64,000 nucleotides of DNA. It comes from a virus. Made by a program: the position numbers and the translations under genes. The DNA is taken from the IMG/VR virus record IMGVR_UViG_3300034073_004742, positions 5,074 through 69,073 of that record; one strand, 5' to 3'. The notes beneath the pieces are model-generated. The model was given only the letters and a program-made list of their open reading frames with translations, did no database searches and was not told where the DNA came from. This document shows, one piece after another, positions 1 through 64,000 of this stretch (position 1 is the stretch's first letter; each line of letters opens with the position of its first letter).

Positions 1-36
1 GACTAAAATGCGAATGACAATGAAGAACAGAATAGG

Positions 37-2025
37 TCATACTGATCCTGGTGCTTTGTAAGATCCAAAAGAATGATTCGGGTGTTTGTACATACTCATT
101 GTAGCATCGATCCCGTAAAGTTCAAGGTCGTGCTTGACTTGTTCGCACTTTGTCATGACAGATCCTTTTTGACATATTTGTCCATCTCTATATTCCTCCA
201 AAGGTTGTATGCTAGTATTTTCAAAAGTGGTTTTACCGAAATGGCATAATTTATTACACATCCATGTTTTATTAAGCTTAGGACGTTTTGTTTTCTTAAT
301 AATATCAAATTTTTCTCTCAACATATTTTCTGTGTCTATGAGATCGCTATCATGAAATACCATAGAAAAAGGACCACCATCATTAATAAAGTAGATAGAA
401 AAAATTACATTTTCAATATGCGGATATAATTTTTTAATAGCATAGTGATAAATTTTAAGTTGTGGATCTTTTTCTAACTTTTCTTGGGTTTTTTCTTGAC
501 CGGTTGCCCAATCTAGTCTTCGTCCAGTATTATGTGTTGGAATATAATTTTCTGTACACAGATAAGTATTGTCTGGACTGTCTACGGAAATGCATTGAGT
601 TTTTTGTATAATCGATTCTTCTATTTTAGAAACTCGTCTAACCCTAGATCTTCCAGATCCCCAATTTACATCCACAAGTTCTTTTTTCCTGTTCAATAGA
701 AAAGGATTAATATCAATTGGACGAAACGAAATAGGATATATGATTACGTTTTTTTTGTAATTTGTATCTCTTTTAATACACGCTTGATTCGGTCTTTGCC
801 CAAGGGTTAAAAGTAGGTCTTTAACATCGTCGGATAGTTTTTTATTACAAGAAGTAAAGATGGTTTGTTTTCTAATTGGATTTACATTTCCGTCTGTATC
901 CATCAAACCCCTTAGTAAGTCTAGTCTTTGTTGAAAAGATGCTCTCAAATAAATTTTTGGTATATGTTTATTATTCAATAGGTTTAAAGATTTTAGTATT
1001 TTTGTCACATTTAGGATCGATACTGTCTTATTTTTTGATCTTTTATCATTTTGAATTTTTCCTAGCTCATAACCTCTTGCTTGTATTTCTTCAAAAATTT
1101 CGATATCATTGCCACTAATCTCGCAGCCTCTATTTCTTCCGTCTCCTAACCAGACTCCTAATAGATAAGGATCTATTGGTAGGGATTGTTCATTACATTT
1201 TAATGGTTTTGTCACATTAATAGTATCGCCAATAGCTAGATCCTGTATAGATACCGTTTCACCATTAGATAATTTCCATAAATGCTCATCGTCACAAATT
1301 ACCGATGTTTTGTCATCAAAAGTTACTCTGAAACATTTTTTTGTTTTGACTTTTGATTTTCCAACAACGCGACATATATTACCGTATTGATCAAAAACAT
1401 TACATCCCACATTTATATCTGCAATTGTTGTCCATCCGTCAAGAGTAGGTAATTTTGTATCTAATGGCAATCCTTTCCAATCTATGACCTCAATAGTATT
1501 ATCATTGGCCAAAGTTATAAGATCTATAGTGCCTTTTAAACCCAAATATCCATCTAGTTTTTGATTATTGATATTATACTCGTATTTAGCCCATGGTTTT
1601 TCTATTACCAAATCAAAATGTTGTTCTGGTCTAAGAATTGTGCGATTTCTAGGATCAAACATACCACCATTAAATTCTATAGCCTTGTAAACCCAATTAT
1701 AGCAGTCCTTATAATCTTTTAGAGTCCAAGTATGATGACTATTAGCGGTACTATAATGCTTGTATACTTTTTCTATTATGGTATTAAGACTATAGTCGTT
1801 TATATCTATAAGACCTAAGAATTCGTCGTCGTTTATATGAGATAATTTATCTTGCTGACCTTGTTTGATCATAGCAAGAATTTCTAAAACTTTATGGACT
1901 ATTGTTCCTTTATCCGCCTTTTGTCCACTTGGACCCCTCCATCCTAGTACATATTCAAAAAAAAATTGTTGTTCACACATAGAATGGGCATTATAAGATG
2001 AACTACGGAAATAAGTTATAATCAT
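37..2025 (-). CDS. PD-(D/E)XK exonuclease, AddB/Cas4-like with probable Fe-S cluster, interrupted by an intein (spliced product about 347 aa)
   Basis: IDLITL...EVIDWK|TG nuclease motif; one N-terminal Cys (HSMCEQQF) and C-terminal CNKLC...C as in AddB/Cas4-type Fe-S staples; Hint and LAGLIDADG blocks at residues 185-499. Confidence 0.85.
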   Translation of the reverse strand: MIITYFRSSSYNAHSMCEQQFFFEYVLGWRGPSGQKADKGTIVHKVLEILAMIKQGQQDKLSHINDDEFLGLIDINDYSLNTIIEKVYKHYSTANSHHTWTLKDYKDCYNWVYKAIEFNGGMFDPRNRTILRPEQHFDLVIEKPWAKYEYNINNQKLDGYLGLKGTIDLITLANDNTIEVIDWKGLPLDTKLPTLDGWTTIADINVGCNVFDQYGNICRVVGKSKVKTKKCFRVTFDDKTSVICDDEHLWKLSNGETVSIQDLAIGDTINVTKPLKCNEQSLPIDPYLLGVWLGDGRNRGCEISGNDIEIFEEIQARGYELGKIQNDKRSKNKTVSILNVTKILKSLNLLNNKHIPKIYLRASFQQRLDLLRGLMDTDGNVNPIRKQTIFTSCNKKLSDDVKDLLLTLGQRPNQACIKRDTNYKKNVIIYPISFRPIDINPFLLNRKKELVDVNWGSGRSRVRRVSKIEESIIQKTQCISVDSPDNTYLCTENYIPTHNTGRRLDWATGQEKTQEKLEKDPQLKIYHYAIKKLYPHIENVIFSIYFINDGGPFSMVFHDSDLIDTENMLREKFDIIKKTKRPKLNKTWMCNKLCHFGKTTFENTSIQPLEEYRDGQICQKGSVMTKCEQVKHDLELYGIDATMSMYKHPNHSFGSYKAPGSV
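529..1473 (-). mobile_element. Class 3 (WCT) intein with LAGLIDADG homing endonuclease, 315 aa, Gly1 / Asn end / Thr+1
   Basis: Starts GLPLDTKLPTLDGW, block B ICDDEHLW, block C LLGVWLGDG, block E LRGLMDTDG, block F TQCISVDS, ends IPTHN|T; removal restores DWK-TGRR. Confidence 0.9.
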
Positions 2026-2034
2026 GATATCCTA

Positions 2035-2628
2035 TTATTGGGGTATTACATTAAAATGTAACATAAGTTTTTTAAGTTTATCGTATTGCTCTCTAACTGT
2101 CATATGTTCATTATTAATGATAGCATTAAAATTATTCCAATCATATCTACAAGCATCCAATATTGATTCACTAATATGTTCTGATTTGTGTGGATTTCTA
2201 TTTAGTCGAAATACTATTCCTCCATTATTTTTTATAGCTTCTACTTCATTAGGAAATCTACAATCAGAAACTATAACAACTTGAAGTTTACTCTTTTTAA
2301 TTTTATTGATAAGAGCATTTACCCAAACATTATTATTTAATTTTCTAAATAAGTCAGTACCTATTAATTGCATTAAATCTCTAGCTGTTAGTTGCTTATC
2401 TTCCCAATAGGCATCAACTAGTTCATTCTTGTTATGATCTTCGCCATAACACTGAGCATATGATAATCCAAACATATTCATGCATATGTCTTCTTTTAAT
2501 GGGTCTGCAAAGTTATATATTTCAACATCAGAATATCCATTGGATAATAATAATCCTTTTAAAAATTCTGAACAAATAGTTTTGCCAGACTGCTTACGGC
2601 CAGAAAATGCTATTATTTTAGTATTCAT
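2035..2628 (-). CDS. Deoxynucleoside monophosphate kinase
   Basis: IIAFSGRKQSGKT P-loop, NFADPLK, RDLMQLIGTD, VSDCRFPNE. Confidence 0.85.
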   Translation of the reverse strand: MNTKIIAFSGRKQSGKTICSEFLKGLLLSNGYSDVEIYNFADPLKEDICMNMFGLSYAQCYGEDHNKNELVDAYWEDKQLTARDLMQLIGTDLFRKLNNNVWVNALINKIKKSKLQVVIVSDCRFPNEVEAIKNNGGIVFRLNRNPHKSEHISESILDACRYDWNNFNAIINNEHMTVREQYDKLKKLMLHFNVIPQ

Positions 2629-3782
2629 TAGTATTTATCTTTTAATTGTGGTAAAATAATCTCTTTTACTTCAGCTACTGACATATCAGCAACATCACTG
2701 TGGTCAATATCAATATAGAAAACATTATATGTCTTATGACATTTATCATAGATTTTTTGAGCAGCTCTTTTGCCAGCGTCATCATTGTCCATAAGTATAT
2801 ATATGCTCATTGCTCCAGAAATATCCAATAACAATTTTTGTTTTTCTTGTAATACAGAGCCGAATAGGGCTACGCTATTATGAATTCCGGCCTCTTCTAG
2901 TCTCCAAACATTTCCTGGGCTTTCAACCAAAATAATATTTTTATTCTGTTGTATATAGTCTTTTGCATACCATAGATTATATAAATACTCTTGTGTTTTA
3001 AATCCCTTATTATGTTTCCACTTAGAATATTGCCATGAATAATCTGAATTCGGACAATCTTTTGTTAAATTATGATAACTTTTACATTTAGAGCATTGAG
3101 TAAAAATGCTTCTGCCAGAACAACCTACCATATGTTCATGAGTGTCGTCGTATACTGGCACAACAGCCCTATCGCCCATTTCTTTTTCGGAACTTAAACA
3201 TTCACCAACATCATATTTGATAAGTATCTCAGGAGAAAATCCTCTACTAATAAAATAATCTGATGGAATTTTTAAATTCTTTACTATTTTATCTCTTGTG
3301 ATTTTAGGAGTATCGTCAACAGATCTAATATCTGTTTGTATATTATTAACAATATTTACAAAATTATTTTTTTCTACTTCTTTTTTACTAACTTTTATTT
3401 GACTAGGATTCTTTTTAGTAAAATTAATAGCATATTCTACAGCATCATTAAAAGAAACGGTTGGATCGCCCGGTCCTGTCCAACCATTTTGTTTAGACAA
3501 ACAACCTCTTATAAATCCTATAATAGATCCTTTGAATGTTTCTTCGCATTGATGCGTTCTGCATTTCCAGTTGCCTCTATATGAGTCTCCTTTGTAATAT
3601 AAATTACAAGCAGAATTATTATCTCCGCCATGAATTGGACATCTCATGGCTATCATGCGATCAAAAGTTTTGTATTCTCCAACATTTAAATTATCTAGTA
3701 AATTATCTATATCTTCACATAAATAATCAGATAGTATCTTAAGTTGTTGTTGATTATACGAACGGGATTTCTTGATCGTCAT
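2628..3782 (-). CDS. DNA primase (DnaG-like, Zn finger plus TOPRIM)
   Basis: CPIHGGDN...WKCRTHQC Zn finger; ILVESPGNV and LMDNDDAG TOPRIM motifs; start taken at MTIKKS (3782), the ORF track opens at 3797. Confidence 0.8.
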   Translation of the reverse strand: MTIKKSRSYNQQQLKILSDYLCEDIDNLLDNLNVGEYKTFDRMIAMRCPIHGGDNNSACNLYYKGDSYRGNWKCRTHQCEETFKGSIIGFIRGCLSKQNGWTGPGDPTVSFNDAVEYAINFTKKNPSQIKVSKKEVEKNNFVNIVNNIQTDIRSVDDTPKITRDKIVKNLKIPSDYFISRGFSPEILIKYDVGECLSSEKEMGDRAVVPVYDDTHEHMVGCSGRSIFTQCSKCKSYHNLTKDCPNSDYSWQYSKWKHNKGFKTQEYLYNLWYAKDYIQQNKNIILVESPGNVWRLEEAGIHNSVALFGSVLQEKQKLLLDISGAMSIYILMDNDDAGKRAAQKIYDKCHKTYNVFYIDIDHSDVADMSVAEVKEIILPQLKDKY

Positions 3783-5220
3783 TGTTGTTCTCATCATTAA
3801 CGATAAATCCTTTGTCTGTGTTAGTATTATTATTTACTAATTCCAATCTTGTCTTACCTTCTTCAATTTTTGCACACCAGCCCTTCATGTGACAATTAAT
3901 ATAGTCATTGTCGTCTAGACCTCCACCGTGTCTACTAATAATAGGAACAAGTTTTCTATTACCATTAGTCGGTCCGTCTTCGGCAATCTCTTCGTCGCTT
4001 TTTCTTTTGAAAATAGTAAAATTGCTACATAACCATATTATACGATCAGAGCCGCTGGCGGTATCTGTGGTTTCTTTTGTTATACCATCCCTATTTAATT
4101 GTATAAAACCAAGAATAGGAACTTTATATCTGACAGCAAAATTATGTAAGCTTGTCATCATAAAACCTAAAACCTGATACTCTTTCATATCCTGAGATAT
4201 TCCTGCACTATCCATTAGTTTTAGATAATCATAAACAATAACGCAGTCTTTGGCTGTTCCATCTGGGTGTAGCCCAACCTCTTTAACCAACCATCTTCTC
4301 ATGATAGCCAATTGTTCTTCAAATGGTTTACCAGCGATTGACTTGTAATACAGTCTAACATCTTTAAGTTCTTTTTGAGCCGTTTGTAATCTATTATTTT
4401 TATCCGGAGACTCAAATGCTTTACCGGTTTCTATACTTGAAATCTCTATTTCTGTCATCATGGCCAAAACCCTATTAAGATGATCGTCTGTGCTCATCTC
4501 GGTGTCCATATTTAATACTGGCACTTTGACATTTTTTGCTATGTGTAAACCAATATTATCTGCTAGCAGAGTCTTACCAGTTTTTGGTCTTGCAGCTATA
4601 ATACTTACTGATCCTTTTCTAAGACCACCACCTATAGCATTGTCATAAACATGAAATCCTGTAGATATGCCAACTTGATCAATGGGATTTTCTTTGATAT
4701 TATTGATATAATCATCAACGATATTTGCTATACAAACAGGATTATTGTCGGTATCATTTAGCAGTGTTGAGAAATTGAAGATACTATCTTCTGCTAATCC
4801 TATAATCGACGATATTGGTTCGGCACCGGTTATATCTAATAATTTTTCTTTTGCTTCTTCTAGTTGATCTCTAAGTAATCTAGCTATTTGTAGTTTTCTA
4901 ATTTTAGCTGCAAATTTTCTAACATTTTCTAGATTAACCGGAAAATCTATAATAGCTTTTAAATGTTGAGTCTCATTTTTTTGAGATAAAATATGACCAA
5001 AATTTAATGATTGAGCAACAGATAGTATTGAGGCTATATCTATAGAAGGACTATGATCTTTTTCACATATTTCTTTTATTACTTGATATATCATTATATT
5101 ACTATCAACAGTAAATGTTGATGGCTGTATAATATCCGCAATATCTAAGTATGCATTTTCACCGTATTTGCATATTCCAGACAATACCGCTCTTTCTGCG
5201 GCAGGATCACAAAGTATCAT
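3754..5220 (-). CDS. dnaB: Replicative DNA helicase DnaB
   Basis: AAERAVLSGI N-domain, IIAARPKTGKT Walker A, DTEMS, IVYDYLKLM, QLNRDG, SGSDRI. Confidence 0.93.
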   Translation of the reverse strand: MILCDPAAERAVLSGICKYGENAYLDIADIIQPSTFTVDSNIMIYQVIKEICEKDHSPSIDIASILSVAQSLNFGHILSQKNETQHLKAIIDFPVNLENVRKFAAKIRKLQIARLLRDQLEEAKEKLLDITGAEPISSIIGLAEDSIFNFSTLLNDTDNNPVCIANIVDDYINNIKENPIDQVGISTGFHVYDNAIGGGLRKGSVSIIAARPKTGKTLLADNIGLHIAKNVKVPVLNMDTEMSTDDHLNRVLAMMTEIEISSIETGKAFESPDKNNRLQTAQKELKDVRLYYKSIAGKPFEEQLAIMRRWLVKEVGLHPDGTAKDCVIVYDYLKLMDSAGISQDMKEYQVLGFMMTSLHNFAVRYKVPILGFIQLNRDGITKETTDTASGSDRIIWLCSNFTIFKRKSDEEIAEDGPTNGNRKLVPIISRHGGGLDDNDYINCHMKGWCAKIEEGKTRLELVNNNTNTDKGFIVNDENNNDDQEIPFV

Positions 5221-5223
5221 TTT

Positions 5224-5625
5224 TCATCCAGCGTTTGTTGAACAGTTATTACATTTATAGCGAGAAGGACTATCATGCACAAGGGCCGGATTTATATTTT
5301 CTGTTTTTCCACATACTCTGCATTTCACAGATATCGGCTCGTATTCTCTTGTTCGTGCAACTGGTGGATGTTTTGCTAATTTTTCATCTATTAGATTATC
5401 ATCTTTGTGCATATGAAACTCACTCATTTTTTCAAATTTATTACCAGACTGTGCTGGAAGTCTTTTATTTTTAGTACGGATACTATTTGTTAGTTGAGTA
5501 TCTTCGCTCTCGACAGAGGAAATCTCTTCTTTTGTTTCAGCTTTTTCGTCTGGTAACAAAGACTGAAGTACGGTAATTAAATTTTTTATTTGTTCTGGGT
5601 TGTTTAATAAATCTTTAAGATCCAT
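5224..5625 (-). CDS. Hypothetical protein with C-terminal Zn ribbon
   Basis: CRVCG...CNNC; in-line spacing with neighbours. Confidence 0.7.
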   Translation of the reverse strand: MDLKDLLNNPEQIKNLITVLQSLLPDEKAETKEEISSVESEDTQLTNSIRTKNKRLPAQSGNKFEKMSEFHMHKDDNLIDEKLAKHPPVARTREYEPISVKCRVCGKTENINPALVHDSPSRYKCNNCSTNAG

Positions 5626-6106
5626 GTTTACTTTTACTCTTTTGGATGGAAATCATAACATCAGATAAGTTTTTTATACTATTAGCAAGATATTGCAATC
5701 TATCACTACGTTGTTTTGCATATTTTTTTATACTATTCAATCCATTAGCTTTTTCATTATGTTTAATAGCCTGTATTGATTTTTCAATATAACCATATCC
5801 TTTATAGTTATTAATATCGTCTGCTATAACTTCTTTTATATTTTCGTCCGCCCAGTTATATCTTGCTATTTCTCTATTTAAACTACGTTGTACATAGAAA
5901 GAGAATTGGGATAATCTATATGATATTTGCGCACAATCTTCTGGACTTAATTTCTCTATTTCATCTCTGTTCATTGATGTATATTTATTAATTTCTTCCG
6001 ATGGTATAATACTAGCAGAGAATTCCGATAAACCTATAGAATTTTCGTATTCGTCTAAGATTTTATCCCAATACTGTAATTCTTCTTTAGATGATTTGCT
6101 GTTCAT
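5615..6106 (-). CDS. Helical protein, possibly UvsY-like recombination mediator
   Basis: Coiled-coil-like composition and position two genes from recA; functional call is contextual only. Confidence 0.35.
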   Translation of the reverse strand: MNSKSSKEELQYWDKILDEYENSIGLSEFSASIIPSEEINKYTSMNRDEIEKLSPEDCAQISYRLSQFSFYVQRSLNREIARYNWADENIKEVIADDINNYKGYGYIEKSIQAIKHNEKANGLNSIKKYAKQRSDRLQYLANSIKNLSDVMISIQKSKSKHGS

Positions 6107-6506
6107 GATTTATTCTTTGTGTCCATTGATCTATATTTTCATGATATGGTAATTCTATGTATCTTATATTATTAATATTGCACCATTCTGATTTTTCTCT
6201 ATCTTTTTTTTGAGCTTTAAGAAAACTCATCATGTTACCATGATAATATGGCACATACTTATAGTGTTGTTCTCCATGAACCTCAACACACCATTTTAAT
6301 AGTGGTAGATAAAAATCTAAATATGCTATTTGGCCTTTTCTTATTGGTATCAAAACTTCTTCCAAGATTTGTAGTGTTGGATGAAGAGAAATTAATAGGT
6401 TTCTTGCCTGCAAATGGTATGACGACTTATTCTGTATTTTACCTTTCGAAACGTAACCTGTCAAGGCCCAAGAAACAACTTCTCCATCCAAATTAGTTAT
6501 ATTCAT
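6087..6506 (-). CDS. Vsr/DUF559-like restriction-fold endonuclease
   Basis: YLDFYLP...CVEVHGEQHY...KAQKKDREK...IELPY. Confidence 0.7.
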   Translation of the reverse strand: MNITNLDGEVVSWALTGYVSKGKIQNKSSYHLQARNLLISLHPTLQILEEVLIPIRKGQIAYLDFYLPLLKWCVEVHGEQHYKYVPYYHGNMMSFLKAQKKDREKSEWCNINNIRYIELPYHENIDQWTQRINHEQQII

Positions 6507-7519
6507 TACTTTTTAATACCCAACAGGCTTTTAACAGAATCTTCGACCTCTTTTGCTATTTCTGGATTTTCCATCAAAAATATTCTGGTTTTTTCTGCTC
6601 CTTGAAATTTATGAGAGTCTTTGCTGGTTTTGATGGTATACCATGCTCCACCTTTATTTATAACTCCGACGTCCGAGGCCAAATTAACAAGCTCTGTGAG
6701 CTTATCTATACCTTCGTTATACCGAATAAAGCTTTTTGCTACTCCTCCAGGAGGACCGAGAGCAGAACAAATAACTTGCCATTCAACCTCTTGGCCTATC
6801 TGAGTATCGTCTGCTCCTAAAGACCATGGTTTAGAACTTTTTGCTCGTAGTTTAATATCGGTTTGATACGCGATACCTTGACCGCTTTTCTCCTTAAATT
6901 CTGCCCCGTATCCTGTTGGATTACCCATCAAATGAGTAATCCCAATCACAATATTTTTATTTACAGGAATAACATTAGAAACTTTTCTACAGAATTTAGC
7001 TAATAATTTTGCACCGTCTGCTCTTTGCATTTTATCCATATCGCTGGTGATTTCAGCTTCTGTGCATAGCGCAGAATAAGAGTCGATGATTACTATCGAG
7101 CCAGGAATTTCATTAATAATTCTTTCTGCTATTTGTAGATATTCTTCAGCATGTAAAATCTTACCCTGTTGAGATCCTATAATATGAAATCGAGTTAAAT
7201 CTAATCCTTTAATACCCAATAAATCTCTTTGTTTTAGTCTACCTTCAATATTTAGGTAGTACACTTCTCTGGGATTTTTTAGATCTCCTTGGTATTCTGG
7301 TTTTTGTGCTGTGGTGGCAAAGTCTAGTGAGGATAAAGTTTTTCCACATTTAGGTTGTCCTGTAAATATCACAAAACTACCTTCTGGTATTCCTCCGCCT
7401 AGAACTATATCCAGAGCAGGACTAATAGGAATAGTGAGTATCTTTTTTTCTACCAGTGAATTACCTGATAATATAATATCGTCTCCAAAATTTTTAATTA
7501 TATCTTCTTTAAGACTCAT
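6506..7519 (-). CDS. recA: RecA/UvsX recombinase
   Basis: LDIVLGGGIPEG, FTGQPKCGKT Walker A, IVIIDSYSAL. Confidence 0.9.
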   Translation of the reverse strand: MSLKEDIIKNFGDDIILSGNSLVEKKILTIPISPALDIVLGGGIPEGSFVIFTGQPKCGKTLSSLDFATTAQKPEYQGDLKNPREVYYLNIEGRLKQRDLLGIKGLDLTRFHIIGSQQGKILHAEEYLQIAERIINEIPGSIVIIDSYSALCTEAEITSDMDKMQRADGAKLLAKFCRKVSNVIPVNKNIVIGITHLMGNPTGYGAEFKEKSGQGIAYQTDIKLRAKSSKPWSLGADDTQIGQEVEWQVICSALGPPGGVAKSFIRYNEGIDKLTELVNLASDVGVINKGGAWYTIKTSKDSHKFQGAEKTRIFLMENPEIAKEVEDSVKSLLGIKK

Positions 7520-7931
7520 TATCTATATCCTCTAGTTTTGAAAGTATATTATTAGATTTTTTATGATTGTTTGTTTTATATTTTTTATGAGATGATCTGT
7601 CTATATCTTTTGAAAATTCTTTGTTTTGTGAATCTAAGATTTTCTGATGATGTTCTATAATAGGTTTGAGCATGGGCGCTCGCAACGAATAAGTATTCAC
7701 GGTTTTGCTATCTTGTAAGGCTTTTACTATAGCCAAAGGATTATATTGTTTGACTAACTTATTTGCTGTTGCAATCTGATTTCTATAAAAAGCAGACCAT
7801 TCTTTATTTAGCCAAAATTTATAGTGAATATCTTTTTTGTCAAGTTTTGCCTTTTTTTCACAAATAATTTCTGTGATATATTGGGCAGCAGATACTTCCT
7901 TATTATTGGAGTATCTAGATATGAATTTCAT
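7509..7931 (-). CDS. Hypothetical protein
   Basis: 140-aa ORF overlapping both neighbours in operon fashion. Confidence 0.7.
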   Translation of the reverse strand: MKFISRYSNNKEVSAAQYITEIICEKKAKLDKKDIHYKFWLNKEWSAFYRNQIATANKLVKQYNPLAIVKALQDSKTVNTYSLRAPMLKPIIEHHQKILDSQNKEFSKDIDRSSHKKYKTNNHKKSNNILSKLEDIDNES

Positions 7932-8230
7932 TTGGTGAACGGTTTGAATATATGGTCTGGTGACTTTTGCGGATTAGACAATTTTGATCTGTTATGGTCG
8001 TTCATCATAGATGCTTCTTGTGTCATAATAGCAACGGTGTTATTTTTTTTAACAGCAGTTTTTGTTATCATCAAATCTTTAGCTGTTGGTTGTTGATTCA
8101 CTTTTATCAGATTTTCTGATTCTATCACCGATTGTACGCTCTCAACAGATAAATTAGTTTCAGAAGCTATTTGTTCTGTTGTAAAATTCTGAGAAAATAA
8201 ATATTTGATAGCGTAAATATTATTTTTTGA
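7928..8230 (-). CDS. Hypothetical protein with N-terminal HTH-like segment
   Basis: FTTEQIASETNLSVESVQSVI; likely start MAKISK (about 8242) rather than 8275, so the start is uncertain. Confidence 0.5.
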   Translation of the reverse strand, partial: SKNNIYAIKYLFSQNFTTEQIASETNLSVESVQSVIESENLIKVNQQPTAKDLMITKTAVKKNNTVAIMTQEASMMNDHNRSKLSNPQKSPDHIFKPFTK

Positions 8231-8241
8231 TATTTTTGCCA

Positions 8242-8634
8242 TTACATCCTCTCTCTTTCTGCTTTGATAAGCCAAGCTGAATTGCCTGTTAATAAAAAAT
8301 TTAGATAAAATGAAAATGTGATAGAGTTTACAGATACAAATTTACTAGCTGGTCTTACAACATTATGTAGAAAACTGTAGCTTTGTTCTCTGTCTAATTT
8401 TGATATTGGATTAAATAATTGATTATTATTTGAAACTTTTATTTGATAAAACGCATTATTGTCTTTATACAAGATTTTGGCCAATGTATTAGAATTCTCA
8501 GAAATAGTTCTGCCATAATTATTATCATCTATAAAATCAGCATACTCTTTTTGACAAAAATATTGATTTTGTAATATTTTTTTTGTATTTGTGTCTTGTT
8601 TAAAAATGAAATTTTCAGTTATATTTTGATCCAT
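8242..8634 (-). CDS. Hypothetical protein (paralog of 9332..9739)
   Basis: Aligns by eye with 9332..9739 along its whole length. Confidence 0.7.
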   Translation of the reverse strand: MDQNITENFIFKQDTNTKKILQNQYFCQKEYADFIDDNNYGRTISENSNTLAKILYKDNNAFYQIKVSNNNQLFNPISKLDREQSYSFLHNVVRPASKFVSVNSITFSFYLNFLLTGNSAWLIKAERERM

Positions 8635-8983
8635 TGACTTCTGCTTTCTCTGCTGATGTTAGCATACAGTTTTCTAGGTAATTAAAAAATATTTTTACAT
8701 ATTCATTATGGTCGTTTCCAGATGGCACCGGTATAAAATAATTATTAGCATAAACGTTTCTGTGTTCTGGAAATTCGGAGCCTTCTATATTTTCCATAAT
8801 ATTTGCTGTCATATTTATGAATATTTCGTATTGAGCATTGGTTTGTTTTCTAATTTTATTTATATCGTCAAAAATATACTTATATTCTGATAGATTTACA
8901 GACTCTTCATCTGTTATTTGTTTTATTTGGTTTCTTAAAAAGTCTGCATAGTCAGTACCAGATGGTAAGGGCTGATTATCCAT
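8615..8983 (-). CDS. Hypothetical protein
   Basis: 122-aa ORF, operon packing. Confidence 0.65.
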   Translation of the reverse strand: MDNQPLPSGTDYADFLRNQIKQITDEESVNLSEYKYIFDDINKIRKQTNAQYEIFINMTANIMENIEGSEFPEHRNVYANNYFIPVPSGNDHNEYVKIFFNYLENCMLTSAEKAEVNGSKYN

Positions 8984-8986
8984 ATG

Positions 8987-9328
8987 TTAAGTCCATTTCG
9001 TTTTTGGTGGTTTTTTTATTCTATTCATACCTTTTGGTAAAACATTATCATTTGTTGATTTATATGAATTATGTTTTGAATAAAGAGTTTGTTTTTGGTC
9101 ATCGCTCAGTCTGTCTCTATTCCTATTAGCTAAATCCCCGATGGTTTTTAGTTCACTATCATGTTTTTTAATAGATCCTTGAATGCTTGATACATCATCA
9201 GCATAACTTCTTTCTGTTTGTTTACTATTACACAAACTACATTTTGGAGAAGCTATATAGTCTTTAATATAAAAAAATAGTTCAAATTTTTTGGAACAGG
9301 AGTTGCATATGTATGTGTAGGTCGGCAT
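8987..9328 (-). CDS. FmdB-family Zn-ribbon protein
   Basis: MPTYTYICNSC...FE...CSLC. Confidence 0.8.
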   Translation of the reverse strand: MPTYTYICNSCSKKFELFFYIKDYIASPKCSLCNSKQTERSYADDVSSIQGSIKKHDSELKTIGDLANRNRDRLSDDQKQTLYSKHNSYKSTNDNVLPKGMNRIKKPPKTKWT

Positions 9329-9331
9329 GAT

Positions 9332-9739
9332 TTATTTTAGGTCTCTTTGAGCATCTTTTAGCCAAGATAGATTTTTTGTCTTTAGAAAAGTTATGTATTT
9401 TTGAAATACTTGTGGGGTGACCTCTTTAAAATCCCATTCGCTTTTACATATGCTATTAATAAATGATAAAGAATTTTTTTCTTCTATAGAAGATAGAATT
9501 TTCTTAGGATTGAAAATTTTTGAATTTGGATCCAATTTAATGTAATATCTACCATAAGATTTATCATTATCGGTAAAATGTTTTGGTTTTTTAGAAAATA
9601 CTATTTTGGCAACAGCATTTGACATATTCTCGTTGTTTAATCTTGGATATCCATCATCATCAAGATAGTCTTCGAGTCCTAATAAACAATAAAATTTATC
9701 TTCATTAGAAGTAGATCGATTTGTATTAAAAATAGCCAT
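9332..9739 (-). CDS. Hypothetical protein (paralog of 8242..8634)
   Basis: Shared F/Y-C..D(F/Y)(I/L)DD..Y, AKI, FNP and FL...N..WL..A.R motifs. Confidence 0.7.
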   Translation of the reverse strand: MAIFNTNRSTSNEDKFYCLLGLEDYLDDDGYPRLNNENMSNAVAKIVFSKKPKHFTDNDKSYGRYYIKLDPNSKIFNPKKILSSIEEKNSLSFINSICKSEWDFKEVTPQVFQKYITFLKTKNLSWLKDAQRDLK

Positions 9740-10313
9740 CTATATATTTTATCCATTCTTTTTGATCTGAATCACTACTATATATAGTAGGAAGTTCTTT
9801 TGCTAGCGGCAAGTATCTTGGCTCATAAAATGGTTTTTTAGGAACATTCAGTAATTTCATATTAGCTTGTTCGGGCGTTTTATTTGATTTTTTCCTATTA
9901 CATTTAACACAAGCGGTTGCTATATTTAGCCAATTAGTAGCATCCTTTTTATTAGGATGAAATTGACTTTTTGGAATAACATGATCATAAGTTAATTCGT
10001 TATGATTAAATCTTAATCCACAATACTGACAAGTATGATCGTCTCTGATAAATAGATTTTTTCTAGAAAATTTTAATGATCTATTATGAATGTTGAAATA
10101 TTTTTGCGTTTTTGCCACTAATGGAACTTTAAATTGTTTATCATTAGTTCCTTGAATATATTTGTCTTTATAATATTCAATAATTTCTATCTTAAAAGTT
10201 GGATTATCCTCATATTTTATAGACCAAATAATAGCTTTTTGCCAACTAATAATTCTTAATGGTGAATAATCAGCATTTAATAATAAACACTTACTATTTT
10301 CTGCCTTGTTCAT
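9726..10313 (-). CDS. HNH endonuclease (McrA-like)
   Basis: RDDHTCQYCG...TYDHVIPKS...NIATACVKCNRKK. Confidence 0.88.
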   Translation of the reverse strand: MNKAENSKCLLLNADYSPLRIISWQKAIIWSIKYEDNPTFKIEIIEYYKDKYIQGTNDKQFKVPLVAKTQKYFNIHNRSLKFSRKNLFIRDDHTCQYCGLRFNHNELTYDHVIPKSQFHPNKKDATNWLNIATACVKCNRKKSNKTPEQANMKLLNVPKKPFYEPRYLPLAKELPTIYSSDSDQKEWIKYIDGYF

Positions 10314-11031
10314 AATTATCTAGTTTTGCTAAAATTTTAGCTATAATAGGATTACGAATGATATCATGATCAGTTAATGTAGCAATACCTATACCATCTA
10401 CATCCGATAAATTTTTTATCATTTCATGAAAACCGCCCTGTAAATGTCTAGCAAGATCTGATTGCGAAACATCTCCAGTTAATACCATTTTACTGTTTTG
10501 ACCAATTCTTGTCAATAGCATTTTTAGTTGTTCATAGGAAGCGTTTTGGCATTCGTCTGCTACTATAAAACAATCATGAAAATTTCTTCCTCTCATAAAT
10601 CCCAAAGGAACAATTTCTATCTTATTATTTAATTTAAGAGTTGCGTTTAATGCTGGACCAATAAAATAATTTATCTCATCTTCTATAGGTAATAGATAAG
10701 GAAATAATTTTTCTTCATATTTGCCTGGAAGGTAACCTATTTTTTCTCCTGCTTCAACAACTGGTCTGGTTATTATGATTTTTTTGATTTTATCTTCTAA
10801 TAAATGTTCTAAGGCTAAGCCAACAGCGCAATGAGTTTTGCCACTACCGGCACTACCTTGACAAAAAGTAATAGTATTTTCTATGATAGATCGTATATAT
10901 TCTTTTTGATTTTCTGTTCTTGGCTTTAATCTATTCCTAGATGATAGTCTTGTATTATCTTGATTAAGGGGCGAATTTGTGAGATCAATGATTTTTTCTT
11001 TTCTAGTGCTACCATTTTTTTTCTTTCTCAA
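10294..11031 (-). CDS. phoH: PhoH-family ATPase
   Basis: QGSAGSGKT, ITRPVVEAGEKIGYLPG, FMRGRNF, ADECQN, LTGDVSQSD; TTG start. Confidence 0.95.
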   Translation of the reverse strand: MRKKKNGSTRKEKIIDLTNSPLNQDNTRLSSRNRLKPRTENQKEYIRSIIENTITFCQGSAGSGKTHCAVGLALEHLLEDKIKKIIITRPVVEAGEKIGYLPGKYEEKLFPYLLPIEDEINYFIGPALNATLKLNNKIEIVPLGFMRGRNFHDCFIVADECQNASYEQLKMLLTRIGQNSKMVLTGDVSQSDLARHLQGGFHEMIKNLSDVDGIGIATLTDHDIIRNPIIAKILAKLDNYEQGRK

Positions 11032-11074
11032 GTTATGCCCTTTATAATAAGTTATATATTAATAACGACATATT

Positions 11075-11085
11075 AATATACACCA
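11075..11085 (-). promoter_or_regulatory. Recurrent promoter-like motif TGGTGTATATT
   Basis: 44 nt upstream of phoH. Confidence 0.6.
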
Positions 11086-11089
11086 TATA

Positions 11090-11455
11090 TCATATTACAA
11101 ACGACTTAAGATCAGGAGCTTTCCATCCTTCTGGTTTTAGTACTTTGCCGTCTTCTCTCTTTTTTACTTTTCCTGTAACAGGATCCACTTTAGCAAAATT
11201 CGTTTTCATCACCTCGTCCCATGCTCCTTGGGCATTACTACCAGTGCTATTTATAGCACCTGCCGTAACCACAATAATATCTATTAAGGCATCTAGTATT
11301 TCTACTCTATCTATATTGTTGATAGCCTCCTGAAGCTCCGACACTTCTTCTTTTATAAGAGTGTGATACATATCAAATTGAGATTGATTCCACTCGCATA
11401 CTGTTTGATCACAGGCTACCATAAACTTGGTTTGGTCTTCAAACACATTACCCAT
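11090..11455 (-). CDS. MazG-like all-alpha NTP pyrophosphohydrolase
   Basis: LIKEEVSEL, EILDALIDIIVV, EVMKTNFAK, KREDGKVLKPEGW. Confidence 0.8.
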   Translation of the reverse strand: MGNVFEDQTKFMVACDQTVCEWNQSQFDMYHTLIKEEVSELQEAINNIDRVEILDALIDIIVVTAGAINSTGSNAQGAWDEVMKTNFAKVDPVTGKVKKREDGKVLKPEGWKAPDLKSFVI

Positions 11456-11473
11456 AATTTAATATCCTTTATA

Positions 11474-13126
11474 TTAAGATTCACAGTTTGTACAAGCTAA
11501 AATATTACGTGCTAATTCTTGTGCTGGATTAGCACTTCGTTGATAATAAAAGGTTTTGATTCCTAATTTCCATCCTTCTATGAGAAGATCGCTTACTTGT
11601 TTTGGCGGTATGTCTGGTCCAATCATTAAATTCAAAGATTGAGACTGATCTATATGTTTCTGTCTTTGAGATGCTTGAATAATAATTTCTTTCTGACTAA
11701 TTTCACCAAATGTTTTAAATACTTCTTTTTCATTATCAGATAAGAACTTTAGATGTTGAACAGAGCCTCCTTTAACCAAGATACTCTTCCAAACTGTTTC
11801 ATCGTTTTTATTATATTTTTTGAGAATTTCTTTTAGATGAGGGTTCTTATATGTGAATTTTCCTTTTGCTAAATTCTTAACAAAATAATTACTATTCAAT
11901 GGTTCTATGCTAGGACTTACTTGCCCCAATATAAAACTACTACTAGTTGTAGGAGCAATGGCTAATGTTGTGACGTTTCTACGACCATATCCTTCGAGGA
12001 TAGGAGCTTCTCCGAATTTTTCTGCTAATTCTCTTGATGCTTTGTCTGATCGTTCTCTAATAGTTTGCCATATATTAGCATTAATTAGTTTAGCTTGCAT
12101 ACTTTCAAAACTTATCATTTTGCTTTGAAGATACGAATGCCATCCCAATACTCCCATGCCTAATGCTCTATGATTTAGAGCAAAGTTTCTGGCGCTCTTC
12201 ATAAAACGAATATTTTCTGTTTTGTTTACAAACTCTTGATTAACACTGTCTAAGAAATATATAAGAGTTTCTATTGCATCTGTTTGTATTATTTCGTCCC
12301 AATGAAGCAGATTAAGAGAGCTTAGAACACAAACAAAACTATTATTTTCGTCTGATGCTAAACTAATTTCTGAACATAGATTACTACTATTTATTTTTAT
12401 ATTCTTGTCTTTATAAGCTTGTGGGGCGTTATTATTTACAGTATCATAAAAGAATATGTATGGATATCCACTTTCAAATCGTTTTTGAATAATTTTAGCC
12501 CAAATTTTTCTTTTATGTTTGTCTCCTTCAACCATGCTATTCATCCATTCATCAGTAATGGTAACGCCAATACTCATATTTTGAATAGGATGGCCTTCAT
12601 TACGAATTTGTAAAAACTCTTCTATATCAGGATGTTCTACGGGTAAATATGCTGCAAAACTTCCTCTTCGTGCTGATCCTTGACTAATCACATCTGCTAC
12701 TTTATCAAACAACTCCATAAAGTGAACAGGGCCGCTACTTTCTCCACCAACACTAATACTTGCGCCTCGTGATCTTAATTCACCAAAATAACCACTAGTG
12801 CCACCCCCTAATTTGCTCATCATACCAACTTCGGCCACTTTATAAAGAATACTATCCATCCTATCGCTAATGTGAGAATTAAAGCAACTAACTGGTAATC
12901 CTCGGGAGTTGCCGTAATTGGTCCAAACGGGAGTGGATAATGAGTAATATCCTAAACTCATATAACGTTCAAATTTTTCTGCAAAACCCGGGATGTTTAA
13001 TAGTCTCTCAGAGTTTTGCGATATGCTTTTTATTCTATCTTCTGGAGAAACGCCTTGTTCAAGGTATCCTCTTTCTAAGAATAAGCGACTATGCGAATTA
13101 AGCCAATAGTACGGTTGCGTTGTCAT
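11474..13126 (-). CDS. nrdA: Ribonucleotide reductase class Ia alpha subunit (no ATP cone)
   Basis: PVSCF, SSNLCSEI, VCVLSSLN, IAPTTSSS, KTFYYQR, C-terminal CTNC. Confidence 0.95.
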   Translation of the reverse strand: MTTQPYYWLNSHSRLFLERGYLEQGVSPEDRIKSISQNSERLLNIPGFAEKFERYMSLGYYSLSTPVWTNYGNSRGLPVSCFNSHISDRMDSILYKVAEVGMMSKLGGGTSGYFGELRSRGASISVGGESSGPVHFMELFDKVADVISQGSARRGSFAAYLPVEHPDIEEFLQIRNEGHPIQNMSIGVTITDEWMNSMVEGDKHKRKIWAKIIQKRFESGYPYIFFYDTVNNNAPQAYKDKNIKINSSNLCSEISLASDENNSFVCVLSSLNLLHWDEIIQTDAIETLIYFLDSVNQEFVNKTENIRFMKSARNFALNHRALGMGVLGWHSYLQSKMISFESMQAKLINANIWQTIRERSDKASRELAEKFGEAPILEGYGRRNVTTLAIAPTTSSSFILGQVSPSIEPLNSNYFVKNLAKGKFTYKNPHLKEILKKYNKNDETVWKSILVKGGSVQHLKFLSDNEKEVFKTFGEISQKEIIIQASQRQKHIDQSQSLNLMIGPDIPPKQVSDLLIEGWKLGIKTFYYQRSANPAQELARNILACTNCES

Positions 13127-13154
13127 TTAAAGTCCTATAAACCATTAATAATGA

Positions 13155-14126
13155 TTAAAACAAAGCCTCTATATCAAACGATAGGGCTTTCTTAGAGTAT
13201 TCTACGGGGCGAGAATGAAAGAAATCGGTCATATTGTTACCAAGAATTTGTTCATCAAACCACAGTGTTTTTGATAACAATTTTTGATCAATATCGAATA
13301 CCGGTTCGTATCCTATTTGATCTAATGATTCGTTTAGTCTGTTTTTAATAAATTCTTTAAGAAGATCGGAGTTTAAGTTTTCTTCTGCATAGCCATTAAC
13401 AATCCAGTCAATTATTTCACATTCGTATCTAACTGATTCTTTAGACTCGTGAATAATCTTATCTTCTAGTTCTTTATCGAACAGTTCTGGATATTCTTGT
13501 TTGATGGTATTGATTATTTTAATACCTATCATAGCATGAAGATTCTCTTCTCTGCTAGTATATTCAACTTGTTTATTTGTGTCTTTAAGCAAATTCAAGA
13601 ATCTGCCAAAATAACTAATAGTATAAAATTGAGAAAATAATGCTATGTTCTCAACAAATAGAGTAAATAGAATAAGAGAATAAATAAATTGTTTCTTATT
13701 GTCTTGATGAAATTTGTGCAAATGCTTACGAAGGTAATTTACTCTGCCTTTAATAATATCTAATTCTAGAATTTTTTCAAAGTTATCATCTATACCCAAA
13801 ACCTCCAAAAGTCTTTCGTAGGCATCTCCATGAATAACTTCCACATGAGCCATTGTGTAGCCTAAATCATTAAGAGAAGGATGAGGTAAATTATCACCAA
13901 GTTTGGCCCAAAATTTCTTTACACTAATTTCTAATTGACCAATGGTGGATAATGCTCTAATAATAATCTGTTTTTGTTGTTCTGTTAAATTTACTCTAAA
14001 ATCTTGAACATCGCTACTAAAATTAAATTCGCGATGAGTCCAGAACCCATTATGCATAGCTTCTATAAAGTCTTGGGTCCAAGGATAATTGTCGGGTTTT
14101 CTGGAAATTTGTTCGTCGAATATCAT
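13155..14126 (-). CDS. nrdB: Ribonucleotide reductase class Ia beta subunit
   Basis: FWTHRE, EVIHGDAY, FVENIALFSQF, REENLH. Confidence 0.95.
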   Translation of the reverse strand: MIFDEQISRKPDNYPWTQDFIEAMHNGFWTHREFNFSSDVQDFRVNLTEQQKQIIIRALSTIGQLEISVKKFWAKLGDNLPHPSLNDLGYTMAHVEVIHGDAYERLLEVLGIDDNFEKILELDIIKGRVNYLRKHLHKFHQDNKKQFIYSLILFTLFVENIALFSQFYTISYFGRFLNLLKDTNKQVEYTSREENLHAMIGIKIINTIKQEYPELFDKELEDKIIHESKESVRYECEIIDWIVNGYAEENLNSDLLKEFIKNRLNESLDQIGYEPVFDIDQKLLSKTLWFDEQILGNNMTDFFHSRPVEYSKKALSFDIEALF

Positions 14127-14272
14127 AATGGTTTTCTTTCTTTTTTTACTAAAATAGCAGCTAAACCTAATATTGTTAAAGTTGTAAATTCTTTGCCAAT
14201 AGGATTAAAGTTTTCTACTAGATATAGTTGTACGAAGTATATGATAGATAAAATATAAAATAGGGTAACCAT
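14123..14272 (-). CDS. Small membrane protein, 49 aa (not in ORF track)
   Basis: MVTLFYILSIIYFVQLYLVENFNPIGKEFTTLTILGLAAILVKKERKPL; TGATG overlap with the dCMP deaminase stop and ATGA overlap with the nrdB start. Confidence 0.65.
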   Translation of the reverse strand: MVTLFYILSIIYFVQLYLVENFNPIGKEFTTLTILGLAAILVKKERKPL

Positions 14273-14754
14273 CATATTACACCATTCAATTGTCTCAGCC
14301 ACTCAAGATTTGGATCTATATAAGAAATTTTCATACCGCTCATTTCAACGAACATATCGAATCTATTTTTTGCATCATTATCAAATAAAATTGTGCCATG
14401 ATCGTCTATCATATAAACTGTATCTATGCCCTCTTGGTGTAGAGCTATTATGCAATCATTACAGCATTGACCAGTAACATAAGCTGTGCCACCATCCGGC
14501 CTAACAACACAATTAGCGAGAGCATTTTTTTCGCTGTGTACCATCCAATGGTATTTTTCAGGTCTTGTTAGAGGCAATTGGCTATCATCCAACCCTTTGG
14601 GAAATCCATTGTATCCTACCCCGAGAATACGATTTTGTTTATCGGTTATGACACATCCGTGCTGGGTATGAATATCGTGGCTTCTTTGAGAAACCACTTT
14701 GGCTAACCCAAGAAAATAATCGGTCCATGACGGTCTGTTTTTTGATTGTATCAT
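14272..14754 (-). CDS. dCMP deaminase
   Basis: QHGCVI...GYNGFP, HSEKNAL, GQCCNDC. Confidence 0.9.
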   Translation of the reverse strand: MIQSKNRPSWTDYFLGLAKVVSQRSHDIHTQHGCVITDKQNRILGVGYNGFPKGLDDSQLPLTRPEKYHWMVHSEKNALANCVVRPDGGTAYVTGQCCNDCIIALHQEGIDTVYMIDDHGTILFDNDAKNRFDMFVEMSGMKISYIDPNLEWLRQLNGVI

Positions 14755-15710
14755 TCATGTATTATACTGTCATTCCTGATCGTGTCAACCCGTTTTTGTA
14801 TGATCGTGGCTTTGTCAACAAACTCATATTTTTGAATAGGATTTGGTAGCATATGATGCCATTTGATTGTGAAATTTGATTCTGATTCATCTAATATGTG
14901 GCCATAAACATTAAGATCTTCTTGTAAATAACAGTCATTATTATATAGTTTTACCATATGAAAATAATTATTTGGAGCTTTAGTGTTTAAAATTTTTATA
15001 CATTGTAGTTGAGGATAATAAAAATTAAGATGATTATATGGAATAATATAACCAAATATTCTTTCCAAAGAATGAGAATACGTTCCCAGCATTGATTCAT
15101 TTACTTTTTTAGTCTCTTGAGATAATAATTTCTGAAGTAAATGGTTGTAGGGTAGAAAATGCTGTTTAAATAACTCTGTTTTGCTCATAAACATATTACC
15201 ACCAAAAAAAGAATATTGATATATGTTAGAATATTGAATATTTAATATGTCACACAAATATAAAATTTTTTGATTATGATATAGTTCATTATTGCTAGAT
15301 AGTAAAAATTTATTACCAATAGCGCCACAGTTGCTATGATGTATTGTTTTATAGTTGTTATTAAAAATATCATTATCACCAAAAAAATCGTGTAATAAAA
15401 TGTGTCTCCAAGCAATTTGATTGTATTGTCCTAATAAGCTTTTTTTACTATGTAGTTTTATAAAATATGGTTCTTTAATTAATTCTAAAATATTGAGAAA
15501 AGGAGCAACATCTGCTCCATAATTATCACAAAATAAAATTGTTGTATCAAAATTTTTTTCTGCATTTTTTATAATATGTTTTTGAGATCCGTTATCGTTA
15601 TACAAACAGAGGTAGAGATGGATATGATCCTTAAAAGGAGATAATATCTGTAAAAAATTGTTCCATAAATCTAAATAATACAAAGATAAACTAATAGCTA
15701 ATTTATTCAT
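14751..15710 (-). CDS. RgpF-like (rhamnan synthesis F) glycosyltransferase
   Basis: NYGADVAPFL, FIKLHSKKS, FFGGNMF, SHSLERIFG; start taken at MNKLAI. Confidence 0.8.
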   Translation of the reverse strand: MNKLAISLSLYYLDLWNNFLQILSPFKDHIHLYLCLYNDNGSQKHIIKNAEKNFDTTILFCDNYGADVAPFLNILELIKEPYFIKLHSKKSLLGQYNQIAWRHILLHDFFGDNDIFNNNYKTIHHSNCGAIGNKFLLSSNNELYHNQKILYLCDILNIQYSNIYQYSFFGGNMFMSKTELFKQHFLPYNHLLQKLLSQETKKVNESMLGTYSHSLERIFGYIIPYNHLNFYYPQLQCIKILNTKAPNNYFHMVKLYNNDCYLQEDLNVYGHILDESESNFTIKWHHMLPNPIQKYEFVDKATIIQKRVDTIRNDSIIHE

Positions 15711-16395
15711 CTTGTATATTAGGATAAAAGTTTTGTAGCAAAAGAATTTCAAATTGAAGTAAGGATTTAAGATTTTGTAAAACTTTTTTGGATATATTTG
15801 CGTTATAATTATTAGTATTTACTCTTGATTCTTCCAAAATAAGACCGAATGGATTGTTATGATTCAATTCTGTAATTGATTCATTCATATAATCTGATTT
15901 TATAATAAAATTATATTTTGATAATTCTTCTATAGCGATATTATATTTTGTTTCTATATCTAAGTTTAGATGGCCATATTTAAAATATGTTAAGTAATCT
16001 ATGGTTATGTTACCGTATTCTTTAGTTTTTTCTTTTAGTATATTGTATGAACAGTATTCTGGATTTAATTTATCAAAAAAATACATATGGCTAATAAATC
16101 TTAATATAGGATGTCTAATACTAATAATCCTGAATGTTGAAGAAATATCTAAATTAAAAGTTTTTTCAAAAAAATATGCATAACTATGATCAGCAAATAA
16201 TTTTGTGTCATTATGAATAATGGGTATATATTGGTTATCTTTTTGTAAACATATATTATTGTGTGTAAATTCTGATATATATATTGGGGTTTGTGAGAAA
16301 TATGGGTTGGATAAACAAGCTTTATATAAGGATGTTTTAAAGCTACTTCCTCCACACTTTGGGATATGATTAAAAATTATTTTAGAAAATTTCAT
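15703..16395 (-). CDS. Sulfotransferase-family protein
   Basis: FNHIPKCGGSSF 5'-PSB-like motif and IRHPILRFIS 3'-PB-like motif. Confidence 0.75.
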   Translation of the reverse strand: MKFSKIIFNHIPKCGGSSFKTSLYKACLSNPYFSQTPIYISEFTHNNICLQKDNQYIPIIHNDTKLFADHSYAYFFEKTFNLDISSTFRIISIRHPILRFISHMYFFDKLNPEYCSYNILKEKTKEYGNITIDYLTYFKYGHLNLDIETKYNIAIEELSKYNFIIKSDYMNESITELNHNNPFGLILEESRVNTNNYNANISKKVLQNLKSLLQFEILLLQNFYPNIQDE

Positions 16396-17057
16396 AATAA
16401 ATACCCCATAGCGTTTTCTATTTTTATATCTAAATTTGATTTTATAATATCATATATTTCTTTTTTAATTTCATATTCTTGTTTTAAAAAATTATTTTTA
16501 ATATCTGTATATGGTTCAATATTTAATTTACTAGATATTATGTCTTGAATTTGTGATATATTGTTGCACAAGTCTTCGTATCTTATAAAGATATAATTTT
16601 GTGCAATTTTTGGAAGTTTATAAAGTAAATAATTATATTTTATATTTCTCATTTCAAAAATATTTTTATATCTATCTAAAGTATATATATTTCTTTCAAA
16701 AATAATTTCTTTTTCTAAACAAAGATTTCCATTTTCTGTTTCATATGAATATATGGGGTTTAATAAAAAATCTGTAATATTATTTTCAGTTTTCATATGA
16801 TATGGTTGTTTAAACATCGCGTGAATCCATTGAAATGGATCTCTAGTTATGCATATAAATAATGTGTTTTTCCCGCTAAGTATTATTTCTTTATTATGAA
16901 AACCAAAAAAATGTTTCCAGCCAAAAAAATATGTAACTGGTATATTATAATAATCAATAATAAGAGATTCTAAAAATTTTGTTCCGCAGTGTCTTTCTGC
17001 ATAAATAGTAAAATTATTTATTTGTGTATTCATATAATTTTTTATATGCGTAATCAT
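16392..17057 (-). CDS. Sulfotransferase-like protein
   Basis: AERHCGTKFL, GWKH, ITRDPFQWIHAM, IRYEDL. Confidence 0.65.
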   Translation of the reverse strand: MITHIKNYMNTQINNFTIYAERHCGTKFLESLIIDYYNIPVTYFFGWKHFFGFHNKEIILSGKNTLFICITRDPFQWIHAMFKQPYHMKTENNITDFLLNPIYSYETENGNLCLEKEIIFERNIYTLDRYKNIFEMRNIKYNYLLYKLPKIAQNYIFIRYEDLCNNISQIQDIISSKLNIEPYTDIKNNFLKQEYEIKKEIYDIIKSNLDIKIENAMGYLL

Positions 17058-17814
17058 GCATTTCTTGACTATGATAATAATTATTTATTATTTTATCTTT
17101 TATTTTGTATGGTAAACCGTCTGCACACACACATTCTACATAATTAGAACATAAATTACTCATAGATTTTATCATATCTCTATTTATAAAATGTGGAAAT
17201 CCACCCCAGTAACTTTTTATATCTGTATATAGTTCTTCATATTCCGGAGCTCTTGTAGATAAATACAATAAAATTTTATTAGTTTTTATGTTGTTAAATA
17301 ATATCTTCATTTCATTTAAATAATTTATTCTATTTTGTATTTTAATATTTTCAGCTAAATTTTTATCTTTTAATATTTCTTTATATATAGTTTCTGCCAT
17401 TTGAAATATAGAGTCAGAATTTTTATATCTAACCTGACCTTGATTTTTTCCTAACTCAAGTAAATCATTGTATATAGATCTACCAGAAAATATCTCAATT
17501 ATACAAAACTCTGCTTTATTTATAAAATCAAATATATGTTTATATTGATTAAAATATGATGGACCAGCGCCAGAAACTCCTAAATTAAATCCATTTATAC
17601 CAATAGTTTCTGATAACTGTTGAGTATATGGTCTTTGGCAATATCTACCAAATGTTCCAGCGGCACCTATTGACACAAAATATTTTTTATTAATATCAAT
17701 TGGTTTTGGTCCTCTAATGGCCCAATTTATTTTATCAAGCGTCCAAACTTGGTAATCTATAATATCTTTATCTTCTAGTTGATATCCTATATTGTGATTA
17801 ATTATATTATTCAT
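17014..17814 (-). CDS. DUF6473-like protein (SGNH-like, glycan-cluster associated)
   Basis: IGAAGTFGRYC..PY..L...NLGVSGAGPSYF. Confidence 0.55.
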   Translation of the reverse strand: MNNIINHNIGYQLEDKDIIDYQVWTLDKINWAIRGPKPIDINKKYFVSIGAAGTFGRYCQRPYTQQLSETIGINGFNLGVSGAGPSYFNQYKHIFDFINKAEFCIIEIFSGRSIYNDLLELGKNQGQVRYKNSDSIFQMAETIYKEILKDKNLAENIKIQNRINYLNEMKILFNNIKTNKILLYLSTRAPEYEELYTDIKSYWGGFPHFINRDMIKSMSNLCSNYVECVCADGLPYKIKDKIINNYYHSQEMHDYAYKKLYEYTNK

Positions 17815-17829
17815 AGAATAAATTCTTTA

Positions 17830-18159
17830 TTATAGTAGATATTGATAAATATAATCACTATGTTGAAAACACAAGTCTACTGTTTTTTTACACCCGACAT
17901 AAGGACCAACATTATTTTTTTCATAATATTTTATAATTTTTTTAAATTTATCAGAAGTGTAATTTTTGATGTAATTTATAAGATTCTTATTTTTTTCTAT
18001 CCAGTCGGGTCTATTGTAGAGTAAATTATCTGAAGAATCTACAAATAGAACTAATGTGTATTTATTAGCCCCATAGCATTGTTCCAATTTCCCTAACACT
18101 AATTGAAGTATTTCGAGTTTAACAAAACATTGTATTCCTATAACAAAATTATTTTTCAT
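17830..18159 (-). pseudogene. Truncated GT-A glycosyltransferase (N-terminal stub)
   Basis: LQLVLG...YTLVLFVD...CFQHSDYI resembles the last domain of the 978-aa neighbour but stops just before the expected EDD motif. Confidence 0.5.
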
Positions 18160-18173
18160 TGATTATAAACTTT

Positions 18174-21110
18174 CTATAATACATATTCTAGTTTAGTAAA
18201 ATTAATATTTGGATCAAAATCCCAAAAATAGTTTGGATTTTTATTGTGATTTAATTTGAGAAGTTTGTTTCCGGATAAGCAGCTATCTTTTAAGATAGTG
18301 TATAGTTGCTCATGTGTTAAGGGCTTATGAAATAGCGACTGTTGTCCTCTTTCATCTGCATGAATATCTGTTGCGCTCCATCCATAAATTCCTATGTGAG
18401 CGTGTCTATTCATTTCTGGCGCTATCGCTATAAGATTATGGGTATGTAGTATACGATTTATATCAAGATCTAATCCACATATTTCGTCTGATCTTATAGA
18501 ATCATAAAATGATTTAATATATTTATAAAACTTAAATCTGCTAATTACACAAGATCTTATAGATACATCGGATTTAACAATTTTATTTGGATTGCCTTTT
18601 GGTTTTTCCCAAGCGCCTATATGAAAATATAAGATATGGTCGTCTTTTCCAAGAGCTGCGTCGTGTAGTGCTAGTTCTTCGCACATTCTTAAATAATCTT
18701 TGCTAATTAATACATCATCTTCTCTAGTTATTACGTAATCATAATCGGTATTATCAAAAATATATTTAACACTATCATACCAACTATATTTACCACTATT
18801 TTTAGTCCAGTTTATTCTTTTATATTCGCTAGTAATTACCTTGTCGTAGTCTGATACTATACCATATTCTCTATGAGGATCAACAAAAATATACGTTTCA
18901 AAATTTTCAGAATTTTTAGCATTTTTTTGGTATTCTAAAGACAATTGTAACATAGCTGATCGGTCATAGTATGTGGGTATAACTATACATATTTTATCAT
19001 GGCAAGTATTGTTTTTTATATAGTTTTTTAATTGATTATTTTTTATAACATCTATAAATTTAAGTCTATTAATTTCTTGAAATCGCTTTGTTCCGTTCTC
19101 AATGTTCGTGCCAGCGCTAGATCCTTCGTTGTGAATAGCTATAGCTCTAGGTTCATATAAGGTATTTAAACCAAAGGAATGTCCTCTGTATTGTAATTCG
19201 CTATCCTCATAATACATAGGATAAAACGTAGTATTAAATACACCTATTTTATTTATGGTTTCTCTTTTGATTAATAAAAAACATCCGGAACAATATCCAA
19301 CATATTTAGGTATATTATATATGAGACTATTTGGATCATCATATCTTCCTATATTTCTACCAAATCCGTCTTCATACAATTCTGCCCCTGCTTCCGCTAA
19401 TCTTCCATCAGGAAAAATAGTTTTACCGCCAACAAAACCAATATCTCCGGAAGAATATGCGGATGATACCATATGCGATAGCCAATCTTCTGATACTATT
19501 TCAATATCATCGTTAATCAATACTACATCAGAATTTTTATATTTTATATCTAGCATTACTTTATTATTTGGAATAATAAAAAATTCATTACTTTTATTTT
19601 TAATATAAGTAACTTTATTTTCTATGTTATTTTCTTTTAAAAAATCTCCTATAGAATTTTCTATTTGCTGTGTTGTGCTATTATCTGTAACTACTATATG
19701 ATAATTTTTATAGCTTGTTTTTCTTATGATAGAAGATAGGCATTTGTATAGTCGTTCTTTGTTATTAAAAGCAACAATACTGATCACCATATGTTTATCT
19801 TCTAATGTATTTTTTAAAACATCAATACTTCTTTGTGTAGACACTATATTATGTATATGTTTTTGTCCTAAACTTGCTATTTTTTGTTGTTCATTGATGT
19901 TGTTTTTATAGAAAGCACATAAACTTTTAACAAAACTATCGTTACTAGTACAAATAAATCCATTTACAGAGTCAGTAAGATTTATGCCCTCATTACCTAT
20001 TGGCGACGTTATAATCGCTAGATTTGCCATAGCGGCATCGCATATTTTGCCTTTTATACCAGCACCCCAATTTAATGGGGCTAATAATACCGAACATTTT
20101 GAATATATACTGTCCAAATCAGGAACATGATCAGTAATAATTATCTGTTTATCATTATAAATATCAGAAGAAAAATTGATATTTTTACTATTAGGACCAA
20201 CAATAAATAATTTTGGTTTTTGGTAAATAATATTTTTGTATTCTTTAGTTTCTTGAAAATTTTTATATATTTGAACAGCTTGTTGTGCGGCATCTATATT
20301 TGGGCGATGATCATAACTACCAACAAATAAAATATTATATTCTATTTTTTTTATATTTTTAGGATCATGAATATTACTAAGAATTTTGATATTATTATTA
20401 TATCCTATTTCTTTTTGTAGAAATATTTTATCATCATTTGTAACAGTAAATATAACATTCGCTTTTTTATAAGTATTTATTTCTTTGTTTTTATTACTAT
20501 ATAATAGTTCGTCTGTGATATTTAATAATCCCGCATTTTTTCCTCTGTGTTCTCTAATCCAATGTATATCAACAGTATCAATAATAATTTTAATATTAGG
20601 ATAATAAGATTTTACAATATCAACATATTGATCTGCTATATCATACCAAGAAAATATTGCATTGTTATATATAACATTATTATCAACTGCTTTTTTTAGA
20701 TTTATATCAAAATATTTATCATTTTTTATATCTGGTAAATTAATTGTTATACCTAGTTGTTGTAATTTTTTAATATGATAATTTTTTTTATATCCATTAC
20801 AAAAAAAAGATACGTTATATTTCAAATATAATTTTAGAATTGTGAGTATTTGTAAAAGTCTATTACCTCCGCTGCTCATGTCGTAGTCTGGTGCGATTGG
20901 TGAAAAATAGAGCAGATTTTTTCCACTATTCCAAAATTCTGCATTATTTTTTGTTTTATAATCTATATAACGTCTATTTTGTTTGATTCCAAAATTTAGA
21001 TAGTGTTCTATACATGCTTTATCATTTGGTAATATTGATTGTATATCTTTGTTAATCTCAAAATATTTTTTAGGATTAAAGTTTATTGGTAACATGCTAT
21101 AGTTAGTCAT
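18174..21110 (-). CDS. Multidomain glycosyltransferase (GT-B/GT4-like + GT2 + GT-A)
   Basis: FVGSYDHRPNIDA, LAPLNWGAGIKGKI (GT-B); LINDDIE, GYCSGCF, YYEDSEL (GT2); ITREDDVL (third domain); N-terminal Y..N.DI...HY...G...R motif. Confidence 0.85.
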   Translation of the reverse strand: MTNYSMLPINFNPKKYFEINKDIQSILPNDKACIEHYLNFGIKQNRRYIDYKTKNNAEFWNSGKNLLYFSPIAPDYDMSSGGNRLLQILTILKLYLKYNVSFFCNGYKKNYHIKKLQQLGITINLPDIKNDKYFDINLKKAVDNNVIYNNAIFSWYDIADQYVDIVKSYYPNIKIIIDTVDIHWIREHRGKNAGLLNITDELLYSNKNKEINTYKKANVIFTVTNDDKIFLQKEIGYNNNIKILSNIHDPKNIKKIEYNILFVGSYDHRPNIDAAQQAVQIYKNFQETKEYKNIIYQKPKLFIVGPNSKNINFSSDIYNDKQIIITDHVPDLDSIYSKCSVLLAPLNWGAGIKGKICDAAMANLAIITSPIGNEGINLTDSVNGFICTSNDSFVKSLCAFYKNNINEQQKIASLGQKHIHNIVSTQRSIDVLKNTLEDKHMVISIVAFNNKERLYKCLSSIIRKTSYKNYHIVVTDNSTTQQIENSIGDFLKENNIENKVTYIKNKSNEFFIIPNNKVMLDIKYKNSDVVLINDDIEIVSEDWLSHMVSSAYSSGDIGFVGGKTIFPDGRLAEAGAELYEDGFGRNIGRYDDPNSLIYNIPKYVGYCSGCFLLIKRETINKIGVFNTTFYPMYYEDSELQYRGHSFGLNTLYEPRAIAIHNEGSSAGTNIENGTKRFQEINRLKFIDVIKNNQLKNYIKNNTCHDKICIVIPTYYDRSAMLQLSLEYQKNAKNSENFETYIFVDPHREYGIVSDYDKVITSEYKRINWTKNSGKYSWYDSVKYIFDNTDYDYVITREDDVLISKDYLRMCEELALHDAALGKDDHILYFHIGAWEKPKGNPNKIVKSDVSIRSCVISRFKFYKYIKSFYDSIRSDEICGLDLDINRILHTHNLIAIAPEMNRHAHIGIYGWSATDIHADERGQQSLFHKPLTHEQLYTILKDSCLSGNKLLKLNHNKNPNYFWDFDPNINFTKLEYVL

Positions 21111-21801
21111 TATAATATAAACCTATTTTAAGATTATGATGAGATACTATATATCCAAATATTCTTTCTAAAGAGTGAGTATACGTTCCGTGTTCTTCAT
21201 TAATTTTATTTTTTTCATTTTTCAGATAAGACTCAAGTATCGAATACTGCGGCAGTAATATTTGTTTAAACATATTAGTTTTACTAATAAAGGTTGATCC
21301 AGCAAAAAATGGACTATTTTTTAATTTAGTATAATTTAATTGTAGTAAATTACATAATGTTTTTATTTTATTTATATGTATAGATTTATCATTATTATGT
21401 AGTAAATATTTTTTATTTCCTATCATTCCTATTGTGGGCAATGATAATGTTTTAATAGCGCGATCTACAATAGATGGTTTAAGTAAATGATTTAAATCAT
21501 ATCTCCAATTGGTATTTCCGTATCCCCATAAACTTTTTTTACTGTGTGTTTTTATAAAGAATGGTTCGGAGATAGCTTTTAACTGATATAAAAATGGTGC
21601 TATATCAGCTCCATAATTTTCATGGAAACTTAGAGAATAGTTCCAAGACAAATTAGATAGGTCTTTTAGAATATGAGAAAAATTAGTATTAATACATAAT
21701 CCTAAATATAATTTTATCTTATATTTTATATTTTCAATTAGTTCTTTATACTCGTCCCATAAATCTGTATGATATAGATATAATGCTACAGCAATTTTCA
21801 T
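21103..21801 (-). CDS. RgpF-like glycosyltransferase, paralog 2
   Basis: NYGADIAPFL, FIKTHSKKS, FFAGSTF, THSLERIFG. Confidence 0.8.
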   Translation of the reverse strand: MKIAVALYLYHTDLWDEYKELIENIKYKIKLYLGLCINTNFSHILKDLSNLSWNYSLSFHENYGADIAPFLYQLKAISEPFFIKTHSKKSLWGYGNTNWRYDLNHLLKPSIVDRAIKTLSLPTIGMIGNKKYLLHNNDKSIHINKIKTLCNLLQLNYTKLKNSPFFAGSTFISKTNMFKQILLPQYSILESYLKNEKNKINEEHGTYTHSLERIFGYIVSHHNLKIGLYYND

Positions 21802-23378
21802 TACTGGTTAGTTGGTGTTTGGGTAATTGTTGGTGTTAATGTGGTGGTAGATGTTGGGGTTATTGTGGGTGTTAATGTGACGGTGGGTGTTGGGGTGGAA
21901 GTTTTTGTTACTGATGGAGTAGGAGTTTGTGATACATTCGGCATTTCTTTTACTAACATAATTTTATCATTGATACGTCCTTCTAAAATAAAACCCTTAT
22001 ATAATACTTTGATGTCATCATTACTATAAATATTAGGATTATATTGTAGTTGTCCAATTTTAAATGTATCACATAGAGCTTTAGTAGAAGTAGGAGTTGG
22101 AGTATATGTTGGTGTTGGTGTTGGCGTGTGAGAGGATGTAAAGCTTACTGTGGGTGTTGGTGTTTGAGTTCTAGTAACCGTTCTAGTGGGTGTTTTTGTA
22201 GGTGTACGAGTAGGAGTTGATGTTTTTGTTTGAGTCGGAGTTTGAGTATTTGTAACAGAAGGCGTGAGTGTGGGTGTTGGGGTAGCGCTTGCTGTAAGAG
22301 TTGTTGTTGTGGTTAATGTTGGTGTACAAGATGGAGTTAAGGATGGGGTTGTTGAAGGAGTGGGCGTTGGACTACTTGTTATACTTGGTGTGGGTGTTGG
22401 GCTAAGACATGCTCCAGGACTACCAAAAGTATTGTTTGCTATTCCATTATTAACATTAACTGTTATAGAGTATGGTTCTGTGTCGCTTTGTGTAGCATAT
22501 AGCCAATATCCACCTGTTCCATTTTTTGTTGGATCATAATAGGCTGCTTTTACCCACTCATCACGATCAGGAATCCAATAATATGTTTTATTTGAGGCTG
22601 TTGGTTTAACAAGAGGATTAGTGAAATTAAGAGAATATACCCCTGTTTCTGTCGAATTTACTGCTAGGCCACCGCTGTTAGGCTTGCTATTACTTAACCA
22701 ATTAATATATCTAGCCGCGCTATACCAGTTAACAAAATTAACTGGTTTTTTAGCCATATTATCTTTAACAGTATATACTATAGGATTAGTACCTGTTACT
22801 ACTATACCACCTCGAATATTTGTGGTCATAGAACCTATATATGGCCATATACTATTAGCTGGTACCGCCAAAGCATTATTTAAAGCAGGAACTCTTGCCA
22901 CATTATTTAAAAATAAGACATATTCTTCATTTGTTATAGTAAATTTAGATATTTTATATTCATAATTAACTTGTCCAAGATCATCTCCATAATGATTTCT
23001 ATTTGTGTCTCCAATATTAGAACCAGATACTGTTACAAAGTTACTATCTGAGATACCAGAATTTGCACAAACTCTAAATCCGAATCCTGGTCCTGTGTTT
23101 CTTATATCTATAGTGAAACCATCGATACTTATTAGGTCTACTAATCTTGAATTATAAGAACCGCCGTAATATAATATGCTTTGCGATGATGGTATTTGAT
23201 AATCTATAATTTCCCATACATTGCCATTTTGATCGAATGTGCCATAAAAACTAGATTTGCCGTTTCCGCCAACACTTGTAATATTACCATTATTATCTAT
23301 GGTTGATGGCCATAAAGCCGTACTATCATAGTTTGCACTATTACAATTTCCTAATACAGAATATTCTGGAACACTCAT
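21801..23378 (-). CDS. Circularly permuted FGE-sulfatase (C-type-lectin fold) domain plus Pro/Thr stalk
   Basis: GTFDQNGNVWE...GGSY...GFRV precedes TITNEEY, PVNFVNWYSA and PDRDEWVKAAYY; PT repeats at C-terminus. Confidence 0.8.
   Translation of the reverse strand: MSVPEYSVLGNCNSANYDSTALWPSTIDNNGNITSVGGNGKSSFYGTFDQNGNVWEIIDYQIPSSQSILYYGGSYNSRLVDLISIDGFTIDIRNTGPGFGFRVCANSGISDSNFVTVSGSNIGDTNRNHYGDDLGQVNYEYKISKFTITNEEYVLFLNNVARVPALNNALAVPANSIWPYIGSMTTNIRGGIVVTGTNPIVYTVKDNMAKKPVNFVNWYSAARYINWLSNSKPNSGGLAVNSTETGVYSLNFTNPLVKPTASNKTYYWIPDRDEWVKAAYYDPTKNGTGGYWLYATQSDTEPYSITVNVNNGIANNTFGSPGACLSPTPTPSITSSPTPTPSTTPSLTPSCTPTLTTTTTLTASATPTPTLTPSVTNTQTPTQTKTSTPTRTPTKTPTRTVTRTQTPTPTVSFTSSHTPTPTPTYTPTPTSTKALCDTFKIGQLQYNPNIYSNDDIKVLYKGFILEGRINDKIMLVKEMPNVSQTPTPSVTKTSTPTPTVTLTPTITPTSTTTLTPTITQTPTNQ
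21810..22405 (-). repeat. Pro/Thr (mucin-like) repeats
   Basis: TPTPSITSSPTPTPS..., interrupted by a short LCDTFKIG-containing segment. Confidence 0.9.
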
Positions 23379-23393
23379 TGATTATCCCGATTT

Positions 23394-23642
23394 TTATTTA
23401 TTAACAAATTTATTATATAATATAAGGCTTAATATGCCACCAGCCACGCCCATAAATATTCCTGATGGACTCAAACTATCATATGTTCCTAAAATATAAA
23501 GTATTGCGCCTCCCATATACGAGCCAGCAACACCAAGAGCAACAGTTTGAAAAAAACCTAATCGTAAATTAATAGGAACTATAGCTTTTGCTAAAGAACC
23601 AACAAATAAACCATAAACTATCCATATAAGCAGATTAAACAT
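23394..23642 (-). CDS. GlsB/YeaQ/YmgE-family (transglycosylase-associated) membrane protein
   Basis: WIVYGLFVGSLAKAIVP...TVALGVAGSYMGG...GIFMGVAGG. Confidence 0.8.
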   Translation of the reverse strand: MFNLLIWIVYGLFVGSLAKAIVPINLRLGFFQTVALGVAGSYMGGAILYILGTYDSLSPSGIFMGVAGGILSLILYNKFVNK

Positions 23643-24024
23643 TGGTAGCCTCCAGAAGTGTTAAGGATTCGTTATCATCGAGATTCTTACCAACTTCCAT
23701 GATGGCATTTTTTAAACTAACTCCGTATTGTTGATATTGTTTTTTGCTCAAGTGTTGTTTTAATATTTTATTTAGTCTATAATTATTTAACCAGCTATCT
23801 TTAATAGTTAAATTAACTATAGTATGTCTTAAGTCTAAAGCTTCACTCATTTTATCGTTCTTGCGTCTTTTGCTTCTACATTCCTGAATTACTCTTATAA
23901 GACTTAGTATAACACCGATTACTATAATTATTGTTATAGGATCAAAACCATAGTTATTATTTTTAATGTTTGCTTTGTCTATAACCTTTTGAGCAATACG
24001 TTCCAGATTAGGATCTACTTGCAT
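23635..24024 (-). CDS. Hypothetical single-pass membrane protein
   Basis: FDPITIIIVIGVILSLIRVIQEC hydrophobic segment. Confidence 0.7.
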   Translation of the reverse strand: MQVDPNLERIAQKVIDKANIKNNNYGFDPITIIIVIGVILSLIRVIQECRSKRRKNDKMSEALDLRHTIVNLTIKDSWLNNYRLNKILKQHLSKKQYQQYGVSLKNAIMEVGKNLDDNESLTLLEATNV

Positions 24025-24039
24025 ATTTTTGTCTTTCTA

Positions 24040-24270
24040 TTAAGGTAAACAATATCCACAATCAACCATTTTGATTCCGTCTCCACTCAAATATTTTCCA
24101 CTTCCTTTACAAACTGGACACTCTTTTCTTTTGTATTTTTTAATTGGTTCATTACCTATATGTTTAACTATAGATCCGGATAAAATAACAGGAGCTGTTG
24201 ATGATCCGTTATATTTTATCGAAGTAAAAAATAATGATACGAATAAAATTGGTAATATTAATTTATTCAT
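24040..24270 (-). CDS. Small exported/membrane protein with CxxC..CxxC
   Basis: Hydrophobic N-terminus; CPVCKGSG...CGYC. Confidence 0.7.
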   Translation of the reverse strand: MNKLILPILFVSLFFTSIKYNGSSTAPVILSGSIVKHIGNEPIKKYKRKECPVCKGSGKYLSGDGIKMVDCGYCLP

Positions 24271-24448
24271 TTTTATCTCTTGGAAATAATCTTTTACGTT
24301 TTAATAGTGGTTTTGGAATAGGAGGAAAAGGATTTATATCATCCAATTTATCTTTTTGTTTAGGTATTATTAGTTTTACTATATTTAGTATAAAATTAAG
24401 TATTATACTAATTAGTCTATTTAATGCTAACTTATCAAAAAAATTCAT
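24263..24448 (-). CDS. Small hypothetical membrane-associated protein
   Basis: AAGGA RBS, hydrophobic helix, overlap with the next gene. Confidence 0.6.
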   Translation of the reverse strand: MNFFDKLALNRLISIILNFILNIVKLIIPKQKDKLDDINPFPPIPKPLLKRKRLFPRDKNE

Positions 24449-24471
24449 AAAATAATTCCTTATTATGTAGT

Positions 24472-24482
24472 AATATACACCA
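24472..24482 (-). promoter_or_regulatory. Recurrent promoter-like motif TGGTGTATATT
   Basis: 24 nt upstream of the 24448 start. Confidence 0.6.
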
Positions 24483-24503
24483 AAGGTTAGGTTACTAAAA
24501 TAT

Positions 24504-25967
24504 TTAAGAACAACTATAGTTACTATTTATTGGTCCATTACCATTAACATCGGCAGTAACACATGTTGGATCGGTGTCACTTTGAGTGGCATAATTCCAG
24601 TATCCTGCGTTAGTACCGCGGCCTTTGTAATAAGCCGCTTTGTACCATTCATTTTCACTAGGAATAAAATAGTTAGCATTAACATTACGAGTAATACTCA
24701 CTCCAGAAGTTGCTCCATTTAGAGTATAAGCTCCGTCTTCGGTAGTAGTATTATCTTGGTTTCCAGAGGACTTACCATTATGTAACCAGTTGCAATATCT
24801 TGCACAATCAAACCAGCTAACATAAACTACGGGTTTGTTCCCCATATTGGTCTTAACGGTGTAGGTATAGCTTCCGCTAGAACCAGATCGAGTTATGCCG
24901 CCTCTAGCACCGCTATCCATATTTGTATTGTATAAATTGTAAGTATCAGTACTCGCTACTGCGTTAAGAAATTCCGCATACTCACAATTGGTAACATGAT
25001 ATTGAGCAATACTATACACATAGTTTACGATTCCATAACCAGTACTATCAGCACTATTATAAACATCACCAACACTAACAAAATATGAAAGAGATAAAGG
25101 GTTAAGGGAACTTGCAAGACGAAAACCGAGGTAGATGTTTTCAACCAACGGGAGGTCTGCGGCACTACTGGAGGACGACACGCTGGACGCGCTGGCGACC
25201 CCCCAGTTGCCGCCCCGAGCAACACGAGACGAGCCTGTAATAGCTTCGGTCCAATTCCACACATTTCCGCTCTGGTCATATGTTCCATAAGCACTTGGCC
25301 CGCCATTACTTCCAACGGTTGTAACATTACCATCTTGACCATTCCAATCAGCGCAAATGTTAAAATTAGCACTATTGGCCCCTATTGGAAAAGGCGGAAG
25401 TGTTGGCGTAGGGGTTATCGTTGTAGTAGGAGTTGGCGTAATGGTGTTGGTTGGCGTGTTAGTAGGCGTAATGGTGTTGGTTGGCGTGTTAGTAGGCGTA
25501 ATGGTGTTGGTTGGCGTAATGGTGTTGGTTGGCGTAATAGTATTGGTTGGCGTAATAGTGTTGGTAGGTGTAATAGTTGAGGTCACTGTATTTGTTGGAG
25601 TAACGCTATTTGTTGGAGTAGGAGTATTCGTCTCGGTAGTAGTTGGTGTTGCTGTAGGTGTTGATGTAGCCGTATTAGTCGGAGTAACTGTTGGTGTAGC
25701 CGTATTAGTCGGAGTAACTGTTGGTGTAGCCGTATTAGTCGGAGTAACTGTTGGTGTAGCCGTATTAGTCGGAGTAACTGTTGGTGTTGTTGTTGGAGTA
25801 ATACTACTGGTAGGAGTAACGGTGTTTGTTGGAGATACCGATGGCGTAACCGACGTTGTCGGGGTAATAGTTGGAGTTGTGCTATTTGTCGGAGTTATAC
25901 TCGGCGTGATCGTCGGCGTGGGGGAAGGTATGATAGGACAACATTTAATATTAACAATATTTTTCAT
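24504..25967 (-). CDS. Pro/Thr stalk plus circularly permuted FGE/C-lectin domain; candidate DGR target
   Basis: [10 protein letters not shown]...RGGNW...GFRLAS precedes [16 protein letters not shown] and [12 protein letters not shown]. Confidence 0.85.
25119..25226 (-). other. Putative DGR variable repeat (GC-rich, NNC-rich patch)
   Basis: 68/108 G+C; 17 of the 29 codons from GGC GGC to CTC end in C; spans RGGNW to GFR. Confidence 0.55.
25665..25784. repeat. Four exact 30-bp tandem repeats encoding ([10 protein letters not shown])4 within a larger PT tract (about 25380-25930)
   Basis: tgtagccgtattagtcggagtaactgttgg x4. Confidence 0.95.
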
Positions 25968-26254
25968 GATGATGCTAAAGGAATATTGCTTAATTGTCCT
26001 TCTATAGTAGTTAGTCTACTATCCAATGTTTGTAATTGAATATTGAGTAATGTAGAAGTTTGTTCTAGTGTGGTATTTAACAGATTGAAAGTATTGATGG
26101 AGGGCACGGTGTCAACGGGTTTTGAATACGGAAATTCTACTATAACTAAAGATGGAGGACTAGTGTCTTGATTAATAGCCCATACTTGGTACTCTGGTAA
26201 TGGAGGTAAACTAAATGGTAGTCCACTTATACTTATTAGTCTTGGTAAATTCAT
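25964..26254 (-). CDS. Hypothetical protein
   Basis: 96 aa, C-terminal coiled-coil-like segment, ATGA overlap with the next gene. Confidence 0.65.
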
Positions 26255-26274
26255 AATAAACTCATATTATATAT

Positions 26275-28221
26275 TTATGAAGATAAATAATCAAAACCAT
26301 AGTCTGGTAATTTTTGTAATGGAAATCCATCAAAGTCACTAAAAGCGTATGCTCCATTACCTTTTAACATACCGGCTGCTACATCTGCTTTTATTAAAAA
26401 TGATCCGTTTGGAATAGTGTCCCATTCAGGATGTCCTCCAGAGTTCCAACTATTCCCACACCAAACAGCCCTTCCGTTTCTTCTAACATACATAATATGA
26501 TTAGGAATAGTAGCACAATATATTTTACCATTATAAGGTAATAATATTGGTTTTGTTCCATTATGTTCTCTTGGTGTTAGTGAAATTTCTTTTATATTAA
26601 GTCTATATTCTTTATGTCTAGTTATATTTTTATGACCATTTTTTCCATTATCTCTACCAATACGATCAACCTCTATTATATCTGCGGCTAATCCTATTTT
26701 TAGTATTAGTTCTTGCATATCATCTGCTAGTTTTTTTGAGGATGTATAATAATTAATTTTACCATTAGACCTAGAACCGTCTCCTAGCATCATAGCATCA
26801 AAAAATATTTTTTGTTGTCTTGATGACAAATTTTTTATATAGTCTGGGATATATTTTTGATGAGCTTTACCATAAATTTTCAATTTATTATATAAGTTTT
26901 TGTCATAAGACACCATATTCGAAGAAAATCTAAATGGTAGCTTATTTATACAATTTTGTATTATTTCTCTTGATTCTTTTTTATTCTGACTTATACCAAC
27001 TAATCCATAATATTTAATATCTCCATTAGACATTACTTTTTTATGATTACAAGTATGTCCTTCAGAAATAAAATATCCTAAAAATTCTAACCATAAGTCC
27101 ATAGATATAATATTTGAGCCTATTTTTATATTCTCGACTTCTTCCCCTTTCCATTTTGCATTTTTTTTAATATGAATATATTTAGGGCAATTTTGTGATT
27201 CTATTAATTGCCAAGAATCAATTTTATCTAAATCAGAATTTAACTTACCAATATACATATTATGATTATCTGTAACTAATAAATCTACTCCTCTAAAATG
27301 ATAATGATTTAAATAGCCATTATAATCATACTCAAATTTTTGTTGAATTTGTTGCCACTCTAAATAATGATTATTTGGATTTAATGTTGCTAATATGTCA
27401 GTGTCTGTTAAGTTTTTAAATAATTTCCATCCTGTTTTAGTAAGCACTTCAGTATCGTCTGAATAACAACCCCAACTATTTTGTACTAAAAACGCTGGTT
27501 CACTACCAGTATCATCACAAGCAATCCAGGCCATAGCGTGAGCCCAAGAACCTTGTGGTTTAGCAAAACCCTTATTATCTCTTTTATTACTAAAACCATA
27601 CATACTACAAACACTAATACCATAACCATTAGCTAAGGCATCTCGTGCTTCTTCTACTGTTCTTACTAAACTAACAGTTTTTACTTGATGATCATTAGCT
27701 AAATCTATAACTTTATCTGGTAGTCCTCGTCCTCCCCAACCAGCACCTAGCATACCTTGATATTTTGTTAAATCTATAACACCCTTATAATCTTTTCTGA
27801 CTAAAACTCCACCATACTTACTTACAAATTCTGCTGCTCTAGCACAACTCATACCCTGACCACCATGTCCTCTTGCTCCATAAATAGCTTCTGTTGCTCC
27901 TCTTGCTATCCATGCTTCTCTATTTCTCTTAACATCTATTTCTACAGCACGAGTAACATCTACCGCATTACGGGTAGAGTGGCTAACACAGTCACTCGTC
28001 ACCTGACGCTCATTATATGGATTCTTATCAAACTTCAAAACACTTTTGTATGGAGTAGATAGTTTACCCTTGCCTGTCCCAACTATTCTTTTTGCTCCAT
28101 CACCAAAATAAGCATATTTAGAAACTTCTAATAAATGATCAAAAATATGCTGTTCCCACAAGCACCCTTGAAATCCATCCTTATAAAGTTTGTATAATTG
28201 TTCTGGTGAGTATCTAGCCAT
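26275..28221 (-). CDS. Papain-like (C1A-type) cysteine peptidase interrupted by an intein (spliced product about 309 aa)
   Basis: ERQVTSDCVSH (Gln/Cys), WAHAMAWI (His), LVQNSWG (Asn). Confidence 0.8.
   Translation of the reverse strand: MARYSPEQLYKLYKDGFQGCLWEQHIFDHLLEVSKYAYFGDGAKRIVGTGKGKLSTPYKSVLKFDKNPYNERQVTSDCVSHSTRNAVDVTRAVEIDVKRNREAWIARGATEAIYGARGHGGQGMSCARAAEFVSKYGGVLVRKDYKGVIDLTKYQGMLGAGWGGRGLPDKVIDLANDHQVKTVSLVRTVEEARDALANGYGISVCSMYGFSNKRDNKGFAKPQGSWAHAMAWIACDDTGSEPAFLVQNSWGCYSDDTEVLTKTGWKLFKNLTDTDILATLNPNNHYLEWQQIQQKFEYDYNGYLNHYHFRGVDLLVTDNHNMYIGKLNSDLDKIDSWQLIESQNCPKYIHIKKNAKWKGEEVENIKIGSNIISMDLWLEFLGYFISEGHTCNHKKVMSNGDIKYYGLVGISQNKKESREIIQNCINKLPFRFSSNMVSYDKNLYNKLKIYGKAHQKYIPDYIKNLSSRQQKIFFDAMMLGDGSRSNGKINYYTSSKKLADDMQELILKIGLAADIIEVDRIGRDNGKNGHKNITRHKEYRLNIKEISLTPREHNGTKPILLPYNGKIYCATIPNHIMYVRRNGRAVWCGNSWNSGGHPEWDTIPNGSFLIKADVAAGMLKGNGAYAFSDFDGFPLQKLPDYGFDYLSS
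26452..27468 (-). mobile_element. Intein with LAGLIDADG endonuclease, 339 aa, Cys1 / Gly-Asn end / Ser+1
   Basis: CYSDDTEVLTKTGWK start, VTDNHNMY block B, FLGYFISEG and AMMLGDG, IYCATIPNH block F, ends VWCGN|S. Confidence 0.9.
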
Positions 28222-28721
28222 TATTTACTACCCTCATAAAAAGCCCATGCTAAACCATTAAAAGCTTCTACGGCCTTTTTCCTAAGTTCAGGATCTAGGG
28301 CTACATTATCGTCTCCGATATGCTGTACAACAACATAAGTAGCGGCCTGCGTTAGATCAGGATATTTACCCTTAAGATCAAGATTATAAAAAGCTCCAGC
28401 TATTTTATTAGCTTCTCTAATTTCATCGGTATTTTTAATTACTTCATTTTCACCATCTAGTTCTATTAGTCTTGCCAAGTCAGAGAATAATCCGCTTAAT
28501 TTCACACCATCAACTGATCGATCCGAGCTTCCGGATTTTAGGATCTCGGTTACTTTTTCACAATTATCCTTTAGTAACGGATCCAACGGAGCTAATACCG
28601 ATGGAATATGATTTATTGGATTGGTGGATAGATTATTTTTAATAACTGGTCCAAGTAATCCGTATGTTAATAATAGTCCTCCAATAACTAGAACTATTAT
28701 ATTGGTATTTTTAATATTCAT
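28221..28721 (-). CDS. Membrane-anchored hypothetical protein
   Basis: N-terminal TM (IIVLVIGGLLLTYGLLG); start taken at MNIKN. Confidence 0.65.
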   Translation of the reverse strand: MNIKNTNIIVLVIGGLLLTYGLLGPVIKNNLSTNPINHIPSVLAPLDPLLKDNCEKVTEILKSGSSDRSVDGVKLSGLFSDLARLIELDGENEVIKNTDEIREANKIAGAFYNLDLKGKYPDLTQAATYVVVQHIGDDNVALDPELRKKAVEAFNGLAWAFYEGSK

Positions 28722-29053
28722 TTTGTCTCCTGGCCGCATGTGTTGGGACTAAGATGTGGAAATGCGCTATCTAAAACCTCAACAGCTTTTGGACACTTCA
28801 TTTTTTCTGCTAAATCCCTAGTATTTTTCCAACTACTAATTAATTTTAGAAAATCATTATCATTTTTTGCAACAGCAGATTCTGTACTGACTCTGTTTAT
28901 CAATTTACCAATAAGCCCAGAGACATAATCTTTAACTGGTACTAATTTATCCTTAAATAGTACAAATAATATAAGAGCGGCTCCTCCATAAACCATTAGA
29001 TCTGTTCCTGATAATCTACTACTAAATTCTTGAAAACTTTCGGCATAATTCAT
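28718..29053 (-). CDS. Single-pass membrane hypothetical protein
   Basis: LMVYGGAALILFVLF TM segment. Confidence 0.65.
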   Translation of the reverse strand: MNYAESFQEFSSRLSGTDLMVYGGAALILFVLFKDKLVPVKDYVSGLIGKLINRVSTESAVAKNDNDFLKLISSWKNTRDLAEKMKCPKAVEVLDSAFPHLSPNTCGQETK

Positions 29054-29066
29054 AAGATTCGTCCTT

Positions 29067-29495
29067 TCAGACTAGATAATTGTGTTGAACTGTTAATTTT
29101 GGTTTAAAAACACCCGCTTCTCTAAAGATTTTAACCATACTATCAATTGTTGAACTGACCAAAATCATGAGAAAACTTTTAACATAAGAATGAATGTACC
29201 CTTCTATTATGTGCGGCACAACTGGAATGTCAACTGCTAAAAATAAGCTATCGTAAAATTTACTAATCATGCTCATAGCTAGCTCTTTTTTTTGTGGACT
29301 ACTTAAATCCCGACCAATAATTTCTATAATTTGAATGATACTAGCTATTGCTAATTGCAATAGTTTCCATGCTTGATCTATTGCAAATCTTTTAATATCC
29401 TTATATGATTCTTTTGTTCTACTTATTAGTTTTTCTACTTCGTTTAGTATTAGTTCTTGGCTTTTTGGTGTTTCTGGACTTTCTTGGTTTGTCAT
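29067..29495 (-). CDS. Hypothetical protein
   Basis: Start MTNQES preceded by AGGAG; overlaps the upstream gene by 77 nt. Confidence 0.6.
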   Translation of the reverse strand: MTNQESPETPKSQELILNEVEKLISRTKESYKDIKRFAIDQAWKLLQLAIASIIQIIEIIGRDLSSPQKKELAMSMISKFYDSLFLAVDIPVVPHIIEGYIHSYVKSFLMILVSSTIDSMVKIFREAGVFKPKLTVQHNYLV

Positions 29496-29763
29496 CTTTT
29501 TTCTCCTCATTAACAACTGGTACGGTATTGACAACTTCTGGTGTAATTTCTGTTTTAATATTTTTTCTACTATTAATATACTTATATAATATTACAAATT
29601 GACCACCAATGAGAATGCAACTTTCTACAGCATGACTAACAACACTAATAAGTTCTTCTTTATTAGTATGATCATTAATGATACCGGTCAGATATAATCC
29701 ACTAAAAATAAAACTAACGAGTGTAAACCAGAACTCACTTGTGCGATAGCCGGGTTTAATCAT
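29419..29763 (-). CDS. Holin-like membrane protein
   Basis: KPGYRTSEFW N-terminal motif, two hydrophobic helices, basic C-terminal tail; holin function is inference. Confidence 0.45.
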   Translation of the reverse strand: MIKPGYRTSEFWFTLVSFIFSGLYLTGIINDHTNKEELISVVSHAVESCILIGGQFVILYKYINSRKNIKTEITPEVVNTVPVVNEEKKDDKPRKSRNTKKPRTNTKRSRKTNK

Positions 29764-29792
29764 AATTTATCTCCAAAAATAAATACTAAATA

Positions 29793-29803
29793 ACAATACA
29801 CCA
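29793..29803 (-). promoter_or_regulatory. Recurrent promoter-like motif TGGTGTATTGT
   Basis: 30 nt upstream of the holin-like gene. Confidence 0.55.
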
Positions 29804-29825
29804 TACTGATTTTTATTATTGTTTA

Positions 29826-29939
29826 TCAAATTTTACGGTTTTTAAAGCTTGATTGAATATATTTTGTTTTATATCGTAAAAATATTCCGTTGTAATTATC
29901 GTATGTTGCCATGCCAACTGTTAATAATTTTTGACTCAT
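29826..29939 (-). pseudogene. 37-aa glycosyltransferase N-terminal stub (not in ORF track)
   Basis: MSQKLLTVGMATYDNYNGIF resembles a GT2 first strand (LTxGMATYD), followed by an unrelated tail and stop. Confidence 0.45.
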
Positions 29940-29943
29940 AAAA

Positions 29944-30420
29944 TTATTGATTCACCAATGACTCCCATAATTCAATATCTGTTGCATATATTTCACGAAC
30001 TCTATTTTCTTGTTCTGGCGTTAAAACGGGTTTATTTTCACTAGCATCCAAATGTGGCAATGGCACGGTAATTCCAAGCCAATCTGCACAGTCTTGTAGT
30101 TGCGTTTCAAATAAAAATGCTCTGTCATAATTTGTAATATGGCAGAACTCACAACCGTATATTGGATTTTCTAATTGTTCTTCAACTGTTCTATTTCTAT
30201 GAGCCACCATAGATCGAAATCTTTCAATTGGATTTCTAACAATAACACATTTTTGACCATTGTCTTGGCTAATTGGATAAAAATAAGCAGGATGATAAGA
30301 GTCTGTTATTTCTATATCTGGATAAAAGGATTGTAACATAGCCATTGCTATTGAGTGCGATCCACTGCGAGGAATTAGAATTATACTATTTCCATTCGGG
30401 CTTGTTAATATGCTTGGCAT
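29944..30420 (-). CDS. Minimal sulfotransferase-like protein
   Basis: LIPRSGSHSI and IVRNPIERFRS. Confidence 0.6.
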   Translation of the reverse strand: MPSILTSPNGNSIILIPRSGSHSIAMAMLQSFYPDIEITDSYHPAYFYPISQDNGQKCVIVRNPIERFRSMVAHRNRTVEEQLENPIYGCEFCHITNYDRAFLFETQLQDCADWLGITVPLPHLDASENKPVLTPEQENRVREIYATDIELWESLVNQ

Positions 30421-30422
30421 AA

Positions 30423-31826
30423 TTATGTAAAGTAAAGTATTACTGCTCCTGTTTCTCTAGTTTCATTTGTACCGTATCCATTACCGCCACCTATACCACC
30501 AGAAATAAATCCTCCTACTTTATTAAAATAGCTACCAGCACCAAATACATTTGGATTACTAGGATTAATATTTTCTATATTTGTGGTTGGGTCTATTCCT
30601 AATAGATTTAATACGGCAAATAGACCATCTACATCTGTTGCTTTAAATACTATATGTCCTCCAATATTTTGTGAGGTATTTCCACCAACCGCCCCCGCAG
30701 ACCAAACTCCGTTACCCAAATATTGTGTTGATCCTCCTATAGCTCCACCGTCTCCGCCAGAAAATTCTCCACCGTTAAATTTGAGAGTTCCATTGCTTGC
30801 TCTACCGCCACCAAATCCAGTAATAGTCGTTCCATTATATGTTACTGTTGTATTATTACCGGGCGCATCAAAATTGGTATTACTAACAGCAGCACCAACT
30901 GTATAAGCTACAGAAGAGCCACTATTAACATTCCAAGTTTTATATGCTGTTCCACCAGCGGATCTTTGATAATTTCCACCACTTCCAATAGCCCATGCTT
31001 TCATAGTGGTGGCACCAGTTGGTACTGTATATGAAGAACCCGTTGTTAGCACGACTGCCATTGGTGAAAATTGTGTCGCAGTGGTGGGTGTTGTCGTTGG
31101 TGTTGCTGTTGTTGTTGGGGTTGTTGTTGCTGTTGTTGGGGTTGTTGTTGGAGTTTCTGTTGGTGTTGTTGTGGGTGTTGTTGTGGTGGTTATGCTTGCT
31201 ATTGATAATATCGCTGTAGCGGTGGGGTTCTGCCCATATGGACCTTCATCTTTCATCCAGCGAACGACAAGATGCTCGCCCTCAGTCACAGAGGCAGTGC
31301 CGGTCAGCGTACTACCACCAATGGCGCTATTAGATATCGCAGTGCCGCCAGAGATAGTGGAGCTGCTTGACCATTCATGCTGACTAGGTGTTCCAGCATG
31401 ACGAAACAGTCTTGCTTCGCCCTGATAACCGCTGCCAGAAAGCGATATAGACCATGATAACGTTCCAGTCTGGTTGACCAACAGCCATACGCGATGATCC
31501 TCGTCATCTGTTGCAGCATTTCCGCCCCCTACAGTGACCGTCATCGGACTGCCAGACGTTCCCTGACCAGACACGCTGTACTGATCTGGGAATGGATTTA
31601 CGTTGTCAGCAGATGCCTTGTAATAATTAGAAAATGATAAATTGTTTTGTGCTGCTGGAGTAGCCGTGGGCGTAAGAGTGGTCGTTGTGGTTGGAGTTGG
31701 TGTAGGCGCAATCGTTGTGGTTTGACTCGGAGTTGGTGTGGGCGTAATAGATTCCTCTGATTTTCTAACCTTGATAGATCCATTACTATTTAATGCTTTA
31801 TTTAAATTAATTTTAAAAACAGTCAT
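30423..31826 (-). CDS. Modular Pro/Thr-linker protein with Gly-rich C-terminal domain (tail fibre/adhesin-like)
   Basis: Two Thr/Pro tracts flanking a GC-rich beta-rich module; LTTGSSYTVPTGATTMKAWAIGSGG Gly-rich domain. Confidence 0.7.
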   Translation of the reverse strand: MTVFKINLNKALNSNGSIKVRKSEESITPTPTPSQTTTIAPTPTPTTTTTLTPTATPAAQNNLSFSNYYKASADNVNPFPDQYSVSGQGTSGSPMTVTVGGGNAATDDEDHRVWLLVNQTGTLSWSISLSGSGYQGEARLFRHAGTPSQHEWSSSSTISGGTAISNSAIGGSTLTGTASVTEGEHLVVRWMKDEGPYGQNPTATAILSIASITTTTTPTTTPTETPTTTPTTATTTPTTTATPTTTPTTATQFSPMAVVLTTGSSYTVPTGATTMKAWAIGSGGNYQRSAGGTAYKTWNVNSGSSVAYTVGAAVSNTNFDAPGNNTTVTYNGTTITGFGGGRASNGTLKFNGGEFSGGDGGAIGGSTQYLGNGVWSAGAVGGNTSQNIGGHIVFKATDVDGLFAVLNLLGIDPTTNIENINPSNPNVFGAGSYFNKVGGFISGGIGGGNGYGTNETRETGAVILYFT

Positions 31827-31836
31827 AATTTAAATC

Positions 31837-32040
31837 TTATAGAGTTCCTGAGCCTATTGTATAGTAGCGAATATCATCAAATCTTTCATCATATTTATTT
31901 TCTATATCAGTAATAACTGGTTTATTATAAACGTTAGAGTTTTGATATTGAAAACTATTTGTAAAAGGAGAAGGAGATACTACAAGAGTGCCATGTTTGA
32001 TAGCTTGATCACTTTTTGATAAACCAATATCATTTGCCAT
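31837..32040 (-). CDS. Small hypothetical protein
   Basis: 67 aa, tight packing. Confidence 0.6.
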   Translation of the reverse strand: MANDIGLSKSDQAIKHGTLVVSPSPFTNSFQYQNSNVYNKPVITDIENKYDERFDDIRYYTIGSGTL

Positions 32041-32041
32041 A

Positions 32042-32362
32042 TTATGCCCTTTCTATTCTTTCTTCTAATGCTTCTAGTGTTTTGCCTAGTGTGACTAATT
32101 GAATTTTGAGTTCGTTCATAACTTCTGTGTTTCGTTGTAATGCAGAGGCGAACGCTGCTTGGCTCTCTTTATTAGCTGCTAATCTTTCCATAATAAATTG
32201 ACGATCTTGAGAATACGGACTTTGAGTTTCTATCATATGTAAAACATCATTTTTTGTGGCCATATTTTTTCCTACTGTTACCCAAAATCCCACAAGGGTC
32301 ACAACTATTCCGAAACTTGTGGTAGCAACTACTTGCCAAAAATCGATAATATTTTCATTCAT
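32042..32362 (-). CDS. N-terminal TM plus coiled-coil protein
   Basis: VVATTSFGIVVTLVGFWVTV followed by a heptad-rich C-terminus. Confidence 0.7.
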   Translation of the reverse strand: MNENIIDFWQVVATTSFGIVVTLVGFWVTVGKNMATKNDVLHMIETQSPYSQDRQFIMERLAANKESQAAFASALQRNTEVMNELKIQLVTLGKTLEALEERIERA

Positions 32363-32400
32363 AATATAATCTCTATAGTTATGATTAGTAAAATAATAAT

Positions 32401-32411
32401 ATTATACACCA
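32401..32411 (-). promoter_or_regulatory. Recurrent promoter-like motif TGGTGTATAAT
   Basis: 39 nt upstream of the 32362 start. Confidence 0.6.
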
Positions 32412-32436
32412 AAATAAACTTATTAAATTTTATATA

Positions 32437-33741
32437 TTATGGCACAAAATTGTATTGCTGACCGGAATAATATTCTGTTTTAGATGGTGTGACTGTTGGC
32501 GTTGTTGTTGGAGTAGGTGTTTCTGAGGATGTTAACGAAATTGTGGGTGTTGGAGTTGGTGTTTCCGAAGATGTTGGAGTTGGTGTGGAGGTTGGTGTTT
32601 CTGAAGGTGTTAGGGTGGGGGTTGGTGTGGGAGTTGGTGTTTCCGAAGATGTTTGTGTAGGAGTTGGTGTTGCGGTCAATTCTATTGAAGAGCTAGGAGT
32701 CTGGGTCTGTGTCACAGAAGCTGTTGGAGTAGGGGTTAATGTGGATGTTAGTGTCGAAGTAAAAGTTGGAGTGTTTGTATTTGTTATTGATGGTGTTGGA
32801 GTTAATGTTTGAGTATTGCTTGGAGTCAATGTTGGTGTTGGAGTTGATGTTGGTTGTGATGTGGATGTTACTGTTGGGGTCTTTGTTTGGGTGGGCGTTT
32901 TTGTAGGAGTTCTTGTTTGTGTTGGTGTTTTTGTTGGTGTTTTTGTTGGTGTTCTGGTTGGCGTTTTTGTAGGTGTTCTGGTTGGATTCGGAGTTTTAGT
33001 GGGAGTTCGTGTTTGTGTTGGTGTTGGTGTGCTAGTTTTTGTTGGTGTTGGAGTAATAGTAGGTGTTAGAGTATTGGTAGGAGTATTTGTTGGAGTTGGA
33101 GTTGGTGTTTTTGATGGTAAAATAATAGGACTAGTACTACTACAATTAATAAATAAATTACTAATAATATTAACTAAATCACCATTTGTTTGTATCGGAT
33201 CACTAGTATACAAAGGATTTGTCACACCTTTTTTATATAGTTTTATTATGTGATAATTATTTTCTTTACTATTTTTACTAGTATTATAATTTTTGAAATC
33301 TAATGATAAATTACAAGAACAAGGCCGAATTATTTCGGCAGATGCGCAAAAATTGCCAATATTATCAAACCATGTTCCAGTATCAAAGATACCCAAATAA
33401 AGATATCCTGTTGTTGATGCTGTAAATATATGATTAGTTCCTATTGTAATACTATTATTTGTAGTAAAAGGTATTGTGCTACTATTTATATTAGATATAA
33501 CACCAAAAGCAGTATTATAGTACAGTCCATTGAATCCATTTGCGTCGCTATTACAAAAAGTTCCATAATAACATGATACGCATCCTCTAACATTCACAGA
33601 AACTATATCTCCAGCATTTACAAACAATGATGTGTTTTTTAAGGTTGAGCCATCATTATAGTTTAATCTGGTTTCATTATTATTACAAATTGTTTCAATA
33701 ATATTAGAACAATTATTTTGTATATTATTAGTATTATTCAT
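32437..33741 (-). CDS. Lectin-like (possibly LecA/PA-IL-like) domain plus long Pro/Thr tail
   Basis: [13 protein letters not shown]...[17 protein letters not shown]; about 210 aa of PT repeats. Confidence 0.6.
32480..33115 (-). repeat. Pro/Thr repeats ([16 protein letters not shown] units)
   Basis: Direct reading of the translation. Confidence 0.9.
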
Positions 33742-33759
33742 AATGTATTACTTAAAATT

Positions 33760-36700
33760 TTATGTTGTAATTATTCTTTCTGTCCAAGAAATTCCACTAT
33801 CAGTACTGGTATAAATATGTCCGACATATACAGTGGAAACTAGTTTGGTTCCATCGGCACTACTAGTAATACGATACCAGTTTCGATTATTTTCTCTCGC
33901 TATCCAAGACACCCCACTATCAATACTTGTATAAATTTGTCCATTTTCTACAACAGCAGCAAGTTTAGTTCCATCACTACTACTGGTTATATCTATCCAT
34001 TGTCTTTGTCCTGATGCAAATCGTGCAATCCAAGTTGCGCCACTATCGGAACTAGTATAAATATATCCATTATATACAGTTGCTGCTAATTTAGTTCCAT
34101 CACTGCTGCTGGTTATAGCAGTCCAAGCATGAACCATATTAGAAATAGATCTGACTGTCCAATTTACTCCGCTATCAGAACTAGTGTAAATATCTCCATT
34201 ATTAATTGATACTGCTAATTTTACACCATCACTACTACTAGTAACTCTAATTAAACCAGCAGAAATTGTGGTTATTCTGTTCGTCCAATTAGCTCCACTA
34301 TCAATACTAGTCGAGACTCCACCGCTATTACTTGCAACTAGCTTAACCCCATTAGAATTACTAGCTATATCAATCCAAAATATATAATTATTATTTTTTA
34401 GTGTCCAATTGATTCCACTATCGGAACTAGTATAAACATCACCATTACCTATAATTGCTACAAGATTATTTCCATCGTCACTACTAGCAATAGCTTTCCA
34501 TTGTCGATTACTTTGTGTTGCTAGTCTTGCTATCCAGTTGGTCCCACTGTCACTACTTGTATAAATTTGTCCATTCCAAGCAACAGCAGCAAGTTTAGTT
34601 CCATCACTACTACTGGTAATATCGCTCCATGGTTTGCTATAGTTTGTTGGAGTAACTGTTGGCGTGACTGTTGGTGTAGTGTTTGGTGTTGTCGCGGGAG
34701 TAGATGTTAGCGTAATAGTTGGCGTTGGAGTAGTTGTTTGGGTTACTGTATTTGTGGGAGTAACTGTTGGTGTTACTGTTGGAGTAAGAGTATTAGTCTG
34801 GGTGGTTGTTGGTGTAACTGTGTTAGATGGAGTAACTGTTGGAGACACTGTTGGTGTTGCCGTATTGGTAGGAGTAACTGTCGGTGTTACTGTGTTCGAT
34901 GTAGTAACAGCTGGTGTTGCTGTAACTGTTGGCGTTGTCGTATTGGATGGAGTAACTGTTGGGGTTACAGTATTACTCGGAGTAACTGTTGGGGTTGCAG
35001 TATTACTCGGAGTAACTGTTGGGGTTGCAGTATTACTCGGAGTAACTGTTGGGGTCGCAGTATTACTCGGAGTAACTGTTGGAGTAACTGTGTTGGATGG
35101 AGACACCGTCGGCGTTACTGTTGGAGTAACTGTGTTAGATGGAGACACCGTTGGCGTTGCTGTTGGAGTAATACTACTTGTAGGAGTAACTGTCGAAGTG
35201 GCTGTTGGTGTGGTGGTTGGTGTTGTTGTTGGAGTAGATGTTGGCGTAATAGTTGGTGTTGGAGTAGGCTTGGGAGTATTTAGTATAATTTTAATAGATT
35301 GATTTTTAATATCACAATAATTATTTTTAATATGAGGATTATAAGAATTTATAGTTGGTTGAATATATGATTGATTATTACTAATAATTTTAATATGATT
35401 GCTACAAGAGATGTTATTGGATTGTACAACGTGAGGATTAATATGATTAATAGTTGGTGGAGTATACAGCATATTATTTCCAATAATTTTTATAGAAGAG
35501 TTATTTGAACATTGTTTTTGATATGTTATTGGTTCAACATAAGGATTGTCGCATCCGTAGCATCTAGACTCTTTTGTTGATGCTTTGATAGTGCTTCCAT
35601 TGGAACTAGCACAATTACCATAAATTATTATTTGATATTTATCAGTATAAAAATTAGTTATTTCAATAGGATCGAATGTGATATTTGTAGAATTAATAAC
35701 GCAATTATTTTTTTCAACATATTCTTCTACACATATATAATAACAGCATTCTCCAACACAAGACGATGGAAGCGGCGTAGATGCTGGTGTTGGCGTTGGC
35801 GTGAGTGTGGGAGTTGCTGATGGTGGTGGTCGCGGACTTGGGGACGAAGATGGTAATGGCGGAGACGGTGGACTCGGAGGACTAGGTGGCGATGGTGGAC
35901 TTGGTGGACTTGGTGGACTTGGAGGCGATGGAGGACTTGGTGGGCTTGGAGGTGATGGAGGACTTGGTGGCGATGGTGGACTCGGTGGACTTGGAGGTGA
36001 TGGTGGACTTGGTGGACTTGGTGGCGACGGAGGACTTGGCGGCGATGGTGGACTTGGTGGCGAAGGCGGCGATGGTGGACTTGGTGGCGAAGGCGGCGAT
36101 GGTGGACTTGGTGGCGAAGGCGGCGACGGTGGACTTGGAGGCGATGGTGGACTTGGTGGACTTGGTGGACTTGGTGGACTTGGCGGCGAAGGCGGACTTG
36201 GTGGACTTGGTGGCGACGGAGGACTTGGCGGCGAAGGCGGACTTGGTGGACTTGGTGGCGAAGGCGGCGATGGTGGACTTGGCGGCGATGGTGGACTTGG
36301 CGGTGAAGGAGGACTTGGTGGCGAAGGCGGCGATGGTGGACTCGGTGGACTCGGAGGACTAGGTGGCGACGGAGGACCGGGTGGCGGTGGCGGTGGTGGC
36401 GGCGAACAACCCTCGCTACTACAAGAAGGACACTGAGGACAAGCAGATGCTCCGCCGCCTTCTTCTATACATTGACCACACGTTGGACTAGAAGGATTGG
36501 TATCGCAAAATAGAAATTTAGTACAGCACGGATCTTGTTCTGGACAAGGATCCTCTGGTGTGCAGACTTTAACTAGGTTGTTCGGGCTGTTTGGGCAACA
36601 ACGACTCTCAGGATTTACTCCATCAGTTTCTTGATTAAAAATTATATTACAATCGTTTTCATCTTTACCCATATAACAACTACCTTGTACTAATCCTGTA

Positions 36701-36909
36701 AAAACTCCATTCTGATCTGCACAAGCTTCAAAACTTGTAGTATAGAACGGAGCACCTTGACAAGTTCTAAGACCATTATTACAATCAACAATTTGCTCAA
36801 CTGGACATTGTTGATCGCATGGTATCTGTGAAACTATTTTACAAGTGCCACATATACCTCCTTCATATTCTAAACTATTAATAGTATCTTGTAATTGTAA
36901 TTTTTTCAT
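33760..36909 (-). CDS. 1049-aa modular protein: Cys-rich N-domain, (SPP)n rod, PT stalk, 7-repeat BNR/Asp-box beta-propeller
   Basis: Seven S.DG.KL...YTS.DSG..W repeats at the C-terminus; about 58 SPP units. Confidence 0.85.
34640..35275 (-). repeat. Pro/Thr repeats including 4 near-exact 30-bp units (34951-35070)
   Basis: agtaactgttggggttgcagtattactcgg unit. Confidence 0.9.
35857..36380 (-). repeat. (Ser-Pro-Pro)n tract, about 58 units, 9-bp degenerate repeat
   Basis: ggtggactt / ggcgatggt / ggcgaaggc variants. Confidence 0.95.
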
Positions 36910-36963
36910 TTTATTTTTTAAAAATAAGAATTCTTTTTAATTAACTGTGATAATATACAGTGA

Positions 36964-38424
36964 TTATGCTCCAGGAACATCAATACATATTCCATTTCTA
37001 CAAATTTGTCGATCAGTACAGCAATTACGTCCACAACAAGGATTATGATCTGGACCGGCGATAGGACACGCCATAAAATCACAACATACGTATTCACTTT
37101 TCTTTAGACATTGTAAATTAGCAATATTAGTAATATCTCCACAACAAACTTCATTGTCTTCACAACAATTTGCGCTTCCACAACAAAATTTATTATCAGG
37201 ACATATATGAGCCAACGGCGTACCAGCAAAACAACATTTGCTTCCTCTTTGCTGATAGCAACCACCACCCGGACAACAAGTTTCACCAGGATTGCAGCTT
37301 TCGATGTCCGATCCTCCTTTATCGGGACAATTTTTACATACTCTTCTACATTTTCCATCTCCGCATACTTTTTCGCCTTGTTCGCAGCATCTAGGCTGTC
37401 CACTCCCATCTTTTCCGGCTCTACGCTCTGAACAACACTGGCCGGCATGCCATTTGTGTCCTTTAGCACAACATACTTCTGTATTGCGCTCGGGAGCAGG
37501 AAAACACCTTTCTCCTGCTTTTGTGTTGCAGTAAGAACCTGTATCGCAATTACATCGTATAAATCCTGGATATTCGCAAAATACATTATTACACACTGGA
37601 TCCCATTGGGCAGTGCCTTTTTTTCCAGATTGTGGAGGGCATGTAAAACAAGTTGGACCCTGAGGTGTGTTCTTGCAGTCTTCCCTGACACAGCATTTTC
37701 CACCACAAGAAATCTCTCTATTACTACAACACTGTTTTGTTCCATCATTTTTCTGTATAATTTTATCAGTCCTACAACATGTTCCATTAGATAAACATGA
37801 ATGTGTAGCCATATTACACGGTTTTTTATTACAGCATACAAATCCGTCCTTGAGCAATATTCCATTACAACATTGCTCTTCATCTACACAATTATCTTCG
37901 CAACATATTTGCCCACTATCAGTATCACAGCCACATCGTTGCTCTCCACACGGTCCTGCGCAATTTGCATCAGCTTGAGTTGAGAATTCTTCATTATTTA
38001 CTATAAATCTATCACATTTAGTTTTTATAATTTTACCATCACAACATTCTTCGTCCAGAGCTAAAATCTTTCCGCCACAACAGGCTGTTGATAATACGCA
38101 TTGTCCATTACAACAAGTTTTTATACTATTAGTAGTATCACAACATGAGTCTCCGCAAGTTGTTAATGGAGGTTTTTGATCTTCACAAGTATGATATTCT
38201 GTTGTGCTCCACGATGTATAATGCACACATTCTCCATACTTAATATCTCCATCATTGCAACTATCTCCTAAATTATCATTTGTGGAACAATAACAATTAT
38301 CATCACAATCTTGCTCTAAAAACCACATAGGTTTGGAAAAAATTTCATTTTGAACTTCTATACTAATATGTTCTAATGAAGGAATTCCACATCTCCACCA
38401 GCAAGAAGAATTACAATTATTCAT
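36964..38424 (-). CDS. Cys-rich repeat protein (CC-type repeats)
   Basis: Repeated CC...C units (TCCNGQC, ACCGGK, CCDGK); no signal peptide seen. Confidence 0.8.
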   Translation of the reverse strand: MNNCNSSCWWRCGIPSLEHISIEVQNEIFSKPMWFLEQDCDDNCYCSTNDNLGDSCNDGDIKYGECVHYTSWSTTEYHTCEDQKPPLTTCGDSCCDTTNSIKTCCNGQCVLSTACCGGKILALDEECCDGKIIKTKCDRFIVNNEEFSTQADANCAGPCGEQRCGCDTDSGQICCEDNCVDEEQCCNGILLKDGFVCCNKKPCNMATHSCLSNGTCCRTDKIIQKNDGTKQCCSNREISCGGKCCVREDCKNTPQGPTCFTCPPQSGKKGTAQWDPVCNNVFCEYPGFIRCNCDTGSYCNTKAGERCFPAPERNTEVCCAKGHKWHAGQCCSERRAGKDGSGQPRCCEQGEKVCGDGKCRRVCKNCPDKGGSDIESCNPGETCCPGGGCYQQRGSKCCFAGTPLAHICPDNKFCCGSANCCEDNEVCCGDITNIANLQCLKKSEYVCCDFMACPIAGPDHNPCCGRNCCTDRQICRNGICIDVPGA

Positions 38425-38454
38425 TTTGATAATCCTTTGAAGTTTTATTTAAAT

Positions 38455-41250
38455 TTAGCACCATTTAATACATTCGGTATAAGTATCACTATCTTCGTCA
38501 ATATCACATTTCATACACCTATCTCCAAAACTACAGCCAACACAAGATCCATCAACGCATTTTCTACATAATTTTTGACTACATTGATTAATACAAACAG
38601 CAGAACCTGGAAAAATTGATGAGCTACATATCTCACATTTTGTAGTGTCGCACTTTAGTACACACTCTCCATTTTGACACTCTTCGCATTTTTTAGGATC
38701 GCACTTAGTGACACATTGTCCATTTATACATACTTCACATTTATTTTTATCACATTTGTTAACACATCCACCTTTATTATCACACTCTTCGCATTTTTTA
38801 CTATCGCAATTGATTATACAATTACCTCTAGAGTCGCATGTTTCGCATTTAGCAGCGTCGCATTTTGCAACACATTTATTATTTTCGCACTTTTCACATA
38901 ATATGCTACAATTAGGTACACAATTTCCACGTTCGCATCTTTCGCATTCGTTACATTTTGATTCGCATTTTCCTTTTCCATCACATATTTCACAATTATT
39001 GCGATTACAAACAACAACACAACCGATTGGGCCACATACTTCACATTTGTCTGGATTACATATATATATACAGTTTTTATTTATACAACTTACGCAAGGA
39101 TTGTTTTTACATTGCGAAACACAATTTCCACCAATACATTCTTCACATAAAAATTCGTTACATGATGATTTACATACTCCTTGATCGCAATATTCACATT
39201 CTTTACAAGTAGACACACAATTTCCTTTGCCATCACATTGTAAACATTGTTTTGAGTCACATCCACCATCTACACATTGATTATTAACACAAATTTGACA
39301 GTCATTACATATGTTGGTACATTTTCCACTAAGATCACAATCCGAACAATCTCCACACTTAGGAACACACTCTCCTTTTGCATTATCGCATTTTAAACAC
39401 GGAGATGCTTCCGAACATGATTTATATCCCTTATCGGTACAAACCGTACATGGTGGACCTGATTCTACACAACTTCTACTACCATTTATCATTACACATT
39501 TTCTACCGGAACATTGTGGAGTAGAACATGGATCAACACACTTTCCATTTACACAATCTAAACAAGGATCATCACAAAAACATTTTTCGTCTTTACATTT
39601 GCAAGATCCACATTCACAACAAGGGTCTTTTACACATTTTCCATCTTCACAAATTTCGCATAATAATTCATTGCATGACGATTTACAATGTCCATTTTTA
39701 CATATTTCGCAATTATCTGGTTTACAAAATATTTTACAATCACCGAATTCTTTATCGCACTCTTCACATTGTTCGGCTCTGCAAGTATATACGCATCTTC
39801 CTTGACCATCACACTCTAAACATTTTTTTGGATCACATGATGATACACACTGTCCATTTTCACATATTTCGCAATTTAGATAATCACAACTATCTTTACA
39901 AAAAGATCCAGTACATCTCAAACAATTATTACTATCGCAACTATCTACACATTTTCCATTTTCACAGTCGTAGCAGCCGTTACATTTGGGTGTACACCAT
40001 CCACCAGAACAAATTTCACATTCATTGCATTGATTTTTACATACTCCGTTGTCACAAATTTCGCATTTACTTTTGTCACATTTAGAATAACATCTTCCAG
40101 ATAAACATTCTAAGCAGCTTTTGGGATCGCAAGGATCTACGCATTTAGAATTACCGTCACAAACTAAACATGAATTTTTACCACCACAAGCACTTACACA
40201 TTGGTCATTTTCGCACACCATACAATTTTTACCGTCACAACCATCCACGCACTGATCGTCGATACATCTTTGACAACCACTACACGAATTGTAACATGTG
40301 CCATCGCAACGCAAACAATTACCACTACATTTTGGAACACATTCACCTGTTTGATAATTACATACTAAACACGAAGACGCTTGAGAACATGGTAGATAAC
40401 CCTGTTGTGTACAAGCTCTACAAAATCCTCCATTATCAACACACGAAGGTTCTCCATCTACTAAAACACATTTTCTACCAGGACACTCTGGTGTAGTACA
40501 TCGATCAACACACTCTCCGTCTTTACAAACTTCACAAGCACTATCACAAACACATGTTTCGTTTTCGCATTTACAAGATCCACATTCGCAGCAAGGATCT
40601 TTTACACATTCACCGTCTTCGCAAATTTCACATTCTTTACAAATTGATTCACAAACATCTCCTGCGCAACGTTGACAATTTTCTTTCTTACAAGGATTAA
40701 TGCATTTACCATTTTCACAAACATTACATCCTTTACAGATTATACCACAACATTTATCTCTATTTCCACAACAAGGATCATTTGATCCGCAACATGGATC
40801 GGTGTTATTGCAGCATGGTCCACGACAATTTTTATATCCGCCGGGAGACGGCGGGCTTGGTGGACTTGGTGGACTAGGAGGAGACGGCGGGCTCGGAGGA
40901 GGCGGTGAAGGAGGAGGAGGTGGTGGTGGTGGTGGTGGTGGTGGTGGTGGTGGTGGTGGTGGTGGTGGTGGAGGTGGCGGGGGAGGAGGTGGAGGAGATG
41001 GCGGTGGCGGGGGTGGAGGCGAAGGAGGTGGCGACGATGAACATATTCCTCCATAAACCTGGCCATTTGTTGGGTTGGCTACTGGAGGAGGTGGACAAAA
41101 AGGTTCACATCCATCGGGACAAGGTATAGATATCATCCATGTACAAGATTGAGATCCATCATCATTGGCCACACAAACAGCAGTGTATTGACAGTCACAT
41201 CCTGGTGTGCTGGCTAGTGGTTCTATATTAAAAATATTTTTTATTTTCAT
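38455..41250 (-). CDS. 931-aa poly-Pro plus extremely Cys-rich repeat protein
   Basis: About 17-aa CxxC-x3/4-GxC-x3-C unit repeated for about 780 aa; internal duplication of the KDPCCECGSCKC block. Confidence 0.85.
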   Translation of the reverse strand: MKIKNIFNIEPLASTPGCDCQYTAVCVANDDGSQSCTWMISIPCPDGCEPFCPPPPVANPTNGQVYGGICSSSPPPSPPPPPPPSPPPPPPPPPPPPPPPPPPPPPPPPPPPPPSPPPPSPPSPPSPPSPPSPPSPGGYKNCRGPCCNNTDPCCGSNDPCCGNRDKCCGIICKGCNVCENGKCINPCKKENCQRCAGDVCESICKECEICEDGECVKDPCCECGSCKCENETCVCDSACEVCKDGECVDRCTTPECPGRKCVLVDGEPSCVDNGGFCRACTQQGYLPCSQASSCLVCNYQTGECVPKCSGNCLRCDGTCYNSCSGCQRCIDDQCVDGCDGKNCMVCENDQCVSACGGKNSCLVCDGNSKCVDPCDPKSCLECLSGRCYSKCDKSKCEICDNGVCKNQCNECEICSGGWCTPKCNGCYDCENGKCVDSCDSNNCLRCTGSFCKDSCDYLNCEICENGQCVSSCDPKKCLECDGQGRCVYTCRAEQCEECDKEFGDCKIFCKPDNCEICKNGHCKSSCNELLCEICEDGKCVKDPCCECGSCKCKDEKCFCDDPCLDCVNGKCVDPCSTPQCSGRKCVMINGSRSCVESGPPCTVCTDKGYKSCSEASPCLKCDNAKGECVPKCGDCSDCDLSGKCTNICNDCQICVNNQCVDGGCDSKQCLQCDGKGNCVSTCKECEYCDQGVCKSSCNEFLCEECIGGNCVSQCKNNPCVSCINKNCIYICNPDKCEVCGPIGCVVVCNRNNCEICDGKGKCESKCNECERCERGNCVPNCSILCEKCENNKCVAKCDAAKCETCDSRGNCIINCDSKKCEECDNKGGCVNKCDKNKCEVCINGQCVTKCDPKKCEECQNGECVLKCDTTKCEICSSSIFPGSAVCINQCSQKLCRKCVDGSCVGCSFGDRCMKCDIDEDSDTYTECIKWC
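40921..40971 (-). repeat. Pure (CCA)17 microsatellite within a poly-Pro run of more than 25 residues
   Basis: tgg x17 on the plus strand. Confidence 0.95.
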
Positions 41251-41669
41251 AGTATATTATTTTTATTCATATTAATTGTTTCTATAAGTTTAGTTTTAGA
41301 AATAATTTTTAATTTTAGATCAAAAAAATAATCGATAATATAATTATTAGTATCAGTTAAATTAGTATAATTAATATCTATACTTTTTTTAGAATACTTA
41401 AACATATCTATATATTCATTTGAGTCTAAAATTTTTGTTCTAATTCCATGACTACTTAGAATACTATTAGCTTCTAGTGCTCGATCATATCTATAAAGAG
41501 TATTAAATATATTTAGTAAATTATTGATACTATCTTCTATTATAAAATCCATATCGTTTGATTTACTCATTATTTTATATCCATAATAATTAGCTGCAAC
41601 ACTTCCTGTTAGTATCATATTAACGTTATTATTTAATAATTCTTGTATTAATTTTAATCTTGGCGTCAT
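41247..41669 (-). CDS. Minimal nucleotidyltransferase-fold protein
   Basis: ILTGSVAANYYG...SNDMDFII (GS...DxD). Confidence 0.6.
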   Translation of the reverse strand: MTPRLKLIQELLNNNVNMILTGSVAANYYGYKIMSKSNDMDFIIEDSINNLLNIFNTLYRYDRALEANSILSSHGIRTKILDSNEYIDMFKYSKKSIDINYTNLTDTNNYIIDYFFDLKLKIISKTKLIETINMNKNNIL

Positions 41670-41703
41670 AAAAAATAAGCCAAGGTTATTAGCCCTGGCT
41701 TAT
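41670..41703 (-). terminator. Rho-independent terminator
   Basis: Minus strand ATAAGCCAGGG-CTAATAA-CCTTGGCTTAT followed by a T run, 30 nt after the stop of 41733..42260. Confidence 0.75.
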
Positions 41704-41732
41704 TATAAACAAACTATTAGTTAAAATTATAA

Positions 41733-42260
41733 TCAGCCGGTTTTGGCTTTATAATTATCTTGAACCGGAACCTTGGCTCCTGTTTTGTATACCAATTCAC
41801 CAGGAACGCTACGGGTTGGTGTTGCTGCTTCGTCTGTGCCTGGACTTTCTGTTGTGGCTGTTGGAGGAGTAGTCCAAGTGCCAGTATAGATATTCCAGTA
41901 ACCAGCTCTTATAGCAGTAGCAATTTTATTAACTTTGTAACTTTCTCTTTTGTGAAGTAGTCTTAAATTACCAGGAACAAGAGCACCACTTTGTAGAAAT
42001 GGCTTACTAACTGTAGCAAGGGTTGTTGTTACTCTTTTTGCTACTGGTCTTTGATTGTCATATTTGAATGTGCCAGCGCTTAAAGATTTGTCTGTGTCTG
42101 CTCCGTCTACCACAGTAGAACCAAAAACACTAACATTTTGATCGCCTAAAGCCACATTATCAACTAGTGTTGATGAACCAGCATTTTTCACAGCACCGCC
42201 AACATTTTTGGTGCTAGTTGCTGTTACAGCAGATGTACCATCGCTTTGAACTGTTGCCAT
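41733..42260 (-). CDS. Probable abundant virion structural protein
   Basis: Thr/Ala/Gly-rich, GGAG RBS, own promoter motif and terminator; function is inference. Confidence 0.55.
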   Translation of the reverse strand: MATVQSDGTSAVTATSTKNVGGAVKNAGSSTLVDNVALGDQNVSVFGSTVVDGADTDKSLSAGTFKYDNQRPVAKRVTTTLATVSKPFLQSGALVPGNLRLLHKRESYKVNKIATAIRAGYWNIYTGTWTTPPTATTESPGTDEAATPTRSVPGELVYKTGAKVPVQDNYKAKTG

Positions 42261-42293
42261 AATAAAATCTCCATTATGTTAGGAATGCAACAG

Positions 42294-42304
42294 ATTATAC
42301 ACCA
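42294..42304 (-). promoter_or_regulatory. Recurrent promoter-like motif TGGTGTATAAT
   Basis: 34 nt upstream of the 42260 start. Confidence 0.6.
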
Positions 42305-42309
42305 AAAAA

Positions 42310-42960
42310 TTATATTGATGAAATATTTTGATTAAATAATTTTAATCCATTAATATTACTAACTCTGATGCCGGCCATACCAGACTTGATAATATTATCT
42401 ATATGTTCTTTTGTCCAAATATTTCCAGTAAGAATAATATTTATATTTACATTTTTTTTACTAATCATACTAGCAGCAATAATATTATCATTAATATCGT
42501 CTAAAAAGTATCCTGTTGATAAAAGAATAGTAGAAATACCAAAATCTAGCAAAATTTGTGTTAACTTATATAATAATTCATAAGAATATTTCCTATATTC
42601 TAATATATATCGTATATCAATATTATGCTCTATTCCTAGATTATTAAAATTTCTAATATCCTCTCTAAATTTATCATATTTCCTATTTCCAATAAGTTGA
42701 GCAGGAAATGTGACGTCTAGCACTCTAGCGCCATTTTTTATGGCAAATTCTCCCATAGTTAATCTTGTTTTACCATCGTTAATACCAATGGGAAAATCTA
42801 TTGGACAAATTATTGGAATATTAGTTAATTGAGCAACATTTTTTGCATAATAAGAAAAAACTGAAATATAATCGGGTTTATATTTAATAGCTTCTAGAAT
42901 AATTTCTTTGTTCTCATGTTCATTGAGAGTATAATCATGTTGACAAAACTCTAGAAGCAT
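42310..42960 (-). CDS. DeoC-like aldolase-fold protein lacking catalytic lysines
   Basis: IDFPIG...AIKNGARVLDVT; LLSTG in place of KTSTG. Confidence 0.7.
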   Translation of the reverse strand: MLLEFCQHDYTLNEHENKEIILEAIKYKPDYISVFSYYAKNVAQLTNIPIICPIDFPIGINDGKTRLTMGEFAIKNGARVLDVTFPAQLIGNRKYDKFREDIRNFNNLGIEHNIDIRYILEYRKYSYELLYKLTQILLDFGISTILLSTGYFLDDINDNIIAASMISKKNVNINIILTGNIWTKEHIDNIIKSGMAGIRVSNINGLKLFNQNISSI

Positions 42961-43636
42961 TATTTTTATTCCTTTTTAAGGATTTTATACTGTCTATTGT
43001 TGTATAAGGTTTATGACCCAAAATACCATCTGCAAAATTATATTGTACCGCTTCTGTTGCTGTTAATATCCAGTCACATTGGTTTGCTAGTTGTGACTGA
43101 ATATGTTTTTTTGCCATTAACTTTTTCCAATTTTTACTCTTTGCCATCTCACCTTGAATACACCGTTCAGTAAATATATCTATCATCTTATCGCATTCTC
43201 GCTCGTTCCATTTTAGACTACTTGCTGCTGCTTTACTATGTTCGCTGTCAAGACTTATACTTCCATAATGAATCATCATTGTAACATTAGGCATAAGTAT
43301 TCTAACATTAGGAGCCTGTAATATAACACTACTAGCAGACTGTACTTTTCCATAAGCTAAAATAATAGTTTTAGATTTACTATGCTTAATTGTATCATAA
43401 ATACCTAAACAGTCTTCCCAGTCACCACCGGGCATATGCATATGAATAAGAATAGGTTCGTTAGATATAAGATTTAAGTATCTCATATTTTTTTCGAATA
43501 CTACAGCGCCCCTATAATCAACTCCCGGTTCTTCGTCTCCTTCACTAATATAAGAATGTAAAAAAATTTCTCTATTTTTAGCATCTAGATTATATGCGTG
43601 TATTGATAGAAGATCAGAGTCGTTATTGATGGGCAT
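42935..43636 (-). CDS. clpP: ClpP-like serine peptidase (S14)
   Basis: REIFL, MPGGD, GKVQSASSVIL (Ser), MIHYG (His), CDWILTATEAVQYNFADGI (Asp). Confidence 0.8.
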   Translation of the reverse strand: MPINNDSDLLSIHAYNLDAKNREIFLHSYISEGDEEPGVDYRGAVVFEKNMRYLNLISNEPILIHMHMPGGDWEDCLGIYDTIKHSKSKTIILAYGKVQSASSVILQAPNVRILMPNVTMMIHYGSISLDSEHSKAAASSLKWNERECDKMIDIFTERCIQGEMAKSKNWKKLMAKKHIQSQLANQCDWILTATEAVQYNFADGILGHKPYTTIDSIKSLKRNKNNASRVLST

Positions 43637-44069
43637 TGGTCAATTCCTTATAAACATTTTTATTAATAGTCCTCATAACCATAGAGTCTTCAAAAGCTTT
43701 GCCAACACTAATTCTAAATCTATATCTTGTATATATATCTAATGTTTCTACACCTTCGGTAATCTCGATGGTTTCGGCAACTCTTCTAGTTATATCGAAA
43801 TTGGTGTGTCCCATCCAAAAATTAAAAATTTTACTGCTAGATGTATGATCATTAACTGGAATTATTCCCATGGGTGTTGTGATAACCTTGACTCCGTAAC
43901 GAATTCTTTTATCTGCTAAAAATTCTTCGATTTTACTTTTATCTTGAGTATCATCTTCGGGGTCCTCATTCTCTTCTATTGTATAATTATCAAACTCTTC
44001 TTTGATTTCCTCATCTCTACCAAAAGGATCTACCCATTTTTGCCATACAATTATATTATCATTTTGCAT
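43623..44069 (-). CDS. Hypothetical protein
   Basis: 148 aa, AGGA RBS. Confidence 0.7.
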   Translation of the reverse strand: MQNDNIIVWQKWVDPFGRDEEIKEEFDNYTIEENEDPEDDTQDKSKIEEFLADKRIRYGVKVITTPMGIIPVNDHTSSSKIFNFWMGHTNFDITRRVAETIEITEGVETLDIYTRYRFRISVGKAFEDSMVMRTINKNVYKELTNAHQ

Positions 44070-44102
44070 AGTATGTTCCTTATTTGGTATATTAGCTCCA
44101 TA

Positions 44103-44113
44103 CTAATACACCC
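44103..44113 (-). promoter_or_regulatory. Recurrent promoter-like motif GGGTGTATTAG
   Basis: 34 nt upstream of the 44069 start. Confidence 0.55.
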
Positions 44114-44157
44114 TTTATAGTAGGCTGAAAAAATACAGAAAAAAGCCTATTTTCTTG

Positions 44158-44589
44158 TTAAATAGATTTAAAAACAGAGGATGGTTTAATTAAAGGACCA
44201 TTATCTTTTTTAGATGATTTAAATTCTTCTTGCAGTAGATTATGAAAAAATAAAATATTGTCTAATAATAAGGTTTTTTTATCATTATTCATATTGATTT
44301 TCTTAAGATCCTTGATAACTCGTAATAATTCTTTTTTCATCAAACCATTATTGATCAGCACTATAAGATTTGCTGCGTTTTCGGCTAACTGGGAGATATC
44401 TTCTACTATATCGTCTTTTACTTCTTTAGTAACAAAGACTATATCAATATTATTTTCATTAGTTAGTTTAAAACTAACTTCGCAAACATAAGACTCTGTT
44501 TCTGTAATATTTTTAATATCTTCTGGTCTTGGAATAATAATTTTATTTTTGTAGAATAGTTTCTTAAGTAAAGTATATAATAATTTCAT
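44158..44589 (-). CDS. Hypothetical protein
   Basis: 143 aa, 1-nt overlap with the sigma gene stop. Confidence 0.65.
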   Translation of the reverse strand: MKLLYTLLKKLFYKNKIIIPRPEDIKNITETESYVCEVSFKLTNENNIDIVFVTKEVKDDIVEDISQLAENAANLIVLINNGLMKKELLRVIKDLKKINMNNDKKTLLLDNILFFHNLLQEEFKSSKKDNGPLIKPSSVFKSI

Positions 44590-45161
44590 TATGCTAATGC
44601 TCTTATTGATCCTATGGCTCTTTTAATACTTTGTCTTATTGCTTCTCTAGTTACTCCATAACACTTACCTATTTCTGCCAAGCTCATATTTTCGAAATAG
44701 TATTTGTATATTTGATCTTTTTGTTTATCACTTAGTATAGAAGAATTAAGAATAAAAGATATATCATTATGGGTGTTAGACTCTTGCTCATTCTCTATAA
44801 TAATATCTAGTGGGTCTCTACTATTTTTATCGGAGATAGTAGAGTACATAGTGTTGCTATTATCGTCTAATACAAAATCTAAACTGCTCAACTTTTTACT
44901 TTTGTATTGTTTGGTTACATATGTTTTAATCGCCCAAAGACCACACTGATTTCTGTAAGAGTACAAAGTTTTCTTTCCGTGACCGGAGCCTTCTCTATTT
45001 GGATCAAAATTTTTGTCAGCATTCATTAATGCCACAGCCACATCGCTTATAGCATCTTCATCGTTAAGCATATGCTTAACAATAAATTTTGGTGCAAACT
45101 TATTGATAATCTTTTTAGATAGCATTAAGTATGTAGATAGGCTCTCGTATTTTTTTTCCAT
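44589..45161 (-). CDS. Sigma-70-family RNA polymerase sigma factor (regions 2 and 4)
   Basis: ALMNADKNFDP...YSY region 2-like; MSLAEIGKCYGVTREAIRQ region 4.2 HTH. Confidence 0.8.
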   Translation of the reverse strand: MEKKYESLSTYLMLSKKIINKFAPKFIVKHMLNDEDAISDVAVALMNADKNFDPNREGSGHGKKTLYSYRNQCGLWAIKTYVTKQYKSKKLSSLDFVLDDNSNTMYSTISDKNSRDPLDIIIENEQESNTHNDISFILNSSILSDKQKDQIYKYYFENMSLAEIGKCYGVTREAIRQSIKRAIGSIRALA

Positions 45162-45201
45162 AATCTTTTTCCTTTAAAGTATTTTCGTCTTAAAAACTAA
45201 T

Positions 45202-45693
45202 TTATTTCTTTTTTGAGTCTTTGGTTAAATTTTTCCAAGCTTCTGGATCTGGTCTATCAGGGTCTCCTTTTTTAGCGGGCTTGTACTTTTTACCTTCTCT
45301 TTCTTTTTTCTTTCGTATATTTTCCCATAGACCAGGAAGATTCTTTGCCGCTTCGGCTCCTTCTGTATCGGTTTCTGTTTCTCCGAACATGAGAAAATTG
45401 TGTATCGTTAACATATAATCTTCTGTAACAGCAATTTTACCCTGTAGCCAGCTTTCTGTCAAGCCATCTTTTATGATCCCGTTCTCAACAGCATCAACAA
45501 TAACCTGTGCATGTTTTGCAATAGATTTGATCGAACCAAGGCTCATTTGATAAAAATCATACTTGTATTCCATAAGTTCCATTTCTGGACTTTCAACTTC
45601 CATTTCTTCAACTCTTGTAAAATCATTTTCTGCTTGAGTTTTATCTTTTAAATTTTGTTGAATTTGATTTAGAATATCATGATGTCTATTCAT
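45202..45693 (-). CDS. Conserved phage hypothetical protein
   Basis: ESWLQGKIAV..DY and GLWENIRKKK-type motifs recalled from large-phage hypothetical proteins. Confidence 0.65.
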   Translation of the reverse strand: MNRHHDILNQIQQNLKDKTQAENDFTRVEEMEVESPEMELMEYKYDFYQMSLGSIKSIAKHAQVIVDAVENGIIKDGLTESWLQGKIAVTEDYMLTIHNFLMFGETETDTEGAEAAKNLPGLWENIRKKKEREGKKYKPAKKGDPDRPDPEAWKNLTKDSKKK

Positions 45694-46333
45694 TGAAAAT
45701 TCCTTTTAGTTTATTGAATAAGATTGTTGAGAAGATTAATGATGCGTCACAGTCACTAGGATAGTGTACTCCTTGTAACATACGAGCTTGAGTTGTTTGA
45801 CTAACAATATTATCTAATTTAGTTTGATCTATTTGATTATACTTATCTTTGAGAATCAAACTTACCAATTTACTATACACCGTATGTCCAGAAGGATAAG
45901 CTGCTGTATGATGTGTTTTGGTAACTATTACATCTATATTCAGATTAAAATAAGATGCTAATTGATTTGGTCGTGGTCTATTATAATAGCCTTTAGTGTT
46001 TTGTAAAATAGGTCTAATAATATGATAAAATTCTTCTATGTGTGTTTTGGGATACTCTACTCCATAACTCGAGCATAATAATTCAAATGGAGTATCCAAA
46101 TCTTGATCAATATTATATACTAACTCTATTTCTTTTGGTGTTCTATTTTTTGTAAGACTAGCTAGTAACTCAAGTTCTTTTAGTGTAACTTTACTAGTAT
46201 TATTCGGAGGATTACTTAGTATTTGTTTCCAGTTTATATCTTTCACTATATCAGATACTGGTTGTTCTAGATATACGGTATCATATCCTAAAGAATCTAA
46301 TTTATCTTTATGAAGATAATAGAGAAGATTCAT
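45686..46333 (-). CDS. PAP2 / acid phosphatase-haloperoxidase family
   Basis: KGYYNRPRP, AYPSGH, ARMLQGVHYPSD. Confidence 0.88.
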   Translation of the reverse strand: MNLLYYLHKDKLDSLGYDTVYLEQPVSDIVKDINWKQILSNPPNNTSKVTLKELELLASLTKNRTPKEIELVYNIDQDLDTPFELLCSSYGVEYPKTHIEEFYHIIRPILQNTKGYYNRPRPNQLASYFNLNIDVIVTKTHHTAAYPSGHTVYSKLVSLILKDKYNQIDQTKLDNIVSQTTQARMLQGVHYPSDCDASLIFSTILFNKLKGIFNE

Positions 46334-46336
46334 GGG

Positions 46337-46999
46337 TCACCAAGCTTTGCATGACCAATATCTGGCTTTCCATTTTGGGCCAGGATTATCACAATTGTGT
46401 CTTGCTCTAAAGCTTTTTCGTCGTTCCGGAATATTTTTCTTAATTTTCATATTTGGATCACCAAAATTGACCTTCACCACATTTCCTTTTTCGTTCTTAA
46501 CATAAACGCTAAATTTTTTAGGACCATCGGATGTTCTAAACGGTTTATTAAGAGTAACTTTTCTACCTTGATATTCTGATCCTTTGCCGACATATACCAA
46601 AGGACGACCATTCTTTTTATAAGTATTCATTCTATCGAAGTAGAATATTTCGTTAGTAGTTGGATCTGTATATTTATACTTAGCTAGTGCGGATAGATCA
46701 AACTCTTCTGTTGTTTCTCCAAAATCAACATAATCTTCATTTGAAGGTATAAATAAATTAGATATTGTTAGTTCTTCTTCGTCTTCGTCATCGTCTTCCT
46801 CATACTCTTCATCTTCGCACTCTGATGAGTATTGAAGATATGCGCAAGTTTGCTGTAGCAGAAATCCTTTTGTTTGTCCAATACATATGGCATATCTTTG
46901 AGAAGAATTTTCATAATCCTTAACCATAGTATCATTGCCCATACATCTTGATAAAAAGTCTTTTTTGGATTCGTCTTTATTTGGTTTTGGTATAGGCAT
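46337..46999 (-). CDS. Conserved phage hypothetical protein with acidic linker
   Basis: PIPKPNKDE...FLSRCM N-motif, EDEEYEEDDDEDEEE, C-terminal KVNFGDPNM...FRARHNC...YWSCKAW. Confidence 0.7.
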   Translation of the reverse strand: MPIPKPNKDESKKDFLSRCMGNDTMVKDYENSSQRYAICIGQTKGFLLQQTCAYLQYSSECEDEEYEEDDDEDEEELTISNLFIPSNEDYVDFGETTEEFDLSALAKYKYTDPTTNEIFYFDRMNTYKKNGRPLVYVGKGSEYQGRKVTLNKPFRTSDGPKKFSVYVKNEKGNVVKVNFGDPNMKIKKNIPERRKSFRARHNCDNPGPKWKARYWSCKAW

Positions 47000-47009
47000 A
47001 TATTATCTC

Positions 47010-48077
47010 CTATGTATTTATACACCCAAAAAGAGTTTTTGCAGAATTTAACCAACTAAATTTTTTAGCTGTTTCTACACCATTAATATTAGTAACAATT
47101 TTATTGTTATATACATATCTCATATAATCAATTATTTCGTCTTTTTGTTTATTATCAATCTTTGCCCAATTACCTTGTCCTACAAACGCTTTGCCATCGT
47201 AAGCTTTTTCTGTTTCGTTTATATTTACAAGATAAGAGTTGTCTTCGTTACAAAACTCTGTATGAGCAGAATACTTTGTTGCTATTACTGGTTTATTCAT
47301 ACTCATCATTTCTAGTAGTTCTAAATTCCATCCCTCCGCTCTAGAAGGAAATAAGCCACAATCGGCATAATTAATAACTTCGGCTATTTCTGTATGAAAT
47401 TTTGTTCCATTTAGTAGCTTTACTCTTTTATCGCTAGAATACATATTTTTCCATTGTTGTAATTCTTGTTCTGATGAATAGTTATTAGTATTTTCTGATG
47501 CTAATAAACAAAGTTCAACATCTGTTTCGTCAGGAAAAGCTTTCTGAAATAATTCTAATAATATATCGTGTCCTTTTCTAATTTCCCATTTACCTATATT
47601 CATAAAAGTATATTTTTGTTTATTTGGTTTTGTATACTTTGTATCATCAAATATGTTTCTATCAACACCCAATGGTACCACTTTAATAGGCGTATCAATA
47701 CCATTTTTTTGTATAATATCCTTAGCCCAATTGCACGTTACCAATATTGTATCCGGTACTTTTAGGTGAGACAGCTCCAAACTATTAAAGGTGTCTAATT
47801 CAAAAAAAGATAGGGCATAGTAATGTCCTTTGCCAGTATGGTTGGCTAAATCGAATTGGTGCCAAATTTTTATAAACGGAGCAAACGGATCAAAATTTGT
47901 ATGACTATTCCTGTATAATTTTACTATCAGTTCATGATCATTTTTATCGTCTGCGCTTGGTTGTCCTATTGGAAAATAGGATATATTTTCATTGATAGAA
48001 TATAAATTCTTAAGAATATTCCATGAAGCTATACCATATCCAGTAGAATTTATAGCACAAGAAAAGTTTATGTTCAT
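47010..48077 (-). CDS. GT4-family glycosyltransferase
   Basis: NIGKWEIRKGHD, FPSRAEGWNLELLEMM. Confidence 0.88.
   Translation of the reverse strand: MNINFSCAINSTGYGIASWNILKNLYSINENISYFPIGQPSADDKNDHELIVKLYRNSHTNFDPFAPFIKIWHQFDLANHTGKGHYYALSFFELDTFNSLELSHLKVPDTILVTCNWAKDIIQKNGIDTPIKVVPLGVDRNIFDDTKYTKPNKQKYTFMNIGKWEIRKGHDILLELFQKAFPDETDVELCLLASENTNNYSSEQELQQWKNMYSSDKRVKLLNGTKFHTEIAEVINYADCGLFPSRAEGWNLELLEMMSMNKPVIATKYSAHTEFCNEDNSYLVNINETEKAYDGKAFVGQGNWAKIDNKQKDEIIDYMRYVYNNKIVTNINGVETAKKFSWLNSAKTLFGCINT
47017..47027 (-). promoter_or_regulatory. Recurrent promoter-like motif GGGTGTATAAA
   Basis: 18 nt upstream of the 46999 start, overlapping the last codons of the GT4 gene. Confidence 0.5.
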
Positions 48078-49189
48078 TTACGATTTATCCTTACAAATTT
48101 AGCGCATTTATTAAAATCTTTTAGATATTTAGCTCCAATATATGTTCCACAACTTCTCAAACCACCAAGTATTTCTTGCACAATATCTTCGACTGGTCCT
48201 TTATACGGAACTTTTTCTACTTTTCCTTCACTCGCTCTGTATGTTTTTTTTCCCTCTCCGTGTTTTTGTTGAGCATAATGACTACTCATTCCATAAAACT
48301 TTAAAGATTTTTTTCTTTTTTCTGGTGGATCATAACCAGGATCATTTGGTTGCCACCATTCGTCAACTACTTCTCTGTCGTTATTTACTATTGCGCATCT
48401 GTATTCGTACTCCCATTCTCCTTCACAAGGATCTGTTCCAGAAAATAATGTTCCTAGCATTAGAAAATCAGCACCTCCACAAATGGCTTTGCATACATCT
48501 CCGCTGGTTCTACAACCGCCGTCGCTCATGATTAAACCTAGCCTACCGGTCTCTGTTTTAAGTCCATGTGCAGCATGACCACATTCATTAACACAGCTGA
48601 ATGTGCCGTAGCCAACGCCAGTAACCATTCTGGTTTGACAAAACTGGCCGGGACCGATCTGTATTTTACAAATATCTACTCCGCCATGAATAATTAGTTC
48701 TTCACAAATTTCTGGAGTTGTTACATTGCCAGCACAAATAATACTATCATTAAAAGTATTTCTGACATCTTTGCAAAATTTAACAAAACTTTCCATATAT
48801 CCATTAGGTACATCGATTACTATGTTTGGATTTTTTCCTAGTTTTTCTGATACAATTTTTAATTTTTCTATATCATCATAGGATTTTCCTATACTAATCC
48901 AAGCATAGTCTACCCCAGCCTCATTAACAATATTAACTAGCTCGTTAGCATCATAATATTTATGTAAGGCTGTGATCATTTTGAATTTTGATAATCTTAA
49001 AGCCATATCTTTGGTGGTAAGAGGAACCATATTGGAGCATACTATGGGGATACCTGTCCATATTCTTGGACTGTGATAAAATTTAAAATTCCTTTCAAGC
49101 ACAACTTCTTTTCTACTCTCAAGTGTTGTTCGTTGTGGCACAATAAGAACATCATCAAAATCTAACTTAATATCTTGACTAATTAGCAT
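48074..49189 (-). CDS. guaC: GMP reductase
   Basis: KLDFDDVLIVP, IDVPNGY, AGNVTT, IGPGQFCQTR, SDGGC, FYGMSS, RASEGK. Confidence 0.9.
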   Translation of the reverse strand: MLISQDIKLDFDDVLIVPQRTTLESRKEVVLERNFKFYHSPRIWTGIPIVCSNMVPLTTKDMALRLSKFKMITALHKYYDANELVNIVNEAGVDYAWISIGKSYDDIEKLKIVSEKLGKNPNIVIDVPNGYMESFVKFCKDVRNTFNDSIICAGNVTTPEICEELIIHGGVDICKIQIGPGQFCQTRMVTGVGYGTFSCVNECGHAAHGLKTETGRLGLIMSDGGCRTSGDVCKAICGGADFLMLGTLFSGTDPCEGEWEYEYRCAIVNNDREVVDEWWQPNDPGYDPPEKRKKSLKFYGMSSHYAQQKHGEGKKTYRASEGKVEKVPYKGPVEDIVQEILGGLRSCGTYIGAKYLKDFNKCAKFVRINRK

Positions 49190-49445
49190 CTTTTATATAC
49201 TCCATGAAATCACTAATATCGTAACAAAACCATTCTTTAAAAGAATCAAAGCCTTTTTCTGTTACACAAATTTTTGAACCAACTAATAAGCCTCTGTGTT
49301 TGTAATATTTTAATGTCGCAACTATCGCGTCTTTGTAGTTATCTCTATCTATAATATATCTAATATGACCAGATTTAATATAGTATTTAGGCATTATTAA
49401 AAAATTGCCATCTATTATGAGTTTGTATTTTTTCTGAAGAGTCAA
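49179..49445 (-). CDS. Hypothetical protein
   Basis: Likely true start MPKYYI (about 49394). Confidence 0.55.
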   Translation of the reverse strand: MTLQKKYKLIIDGNFLIMPKYYIKSGHIRYIIDRDNYKDAIVATLKYYKHRGLLVGSKICVTEKGFDSFKEWFCYDISDFMEYIKDAN

Positions 49446-49920
49446 TATGATTCAAGTAATTTTTAACTTCGTCCCATGAAGATAATATCATCTCGTGTGG
49501 TATCGTTCCAAACAACCAATCTGGAGCATTGTTTTTTCCTTGTTCCATATGAATAATTACAGGTTTTTTACTTCTATTAGCTAAAAAAATCTCCTCATAA
49601 GTACCACAAGGATGCACATCTATATCAAGATTAACTATTAAAAAATCACTAATATCAACAAGTCTTAAGTCAACGCAACGAATATTTTTCATTATTTTTT
49701 TAAGCTCATCATACTTTTCTTGTTGTTTTAATTTTGTTTTGTATGCATGAACAGTGTGATCTTCGTTACCATCTAAACATGGTTTCTTTATTGGATTAAA
49801 TACCGTAATGCCTAGATTCATAAGAAAAGGAGTTATATTGTCTCTCCATGTTGAGCCCCTATCTGGTACTCGATCCATAGCCCCTGCTAGATATACTCTC
49901 TGATTATATAGTCTATTCAT
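49387..49920 (-). CDS. Nucleoside 2-deoxyribosyltransferase-like protein
   Basis: RVYLAGAM, DLRLVDISDFLIV, CGTYEEI. Confidence 0.75.
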   Translation of the reverse strand: MNRLYNQRVYLAGAMDRVPDRGSTWRDNITPFLMNLGITVFNPIKKPCLDGNEDHTVHAYKTKLKQQEKYDELKKIMKNIRCVDLRLVDISDFLIVNLDIDVHPCGTYEEIFLANRSKKPVIIHMEQGKNNAPDWLFGTIPHEMILSSWDEVKNYLNHIDSSEKIQTHNRWQFFNNA

Positions 49921-49921
49921 T

Positions 49922-50068
49922 TTAGTCTATAAATAAATAAGTAAAAATATTCTTTGATGGTTTTACTCCAAGGCTTGGATTTCTTTTGACCTGTTGCATA
50001 TCGTTTAGTCCTTGGAATATACCACAAATTCCAGATATAATTATTCCAACTAATATAATATAATTCAT
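49922..50068 (-). CDS. Small membrane protein, 48 aa (not in ORF track)
   Basis: MNYILLVGIIISGICGIFQG...; ATGA overlap with the upstream GT2 stop. Confidence 0.55.
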   Translation of the reverse strand: MNYIILVGIIISGICGIFQGLNDMQQVKRNPSLGVKPSKNIFTYLFID

Positions 50069-50829
50069 AATATTTTTCCTAAATATCCAAAATATTGACT
50101 TCTCATAGAGTTTACTTCACCAACCATCTCTTTTAATGTTTCCGGATTAGTTGAGCGACCAGTTGGATTTTCATAGTATAGACCAACCGGATGGTTGACC
50201 ATCTTTATTGTAGCACCGCCAACGGCACAACGCAACCAAAAATCTCCGTCCGCTGCTGTTTTGTAGTTTTCATCAAAGTATCCAAATCTATCGTGAAGAC
50301 TTTTTTTCCATAACGGCATACAATGAGGACTATTATTTCTTAAAAGATTCTCGAAACTATGTGGAAGATAAGGATAAATTTGAGTATAATTATTATCTAT
50401 GTATTTTTCATTAGCTTTGTGGGAAACGTATGTAAATCCATATATTAAATCTAGTTCTGGATCTTTGTCGAATTGATACAATAAGATCTCCAGTCCTTCT
50501 TTATTTTTACGATCATCAATGTTCCAGTTGCCAATAATAGGCGACGAACATTTTTTTATCGCTATATTCCAACCAGCGTATAGTCCAGGATCATTGTTTA
50601 ATTTAAAATATTTAATATTAGAATATTCTTGTATTAATGGTAATATATATTGTTCTTCATTTTCTGGAGAGTTACAATTTAAAAAAATAAATTCTATATT
50701 TTTAAACACCGTTTGTTCTATCAGATTATCTAAATAAGATTCTATAAATTTTTCTCCGCGATAGAAAGAGCAAAATAGAGAACAATAATAGTTATATATT
50801 TTTTTTTGAGTTATAAAACCATTTTTCAT
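50065..50829 (-). CDS. GT2-family glycosyltransferase
   Basis: SLFCSFYRGEKFI, GLYAGWN, NWNIDDR, AADGDFWLR. Confidence 0.85.
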   Translation of the reverse strand: MKNGFITQKKIYNYYCSLFCSFYRGEKFIESYLDNLIEQTVFKNIEFIFLNCNSPENEEQYILPLIQEYSNIKYFKLNNDPGLYAGWNIAIKKCSSPIIGNWNIDDRKNKEGLEILLYQFDKDPELDLIYGFTYVSHKANEKYIDNNYTQIYPYLPHSFENLLRNNSPHCMPLWKKSLHDRFGYFDENYKTAADGDFWLRCAVGGATIKMVNHPVGLYYENPTGRSTNPETLKEMVGEVNSMRSQYFGYLGKIL

Positions 50830-50981
50830 ATTAGATATATTTCATTTTCAAAATTAGTAATAAATAAAAAATCACCATTGTACCCAGCATTATAAAGACT
50901 TGATATGCATAATTTAGCCAATTTGATATAGTTGATATTATTATTTAAAGTAAAATATATTAAATGTTTATTTATGTTCAT
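50826..50981 (-). pseudogene. 51-aa probable glycosyltransferase N-terminal stub (not in ORF track)
   Basis: MNINKHLIYFTLNNNINYIKLAKLCISSLYNAGYNGDFLFITNF; overlaps both neighbours. Confidence 0.4.
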
Positions 50982-51591
50982 AATTTTTATTTTCAGCTAT
51001 AATAAAACCATTTCTATCATCAGAATCTATAAGTATGTTATAATTATTTATGTTATGTAGTATTTCTTCTCTAATTAGTTGACATTTATTAGTTTTTGTA
51101 TCATCCAATGCTACTATATGTATCCTATTTTTTAATAGAATCCATTCAGGATATGTAGAATATTCTCCCCCATCAAATAAGCAAAAATCTATATTAGTAG
51201 GTAATATACTAACTACATTAGTATTGTTGTTTATATCATTTAAATCAGATATGAGCCATGATTTATTTGATAATATTTGTTTTTGATTAATATATTCAAA
51301 AATATCTTTGGCTTCTATAATTCTACCATGAATTAAATTTACATAAGTTAAGTATTCATTTAGATTGTGCTTGGCTTCTGTATAAAACTTTAGATTGGAT
51401 TCTAAGCTAAGAAAATTACAATTTAAATTATTATATATAATAGCATCTATAATACATTTAGTTGAACCAAGACCTCTCCATGTTCCTATTTCTAGAATAT
51501 TTTTGGGTTTATATTTAGATATAACTAAATGAATATTGTTACAAAAATTTGTATTAGGTAATATTTGTCCATTAATTTGATTTGGTATCAT
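50968..51591 (-). CDS. Class I SAM-dependent methyltransferase
   Basis: ILEIGTWRGLGST, CLFDGGE, ALDDT. Confidence 0.75.
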   Translation of the reverse strand: MIPNQINGQILPNTNFCNNIHLVISKYKPKNILEIGTWRGLGSTKCIIDAIIYNNLNCNFLSLESNLKFYTEAKHNLNEYLTYVNLIHGRIIEAKDIFEYINQKQILSNKSWLISDLNDINNNTNVVSILPTNIDFCLFDGGEYSTYPEWILLKNRIHIVALDDTKTNKCQLIREEILHNINNYNILIDSDDRNGFIIAENKNYEHK

Positions 51592-52366
51592 ATAGAATTT
51601 TTTCTTTCCAGTAAAAAGAATTTAAGATTTCTAAATTATATTGTCTATTAATAATATTATCGTATTTATTTTTAATTAGATCATAATTTAATAAATTTTC
51701 TATGTTATCTAGTATAATAATTGGCAATTCTTTATATAGTTTATATATTTTATAATCTCCAGTTTTTATAGTTACTGGTATTTTATGACTATATAACACC
51801 TCCCATAATCTGTGGGTATCAATCCCATTACCAGCTGGACAAAGAACCATTTTATGGTCTTGTATTTTTTGAAACATATCATATAGACTCAATGTTGGAT
51901 TATCCAATGTAATATATTTCGATTGTTTGGCCATATCGTATATTTTTTGTCTGTATGCCGGATTTGTTGTAATATTAAAATTACAATATAAGAATTGAGT
52001 TGGTATATAGTCTTTGTCTAGATTTTGTAGTATAGATTCTTTTAGACTAGCCCTATCTGGATATCCTATTCCATGACCATCTCTTGTTGAAAAATATTGA
52101 TTTTCTAACCCAAGAGGAATGGGCTCTACCATATTGCTATGGGTAAGAGCATTAACAGCATACCATTTTTTAATATTTTTTGGAGCTAAAGATACTATTT
52201 GGTCCGTTATGGGATAATCAGAGTTACCTGTGATCAAAACAACTTCGTTATCTAACTTAGTAATAGTTTCAAAATCTTGTAAAAGATAATCTGTTTTACA
52301 AAAAAATACAGTTTTTCCATCATGTAAACTGGAAAGTTTATTATGTTCTAAAAAATCAGTATGGTT
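51572..52366 (-). CDS. Exostosin/GT47-like glycosyltransferase
   Basis: MVLCPAGNGIDTHRLWEVLY; start taken at MNHTDF. Confidence 0.7.
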   Translation of the reverse strand, partial: NHTDFLEHNKLSSLHDGKTVFFCKTDYLLQDFETITKLDNEVVLITGNSDYPITDQIVSLAPKNIKKWYAVNALTHSNMVEPIPLGLENQYFSTRDGHGIGYPDRASLKESILQNLDKDYIPTQFLYCNFNITTNPAYRQKIYDMAKQSKYITLDNPTLSLYDMFQKIQDHKMVLCPAGNGIDTHRLWEVLYSHKIPVTIKTGDYKIYKLYKELPIIILDNIENLLNYDLIKNKYDNIINRQYNLEILNSFYWKEKILYDTKSN

Positions 52367-52733
52367 CATAAGATTTTTCTTCAATAAAACTAGATTCGCT
52401 CAGAATATTAATATCTTTTTTTATAGCAGCTCTTTTATCGTTTGTTATATAAACAGACCTAGCCAACTCTATAAATTCTTTATCAAATATTTTTTGTTTT
52501 TCTTTTAGTCTTATATGATCTTCAATATTCCATAGTTCTTTATTTATAGTTTTTAAAGTGAAATAAAGCTGTTTAATTTGAATATTATCTAATAGATGTA
52601 AGCATTGTTGTTTTATGTATTCTAGTTCTTTAGTAATATTAGATAATTTATCTGTTTCTTTAATGCAGTCGCTCTTGATCTCTAGTATTGTTAATTTATC
52701 TAAAATTTCGCCATTTGATATTTGTATATTCAT
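52356..52733 (-). CDS. DUF6165-like protein
   Basis: ISNGEILDKLTILEIK...LWNIED...ARSVYITNDKR. Confidence 0.7.
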   Translation of the reverse strand: MNIQISNGEILDKLTILEIKSDCIKETDKLSNITKELEYIKQQCLHLLDNIQIKQLYFTLKTINKELWNIEDHIRLKEKQKIFDKEFIELARSVYITNDKRAAIKKDINILSESSFIEEKSYEPY

Positions 52734-53374
52734 ATTATGATCCAATTTTTTTTCAAAATAAAATTGCTATGATTTTTAGATATAAAATTTTTATGATATA
52801 CTAATTTGGTTTTTTTAGATGTTTCTATTCTATCTATTAGATGTATATAAGAAGAATTAATACAATGTATTTCTGTTGCATTCTGTATAAGATCTATATT
52901 ATCAAAAAAATTACCATTATTACTATAAATTTTTTGTAAAGTATGATCTATTTTTGTATAATCAAGCCTATCTATGCCATCCGAGCCCATATGACATAGA
53001 AAACCATAAGGTTCATTTGGTACAGGATTTTGCGATTTCGGTTTGTTTATGAAAAAATTATTCCAAGATAATTCGTATGAAAGACCAATTTGATAATAAA
53101 ATACTTCGTCCCACATCAAATTTGAAGGAAAATTGGAATTTAATGATATTCCTAATCTAATATAGTTTGAATTTTGTAATCCAATATCGGTGGCCTCATT
53201 ATCATTCTCTACACACAATATTTGTATATTAGAATTATTTTTATACATATAAGATACGTTTTGATAATTCTTATGTTTACAAAATAGTTTTATATTTTCT
53301 TTTGCTGCAATGGTTCTTATTAGTCCGTTGCATATAATATGATCTCCTAATCCTAGATGGTGATGAATTATCAT
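52730..53374 (-). CDS. Glycan-cluster protein, GT-B/heptosyltransferase-like
   Basis: IHHHLGLGDHIICNG, IQNATEIHCINSS. Confidence 0.55.
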   Translation of the reverse strand: MIIHHHLGLGDHIICNGLIRTIAAKENIKLFCKHKNYQNVSYMYKNNSNIQILCVENDNEATDIGLQNSNYIRLGISLNSNFPSNLMWDEVFYYQIGLSYELSWNNFFINKPKSQNPVPNEPYGFLCHMGSDGIDRLDYTKIDHTLQKIYSNNGNFFDNIDLIQNATEIHCINSSYIHLIDRIETSKKTKLVYHKNFISKNHSNFILKKNWIII

Positions 53375-54153
53375 ATTTTATTTTTGATATTTTCTAGAAT
53401 ATTCTTTGCTTCATTTGGGTCTTTGCATCCATGAAAACAATAAAATTTAACAGGGCAATTCAACTTTAAATACGATTCGTAGAGTTCAAAGCTGTTGTCT
53501 ATATTATTAGATATATAATCTTTATATATAGTGCTGTTTGGAAAAAAATTATATCCTAGATCATAATTAACTTGGTATTTAGCCAATAAGCAGTTGAGTA
53601 TTCCTTCGTCTTCTATGTATGGGATAGAATTATTCTTATGGAATAGATCAATAGAATCTATGATTTCTTGTATGAAAGATTTATGATTTTTTATCACTAA
53701 CCCACAAGCATATACATACTTCATGCTGGGCTGATTGGATGTAAACATATCAAGCATGTTTTTTAAATGATATTTATGTATAGGATTTTCAAAAGGATTG
53801 TGTGGATGTTTTGCAAATAGTGGGAACTGACATGAAGCTATACGATTAACATTTTCATAGAATAATTTGTCTACTTCTGGTAGAGCAATCATATCTGCGT
53901 CTAACATTACTGTTAAGTCATAAGTACTATCTAATAGTGTTAACCATTTGTATTTATAAAGATGGCTGTTTGTTATGATTCCAGTTTCTCTAATTTTTTT
54001 AGAAATAACTTGAGTGTTTTTAAAATCATAATCAAAATTTATACAGTTAACAGTTATCGGATATTCGCTAAACGAGCAGATAGAGTCTATTAGAATCTCA
54101 ACTAGCGGCAGCCAATTCCTGGTGCAAAAAGTGTTGAACCCAAAATTGTTCAT
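53371..54153 (-). CDS. GT-A (GT8-like) glycosyltransferase
   Basis: MLDADMI DxD, EDEGILN. Confidence 0.7.
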   Translation of the reverse strand: MNNFGFNTFCTRNWLPLVEILIDSICSFSEYPITVNCINFDYDFKNTQVISKKIRETGIITNSHLYKYKWLTLLDSTYDLTVMLDADMIALPEVDKLFYENVNRIASCQFPLFAKHPHNPFENPIHKYHLKNMLDMFTSNQPSMKYVYACGLVIKNHKSFIQEIIDSIDLFHKNNSIPYIEDEGILNCLLAKYQVNYDLGYNFFPNSTIYKDYISNNIDNSFELYESYLKLNCPVKFYCFHGCKDPNEAKNILENIKNKI

Positions 54154-54800
54154 GATGTTATGTATTTCTGGTATTCTGGATGTCTATTATTGAACTCATC
54201 AAATACGTCTCCAACAAATTCTGTATTTTGTCTTGCTGTTGGAAATGGTTGTTTATCAAAAAATTCATCATGTACTAATTTATCATCACCTATTAAAGGA
54301 TACAATTCTTCTGTAAAAAATTTATAATCAGTACCATAGTTATTTGTTTTATTGAAAGATTCTAATAATATTTGCATAGGATATTTATTGTTATTTTTAT
54401 ATCCCCACATACCTCCAAGAATAGGAAATTTGTGATATGGATGATCTCTCATAATATGAAAGGTTTTATTAGACTGTAACCATTCATCTACTGCATATTT
54501 TTCTCTTAGCGACAATCTACTATCGGTATCTCTAAAAATACTTACATTCACATCAATATCATACGATGCTTCGAATCTCCAAAACATACTTCTCCAATCA
54601 CCTTTGATGTTTTTTTTAATAATTTGTGTATTGGAAAAAGATTCTAGTTTTTGTATTGTTTCAATTGGAACTTCCGAATCTATATAAAATCTACACACCC
54701 AATCAGAGTATATATCTTTAGCAAGTTCTGCATTTTTTATACTACCAAAAGTATATTTTGGATTATTGCCCCAAAGACTAAAGCTAATAATTTTATTCAT
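54150..54800 (-). CDS. Putative glycosyltransferase (FSLWG family)
   Basis: IISFSLWG, MFWRF, FRDTDSR, MRDHPYH..ILGGMWG. Confidence 0.6.
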   Translation of the reverse strand: MNKIISFSLWGNNPKYTFGSIKNAELAKDIYSDWVCRFYIDSEVPIETIQKLESFSNTQIIKKNIKGDWRSMFWRFEASYDIDVNVSIFRDTDSRLSLREKYAVDEWLQSNKTFHIMRDHPYHKFPILGGMWGYKNNNKYPMQILLESFNKTNNYGTDYKFFTEELYPLIGDDKLVHDEFFDKQPFPTARQNTEFVGDVFDEFNNRHPEYQKYITS

Positions 54801-55360
54801 TTTACTGGATTATATACAGTAACAAAAAATTTGCCCCATATATCGTTAATTAGTTCGCTTATAAAGTTCCAATTACCACCAGCTAGTCCACTACCGAATT
54901 TAGGACAATGAATTTCTATTTTTTCATTTTTGTTTACGAAACCAGTATTCATATGAATATATTGAGAAACCTTATACATGCTTTGTCCAAGAGCAAAATA
55001 ATTCAATGGTCTGCTATTGTTGAAGTTCTTAACACCATTTTGAGCAATCATATTAACAAAAATTAATTTATGTCTATATTGAGGTTCCTCATAAACTTTT
55101 ATAATTTGAGAATAACCTAGATTAGCAGATAAAAAGTTTCTACCAAGAAGATGATAGTCGGCCTTGACTACCGGATATTTTTGACCAACTTGGTATGCGA
55201 ATCCAGCATCAAATAGGTCGATATTATTACATACATGAGGAACAAAAACTGTTGCTCCATTTTCTTTTGAATGAACTCTTTGTTCGATTATGTCGAATAT
55301 ATTTTTATTTGAAAGAACATATGGTTCTTTTTTTAGCACTTTTTGATTAGGCATTTTCAT
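54797..55360 (-). CDS. Macro-domain protein (T4 Tk.4-like)
   Basis: VPHVCNN...AGFA, VNMIAQ, CPKFGSGLAGGNW. Confidence 0.75.
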   Translation of the reverse strand: MKMPNQKVLKKEPYVLSNKNIFDIIEQRVHSKENGATVFVPHVCNNIDLFDAGFAYQVGQKYPVVKADYHLLGRNFLSANLGYSQIIKVYEEPQYRHKLIFVNMIAQNGVKNFNNSRPLNYFALGQSMYKVSQYIHMNTGFVNKNEKIEIHCPKFGSGLAGGNWNFISELINDIWGKFFVTVYNPVK

Positions 55361-55589
55361 TATCCTTTTTTCTTTCTTTTATCGCTAGTATATTACTATC
55401 TTTGTCAAAAGTAAAAAGATCAATAGGATCTATTATTTCTTCCGGGCTTAACCATCTTCCATGTCCGGTTCTGAGATTAATACAAAGTTTTTTACCGTCT
55501 TTTTTAAAGTCGCTAGTTGTTATAAAGTATTCATTACCTATAACAAAACATTCTCCTGTTGATATTTCCTCTAAATATTTCATGATCAA
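55347..55589 (-). CDS. Hypothetical protein
   Basis: 80 aa, overlaps neighbours. Confidence 0.6.
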   Translation of the reverse strand: MIMKYLEEISTGECFVIGNEYFITTSDFKKDGKKLCINLRTGHGRWLSPEEIIDPIDLFTFDKDSNILAIKERKKDNENA

Positions 55590-55789
55590 TGATTATAATA
55601 TCTGTCCCAATCTTCCCATTCTTCTTCCTGATAACTTTCTTTTATTTTTTTTAGTTCTTTTTTTGATATATTTTTTCTTTTGTTTATATCATCTTCCTCA
55701 AAATAATTATCACCATTTTGGTGTTTTTTCTTAAATTTTTCTCGTCTTTTTTCTTTTTCGTTTGAAAAATCGTTATCGAAGTTATTCAT
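55586..55789 (-). CDS. Small highly charged hypothetical protein
   Basis: Start taken at MNNFDN (55789), 33 nt below a promoter motif; the ORF-track extension to 55879 runs through the promoters. Confidence 0.6.
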   Translation of the reverse strand: MNNFDNDFSNEKEKRREKFKKKHQNGDNYFEEDDINKRKNISKKELKKIKESYQEEEWEDWDRYYNH

Positions 55790-55821
55790 AGTATTGTTTG
55801 TTTGACCGCTTGAACAGATGT

Positions 55822-55849
55822 ATAATACACCCAATCTCTGGTTTGTCAA
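55822..55849 (-). promoter_or_regulatory. TTGACA-N16-TATTAT promoter carrying the GGGTG extension
   Basis: TTGACA AACCAGAGATTGGGTG TATTAT on the minus strand. Confidence 0.65.
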
Positions 55850-55872
55850 CACTAAAATTAGCATTTCGTGTC

Positions 55873-55900
55873 TTGACAAAGATTCACATAGTACTATTAT
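55873..55900 (+). promoter_or_regulatory. TTGACA-N16-TATTAT promoter for the plus-strand cassette
   Basis: ttgaca 55873-78, tattat 55895-900. Confidence 0.55.
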
Positions 55901-55941
55901 TGGTGCAGCTGGGTGGTATTATATTTCTTAGGTCTACAATA

Positions 55942-57597
55942 GTGATAAATTCTACTATAGTAACTGGTATATGGGATCTTAGTAGAGATTCTTTGTCTGA
56001 AGGATGGGGTAGAAATTATCAGCATTATATTGATAATTTTTCTAAATTATTATCTTCTTTACCAGATGACACACCTTTGATGGTTTTTGGAGATCAAGAA
56101 TTAGAAGATCTTGTCTTTAGGCATAGAAATAAAGAAAATACAAGATTCTATATACATAAAAAAGTTGATTTTGATGGAAATTTCTTTCCTTTTTTTAAAC
56201 AAGTACAGCAAATAAGACAAAGCGATAATTGGTTAAATCAAGTTGGATGGTTAAGAGATAGTACTCAAGCAAAACTAGATTACTATAACCCTATGGTAAT
56301 GAGCAAAATGTTTCTTTTGCATAATGCCAAGATATTTAATCCATTTAGTACAGAGTATATATTTTGGTTGGATGGTGGAATAACTAATACTGTTCATCCT
56401 GGATATTTTAGCCATGATAAAGTTCTAAATAAATTAGAGCATATTGTTAAAAAATTTCTATTCATATGTTTTCCATATGAAACCACAACAGAAATTCATG
56501 GGTTCGATATCGATCAAATGAATCAAATTTGTGATGCTAGTGTTAACAGGGTAGCTAGGGGCGGATTTTTTGGTGGTCATATAGACTATATTTCTCAAGC
56601 TAGCAGTCTATACTATAGTTTATTGAGTCAAACTTTGAATAATAATCTTATGGGAACTGAAGAGAGTATATTTACAATAATGACCTATAAAGATCCAGAC
56701 ACTTATACTTATGAACCTATTGAGTCAAATGGATTAATAAATACATTTTTTGAAAAACTTAAAAATAGCCAAACATTAATAGAAACTAAAGTTCAAAGTA
56801 CCAGAAAACCTTTTAAAAATAATGATACGGTTTTATATATTAATGCTTTTAATTCTCCAGACCAATTACAAATGGTATTAGATAGTTTTGAAAAATATGA
56901 TAATAATTTTATTAAACAAACTAGTAAAATATTATTAAATAATTCGACTAAAGAAGAATTATTACCTATATATGATATAATATGCGATAAATATAATTTT
57001 AAAGAACATCTAAAATATGGAAATAAAGGAGTTTGTGGATCTCGACAGTTTGCAGCGGAACATTTTTCCGATTCTGGATCCAGATATATGATATTTTTTG
57101 AAGATGATATGCTTTTAGATTTTAATGGATTTTGTAATTTTGGTTTTAATAAAAATATTCATAATTTATTTAATCGCATTGTTAAAATAATGAAAAATGA
57201 AGAATATGATTTTCTTAAATTTACTTTTAGTGAATTCTATGGCCATAATGGAGAACAATGGAGTTGGCATAATGTTCCTGGAGAAAAAAGATTAAAATAT
57301 TTTGGTCGTACTCAAAAAAAACCAAACACAAAATTCTCTTGCATAAAATCTATAGATGGTCTTCCTTATGCCGAGGGAGAGGTTTACTACAGTAATTGGC
57401 CTCATATTATAGATCAAGAAGGTAATCAAAAGTGTTTTCTTGATACAAAATGGGATCATCCTTTCGAGCAAACATGGATGAGTCACATATACACTTTAAC
57501 AATCGAGAATAAAGTAAAACCAGCAATTCTATTAGCTAGTCCAATAACACATAATAGAGTCCATTTTTATGAATCAAATGAAAGAAGAGAAAATTGA
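55942..57597 (+). CDS. HtrL/YibB-family domain fused to a GT-A-like domain
   Basis: TIVTGIWDLSR, FWLDGGI, GGFFGG, GTEESIFT; second domain MIFFEDDM; GTG start proposed. Confidence 0.75.
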   Translation: MINSTIVTGIWDLSRDSLSEGWGRNYQHYIDNFSKLLSSLPDDTPLMVFGDQELEDLVFRHRNKENTRFYIHKKVDFDGNFFPFFKQVQQIRQSDNWLNQVGWLRDSTQAKLDYYNPMVMSKMFLLHNAKIFNPFSTEYIFWLDGGITNTVHPGYFSHDKVLNKLEHIVKKFLFICFPYETTTEIHGFDIDQMNQICDASVNRVARGGFFGGHIDYISQASSLYYSLLSQTLNNNLMGTEESIFTIMTYKDPDTYTYEPIESNGLINTFFEKLKNSQTLIETKVQSTRKPFKNNDTVLYINAFNSPDQLQMVLDSFEKYDNNFIKQTSKILLNNSTKEELLPIYDIICDKYNFKEHLKYGNKGVCGSRQFAAEHFSDSGSRYMIFFEDDMLLDFNGFCNFGFNKNIHNLFNRIVKIMKNEEYDFLKFTFSEFYGHNGEQWSWHNVPGEKRLKYFGRTQKKPNTKFSCIKSIDGLPYAEGEVYYSNWPHIIDQEGNQKCFLDTKWDHPFEQTWMSHIYTLTIENKVKPAILLASPITHNRVHFYESNERREN

Positions 57598-58244
57598 TAA
57601 ATAACGAAGAACTAATTAATATATTTACAAAAAATAAGTCTGTTACTTATTTTAATAAAAAATCTTCTGATAATGATCTTTTTCCATATTTAAATTATTG
57701 TTTAGATCATTCTTTAAAATCAAAAGACTATTTATTTATGGAATTAGGAGTGTTCACAGGAAATACATTTAGTTGTATAAGATCCTCACTACCAGAAGAT
57801 ATTAATCTATATGGTTTTGATACATTTACTGGACTACCAGAGGACTGGATGATAAATGAAAAAGATGTTCTATATGCAAAAGGTACATTTGCTCTAGACT
57901 ATATTCCGCATAGCACCCATAATACAGAATTTATAGTTGGAAATATAGAAAATACAATGACTCCATTTCTTCAAAAACATGACAAAAAAATTTCTTTTGT
58001 ACATTTTGATATGGATCTATATAATCCAACATTTTTTGCTTTAAAAGAAATGCATAATTATTTTTTAAATGGTACTGTTTTAGTATTTGATGATTTTTAC
58101 AATTTACCTGGATGGGAAAATTATTCATTTAAAGCACTTTTAGACTATGTTAATTTTTATAATGTTGAATTCGAACCATTATCAACAGTAGGCTGGTACG
58201 ACGGATGGGCTTCTGCTGCTATTAAAATAATAAATAGGATATAA
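57594..58244 (+). CDS. TylF/class I SAM-dependent O-methyltransferase
   Basis: MELGVFTG, YGFDTFTGLPE, VHFDMDLY, VFDDFY. Confidence 0.8.
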   Translation: MINNEELINIFTKNKSVTYFNKKSSDNDLFPYLNYCLDHSLKSKDYLFMELGVFTGNTFSCIRSSLPEDINLYGFDTFTGLPEDWMINEKDVLYAKGTFALDYIPHSTHNTEFIVGNIENTMTPFLQKHDKKISFVHFDMDLYNPTFFALKEMHNYFLNGTVLVFDDFYNLPGWENYSFKALLDYVNFYNVEFEPLSTVGWYDGWASAAIKIINRI

Positions 58245-58245
58245 T

Positions 58246-59520
58246 ATGAAAAAGACAAAATTAAAAAACAATACTATATTTATACAAATAGCCTCTTATA
58301 GGGATCCTCAATTATTACCGACCCTTAAAGATATGCTAGAAAAAGCTAAGTATGCAGAAAATCTAAGAATAGGAATATGTTGGCAACACTCTTCTCAAGA
58401 TGAATGGGATAAACTAGATGATTATAAAAATGATTCTAGATTTAGAATTATCGATGTTCCACACACGGATAGTCAAGGTGTATGTTGGGCAAGAAATAAG
58501 GTTCAATCCCTGTACCAAAACGAAAAATATACTTTACAACTCGATAGTCACCATAGATTTGTACAAAATTGGGATTCTGAACTAATAGATATGCTAAAAA
58601 ATCTTCAGAAAAAAGGACATAAAAAACCACTAATAACTTCTTATATTCCCAGTTTCGATCCTGACAATGATCCAGCAGCAAGAGTAAACGAACCTTGGAA
58701 AATGAATTTTGACAGATTTATACCAGAGGGAGCAGTATTCTTTCTTCCTGCTTCATTTGATAGTTCAGAAGATAAAACTAGTCCATTACCAGGTAGATTT
58801 TATAGTGCTCATTTTGCTTTTACAGTAGGAGATTTTTGTAAAGAAGTTCCTCATGATCCCAATTACTATTTTCATGGAGAAGAAATCAGTATCGCTGTTA
58901 GAGCATTTACGCACGGATACGATATTTTTCATCCTCATAAAGTACTTGTTTGGCACGAATATACAAGAAAAGGCAGAACCAAACAGTGGGACGATGATAA
59001 AATTTGGGGAGACAGAAATAGCAAGAGTCATCTAAGAAATAGAAAACTTTTTGAAATGGATGGAGAAAAAAGAGATATTGATTTTGGTCCTTATGGTTTT
59101 GGAAATGTAAGATCATTAAAAGATTATGAGTTGTATTCTGGTCTATGTTTTTCAAGAAGAGCAATTACAAAAAGAGTACAAGAACATAAACCACCACCAG
59201 ATCCTGAAACAACTGATTTGGACTATGACTCTTTTCAATCTCATTTAATGAGTATATTTAAACATTGTATAGATATTCAATATGGACAAGTACCCGAGAA
59301 CGATTATGATTTTTGGGCAGTCGCTTTTAAGAACGACAAGGGAGAAGACCTTTATAGAAAAGATGCAGATAAAGAAGAAATAGATAGAGTAAAAAACGAT
59401 CCTGATGGATACTGTAAAATATGGAGAGAATTTCAAACTAATATTAAGCCTGTTAGCTGGATAGTTTGGCCGCATAGCATTAGTAAGGGCTGGGCTGATC
59501 CTATAATAGGATATCTATGA
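58246..59520 (+). CDS. Gnt1-like (Skp1/mucin polypeptide) GlcNAc-transferase, GT60-like
   Basis: IFIQIASYRD, GVCWAR, LQLDSHHRF, SAHFAF, YFHGEEI...RAFTHGYD. Confidence 0.75.
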   Translation: MKKTKLKNNTIFIQIASYRDPQLLPTLKDMLEKAKYAENLRIGICWQHSSQDEWDKLDDYKNDSRFRIIDVPHTDSQGVCWARNKVQSLYQNEKYTLQLDSHHRFVQNWDSELIDMLKNLQKKGHKKPLITSYIPSFDPDNDPAARVNEPWKMNFDRFIPEGAVFFLPASFDSSEDKTSPLPGRFYSAHFAFTVGDFCKEVPHDPNYYFHGEEISIAVRAFTHGYDIFHPHKVLVWHEYTRKGRTKQWDDDKIWGDRNSKSHLRNRKLFEMDGEKRDIDFGPYGFGNVRSLKDYELYSGLCFSRRAITKRVQEHKPPPDPETTDLDYDSFQSHLMSIFKHCIDIQYGQVPENDYDFWAVAFKNDKGEDLYRKDADKEEIDRVKNDPDGYCKIWREFQTNIKPVSWIVWPHSISKGWADPIIGYL

Positions 59521-60362
59521 TTAATTTAATATGGCAAACAAAAGATGGCGATGAAACACAATTTGAATACCAGTATATTACAGAATATATATTTAAAGAT
59601 ATACAATATAATAAATATTTTGATAATAAATCTTATTCTACTGTATTAGATAATTCTGTTATTATATATTCTAATAATACAAATATAATAGAAAAAAATT
59701 TTAATGATTATCTATCAAGATTTGATTCATTAAAATTCAGATATTATCTTTTACATCTCTCCAACGAAAATTTAAACCATGAAGCAGAGTATTACTCCAA
59801 AGCTCATAGAGTTTATCGTCAATATTATGACTCTACTCTTAATAAAGACAACGTAGTTTTTATACCACTAGGATTTAAATCGGGTTATTTAAATAAAAAT
59901 ATTAATAATAGTTTTGTTAAACTTTATGATTTTATTTTTGTTGGACAAATTAAATCTGACAGAGAAGAACTTTGTAATATACTAAAAAATTATAAATCTT
60001 TTATTCATAATACGTATTCATGGAATTGTATATCTTCATTATCACCAGATAATTGTTCAAAAGTTTACTCTGAAACAAAATTTGCTCCTTGTCCAATGGG
60101 ATGGGTAAATCCTGACTCTTTCAGAATTATGGAATCTTTAGAACATAATTGTATTCCAATACTTAAATCTTATTACAATAATTTTGATTATCATACAAAA
60201 GTTTGGGGAGATACTCCTATTCCACGAGTAGAATCATGGCAAGAACTAGAAAAATTTAATAAACTTTCTGATATAGAATATCAAAAGTTACATAAGTCTG
60301 TTTTTGATTGGTACACAGAGTACAAAAGTAACTTTAGCAAACTAATAAAATCAACATTATGA
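59517..60362 (+). CDS. Exostosin/GT47-like glycosyltransferase
   Basis: FAPCPMGWVNPDSFRIMESLEHNCIPI. Confidence 0.7.
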   Translation: MINLIWQTKDGDETQFEYQYITEYIFKDIQYNKYFDNKSYSTVLDNSVIIYSNNTNIIEKNFNDYLSRFDSLKFRYYLLHLSNENLNHEAEYYSKAHRVYRQYYDSTLNKDNVVFIPLGFKSGYLNKNINNSFVKLYDFIFVGQIKSDREELCNILKNYKSFIHNTYSWNCISSLSPDNCSKVYSETKFAPCPMGWVNPDSFRIMESLEHNCIPILKSYYNNFDYHTKVWGDTPIPRVESWQELEKFNKLSDIEYQKLHKSVFDWYTEYKSNFSKLIKSTL

Positions 60363-61117
60363 ATAAAAATTATAGTTTTGATATAGGAATTACCACATTT
60401 AGTTTAAGACTAGATATGCTTAAAAATCTAATAAAAGATATAAGATCTTTTACTGATAATAATATTCTTTTATGCGTTAATGGAGAAAAATATGGTAATT
60501 TCGACGATATGTATAGAAATTCAATATTAGATTTATCAAAAACATATAAAAATATTTTTCCTATTTTTTTTATAGACCTAAGAGGTTTAGCAAAAATGTG
60601 GAATACAATCATAGTTCACGCTCTAAAAGACAATATTTTATTATTAAATGATGATATAATTATACAAAGCAGCAATATATTCGAAGTCGTAGAACAACAT
60701 ATCTCTGATAAAGAGTATAATGGACTTAGCATAATAAATGAAACTTTTTCATTTTTTGTAGTTAATAAATATTTTATTCATGATCTAGGTTATTTCGATG
60801 AAAGACTTCTTGGTTTCGGAGAAGAAGATGGAGATATCAAGTATAGAATCAAACAAAAATATAATAAAAATATTGGTAAAATAAATTGTTCTGGTATAAA
60901 TAATATTATTTCTGATATTAGGCATCCTGGTGTAAAAAACGGTATTGGTAAATATTCTTTATTTAATAGAACCTATATATTTAATGAAAAATATAATTGT
61001 AATGGAAATATTTATTATTTTCCAGATAATATAGAGTGTGAGAAAAAAATAGAAGATTATAACTGTTATCCATATGAAAATTTTTATCTAACAAACAAAC
61101 ATAAATTATTTGAATGA
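60359..61117 (+). CDS. GT2-like glycosyltransferase
   Basis: LLLNDDI, GYFDERLLGFGEEDGD. Confidence 0.75.
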   Translation: MNKNYSFDIGITTFSLRLDMLKNLIKDIRSFTDNNILLCVNGEKYGNFDDMYRNSILDLSKTYKNIFPIFFIDLRGLAKMWNTIIVHALKDNILLLNDDIIIQSSNIFEVVEQHISDKEYNGLSIINETFSFFVVNKYFIHDLGYFDERLLGFGEEDGDIKYRIKQKYNKNIGKINCSGINNIISDIRHPGVKNGIGKYSLFNRTYIFNEKYNCNGNIYYFPDNIECEKKIEDYNCYPYENFYLTNKHKLFE

Positions 61118-61850
61118 TAATATGTCTAAAAAAATATCTTTAAATATGAAATTTTGGCATGATGGTCAACCTAATTCTACTAGACTAAGGAATGTTATAT
61201 ATTGTTGGAATGAACTAAAAAAATTATCAAGATTTTTATTAGAAAATAATATAGATATTAAAACAAATATTTATGATTTTTCAGAACATAAAATTCTAGA
61301 AGAAGCTATTCATATTTCATATCCTGTTGGAGAATATAAAAAATCTGAAAAAACTAATATTATTCTAAAAGATGAGTCTGCTTCTGATTTTTTTATGATG
61401 TTTGATAGTGATGCTTTTTTTGACGTAAAGGACTATCAAAAATTATTAAATCTAATAGAATCATTAGAGCCTGGAGATGTTATTACTTTTGATTTAGGTA
61501 GATTGGATACTAATATAGAAAATTATTTAGTAAATAATATTTTTTATCCTGATAAAGCTGATTGGAATTTTGCTTATTCTGGTGAAAAAATTCATGGACC
61601 TTTAGGAAGAGGCCACATAGGAGGTCTTGGTGGAGTATATTTATGTGACACTAAGCTTTTGCTAAGTCTTGGTGGATTTGATGAAAAATATATAGGATGG
61701 GGAGGAGAAGATGGCGATATGTTAGGAAGAATTATGTATAGTAATATTCCTCATAAAATAAAACCAGAAAGAAATTTTTTTCCTTTTCATTTGCCTCATT
61801 TTATTGATTATGGTAATCCTAAATTTAGTAAAAGATTTGCTGATGAATAA
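61110..61850 (+). CDS. GT2/GT7C-like glycosyltransferase
   Basis: MFDSDAF, GGFDEKYIGWGGEDGD. Confidence 0.75.
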   Translation: MNDNMSKKISLNMKFWHDGQPNSTRLRNVIYCWNELKKLSRFLLENNIDIKTNIYDFSEHKILEEAIHISYPVGEYKKSEKTNIILKDESASDFFMMFDSDAFFDVKDYQKLLNLIESLEPGDVITFDLGRLDTNIENYLVNNIFYPDKADWNFAYSGEKIHGPLGRGHIGGLGGVYLCDTKLLLSLGGFDEKYIGWGGEDGDMLGRIMYSNIPHKIKPERNFFPFHLPHFIDYGNPKFSKRFADE

Positions 61851-62751
61851 AAAAGTACAAATAGAATGCTGGTGGGCATCTTCAAAAGATATAACACAAA
61901 GAACACTCGATCAGTTCTCTTTTAATAACAATACTTCTGATATAGATTTTGTTACAGATAATAACTATGATTGGCTTGTTGTATGTGGAAAATTACCTCA
62001 AAATTTTAATTCTACAAATATAAATAAATCTAGAACTATCTTTTTTGTTATGGAACCAAGTTGGTCACCAAATACAGATAAGGATGCGGCCAACTATAGC
62101 AAATATATTTGTACACATAATAAAAATATTTTTAACGATAAAAGTGCTATATTTTTTGAAGAACCTAATTATATGTTTTATGGAGGAAGAGGAGATAGCG
62201 GATGGAATATTGATACAATCACTAAATCAATATTTAATAAAACCAAAAATATTAGTTGTATTGTGACAAAAAGAGGTAATAGTTGGGGAACAAAAAATAT
62301 TTACGATGAAAGGGTTGCTTTAGCTGATCTACTAAGTATAGATGATCATATAGATATCTATGGTACTTTTTGGCCAAACAATGGTAAAAATATCCACGGA
62401 GAAATATGGAATAAATTTGTAGCTTTAAACGATTATATGTTTTCTATTGGTATAGAAAATACATCAGAAAATAATTATATTACAGAAAAATTTTATGATT
62501 GCATATTAACAGACACAATACCAATATATTTTGGGGCTCCAAATATTTCTGACTACTTCGATATGAATGGTATGGTATATTTAGATAACATATTCGATAC
62601 TAATAGATGTGCAACTAAAATCAATAATATTTATGAAAATATTTATAATGAATATAATTCTAAAATAGAATCATGTAAAAAAAATAAACTTACTTTTTTA
62701 ACAAATCATAATATCATAAATAAAATTAAAGAAATAATTTATAATGAGTAA
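61843..62751 (+). CDS. GT10 (alpha-1,3/4-fucosyltransferase-like)
   Basis: YMFSIGIENT...YITEKFYD...IPIYFGAPN; start taken at MNKKVQ. Confidence 0.8.
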   Translation: MNKKVQIECWWASSKDITQRTLDQFSFNNNTSDIDFVTDNNYDWLVVCGKLPQNFNSTNINKSRTIFFVMEPSWSPNTDKDAANYSKYICTHNKNIFNDKSAIFFEEPNYMFYGGRGDSGWNIDTITKSIFNKTKNISCIVTKRGNSWGTKNIYDERVALADLLSIDDHIDIYGTFWPNNGKNIHGEIWNKFVALNDYMFSIGIENTSENNYITEKFYDCILTDTIPIYFGAPNISDYFDMNGMVYLDNIFDTNRCATKINNIYENIYNEYNSKIESCKKNKLTFLTNHNIINKIKEIIYNE

Positions 62752-63637
62752 TTATATCGTTACGGCAATTTATGATAATTTATTTGGAACAGATCTTGGT
62801 GGTCGTCCAGCAAGAGGAGATCACTATCGACATAGTTTGAAATCTATTGCAAAAATTAATAATGCAAAATTCAAAATTTTTACAGATGATGTTGATGGTA
62901 TCAAAAATTTTATAGATACTAATATTACTAATATCACATATGATATATACAACTTTGATCTAAGAACCACAGAGTTTTCTGATAAAATTAACAAGATTAA
63001 AAATATAGAAGAAACTAAAAAATCTGTTAGATGTATAGAATTACAATATTCTAAATTATTATGGTTAGAATTAATTGCTAAAAATATAGATGATAATGAT
63101 TATATTTTTTGGTTTGATGCTGGCTTATCTTATAGTGGTTTAATACCAGAAAAATATTTAGGAAAAAATACAGAAGGATATCATAGTTTTTATTATTATT
63201 CTAATTTATTTAATAATACTTTATTAGACAATATTATATCTTTCGCAGACGATAGCATCTTTTGTGTTGCTAAAGACAATCTAAGATTTTTTTGGGACAA
63301 TGGATTACCAGAAAAATGGTTTATTAATCATAAAAAAATAATAGATTATCATATAATAGGCGGTTTATTTGGAGGTAAATGTAAAAATGTTAAAATTTTA
63401 TGTGAATATTTTCGTGATTTAGCTAATAAATTATTAGACAATGAAAATATATTATATAGTGAAGAAAATATATTAACTACAATTTATTTTAATTATACTT
63501 ATCTTTTTAAACCAAAATTTTTTGATATATGGTGGCATGAAAATAATATTTCTGGAGTAATGCCAAAAGAAGAAGGTTTGGAGCTTCTAAAAAGAGTTAG
63601 AAGTTTTTATAGAGTTTTAGAGGATTTTATAGAATAG
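62744..63637 (+). CDS. HtrL/YibB-family protein, paralog 2
   Basis: IVTAIYD, YSKLLWL, FWFDAGL, IGGLFGG, SEENILT. Confidence 0.7.
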   Translation: MSNYIVTAIYDNLFGTDLGGRPARGDHYRHSLKSIAKINNAKFKIFTDDVDGIKNFIDTNITNITYDIYNFDLRTTEFSDKINKIKNIEETKKSVRCIELQYSKLLWLELIAKNIDDNDYIFWFDAGLSYSGLIPEKYLGKNTEGYHSFYYYSNLFNNTLLDNIISFADDSIFCVAKDNLRFFWDNGLPEKWFINHKKIIDYHIIGGLFGGKCKNVKILCEYFRDLANKLLDNENILYSEENILTTIYFNYTYLFKPKFFDIWWHENNISGVMPKEEGLELLKRVRSFYRVLEDFIE

Positions 63638-64000
63638 GATATACTATACCGTATCCTTGGTATTTTTTTATAGACTCAAATCTATGGTCACGCAACGGTT
63701 TGCATGACTGCCTAAAGACCTGTATGTAGTCTTTACTAGTATTTAAAACATATTTTTTATTTACATTATTATAACTTAATAGTAATGAAGCTAATCCAAC
63801 CACAAATGGATTGCTCATACTAGTTCCACTCATTTTAGCATATTTATTTCCTGGAATACATCCCATGATATTATGGCCTGGAGCTAAAAAATCTAAACTA
63901 TCACCACTACAAGAAAAAGGTGTTCTTTGTAAGTTCTCATCAATTGCTCCTATAGCTATTGTATTTTCATATTTAGCCGGATACATAATATCAGCATCTG
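63627..64000 (-). CDS. Subtilisin-like (S8) serine protease, C-terminal part (gene runs off the window)
   Basis: YPAKY..TIAIGA, APG..I, SGTSMSNPFVVG. Confidence 0.85.
   Translation of the reverse strand, partial: DADIMYPAKYENTIAIGAIDENLQRTPFSCSGDSLDFLAPGHNIMGCIPGNKYAKMSGTSMSNPFVVGLASLLLSYNNVNKKYVLNTSKDYIQVFRQSCKPLRDHRFESIKKYQGYGIVYPIL

Follow-up and report, generated by a model that had tools for sequence, protein, structure and literature searches.

Glycosylation of the serine-rich-repeat adhesins of Gram-positive bacteria is initiated in the cytoplasm by GtfA/GtfB, which add O-GlcNAc to long Ser/Thr repeats that are then elaborated by variable extending transferases; initiation there relies on a GT-B (GT4) transferase assisted by a chaperone-like partner, and the substrate is exported by the accessory Sec system. 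Glycosyltransferase family 60 (GT60), known from prokaryotes and protists (PMC7185993), includes Dictyostelium Gnt1, which acts on hydroxyproline of Skp1, and the pp-alpha-GlcNAcT of Trypanosoma cruzi, which acts on Thr of mucins; the T. cruzi enzyme has been characterised and takes Thr-rich peptide acceptors with Mn2+ (PMC3769586). Virion glycosylation by phages is itself an already known kind of system: as described in PMC12619734, with reference to Freeman et al. 2023, mycobacteriophages encode glycosyltransferases that act, while still inside the host cytoplasm, on structural proteins of the phage itself. Among viruses of eukaryotes, the chlorovirus PBCV-1 encodes a prolyl 4-hydroxylase, a 2OG enzyme acting on Pro-rich repeat peptides (PMC7019647).

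We analysed a 64,000-nucleotide stretch of DNA (the window; positions are counted from its first letter) from an uncultured phage with a source contig of 77.7 kb. The only phage functions identified in the window are replication genes and a ClpP-like protease. A 120-kb sister contig (G028), 91-97% identical to the source contig over the shared part, encodes terminase, portal and tail-fibre proteins, so that the element, already taken for a phage in the earlier note, is a tailed phage (Caudoviricetes). The window is part of a large genome, of about 165 kb or more, of a phage of freshwater bacteria.

Judged by its sequence, the product of 58246..59520 (+), the proposed initiator, is a true member of the GT60/Gnt1 family and a homolog of polypeptide GlcNAc-transferases, which bears out its original assignment. 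It matches PF11397 ('GlcNAc'; E 5e-72, with 243.7 bits where the cut-off is 21) and PHROG 24687 (E 3e-173), and its DxH motif, D100-S101-H102, is invariant across 13 homologs of 57-100% identity; DxH is the hallmark of GT27/GT60, where it replaces the DxD metal motif of GT-A enzymes (PMC7185993). Sequence searches turned up no solved structure for GT60, and a Swiss-Prot fold search with a model of medium quality (pLDDT 68) returned Dictyostelium Gnt1 (Q8T1C6) as the top match, at E 4e-16 and 31% identity over 308 residues, versus 1e-5 for the next GT-A proteins. The phage enzyme thus resembles the protist ones in PF11397, DxH and top fold match; as with Gnt1, the protein is soluble and has no signal peptide, and, as for the T. 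cruzi enzyme, Thr-rich tracts are its likely acceptors. It differs from Gnt1 (31% identity over the catalytic domain) in an extra conserved C-terminal domain of ~100 aa, in being phage-encoded with a bacterial host, and in having an HtrL-type two-domain enzyme as its partner where Gnt1 has PgtA. Putatively, it is a retaining enzyme that uses UDP-GlcNAc to attach GlcNAc to Thr, Ser, or Hyp of a polypeptide. The label 'eukaryote-type' is too narrow for this family, because it has hundreds of bacterial members and prokaryotes are already listed in PMC7185993.

About 20 glycan-related genes had been proposed for the window; 16 are confirmed by Pfam matches graded against curated family cut-offs, and Atlas matches, treated as leads, bring 2 more, while the second of two methyltransferases (50968-51591) was not confirmed. 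The GT60 gene is preceded on the plus strand by a two-domain HtrL_YibB + GT-A-like protein (55798..57597; HtrL_YibB E 9e-12) and a SAM methyltransferase of the TylF/Methyltransf_24 (sugar O-methylation) type (57594..58244; Pfam, at or above cut-off). On the same strand follow an exostosin-like putative glycosyltransferase (59517..60362; RXYLT1_C E 1e-5, below cut-off at 25.5 bits versus 27), a weak GT2-like (GT-A) protein below cut-off (60359..61117; Glyco_tranf_2_2 E 4e-4), a GT7C-type (galactosyltransferase-like) GT-A protein (61110..61850; Glyco_transf_7C, PF02709 E 3.8e-10), a GT10 fucosyltransferase-like protein (61804..62751; PF00852 E 2.5e-10), and an HtrL-like lead with no Pfam match (62744..63637; Atlas structure TM 0.73 to HtrL_YibB clusters). 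The minus strand carries a GT4 glycosyltransferase (47010..48077; Glyco_trans_1_4 E 1.5e-14), a GT2 glycosyltransferase (50065..50829; PF00535 E 2e-14), an exostosin-like candidate below cut-off (51572..52384; RXYLT1_C E 0.09 only), and a GT-A (Mannosyl_trans3/GT8-like) protein (53371..54153; PF11051 E 4.6e-5, above cut-off). A DUF6165 gene lies at 52356-52745 (Pfam, at or above cut-off) and a Sulfotransfer_2 match below cut-off at 29944-30420 (Pfam E 0.04). Half of the enzymes fall inside a strain-variable block at 14751..21801 (-), which is replaced in the sister contig. On the minus strand, this stretch holds, at or above their Pfam cut-offs, two RgpF-like paralogs of 43% identity (14751-15752 and 21103-21801), a Sulfotransfer_2 protein (15703-16395), a DUF6473 protein (17014-17814), and a 978-aa GT4+GT2 multidomain protein (18174-21110), as well as a sulfotransferase-like Atlas lead (16392-17057). 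Several of these families (RgpF, Capsule_synth, GT4, and GT2) are known from polysaccharide synthesis, an observation that speaks against glycosylation of the phage's own stalks.

The neighbours of GT60 in the window, as in its 47 nearest relatives, are other enzyme genes. Among 80 related viral GT60 loci (48 close and 32 distant), the HtrL two-domain gene adjoins GT60 in 46 of the 48 close and 16 of the 32 distant ones, and the same partner occurs in 28 of 75 GT60 loci of the bacterial collection, including 4 fusions. Only this protein is conserved with GT60, the other enzymes poorly so; the TylF-type methyltransferase, for instance, is present in only 6/48 close relatives. Because conservation is confined to the HtrL partner, a fucosylated, methylated, and sulfated extension of the glycan can be suggested only by inference.

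The enzymes might instead remodel the host surface, altering LPS, capsule, or another envelope glycan, perhaps to block superinfection or change adsorption, in which case the stalk proteins would be unrelated neighbours. The RgpF, GT4, GT2, HtrL, and Capsule_synth families are typical of polysaccharide pathways, HtrL being named from an LPS-core region, and the strain-variable enzyme set resembles surface-glycan islands. The sister contig further encodes GDP-mannose 4,6-dehydratase (GMD; E 1e-112) and a fucose-synthase-like epimerase/reductase, together accounting for GDP-fucose synthesis, and this pair is common among phage auxiliary genes. However, in a hydropathy scan of the 77.7-kb contig and its 120-kb sister, every ORF had at most two TM-like segments, and hence no polytopic membrane protein was detected in 168 kb (77.7 kb + 90 kb) of this phage type, which implies that Wzx, Wzy, an ABC permease, and an initiating phosphoglycosyl transferase are all missing from these sequences. 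The locus therefore does not class as a lipid-carrier polysaccharide (O-antigen/capsule) cluster, which would carry a phosphoglycosyl transferase with Wzx/Wzy or an ABC exporter. Nor does host-surface remodelling explain why, in phages and bacteria alike, PT-rich genes are linked to GT60 in a position-specific manner, and all characterised GT60 members act on polypeptides (PMC7185993, PMC3769586); we regard it as unlikely.

Seven phage proteins bear long Thr/Pro, SPP, or poly-Pro rods in the window translations, where the five Thr/Pro-stalk proteins, the (SPP)n rod (58 units), and the poly-Pro rod (29 Pro) described earlier were all recovered. All are encoded on the minus strand. The product of 21801..23378 has an FGE-sulfatase (C-type-lectin-fold) domain (PF03781 E 5e-8) followed by PT stalks, with PTS-rich segments at residues 320-370, 402-433, and 483-523; its paralog of 38% identity at 24504..25967 has an N-terminal PT stalk and then the FGE-sulfatase-fold domain (PF03781 E 6e-19). 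A 467-aa protein (30423..31826) combines two PT stalks (residues 25-58 and 214-255) with a Gly-rich C-terminal domain, and a 434-aa protein (32437..33741) with a PT stalk of ~220 aa ends in ...GQQYNFVP. The 1049-aa product of 33760..36909 consists of a Cys-rich head, the 58 SPP units, a PT stalk, and an Asp-box repeat propeller; it is followed by a 486-aa Cys-rich protein (36964..38424; 17% Cys) and by a 931-aa protein (38455..41250), in which the run of 29 Pro and SPP units accompany Cys-rich repeats (21% Cys) over ~780 aa. Non-glycosylated proteins, too, commonly have PT linkers. Nevertheless, since glycan enzymes surround the Thr/Pro, SPP, and poly-Pro rod proteins, the phage probably coats its own fibres with sugar.

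The co-occurrence of GT60 with PT-rich genes across relatives, put forward in the earlier note as a check, was found in both the forward and the reverse direction and in both the viral and the bacterial collections. The gene immediately upstream of GT60 is PT-rich in 17 of 78 viral loci, compared with 52/1494 (3.5%) other ORFs (odds ratio 7.7; this and the other association statistics ignore relatedness among loci), and the gene immediately downstream in 0/80. The 17 PT-rich upstream neighbours form 8 unrelated homology clusters, and further viral neighbours carry TPT-rich or collagen-like GTS repeats. On bacterial contigs, sampled at one genome per species, PT-rich ORFs account for 25 of 385 ORFs within three genes of GT60 versus 1 of 354 farther out. 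The PT-neighbour trait undergoes 27 state changes on a 143-leaf tree, so that the association is not one inherited block. Conversely, PF11397 was present in 9/36 viral records picked solely by a (TP)6 tract versus 1/33 control viral records picked by a random 14-mer (p 0.014), the (TP)6-selected contigs being more often fragments of large genomes than the controls. In the window, the GT60 gene is not adjacent to the stalk genes but 17-36 kb away from them.

Protein glycosylation could also be directed at targets outside the virion, namely PT/SPP proteins that leave the cell on lysis or function within it, or host proteins, with adhesive, matrix, or decoy roles. The stalk genes of the window sit in the replication/auxiliary region rather than in the structural module, and bacterial GT60 homologs adjoin non-phage PT proteins, including some that bear a twin-arginine-type signal and VgrG spikes that end in a (TP)n tail. 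Yet the structural module of the sister genome contains PT-stalk proteins, one of which, of 959 aa and tail-fibre type, ends in a PT stalk and ...GQKYNFIP, similar to the C terminus of 32437-33741; motifs of this type occur in 5/65 PT ORFs versus 0/1496 other ORFs. In distant relatives, the upstream neighbours of GT60 have tail-fibre-like N-termini and LamG heads. Non-virion targets thus appear quite improbable, and the sister genome and the short shared C-terminal motif suggest that the stalk proteins are located on virion appendages.

We lean towards the reading that the phage O-glycosylates its own low-complexity stalk proteins, located on virion appendages, by means of a soluble enzyme system that works in the cytoplasm. 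Gene content, GT60 family membership, and the genomic association are direct observations, from which we infer the virion location and every chemical step. Late in infection, GT60, with a DxH-bound metal, would add the first HexNAc, most likely alpha-GlcNAc from UDP-GlcNAc, to Thr/Ser of the (PTxT)n stalks, and the two-domain HtrL/GT-A partner would attach the next sugar or sugars. The strain-variable enzymes (GT10, GT7C, GT2, GT4, RgpF-like, TylF-type methyltransferase, and sulfotransferases) might then decorate the chains, with GT10 supplied by the phage GMD/fucose synthase. On virion appendages, this would give stiff and hydrated stalks that resist proteases and bear heads of the lectin-fold (FGE), Asp-box-propeller, and Cys-rich types. 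The identity of GT60, its co-occurrence with PT genes, and the lack of signal peptides on stalk proteins and enzymes (window translations) and of export machinery sustain this part of the original proposal; the distance between GT60 and the stalk genes and the poor conservation of the extension enzymes weigh against it. The proposed scheme shares with the serine-rich-repeat system cytoplasmic initiation on long repeats and variable extenders, but the GT-B initiator, the chaperone-like partner, and accessory Sec are all absent here. Like the mycobacteriophages, the phage would use its own glycosyltransferases on its own structural proteins in the cytoplasm; in the mycobacteriophages as described in PMC12619734, C-terminal extensions of capsid and tail-tube subunits bear the glycans and the enzymes come from other families, whereas here the candidate acceptors are long mucin-like/extensin-like stalks and the initiator is GT60.

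Glycosylation of modified bases in the phage DNA is a further explanation for the glycosyltransferases, since DNA glycosylation is known in phages (PMC12619734) and the contig encodes a dNMP kinase, a dCMP deaminase, and a nucleoside deoxyribosyltransferase-like protein. A base hydroxymethylase or similar enzyme was not seen, however; a set of ~20 enzymes including sulfotransferases and GT60 is without precedent on DNA, and the association with PT genes would go unexplained, which makes DNA hypermodification highly improbable.

The earlier report that prolyl hydroxylase and nucleotide-sugar genes are absent is accurate for the window but does not extend to the genome, given the GMD and epimerase genes of the sister contig and a PF13640 (2OG-FeII_Oxy_3) oxygenase on the same contig (contig positions 72091-72942), 3 kb past the window end and 7.5 kb beyond GT60. 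The oxygenase scores 31.4 bits against a cut-off of 27, and its H120, D122, H213, and R222, invariant in 9 homologs, constitute the HxD...H triad and, nine residues past the distal His, the 2OG-binding Arg. Its 36 PDB matches, although all to PHD/EGLN/OGFOD1 prolyl hydroxylases, are marginal (E 0.0015-0.03) and span only 70 residues, and the AlphaFold model (pLDDT 48) is too poor to use. The oxygenase is also found on contigs of at least 9 close relatives, and poly-Pro/(SPP)n genes of the 38455..41250 type lie 1.3-2.4 kb downstream of it in 6/18 relatives. In this sub-lineage, the probable substrates of the PHD-like 2OG-Fe(II) oxygenase are prolines in the (SPP)n and poly-Pro rods, and their hydroxylation could stiffen the rods or, as in the Skp1 pathway, provide acceptors of a second type. 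Being absent from 8/8 complete GT60-bearing viral genomes examined, it does not follow the Skp1-type rule that a PHD-type hydroxylase always accompanies Gnt1, and hydroxyproline cannot be the general acceptor. Giant viruses likewise encode a multi-enzyme glycan machinery that works without the secretory organelles of the host, and PBCV-1 a 2OG prolyl hydroxylase (PMC7019647) to which the phage oxygenase is a candidate counterpart; they differ in having eukaryotic hosts, N-linked capsid glycans, and a hydroxylase of the collagen type instead of the PHD type, and PBCV-1 virions have never been found to contain hydroxyproline. A broader interpretation, which we offer as tentative and somewhat doubtful, is that hydroxyproline-rich and mucin-type glycoproteins are synthesized in the bacterial cytoplasm, the oxygenase making Hyp on the (SPP)n/poly-Pro rods and GT60, with its fused or adjacent HtrL partner, initiating on both Hyp and Thr, as a module shared by phages (virion fibres) and bacteria (PT-tailed proteins). 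If so, the bacterial proteins served by it would include some exported by the twin-arginine route as well as VgrG spikes of type VI secretion.

Among cultured phages, GT60 homologs (46-48% identity) were found only in the Xanthomonas jumbo phage XacN1 (ORF334), Xoo-sp13, Stenotrophomonas phage CM1, and RAS14. This group belongs to another phage lineage, with a B-family polymerase, and has a carbamoyltransferase gene after the GT60 homolog. ORF334 of XacN1, 46% identical to the window enzyme, neighbours a giant protein with short PT linkers, and, in line with virion glycosylation, at least two glycoproteins have been detected in XacN1 virions (PMC5852040).

The protein encoded at 58246-59520 (plus strand), the proposed initiator of O-glycosylation, matches PF11397 in Pfam with an E-value of 5e-72, and an alignment of 13 homologs, at identities down to 57%, revealed an invariant D100-S101-H102 motif, consistent with the replacement of DxD by DxH that is a hallmark common to the GT27 and GT60 families (PMC7185993). 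The AlphaFold model of this protein (pLDDT 68) has Dictyostelium Gnt1 as by far its top Swiss-Prot match (E-value of 4e-16, 31% identity), with other GT-A enzymes matching the same model at 1e-5. PDB searches with the GT60 protein, both by sequence and by profile, returned nothing usable, and a Foldseek search of the PDB with the model retrieved only generic GT-A matches, namely, RmlT, TarP/TarS, and GalNAc-T2. The family is not eukaryote-specific: more than 7500 homologs were found in metagenomes, at least 113 in IMG/VR, and 364 in a bacterial collection with one genome per species, some of these on Mb-sized chromosomes. Among cultured phages, only four encode a homolog, namely, the Xanthomonas jumbo phage XacN1, Xoo-sp13, and two Stenotrophomonas phages, with 46-48% identity. 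The presence of GT60 in prokaryotes has already been published (PMC7185993); our literature search found no paper linking the family to phage stalks.

The association of GT60 with genes rich in Pro-Thr (PT) tracts, for which the earlier note had proposed a comparison across genomes, was borne out, with two directions of analysis and two collections in agreement; all forward and reverse counts are raw and ignore relatedness and genome size. Across 80 viral loci, the gene directly upstream of GT60 is PT-rich in 17 of 78 cases, nearly always on the same strand, compared with 52 of 1494 other open reading frames (ORFs) and none of the 80 genes directly downstream. The 17 upstream genes form eight clusters with unrelated globular parts, including LamG heads and Cys knots, and some of the other upstream genes encode TPT-rich or collagen-like GTS repeats. 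In the bacterial collection, PT-rich ORFs account for 25 of 385 genes within three genes of GT60 vs. 1 of 354 at greater distances. When mapped onto a tree of 143 GT60 proteins, the PT-neighbor trait shows 27 changes (shuffled mean, 32) and therefore recurs throughout the family. For the reverse direction, viral records at least about 30 kb long were selected solely by the presence of a (TP)6-coding tract; of 36 such records, 9 carry PF11397, compared with 1 of 33 control records chosen by a random 14-mer (Fisher p = 0.014). Distances of 17-36 kb separate the stalk genes from GT60 in the window and in its close relatives. A methyltransferase gene (57594-58244) directly precedes GT60 in the window and is itself preceded by an HtrL gene (55798-57597, plus strand), which in most close relatives is the immediate upstream neighbor of GT60.

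Several individual neighborhoods deserve mention. In one viral locus (L051:2-2404), the protein encoded upstream of the GT60 homolog is collagen-like, with long GTS/GSS triplet repeats in place of a PT-stalk protein. On Burkholderiaceae chromosomes, a VgrG-type type VI secretion spike with a C-terminal (TP)n tail roughly 100 residues long is encoded near the GT60 homolog, three genes away in Ralstonia and Paraburkholderia (L219 and L232), with similar arrangements at L220, L231, L241, and L249. In Jiulongibacter, Saprospiraceae, and Vicinamibacterales (L190, L175, and L225, respectively), a PT-stalk gene adjoins the GT60 homolog, and its product starts with a twin-arginine-like signal (RR followed by a hydrophobic stretch), which would allow cytoplasmic glycosylation before export of the folded protein.

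The window spans positions 5074-69073 of a single viral contig of 77,698 bp, with a G+C content of about 30% and an estimated completeness of 47% (CheckV). At its left end, the window carries a replication module encoding an intein-bearing nuclease/helicase, dNMP kinase, primase, DnaB, UvsX-like recombinase, and ribonucleotide reductase; a split DnaE, a sigma factor, a ClpP-like protease, and a RuvB-like gene are also found on the contig. A sister IMG/VR contig of 120 kb, G028, shows 91-97% nucleotide identity to the contig in their region of overlap, which is the first 34.9 kb of the contig; the remaining 90 kb of G028 encodes the terminase, portal, and tail-fiber proteins, along with giant proteins of 5586, 2246, and 2704 aa. 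Thus, the window belongs to a tailed phage whose genome measures roughly 165 kb or longer. An origin from a eukaryotic giant virus or as a fragment of bacterial DNA was considered and rejected on the basis of four types of gene on the contig, encoding a sigma factor, DnaB, primase, and DnaE, and of the terminase, portal, and tail-fiber genes of G028. The lineage is very common in freshwater metagenomes, with 563 DnaB relatives in IMG/VR; a megablast search of 50,697 phage records with the replication region gave no match. LAGLIDADG inserts (intein or homing endonuclease) reside within the nuclease/helicase (37-2025) and within a 648-aa protein (26275-28221), and DnaE is split by an endonuclease gene (contig 1-5113).

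The stalk proteins, encoded on the minus strand between 21801 and 41250, proved to be as previously described, with PT tracts of 30-220 residues in five proteins, a rod of 58 SPP units in one protein, and, in another, a run of 29 prolines followed by about 780 residues of which 21% are Cys. Most of the glycan enzymes listed in the earlier note were recovered with Pfam and two more are supported by Atlas leads; three remained unconfirmed. Signal peptides were detected on none of the stalk proteins or enzymes of the window, and neither the contig nor G028 encodes a polytopic membrane protein, so the phage is without its own lipid-carrier initiation or export machinery. Only one protein is conserved with GT60, the 599-aa HtrL + GT-A-like protein: among viral loci, 46 of 48 close and 16 of 32 distant ones encode it, as do 28 of 75 bacterial loci, four of which have it fused to GT60; the remaining transferases, methyltransferase, and sulfotransferases are accessory to GT60. 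The only hydrophobic segment of the HtrL protein, at its N terminus, is probably an artifact of an over-long, TTG-started ORF, because its relatives are about 550 aa long.

The block at 15526-26284, which encodes RgpF, sulfotransferases, a GT4+GT2 protein, and proteins combining an FGE-sulfatase-fold domain with a PT stalk (FGE-PT), behaves as a hypervariable island: at G028 110489-116436 its place is taken by a shorter block in which both the RgpF gene and the FGE-PT proteins differ from those of the window, while the sister genome is otherwise 91-97% identical over the shared part. A promoter-like motif, KGGTGTATW, occurs at eight sites in the window (11077, 24474, 29795, 32403, 42296, 44105, 47019, and 55824, minus strand) against 2.8 expected, in all cases on the coding strand and mostly 20-46 bp ahead of small genes, which stand first in runs mixing stalk and enzyme genes. 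The genes directly after the motif are small unknowns, and the motif was set aside as evidence of stalk/enzyme co-regulation.

A putative link between the stalks and the virion comes from G028, where the structural module includes a 959-aa protein encoded between two tail-fiber proteins and sharing their N-terminal motif. The C-terminal part of this protein is a PT stalk that leads into a final GQKYNFIP, and the window protein encoded at 32437-33741 likewise has a PT stalk leading into a final GQQYNFVP. The motif Y..(G/A)Q..(N/Y)(F/Y)(I/V)P is found immediately after the PT stalk in 5 of 65 PT ORFs vs. none of 1496 others (32437-33741 of the window, L166:1-2136, L170:10686-13208, L013:17438-18265, and L015:17788-19857, one of which is of the tail-fiber type) and may be a docking or recognition tag. 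The same module also holds a PT-stalk/Asp-box protein. Nucleotide-sugar synthesis genes are indeed missing from the window, as the earlier note had it, and are found on the sister contig, which encodes a GDP-mannose 4,6-dehydratase (E-value of 1e-112) and a fucose-synthase-like epimerase, a pair that fits the GT10 gene of the window.

A protein O-glycosylation system that operates in the cytoplasm on the phage's own stalk proteins is the most likely reading; in this system, GT60 and its HtrL partner are predicted to start glycosylation of the stalks and a variable enzyme set would complete the glycans. The main rival is that the window enzymes remodel host glycans. Virion glycosylation in phages has published precedents in mycobacteriophages and in XacN1, whose virions contain at least two glycoproteins (PMC5852040). 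If stalk glycosylation is correct, very abundant large aquatic phages coat their appendages with mucin-like, possibly extensin-like, glycoproteins using their own enzymes, with effects on the sticking of virions to particles, mucus, and hosts, on survival against proteases, and on recognition. It would also provide the first function for the large prokaryotic GT60 branch and for the virus-dominated HtrL family, and Thr/Pro "linkers" encoded beside GT60/HtrL genes would be glycosylation substrates. Since the module is small and soluble, it is testable, and perhaps usable, in Escherichia coli.

No prolyl hydroxylase is encoded in the window, in line with the earlier note; the rest of the contig carries a candidate, a PF13640 oxygenase at contig 72091-72942, which lies 3 kb beyond the end of the window and is 7.5 kb downstream of GT60. 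Its HxD...H motif and an Arg nine residues later are invariant, and PHD/EGLN/OGFOD1 prolyl hydroxylases are its sole PDB matches, at marginal E-values; the structure model is poor (pLDDT 48). Of 18 homologs in IMG/VR, at least 9 share a contig with the closest GT60 genes, and 6 are followed, 1.3-2.4 kb downstream, by genes for two Cys-rich proteins that have poly-Pro or (SPP)n tracts. The PF13640 domain is absent from all eight complete GT60-bearing genomes, on which ground a strict Skp1-like pathway with an obligatory hydroxylase was rejected. The putative hydroxylase is therefore a sub-lineage add-on that goes with the Pro-rich rods, rather than a general GT60 partner.

A soluble PAP2-superfamily phosphatase or haloperoxidase-like protein, without membrane segments, is encoded at 45686-46333 (E-value of 4e-9). 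Beyond the window end, the contig encodes an actin-like protein that matches the Volactin family (PF25216, E-value of 1.7e-61; contig 70713-71720, equivalent to L083:1714-2721, minus strand) and a DUF1501 protein with a twin-arginine-like N terminus (E-value of 4e-110; contig 74825-76099, L083:5826-7100, minus strand). Beside the latter are a GT92/GT2_4 gene, a Capsule_synth-like gene, a cupin, and a short NAD-binding protein; the glycan-related region therefore extends past the window end.

Follow-up and report, generated by a model that had tools for sequence, protein, structure and literature searches.

A G+C-rich variable tract in the lectin-like gene of a large AT-rich phage and its probable template in a bacterial DGR

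We have analyzed a 64,000-nucleotide stretch of a virus genome (the window; IMG/VR record IMGVR_UViG_3300034073_004742, positions 5,074 to 69,073) in which a short segment of one gene stands out by its base composition. The question raised by this locus is where a phage of low G+C content acquired such a segment. In 108-nt windows the genome averages 31.3% G+C (sd 8.2%), and the patch at 25119-25226 reaches 63.0% (z = 3.9), which confirms the description of a sharply bounded 108-bp G+C-rich patch in a low-GC gene given in the first-pass annotation of this DNA. Read on the minus strand, the patch encodes RVARGGNW...GFR within an ORF of 487 amino acids. Third-position G+C is 0.76 in the core from RGG to GFR as against 0.27 in the remainder of the domain, and 0.30 and 0.15 in the far flanks of the patch; C occupies 52% of the third positions of this core. 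Other stretches of the genome above 55% G+C are found near 31200-31400, 35600-36200 and 40600-41000, in Pro-, Thr- and Cys-rich repeat genes. The first-pass annotation had interpreted the patch as the active or recently active variable region (VR) of a DGR, with its RT and template repeat (TR) outside the window.

The gene (24504..25967, minus strand) encodes a stalked lectin-like protein, P0001, recognized from its ORF and translation, from its match to PF03781 and from its homologs, which number more than 7000, many of them on large phage contigs. P0001 probably acts on the virion as an adhesin or a receptor-binding protein. Residues 1-194 (25386..25967, minus strand) form a Thr/Pro repeat stalk with tandem repeats at the DNA level. 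The match to PF03781 (E = 6.4e-19) is split in two stretches; a whole-domain match in the usual order failed and the two pieces occur in swapped order, and P0001 is therefore a circular permutant rather than a standard member of the family. In BLASTP comparisons with a bacterial DGR target (L118:33-1055), residues 197-286 of P0001 (25110..25379, minus strand), the half of the FGE/C-lectin domain that is normally C-terminal and here comes first, match target residues 220-310 with 54% identity (E = 1e-23); this half contains the VR. Residues 296-482 (24522..25082, minus strand), the normally N-terminal half that here comes second, match target residues 32-218 with 51% identity (E = 4e-55) and correspond to Pfam profile positions 37-130. 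The VR does lie about 600 nt from the stop codon, a position previously remarked upon as unusual, but this is not a new placement of a VR within the fold: the phage domain is circularly permuted relative to the bacterial target, which makes the position of the VR internal. Inside PF03781 the tract aligns with the VR of the bacterial target, an indication that it is the variable, predicted ligand-binding segment of the C-lectin/FGE fold; DGR targets of the FGE-type fold are regarded as binding proteins (PMC5758913). A structure prediction for the permuted domain, made from an 18-row alignment, had a mean pLDDT of 39 and was unusable. A paralog, P0002 (21801..23378, minus strand), has the same permutation. 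Its equivalent of the VR is AT-rich, as had been noted, and unlike the TR (its best local score is 65, where the patch scores 141 and no shuffled TR exceeds 55), so that it serves as an internal control.

Orthologous patches were found in seven other IMG/VR phages, where third-position G+C is 0.85-0.94 in the patch as against 0.24-0.39 in the remaining gene and 0.15-0.48 in the flanks. A scaffold of codons is conserved among them at the DNA level (CGG GGC GGC .. TGG .. GCG .. TTG TCG TCC TCC .. AGG .. ACG .. CCG TCG .. GAG .. GGT TTT CGT), and the variable codons between the scaffold codons are NNC. The NNC rule proposed for the odd codons of the patch holds in these orthologs, and their hypervariability is confined to the patch, at codon positions 1-2. 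A self-search of 77 ortholog loci yielded one TR candidate, in L017, which was rejected: it turned out to be a VR itself, belonging to a second domain encoded by the same 1790-aa ORF, and its mismatches are not confined to adenines.

A TR was first predicted from the orthologous phage patches and then searched for in metagenome contigs. It was found in 10 of these and in one GTDB genome, as well as in further contigs reached through the RT, for a total of at least 20 contigs. The patch aligns with positions 1-124 of this 127-nt TR, and the two differ at 18 of the 32 adenine sites and at 15 of the 92 other sites (Fisher p = 3.6e-5). The near-copy differing mainly at template adenines that the first-pass annotation had proposed to look for thus exists, on metagenome contigs that also carry a DGR RT and a bAvd. 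The match of our phage is weaker than that of its relatives, in which 4-7 of 92 non-adenine sites differ: the changes amount to 18/32 adenine and 4/92 other sites in L039, 17/32 and 6/92 in L006, and 14/32 and 6/92 in L020. Two bacterial VRs situated in cis to the TR give similar values (19/32 and 4/95; 22/32 and 2/95), and unrelated members of the protein family differ from the TR at about 45-50% of adenine and other sites alike. The match to the TR, the enrichment at adenines and the alignment inside PF03781 together bear out the assignment of the patch as a DGR-type VR in an FGE/C-lectin fold. At both of its ends, the tract shows co-variation between TR variants and phage VRs. L006, L038 and L039 fit a TR variant with CTT CGG at the 5' end and AAC as the last codon, L020 carries the variant markers CTC CGC and ATC, and L005 carries CTG and ATC. 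Our phage has one codon more than any TR found. Together with the 15 changes outside adenine sites, this could mean that the tract is old or that it was templated by a variant that has escaped sampling.

Alignment to the TR also refines the limits of the patch. The core as originally delimited is real, and the relevant tract is slightly longer, since both non-mutated arms of the TR belong to it: the VR with its arms is a tract of about 127 nt at 25111..25237 (minus strand). The mutagenised core RGGNW...GFR (residues 251-283; 25119..25217, minus strand) is delimited by its third-position G+C and by the NNC codons that orthologs carry on the DNA-conserved scaffold. The 5' arm (25218..25237, minus strand), GGC TCG TCT CGT GTT GCT, matches the non-mutated 5' end of the TR, with GTT GCT drifted from the GGG CTT of the TR; in eight phages, conservation at the DNA level extends over codons -6 to -1, and its boundary is the TR 5' end. 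The 3' arm (25111..25118, minus strand), placed by TR alignment, reads CTT GCA AG and is followed by T. GCAAGT is found in the phage copies and in the bacterial cis VRs and GCAAGC in the TR, a difference that resembles that between IMH and IMH* of known DGRs. A hairpin search 3' of the phage and bacterial VRs predicted no conserved structure, in agreement with the earlier caveat that no clear hairpin was seen.

The cassettes that carry the TR have the order target, bAvd, RT, with the TR directly after the RT. The bAvd matches PF22296 (3e-22) and, weakly, PF05635 (E = 0.007); the RT matches PF00078 (RVT_1; 1e-22). On L122/L135, L163, L164 and L165 both genes immediately precede the TR. The cis target is an FGE-lectin with a signal peptide and a PEP-CTERM segment and is homologous to the phage protein. 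The cassette contigs have 63-70% G+C and bacterial neighbours, and none continues into AT-rich phage DNA. On a 79.7-kb chromosomal contig the cassette lies amid genes for transketolase, AP endonuclease, an aminotransferase, LptF/G and carbamoyl-phosphate synthase. One cassette contig belongs to a Planctomycetota MAG (G033), which has a further matching VR and a second DGR. Relatives of the RT bear the names Sedimentisphaerales and Phycisphaerae, and they occur in 23 of 301 Planctomycetota genomes. The retroelement resides on G+C-rich chromosomes of Planctomycetota, probably Phycisphaerae-like ones.

TR, RT and VR were not found together in any one phage genome: neither the contig of our phage (77.7 kb, about 47% complete, with 30 kb and 47 kb flanking the gene) nor any of 28 related phage records yielded an RT, a bAvd or a TR. 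PF00078 matched nothing in our contig and none of the 28 records, 12 of which are at least 90% complete; as a positive control, it matched 4/4 viral records with classic TRs. No bAvd was detected in the related records with PF22296, the profile with which the search was repeated after PF05635, a weak probe for the bAvd of this cassette, gave no match. Three phages with TR-type VRs and an estimated completeness of 100% (G004, G005 and G015) contained no RT, bAvd or TR. Searches for a TR in G000, G004 and G015 with the patch and the inferred TR, by megablast-type and word-7 blastn, matched only the VR itself, and a search of the phages built on the RT protein likewise gave a match to the VR only. 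A regular expression for RT motifs run on six-frame ORFs returned nothing RT-like. Neither a 27-mer of the TR nor close relatives of the RT occur in 2.9 million IMG/VR contigs. Scanning viral contigs for the scaffold pattern recovered only two known VRs; a scan with the 5' TR piece CGGGGCGGCAACTGGAACAAC picked up four TRs, all from unrelated phage DGRs of the classic kind, and these act as positive controls. The RT and TR do lie outside the window, as had been supposed, but on DNA of 63-70% G+C and Planctomycetota type, and none was found in the phage lineage.

We conclude, with a probability of about 0.8, that the patch is a DGR variable region derived from the TR of a bacterial bAvd-RT-TR retroelement outside the phage. 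The template would belong to a Planctomycetota DGR with a cis target homologous to P0001. The patch would then owe its high G+C to a template from a genome of 63-66% G+C, and its codons would end in C because the template codons are AAC, with their adenines randomised during reverse transcription. The tract is younger than the gene that carries it and was renewed long after the gene became AT-rich: the flanks share 58-67% nucleotide identity with the bacterial target, non-adenine TR sites share 84% (our phage) to 96%, and the third-position G+C anomaly ends at the ends of the TR. The copy in our phage looks to have drifted toward A+T since a last rewriting that was not recent, as 16% of the non-adenine TR sites are changed and 10 of these 15 changes are GC to AT when read from the alignment. 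VRs are moreover identical within most 90% protein clusters and across samples; a search for near-identical proteins with different VRs had, in the clustered database, only two pairs of 90% or greater flank identity to draw on. The earlier suggestion that the VR is active was accordingly not upheld.

Two routes from the bacterial retroelement to the phage gene were weighed, and we favour writing in trans by the host retroelement over recombination with a host VR, tentatively and at close to an even chance. The phage would infect bacteria that bear the DGR, and within the infected cell the host retroelement would write the tract into phage DNA. A phage of 31% G+C on a host of 65% G+C would be an unusual pairing. 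Among the top 20 public runs listed as holding the phage and the top 20 listed as holding the cassette, in an index of near-identical sequence only, there was no overlap. In the permuted lectin domain the phages would retain a short landing pad, consisting of the TR arms with a 3' end of VR type, and would borrow the host hypermutation machine to vary their own adhesin. As a whole, the proposal that infecting phages, large, AT-rich and without an RT, have their binding domain rewritten in trans by a chromosomal DGR of Planctomycetota has odds that we put slightly short of even. Trans action of this kind has been shown in the laboratory on a phage without avd, TR and brt, also within a single lytic cycle, and short homology was enough (PMC3240598).

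Alternatively, the DGR may have finished the tract in the bacterial target, from which recombination or gene conversion in the infected cell would have carried it into the homologous gene of the phage, perhaps with help from the UvsX-like recombinase that the phage encodes. We consider this unlikely, though it accounts for several observations. Homology between the phage protein and the bacterial cis target is clear, and the phage VRs have the VR-type GCAAGT end. In L008 and L038 the three codons just upstream of the TR boundary (GGT/GGC GCT GCC) resemble the flank of the bacterial target, and the static VRs within phage clusters are as rare events would predict. The homology available for such an exchange is short, however, with about 30 nt on the 5' side. 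In the VR-bearing bacterial proteins examined, among them all five whose cis VRs were read as DNA, PEP-CTERM coding sequence without a phage counterpart follows the VR, which leaves only about 18 nt of homology on the 3' side. The DNA beyond is diverged to the extent given above, and the G+C-rich tract ends exactly at the TR ends in 6/8 phages. Arms this short suit retrohoming, which requires at least 8 bp of homology (PMC3240598), better than a RecA-type exchange.

It is quite improbable that the phage has, or very recently had, a cassette of its own in the unsequenced half of its genome, which would make the patch an ordinary non-adjacent DGR target. The record is incomplete, distances of up to about 50 kb between RT and target have been described for phage DGRs (PMC5758913), and assemblies often break at DGR regions, as the short cassette contigs illustrate. 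Against this stand the related records, all 28 of them negative for RT, the three phages of estimated full completeness, the absence of the TR 27-mer and of close RT relatives from all IMG/VR contigs, the composition of the cassette contigs, none of which is joined to AT-rich phage DNA, and the 30 kb and 47 kb around the gene in which no RT or TR was found. That the patch is unrelated to any DGR, being a recombination tract from a G+C-rich donor or the compositional effect of a Ser/Ala/Gly-rich loop under diversifying selection, is suggested by its Ser/Ala-rich loop, by several codons that depart from NNC (a caveat of the first-pass annotation) and by the other stretches that owe their G+C to amino-acid composition, but is very hard to credit when the anomaly lies at synonymous sites, the whole TR aligns with adenine-specific differences, the orthologs show the textbook pattern and the departures from NNC are explained by the later GC-to-AT drift.

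The system derived here from a bacterial template resembles the DGR of Bordetella phage BPP-1 (mtd VR, avd, TR, brt; PMC3240598) in its adenine-specific transfer from TR to VR and in its target, a phage binding protein of C-lectin fold; an AAC-rich template that yields NNC codons, arms free of mutation and differing 3' ends of VR and TR are also common to both. It differs in gene order (target-avd-RT-TR rather than target-avd-TR-RT), in that no hairpin was predicted 3' of the phage VR, and in the position of the VR in mid-gene through permutation of the domain. The laboratory version of BPP-1, in which a plasmid provided avd-TR-brt (Guo et al. 2011, PMC3240598), would here have its counterpart in a natural phage lineage in whose searched records RT, Avd and TR are missing, with the cassette on the chromosome of a bacterium that has a cis target of its own. 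The TvpA DGR of Treponema denticola (category 'b', Wu et al. 2018, PMC5758913) likewise has a target with the FGE-type C-lectin fold and a VR over RGGxW...GFR, and it serves seven dispersed targets in addition to TvpA. One TR with several targets away from the cassette is thus a shared feature, as MAG G033 has a further target. Known remote targets lie within the same genome, and none were expected for phages (Wu et al. 2018, PMC5758913). In our case, unlike these cellular DGRs, the extra targets are on a different replicon of very different composition, that of a large phage of virulent type. The usual view of DGRs confines their action to a single genome, and surveys search for targets beside the RT or elsewhere in its assembly (PMC8144416, PMC5758913). 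If a phage target has its template in a bacterial chromosome, counts of DGR targets are underestimates, and viruses can use, or be marked by, a hypermutation system of their host. A match of TR to VR would then also link uncultured viruses to their hosts, here large freshwater and subsurface phages to Planctomycetota. Few phages of Planctomycetota are known. As this case illustrates, transfer between genomes can be recorded in a compositional island of about 100 nt, and the trans reading, if true, would amount to natural cross-genome mutagenic retrohoming. The system is directly testable, since the cassette of about 2 kb and its target are fully sequenced.

The locus was also compared among assembled contigs from public runs. 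A contig from one run (X1) is identical to our phage over the VR, and a related contig from run X8 skips 25126-25223. For related phages from other lakes, the alignment of assembled contigs fails over the patch only. The stalk stretch shows contig joints and skips in every public run compared.

The ORF at 24504..25967 on the minus strand encodes a 487-aa protein (P0001) in which a Thr/Pro stalk precedes an FGE-sulfatase (PF03781) domain with its halves swapped. The first-pass annotation had described a patch of 63% G+C within this low-G+C gene and its lack in a paralog. The patch is real at 25119-25226 (z = 3.9 against all 108-nt windows), and an equivalent was looked for and found absent in the paralog at 21801..23378 (minus strand), but the stretch to consider runs from about 25111 to 25237. 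The bias shows at synonymous sites, with a third-position G+C of 0.76 in the RGG-to-GFR core and 0.27 in the remaining domain. The virus record containing the window is 77.7 kb long, with 31% G+C and an estimated completeness of about 47%. It represents a large tailed phage, since the window encodes a UvsX-like recombinase (6506-7519, minus strand; phrog_97, 2e-37) near a DnaB-like helicase and primase, as well as PhoH, ribonucleotide reductase and a terminase-like protein. Many large AT-rich IMG/VR contigs (100-230 kb) encode relatives of the domain, which are also plentiful among PEP-CTERM proteins of Planctomycetota. At the DNA level the stalk (25400-25900) is a series of almost perfect tandem repeats, such as GGCGTAATGGTGTTGGTT units; contigs from all four runs compared skip or back-join there, so stalk length probably differs among phage populations.

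An alignment of 18 homologs is strongly conserved throughout except in the RGG-to-GFR interval, and hypervariability is thus confined to the patch, as had been predicted. The NNC-codon signature noticed in P0001 recurs in seven orthologous phage genes, each with the same nucleotide-identical scaffold codons, NNC codons in between, and third-position G+C of 0.85-0.94 between RGG and GFR versus 0.24-0.39 elsewhere. Judged by sequence, this pattern is the expected product of an AAC-rich template of a diversity-generating retroelement (DGR). Other family members and paralogs were without it; some (L002-L004, L018) are intermediate. Two phage loci (L008:10001-12335 and L022:10001-12004) hold an adjacent gene pair with one fresh template-type variable region (VR; third-position G+C 0.85-0.88) and one faded VR (0.39-0.67), side by side, which suggests renewal of one copy only. 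A 152-kb phage (L021, IMGVR_UViG_3300009180_000021) has at least 7 permuted-lectin paralogs within 17 kb (3000-19700), none with such a patch.

When metagenomes were scanned with 24 nt of the predicted template repeat (TR), ten contigs of 63-67% G+C were recovered that carry the predicted sequence exactly, both arms included. The TR follows immediately after a reverse transcriptase (RT) gene, itself preceded by bAvd, and the TR-like copy beside an RT sought by the first-pass annotation was thereby found. Upstream lies a cis target with a signal peptide, a contiguous FGE domain, a C-terminal VR and a PEP-CTERM anchor. The sequence context of the cassette marks it as bacterial. A Planctomycetota MAG includes one of the contigs, along with another matching VR in a different PEP-CTERM protein and a second DGR (L129, G033:C343), whose different, classic TR (RGGSWNNTARNCRSANRNRNNPSNRNNNLGFR) directly follows its RT. 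A 79.7-kb NCBI contig carries an RT 72% identical and a near-identical TR, set between housekeeping genes. Named relatives of the cassette RT are from Sedimentisphaerales and Phycisphaerae, and 23 of the 301 Planctomycetota genomes sampled encode a relative of it. In the chromosomal cassette, the cis VR (L163:9214-9340) has an in-frame TAG for the TCG of the TR, a non-adenine change; gene calling ends the target at this codon, and the target may therefore be inactivated. About 230 nt past the TR on the bacterial contigs begins a 144-nt direct repeat, 99% identical between its copies (L122:2072-2215 and 5545-5688). The contexts beyond it differ between contigs (PIN, AbiEii, or LssY_C plus aminotransferase), so either the repeat beside the cassette is a dispersed one or the cassette itself is mobile. 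Several bacterial PEP-CTERM homologs (P0023, P0036, P0037 and others) contain the FGE domain-VR-PEP-CTERM unit twice in a called protein of 650-750 aa; these may be true repeats, or gene calling may have joined two neighbouring target genes.

Residues 296-482 of P0001 correspond to residues 32-218 of the bacterial target, and 197-286 to 220-310; the phage domain is circularly permuted relative to that target. The VR does lie mid-gene, which had been considered unusual, but permutation explains this by placing the usual C-terminal VR first. Against the TR, the query differs at 18 of 32 adenine sites and 15 of 92 other sites (Fisher p = 3.6e-5). The corresponding counts are 18/32 and 4/92 for phage locus L039, 17/32 and 6/92 for L006, 14/32 and 6/92 for L020, and for the bacterial cis VRs 19/32 and 4/95 (L118) and 22/32 and 2/95 (L117); unrelated family members differ at about 45-50% of both classes. 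TR variants have CTT CGG, CTG CGG or CTC CGC in the 5' arm and AAC or ATC as last variable codon. Since the VR of L020 pairs CTC CGC with ATC, that of L005 pairs CTG with ATC, and those of L006, L038 and L039 are consistent with CTT CGG plus AAC, whole tracts derive from particular contemporary TR variants.

Phage domain and bacterial target share 51-54% protein identity, and DNA just upstream of the tract is 58-67% identical, versus 84-96% at non-adenine TR sites within phage tracts. The third-position anomaly starts at the TR 5' end (0.00 at codon -8, 0.88 at codons -6 and -5) and stops at the 3' arm. Had the tract been left over from the original capture, it would have drifted along with the gene; it must therefore have been renewed after the gene became phage-like. 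Two routes fit the data. By trans retrohoming, a host DGR would write the tract into phage DNA inside the infected cell; we prefer this route, with a probability of roughly 0.45-0.5, because 3' homology is limited to ~18 nt by the PEP-CTERM coding sequence following the VR in the bacterial proteins examined, because the flanks have diverged too far for ordinary homologous exchange, because tracts end exactly at the TR limits in 6 of 8 phages, and because laboratory work documents trans homing into a phage that lacks avd, TR and brt, short homology being sufficient (PMC3240598). These same observations make the other route, recombination with a host VR, less likely. Several points count against trans retrohoming: a search after the VRs found no conserved hairpin, as already remarked from the sequence; in L008 and L038, three codons past the TR boundary are bacterial-like; the matches listed for phage and cassette holders in public runs do not overlap; and the phage's UvsX-like recombinase could matter in integrating short homologous DNA or cDNA.

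The RT and TR had been placed outside the window, and both are indeed absent from the phage record, by PF00078 search and by word-7 blastn with the inferred TR over this and two related records (G004, G015), where the VR was the sole match; they were found on bacterial DNA rather than in the phage lineage. A cassette in the missing half of the phage genome is possible but unlikely, as PF00078 detected no RT in 28 related records (12 of them at least 90% complete), while recovering it in all four unrelated viral records to which classic TRs had pointed, and IMG/VR contigs contained neither a TR 27-mer nor a close RT relative. bAvd (PF22296) was likewise absent from the related phages searched, and the cassette RT protein matches phages through its TR-encoded tail only.

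Remote DGR targets have been described only within one genome, with none expected for phages by Wu et al. (PMC5758913), and were undetectable in the survey of Roux et al. (PMC8144416); full-text literature searches yielded no report of a natural pairing of host TR and phage VR. DGR targets as such are known; new here are a target on a different replicon from its TR, unlike known remote targets, the permuted domain, and the Planctomycetota as owner of the template.

The data do not support the proposal that this VR is active or recently active. Ten of the 15 non-adenine differences from the TR are G/C to A/T, third-position G+C is 0.76 instead of about 0.9, the query has one codon more than all TRs found, and VRs are mostly identical across samples within 90% protein clusters; so either the copy was rewritten in the past and drifted afterwards, or it stems from a template variant missing from those sampled. 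Four subsurface-metagenome runs, all from a single study, contain the phage, and in the one of these that was compared (X1) the contig is identical to the query across the VR. Among lake-run relatives the flanks align at 85-95% but 25010-25211 does not, and one contig skips exactly 25126-25223. One or two codons more than the TR are also present in a bacterial cis VR (L165:952-1084) and a remote VR (L128:460-590), so VR/TR length differences occur in this DGR family.

Follow-up and report, generated by a model that had tools for sequence, protein, structure and literature searches.

Evidence for a circularly permuted FGE-sulfatase/C-type-lectin-like domain in a phage stalk protein, with a variable loop of probable DGR origin

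Introduction

DGR hypervariation has its main scaffold in the FGE-sulfatase/C-type-lectin fold, as do many binding proteins of phages and bacteria, and the fold is usually described as a C-terminal domain whose variable loop ends the protein. According to one survey (PMC7159879), domains that accompany this fold follow a strict syntax and are invariably N-terminal to it. A gene in the 64,000-nucleotide stretch of viral DNA analysed here (the window), taken from a 77.7-kb record with a completeness rating of only 47%, raises the question of whether the fold also exists in a rearranged form. A preliminary description of this gene reported the characteristic FGE-sulfatase motifs in swapped order and proposed that the normal termini are joined through a LNPLSLS linker, that the chain is opened between the motifs ATQSDT.P and NSAN, and that the variable segment has become internal while both termini have been freed.

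Results

The gene (24504..25967, minus strand) encodes P0001, a protein of 487 amino acids in which the open reading frame list, the translation and Pfam together delineate a short N-terminal motif, a Thr/Pro stalk and an FGE/C-type-lectin (CLec) domain, and the swapped motif order is present in its translation. The N-terminal motif (residues 1-16; 25920..25967, minus strand) begins with I-K-C-C-x-I-I-P-S, a start common to a homologue on contig L004 and to P0084; no signal peptide is visible at this N-terminus, and the motif is a possible attachment peptide. The Thr/Pro-rich stalk (approximately residues 17-191; 25395..25919, minus strand) consists of degenerate repeats of 6-10 amino acids, recognised in the translation and as direct-repeat families D1-D3. 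Within the domain, the part that is C-terminal in canonical relatives (the C-half, residues 196-286; 25110..25382, minus strand) comes first, and the part that is N-terminal in canonical relatives (the N-half, residues 295-487; 24507..25085, minus strand), which includes the loop where the chain is opened and ends in ...NSNYSCS, comes last. A syntenic orthologue was found on a related phage contig (L001). A paralogous domain with the same reversed layout in Pfam (22404..23378, minus strand) forms the N-terminus of P0002 (525 amino acids; 21801..23378), which shares 40% identity with P0001 across this domain and carries its Thr/Pro stalks after it. Many glycan- and sulfo-transferase-like genes lie near P0001.

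Against the Pfam FGE-sulfatase profile (PF03781), the whole protein scored 69 bits (E 6.4e-19; gathering cut-off 23.3). When the two parts of the domain were scanned separately, residues 209-285 matched profile positions 159-254 (E 7.9e-8) and residues 318-453 matched positions 37-130 (E 7.6e-13), giving two matches in reversed order, whereas canonical relatives gave one match spanning positions 29/37-254. Comparison with the SUMF2 sequence in the PDB showed the same swap, with SUMF2 residues 116-153 matched by query positions 183-227 and residues 187-240 by query positions 20-69. A profile of the family aligned its positions 29-101 with SUMF2 187-266, and its positions 9-101 and 187-215 with TvpA 184-292 and 90-118, respectively. 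When the permuted form (C-half then N-half, CN) was aligned by hhalign with the canonical form (NC, represented by 65 canonical units), query positions 103-290 fell on template positions 4-199 (E 1.5e-80) and query positions 4-96 on template positions 205-298 (E 8e-30). Two partial profile matches in reversed order, as the preliminary description had predicted, were obtained with both Pfam and hhalign, and the two halves were in addition assigned by structural superposition, with PDB sequences also placing the C-half.

A circular permutant, when doubled, aligns collinearly and at full length with the canonical form, and natural proteins with two such units (CNCN) showed this behaviour. Positions 6-298 of the canonical profile aligned with CNCN positions 103-402 over 281 columns (E 8.9e-94, hhalign), and the N-to-C junction of one CNCN protein (P0005, residues 95-405) gave a single PF03781 match to positions 36-254. 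Re-permutation, which had been suggested as a check on the initial claim, was carried out with these natural junctions and restored collinearity. The linker SLNPLSLS (S287-S294; 25086..25109, minus strand) joins GFRLAS, the former C-terminus, to YFVSVGD, the former N-terminal strand, as proposed; it is kept as SLNPLxL across the permuted family, and a histogram of the C-to-N gap in fetched relatives clusters at 5-14 amino acids. The chain opening falls in a loop that is continuous in canonical relatives ('...YW.Y.T.S..P....GD....AN.ANY...WNGQNGNVTTVG'). As this opening sits approximately 20 amino acids past ATQSDTDP, the break point given in the preliminary description is right to within one loop. 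We are nearly certain that residues 192-487 represent a genuine circular permutation of the FGE-sulfatase (SUMF1-type, C-type-lectin-like) fold, in which the normally C-terminal third with its ligand-binding variable loop would come first, followed by the eight-residue linker and then by the normally N-terminal two thirds.

The most variable stretch of the domain (residues 242-281, with the highest column entropy) lies in its first third. The variable-region-like patch (residues 244-286 of 487; 25111..25237, minus strand), defined by column entropy, G+C content and alignment to a DGR template, is followed by the linker and approximately 190 further residues of the domain and does not lie at the protein C-terminus. 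This internal location, together with the varied positions that the module occupies in other proteins (see below), fits the proposal of a buried variable segment and two free termini. The patch has a G+C content of 0.62, compared to 0.38 in the rest of the domain, and many NNC codons, which in phage copies of the patch alternate with fixed scaffold codons. Bacterial contigs were found to hold a target, an RT (RVT_1, E 1e-22) and an AAC-rich template repeat (TR). Aligned with the TR of one of these (L199), the patch is identical at 77 of 92 non-adenine sites (84%) and changed at 18 of 32 adenine sites, with one 3-nt insertion. In five relatives (L004, L005, L020, L040 and L044) the non-adenine identity is 92-96%, while the framework adjoining the patch is 63-70% identical; L040 and L020 differ from the TR at 4 non-adenine sites each and at 18 and 13 adenine sites, respectively. 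The patch of P0002 is AT-rich and degenerate (GC 0.24), with 39% identity to the TR at non-adenine sites. These sequence comparisons make a DGR origin of the variable loop quite probable.

Searches with the RVT_1 profile yielded no match in the 77.7-kb record (47% complete) or in 47 related phage records, 8 of which are at least 90% complete. No second copy of the patch was detected in the 77.7-kb record by BLAST or when its full length was scanned with tolerance at adenine sites, and every related phage record that has the scaffold holds one copy only. The predicted template was not found among viral contigs, and a first exact guess at it was not found among metagenome contigs. Low-depth Logan contigs from one sequencing run of the same study include the identical patch; those from a run belonging to a different study include an identical contig of 238 nt that ends 4 nt before the patch and leaves it uncovered. 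As the match to the TR is partly decayed in the P0001 copy and the record shows no RT or template, the loop is probably frozen now.

Alternatively, a DGR that is external to the phage genome and carried by the host or by a co-resident element might still be rewriting the loop in trans, which would make the loop an active remote target. Rewriting of this kind would suit frameworks that have diverged by approximately 30% yet keep 92-96% non-adenine identity to the same template with independent adenine-site changes, as well as two such phage records rated 100% complete that lack an RT and have the scaffold only once. Against this, the copy in the window has decayed (84%, one indel), and the templates lie in contigs of 60-68% G+C, an unlikely host for a phage of approximately 30% G+C. 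No hairpin of the kind that marks the BPP-1 target was supported 3' of the patch in phage or bacterial copies (z -2.2 to +1.7), and recombinational capture of finished variable regions would yield the same pattern of identity. We regard continued rewriting in trans as unlikely, and the same doubt applies to the broader picture of the permuted module as a 'plug-in-anywhere' hypervariable head that phages could fuse at either end of a fibre once the loop had moved from the chain end to the interior, and that has its loop rewritten in trans. If true, that picture would tie a viral receptor-binding gene to a cellular hypermutation system.

To obtain a structural model of residues 192-487, AlphaFold2 was run on an alignment of 113 permuted units from the family itself, yielding one compact domain with a pLDDT of 97.5 and a pTM of 0.95 over all 296 residues. 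An earlier model built on a shallow alignment of 27 close homologues was discarded (pLDDT 47.8). All 15 of the 15 best VIA-align matches were FGE/CLec proteins, each matching one half only, with middling Z scores (4.2-5.7). Model residues 100-290 superposed on the N-terminal two thirds of CarF, TvpA, ToxD, PvdO, SUMF2 and CalU17, and model residues 2-97 on the C-terminal ends of EgtB-IV, OvsA, Mtd and TaqVP. A search of AFDB gave the same half-by-half pattern, with the N-half on FGE-family models at an rmsd of 1.3-1.9 Å over 180-191 residues. Foldseek against the PDB returned weak partial matches only (best E 0.16; top match TvpA), which is expected because the chain is permuted. The predicted fold appears to be the FGE/C-type-lectin-like one that had been anticipated, and the pTM together with the two partial superpositions suggests that the two halves would pack as in canonical FGE.

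The same reversed halves could in principle complement neighbouring chains by domain swapping, so that a head-to-tail oligomer or fibre of canonical-order domains is formed. Many phage fibre proteins are intertwined oligomers, and in some CNCN proteins the linkers are short at both junctions (the N-to-C gap of P0006 is 5 amino acids), which makes the register ambiguous. However, the monomer model is compact with a high pTM, and the 8-residue SLNPLxL linker is conserved as expected of a connection within a domain. Swapping between chains is therefore very unlikely, and the permuted single-chain domain is the reading retained here.

Names attached to relatives, such as 'formylglycine-generating enzyme required for sulfatase activity' or 'SUMF1/EgtB/PvdO family nonheme iron enzyme', would point to a formylglycine-generating or sulfoxide-synthase-like enzyme of SUMF1/EgtB/PvdO type acting on phage or host proteins, as might the number of transferase-like genes nearby. 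However, P0001 has no cysteine between RGG and GFR (residues 250-283), and the domain lacks an FGE-type catalytic cysteine pair; the stretch between RGGS and GFR, which carries this pair (Cu site) in human FGE, is in addition the most variable part of the family. Pfam detected no DinB-like domain in P0001 of the kind found in EgtB, no NCBIfam family or equivalog came near its cut-off, and TvpA, Mtd, TaqVP, SUMF2 and PorK, all non-catalytic, are among the best structural neighbours. A catalytic role is extremely unlikely on this evidence. We infer that the domain is probably a non-enzymatic binding head on a Thr/Pro stalk, and we give even odds to its display on the virion.

In order to place the permuted domain among its relatives, family size and architectures were surveyed. 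At E<1e-30 the family comprises 2862 clusters (50% identity). The permuted module was found as a collinear match, kept open, in 157 viral contigs, and cellular relatives in either order come mostly from Planctomycetota and Verrucomicrobiota MAGs. Among 246 fetched relatives, 98 were NCNC (some of them two complete PEP-CTERM units in one ORF, such as P0023, and not true tandems), 65 were CN and 29 were CNCN, with NCNCN, NCN and CNC also represented. Single CN relatives are often approximately 300-330 amino acids long with nothing else in the protein, and the framework is strongly conserved, 27 sequences sharing 55 invariant columns. The permuted module stands at the extreme N-terminus (starting at residues 6-14), internally or at the C-terminus of phage and metagenome proteins, and it also occurs fused N-terminally to RCC1, BNR/sortilin, Laminin_G_3 and DUF285 domains. 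A tblastn search of the GenBank phage collection with the P0001 protein gave no match, and a PHROGs search returned nothing beyond families without a known function or a 'kinase' family whose label is wrong. A full-text literature search with incomplete coverage found no prior description of the permuted form, which apparently represents a large undescribed family.

Finally, because close relatives include tandem forms in both registers (NCNC, CNCN and CNC), the permuted domain probably originated by duplication and subsequent trimming of the ends. A tandem pair of canonical domains with a short linker would have lost its first N-part and its last C-part; one canonical tandem (P0010) has an inter-domain linker of 8 amino acids, the same length as SLNPLSLS. 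In a tree of the N-part, 75 tips form a clade in which 99% are permuted forms (support 0.77). Since some CNCN units are placed among canonical ones, and the tree is midpoint-rooted with a sample biased towards best matches to the P0001 query, the permuted forms need not share a single origin. That P0001 is a decaying leftover of a tandem array, a C-half with the next N-half and fragments unable to form a domain alone, agrees with the occurrence of the same C-then-N stretch in the middle of tandem arrays in close relatives, but it is next to impossible given the many single CN proteins, the conserved framework, the open collinear module in 157 viral contigs and the single domain predicted by AlphaFold2, and it was rejected.

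Discussion

Taken as a whole, we consider it highly probable that P0001 carries a circular permutant that arose by duplication and serves as a non-enzymatic head with a DGR-derived loop. An abundant natural permuted form changes the C-terminal picture of this fold, as the head can be N-terminal, internal or C-terminal in a protein. Profile tools break the permuted domain into two partial matches, sources label its relatives as formylglycine-generating enzymes, and a DGR-target search designed around a C-terminal variable region would be likely to miss it. The family also offers a clean natural case of permutation by duplication and trimming in which tandem intermediates are extant in both registers.

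Several known systems share parts of this arrangement. The DGR variable protein TvpA of Treponema denticola (PDB 2Y3C) belongs to the same fold family, is non-enzymatic as proposed for P0001, has its variable region in the RGGSW...GFRLA stretch and matches the model over 141 residues (VIA-align Z 5.4). TvpA shows the collinear order, its variable region forms the extreme C-terminus, and its own RT and template lie next to it, whereas in P0001 the halves are swapped, the variable stretch is at residues 244-286 of 487 and the record shows no RT or template. Human FGE (SUMF1, 1Y1E) and pFGE (SUMF2, 1Y4J) share PF03781 with P0001, and the EVTNxxY, PVxxVSW, LPTEAEW, GNVWEW, RGGSW and GFR motifs are all present; P0001 differs in its permuted segments, in the absence of the FGE catalytic cysteine pair and in carrying a Thr/Pro stalk. 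Mtd of Bordetella phage BPP-1 (1YU0) and Thermus TaqVP (5VF4) are CLec-fold receptor-binding heads with a diversified loop, and model residues 1-101 superpose on their C-terminal parts (Z 4.2 and 3.3, respectively), but they are of a minimal CLec subtype, collinear and C-terminal in the protein, with the DGR in cis.

The closest relatives in framework sequence (45-60% identity) are the PEP-CTERM FGE-domain DGR targets of contigs L179, L197 and L199, which come from GC-rich bacteria (60-68% G+C), probably Planctomycetota/Verrucomicrobiota. At non-adenine sites the phage patch agrees with the template repeat of these targets; unlike P0001, these targets have the canonical N-then-C order with the variable region directly before the PEP-CTERM anchor, and RT and template adjoin them. 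Saposin/swaposin and the DNA methyltransferases are textbook natural circular permutations that arose via duplication and trimming. The route proposed for the P0001 family, where tandem intermediates survive, would be the same, but the fold is a different one, and the permutation in P0001 moves a hypervariable, probably retroelement-written loop inward.

Reversed order of the FGE-sulfatase halves

The 487-aa protein P0001 (ORF 24504..25967, minus strand; from the ORF list and translation) consists of a 16-residue N-terminal start, about 175 residues of Thr/Pro repeats, and a 296-residue domain (aa 192-487) at the protein end. Its 525-aa paralogue P0002 (21801..23378, minus strand) carries the same domain N-terminally, with Thr/Pro stalks behind it. 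The domain of P0001 is almost certainly a circular permutant of the well-studied FGE-sulfatase/C-type-lectin fold. The preliminary description had read the FGE-sulfatase motifs in reversed order, and the reversal is real, with two partial PF03781 matches in swapped order backed by PDB sequences and profiles. The whole protein scores 69 bits against the Pfam profile (cut-off 23.3) in two stretches; when each half is scanned on its own, aa 209-285 fall on profile positions 159-254, and aa 318-453 on positions 37-130. Among PDB sequences, SUMF2 116-153 corresponds to query 183-227 and SUMF2 187-240 to query 20-69, and positions 9-101 of the permuted-family profile match the C-terminal 184-292 of TvpA while positions 187-215 match TvpA 90-118. 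Canonical units, with the normally N-terminal two thirds (N) ahead of the normally C-terminal third (C), give a single collinear Pfam match (positions 29/37-254), and when a profile built from 65 canonical units is compared by hhalign with the permuted (CN) profile, two matches result, again with the halves exchanged (E 1.5e-80 and 8e-30).

At the sequence level, circular permutation is conventionally tested by collinear alignment across a doubled permuted sequence; here the doubling relied on natural sequences only. The N-to-C junction of natural CNCN proteins is covered by the canonical profile in a single collinear 281-column block (hhalign, E 8.9e-94) and Pfam reports one full-length domain there, so that the re-permutation proposed in the preliminary description does restore collinearity. 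Within P0001, SLNPLSLS (aa 287-294) links the old C-terminus (GFRLAS) to the old N-terminal strand (YFVSVGD); this linker is conserved across the permuted family as SLNPLxL, and the gap between C and N matches in the fetched relatives clusters at 5-14 residues. Because canonical relatives are continuous through the loop where the P0001 domain begins and ends (P0010, a canonical tandem, reads '...YWLYPTASNSIPTFATANTSGDINNPGANVANYDRGADWNGQNGNVTTVG'), the chain opening lies about 20 residues past ATQSDTDP, immediately ahead of NSANF.

Predicted structure of the permuted domain

AlphaFold2 prediction on 113 diverse permuted units gave a pLDDT of 97.5 and a pTM of 0.95 over all 296 residues, and the model indicates one rigid domain. 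An initial AlphaFold2 model based on 27 close homologues reached a pLDDT of just 47.8 and was discarded. In a structure search of 48,161 PDB representatives, the best 15 matches were all FGE/C-type-lectin proteins (Z 3.3-5.7), each half lying on the corresponding half, in keeping with the fold initially proposed. Only one half is matched per alignment because sequential structure aligners can fit the permuted model just one half at a time. Nine PDB matches placed model residues ~97-294 on the leading two thirds of the FGE-type domain in the matched chain; the N-part matches include CarF, TvpA, ToxD, PorK (extending to chain residue 381), PvdO, SUMF2, CalU17 and one EgtB (6o6l). Four placed model residues 1-101 on the C-terminal ends of EgtB-IV, OvsA, Mtd and TaqVP, and three (EgtB 4x8b, SenA and OvoA) were looser, covering most of the model. 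AlphaFold DB cluster representatives showed the same half-by-half pattern, with an N-half rmsd of 1.3-1.9 Å over 180-191 residues, and Foldseek against the PDB returned weak, partial FGE-family matches only. The model strongly suggests that the two halves pack as in the canonical FGE fold.

Family size and origin

Relatives number more than 7,700 scored matches in a 90%-clustered collection, and those at E<1e-30 form 2,862 clusters at 50% identity. Profiles of the C-half (aa 196-286) and N-half (aa 295-480) mapped on 246 fetched proteins gave 65 CN and 29 CNCN architectures, together with NCNCN, NCNCNC, NCN, CNC and others, as well as 98 NCNC proteins, a tandem count that is somewhat inflated because an NCNC such as P0023 (716 aa) is two complete units in one ORF, each with signal peptide, FGE domain and PEP-CTERM anchor, and may be a read-through or gene-call fusion. 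P0010 is a true canonical tandem with an 8-residue inter-domain linker (GFRVAS-PVSQAPVS-FDWVTVG), and the middle of such a tandem is already a permuted unit. The permuted CN unit likely arose by duplication and trimming: a canonical tandem pair with a short linker would have lost its outer segments, and forms such as NCNCN, NCN and CNC have the appearance of intermediates in this process. In a tree of the N-part, a 75-tip clade is 99% permuted forms (support 0.77) and the other clade takes nearly all canonical units and some CNCN units; a single permutation event is not claimed, since sampling favours the best matches of the query and the root is a midpoint root.

Circular permutations in general are not rare. 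Our full-text literature search found no description of a permuted FGE/FGS domain, the co-occurrences of these terms concerning other proteins, and source annotations of the relatives call them formylglycine-generating enzymes. The domain thus appears to be an abundant, real and undescribed permutant, which bears on how hypervariable binding heads are incorporated into the surface proteins of phages and bacteria, and on the annotation of such heads.

A variable loop with marks of a bacterial retroelement

The patch following RGG is 62% G+C, compared with 38% for the domain outside it; it is rich in C at third positions and poor in A, a pattern shared by 11 of the 35 phage modules examined. When five phage copies are aligned as DNA, scaffold codons are identical (GCG, TTG TCG TCC TCC, AGG, GAG...), and between them lie NNC codons with variable first two bases. 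Scanning metagenome contigs for this scaffold recovered 65 contigs, mostly of 60-68% G+C, most of which encode a canonical FGE domain with a PEP-CTERM anchor immediately behind its variable region; on 10 of them an AAC-rich copy constitutes the template repeat. Contigs L197 and L199 hold target and template ~1.9 kb apart. L179 has, at the same spacing, a second scaffold copy, already varied, with template-type flanks, and the ORF between is a reverse transcriptase (RVT_1, E 2.7e-22), as is the ORF running into the template of L208 (E 1e-22). These four contigs (63-67% G+C) are compact bacterial cassettes of a DGR, a retroelement rewriting a variable region at adenine sites, in the order target, reverse transcriptase, AAC-rich template repeat; the target is an FGE domain plus PEP-CTERM with the variable region abutting the anchor, and ~1.9 kb separate the variable region from the template downstream.

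Gapped alignments to the 124-nt bacterial template gave non-A identities of 96% for phage contigs L040 (18/32 A sites changed) and L020 (13/31), 95% for L044 (16/32), 93% for L005 (17/32), 92% for L004 (16/32), 84% for the window copy at 25111-25237 (18/32, plus a 3-nt insertion), 80% for L001-L003 (15/32) and 39% for the P0002 paralogue (8/30), a gradient of decay. Because non-A identity in the patch is high compared with only 63-70% between phage and bacterium in the framework just upstream, the loop of the permuted module was very likely written from a template of this bacterial DGR family. The window's copy is probably frozen; that of P0002 (about 23070-23170) is AT-rich (GC 0.24), and was either frozen long ago or never written by a retroelement.

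We found no reverse transcriptase or template in the 77.7-kb record or in 47 related phage records (8 rated at least 90% complete). The phage loops may have been captured already finished; the alternative, rewriting in trans by a DGR outside the phage genome, we consider unlikely. A hairpin downstream of the patch found no support in the phage or the bacterial copies. In X5, a public freshwater sequencing run belonging to a different study, one contig matches window 24870-25107 exactly and ends 4 nt short of the variable patch; heterogeneity at the patch (25107-25257) in this run is only a hint, because the patch is uncovered and depth is very low.

A probable binding head and its genome setting

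The catalytic cysteine pair of FGE sits in the equivalent of the variable segment of P0001, and the P0001 translation has no Cys there. This segment is also the family's most variable, with a column entropy of ~3 bits at aa 242-281 versus 1-2 bits elsewhere, and is almost wholly different between phage homologues with 85-90% identical frameworks. Given these features, the lack of a signal peptide in P0001 and the long Thr/Pro stalk, the permuted domain is likely a non-enzymatic binding head. It is plausibly displayed on the virion, as a phage protein without an export signal gets outside only with the particle.

The 77.7-kb IMG/VR source record has a completeness rating of 47%, and the window (~30% G+C) encodes a terminase-like protein, primase, DnaB-like helicase, UvsX-like recombinase, ribonucleotide reductase and many glycosyltransferases. 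At 30400-41300 (minus strand), glycosyltransferase genes border a series of unusual proteins: heads carried on Thr/Pro stalks, a BNR propeller preceded by an (SPP)n rod, and two that are very Cys-rich. The genes for the permuted domain are members of this cluster, whose stalked proteins are probably displayed at the surface. Two short N-terminal peptides recur ahead of stalks or heads and may be attachment peptides: I-K-C-C-x-I-I-P-S (window 25920-25967, minus strand) in P0001, the L004 homologue and the related protein P0084, and FKIN..KL.YQNG.AKVRK in window ORF 30423..31826 (minus strand), the L005 homologue and many proteins with a single permuted domain. A 648-aa protein at 26275-28221 (minus strand) has a papain-like QNSWG motif and is split by a LAGLIDADG-type insert (Pfam LAGLIDADG_3, aa 472-537), which looks like an intein or homing element acquired in the window's lineage, since the syntenic gene in phage contig L001 (3603..4532) encodes only 309 aa.

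Distribution and placement within proteins

Collinear relatives are encoded in 157 IMG/VR contig stretches, many on 100-230 kb contigs, with 44-76% identity among the best 80 of the 157; L001 is syntenic with the window and has both paralogues. Cellular relatives come mostly from Planctomycetota and Verrucomicrobiota MAGs, at identities of at most ~61%. Among phage proteins, the module frequently begins at residue 6-14, in chains of 480-1,720 aa, and internal and C-terminal placements also occur; partners downstream of it include RCC1 and BNR/sortilin propellers, Laminin_G_3 and DUF285. In a survey of the domain in bacterial conflict systems, other domains are invariably N-terminal to it (PMC7159879). 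The permuted module breaks this rule of N-terminal partners only, which supports the earlier proposal that permutation frees both termini for fusion to stalks.
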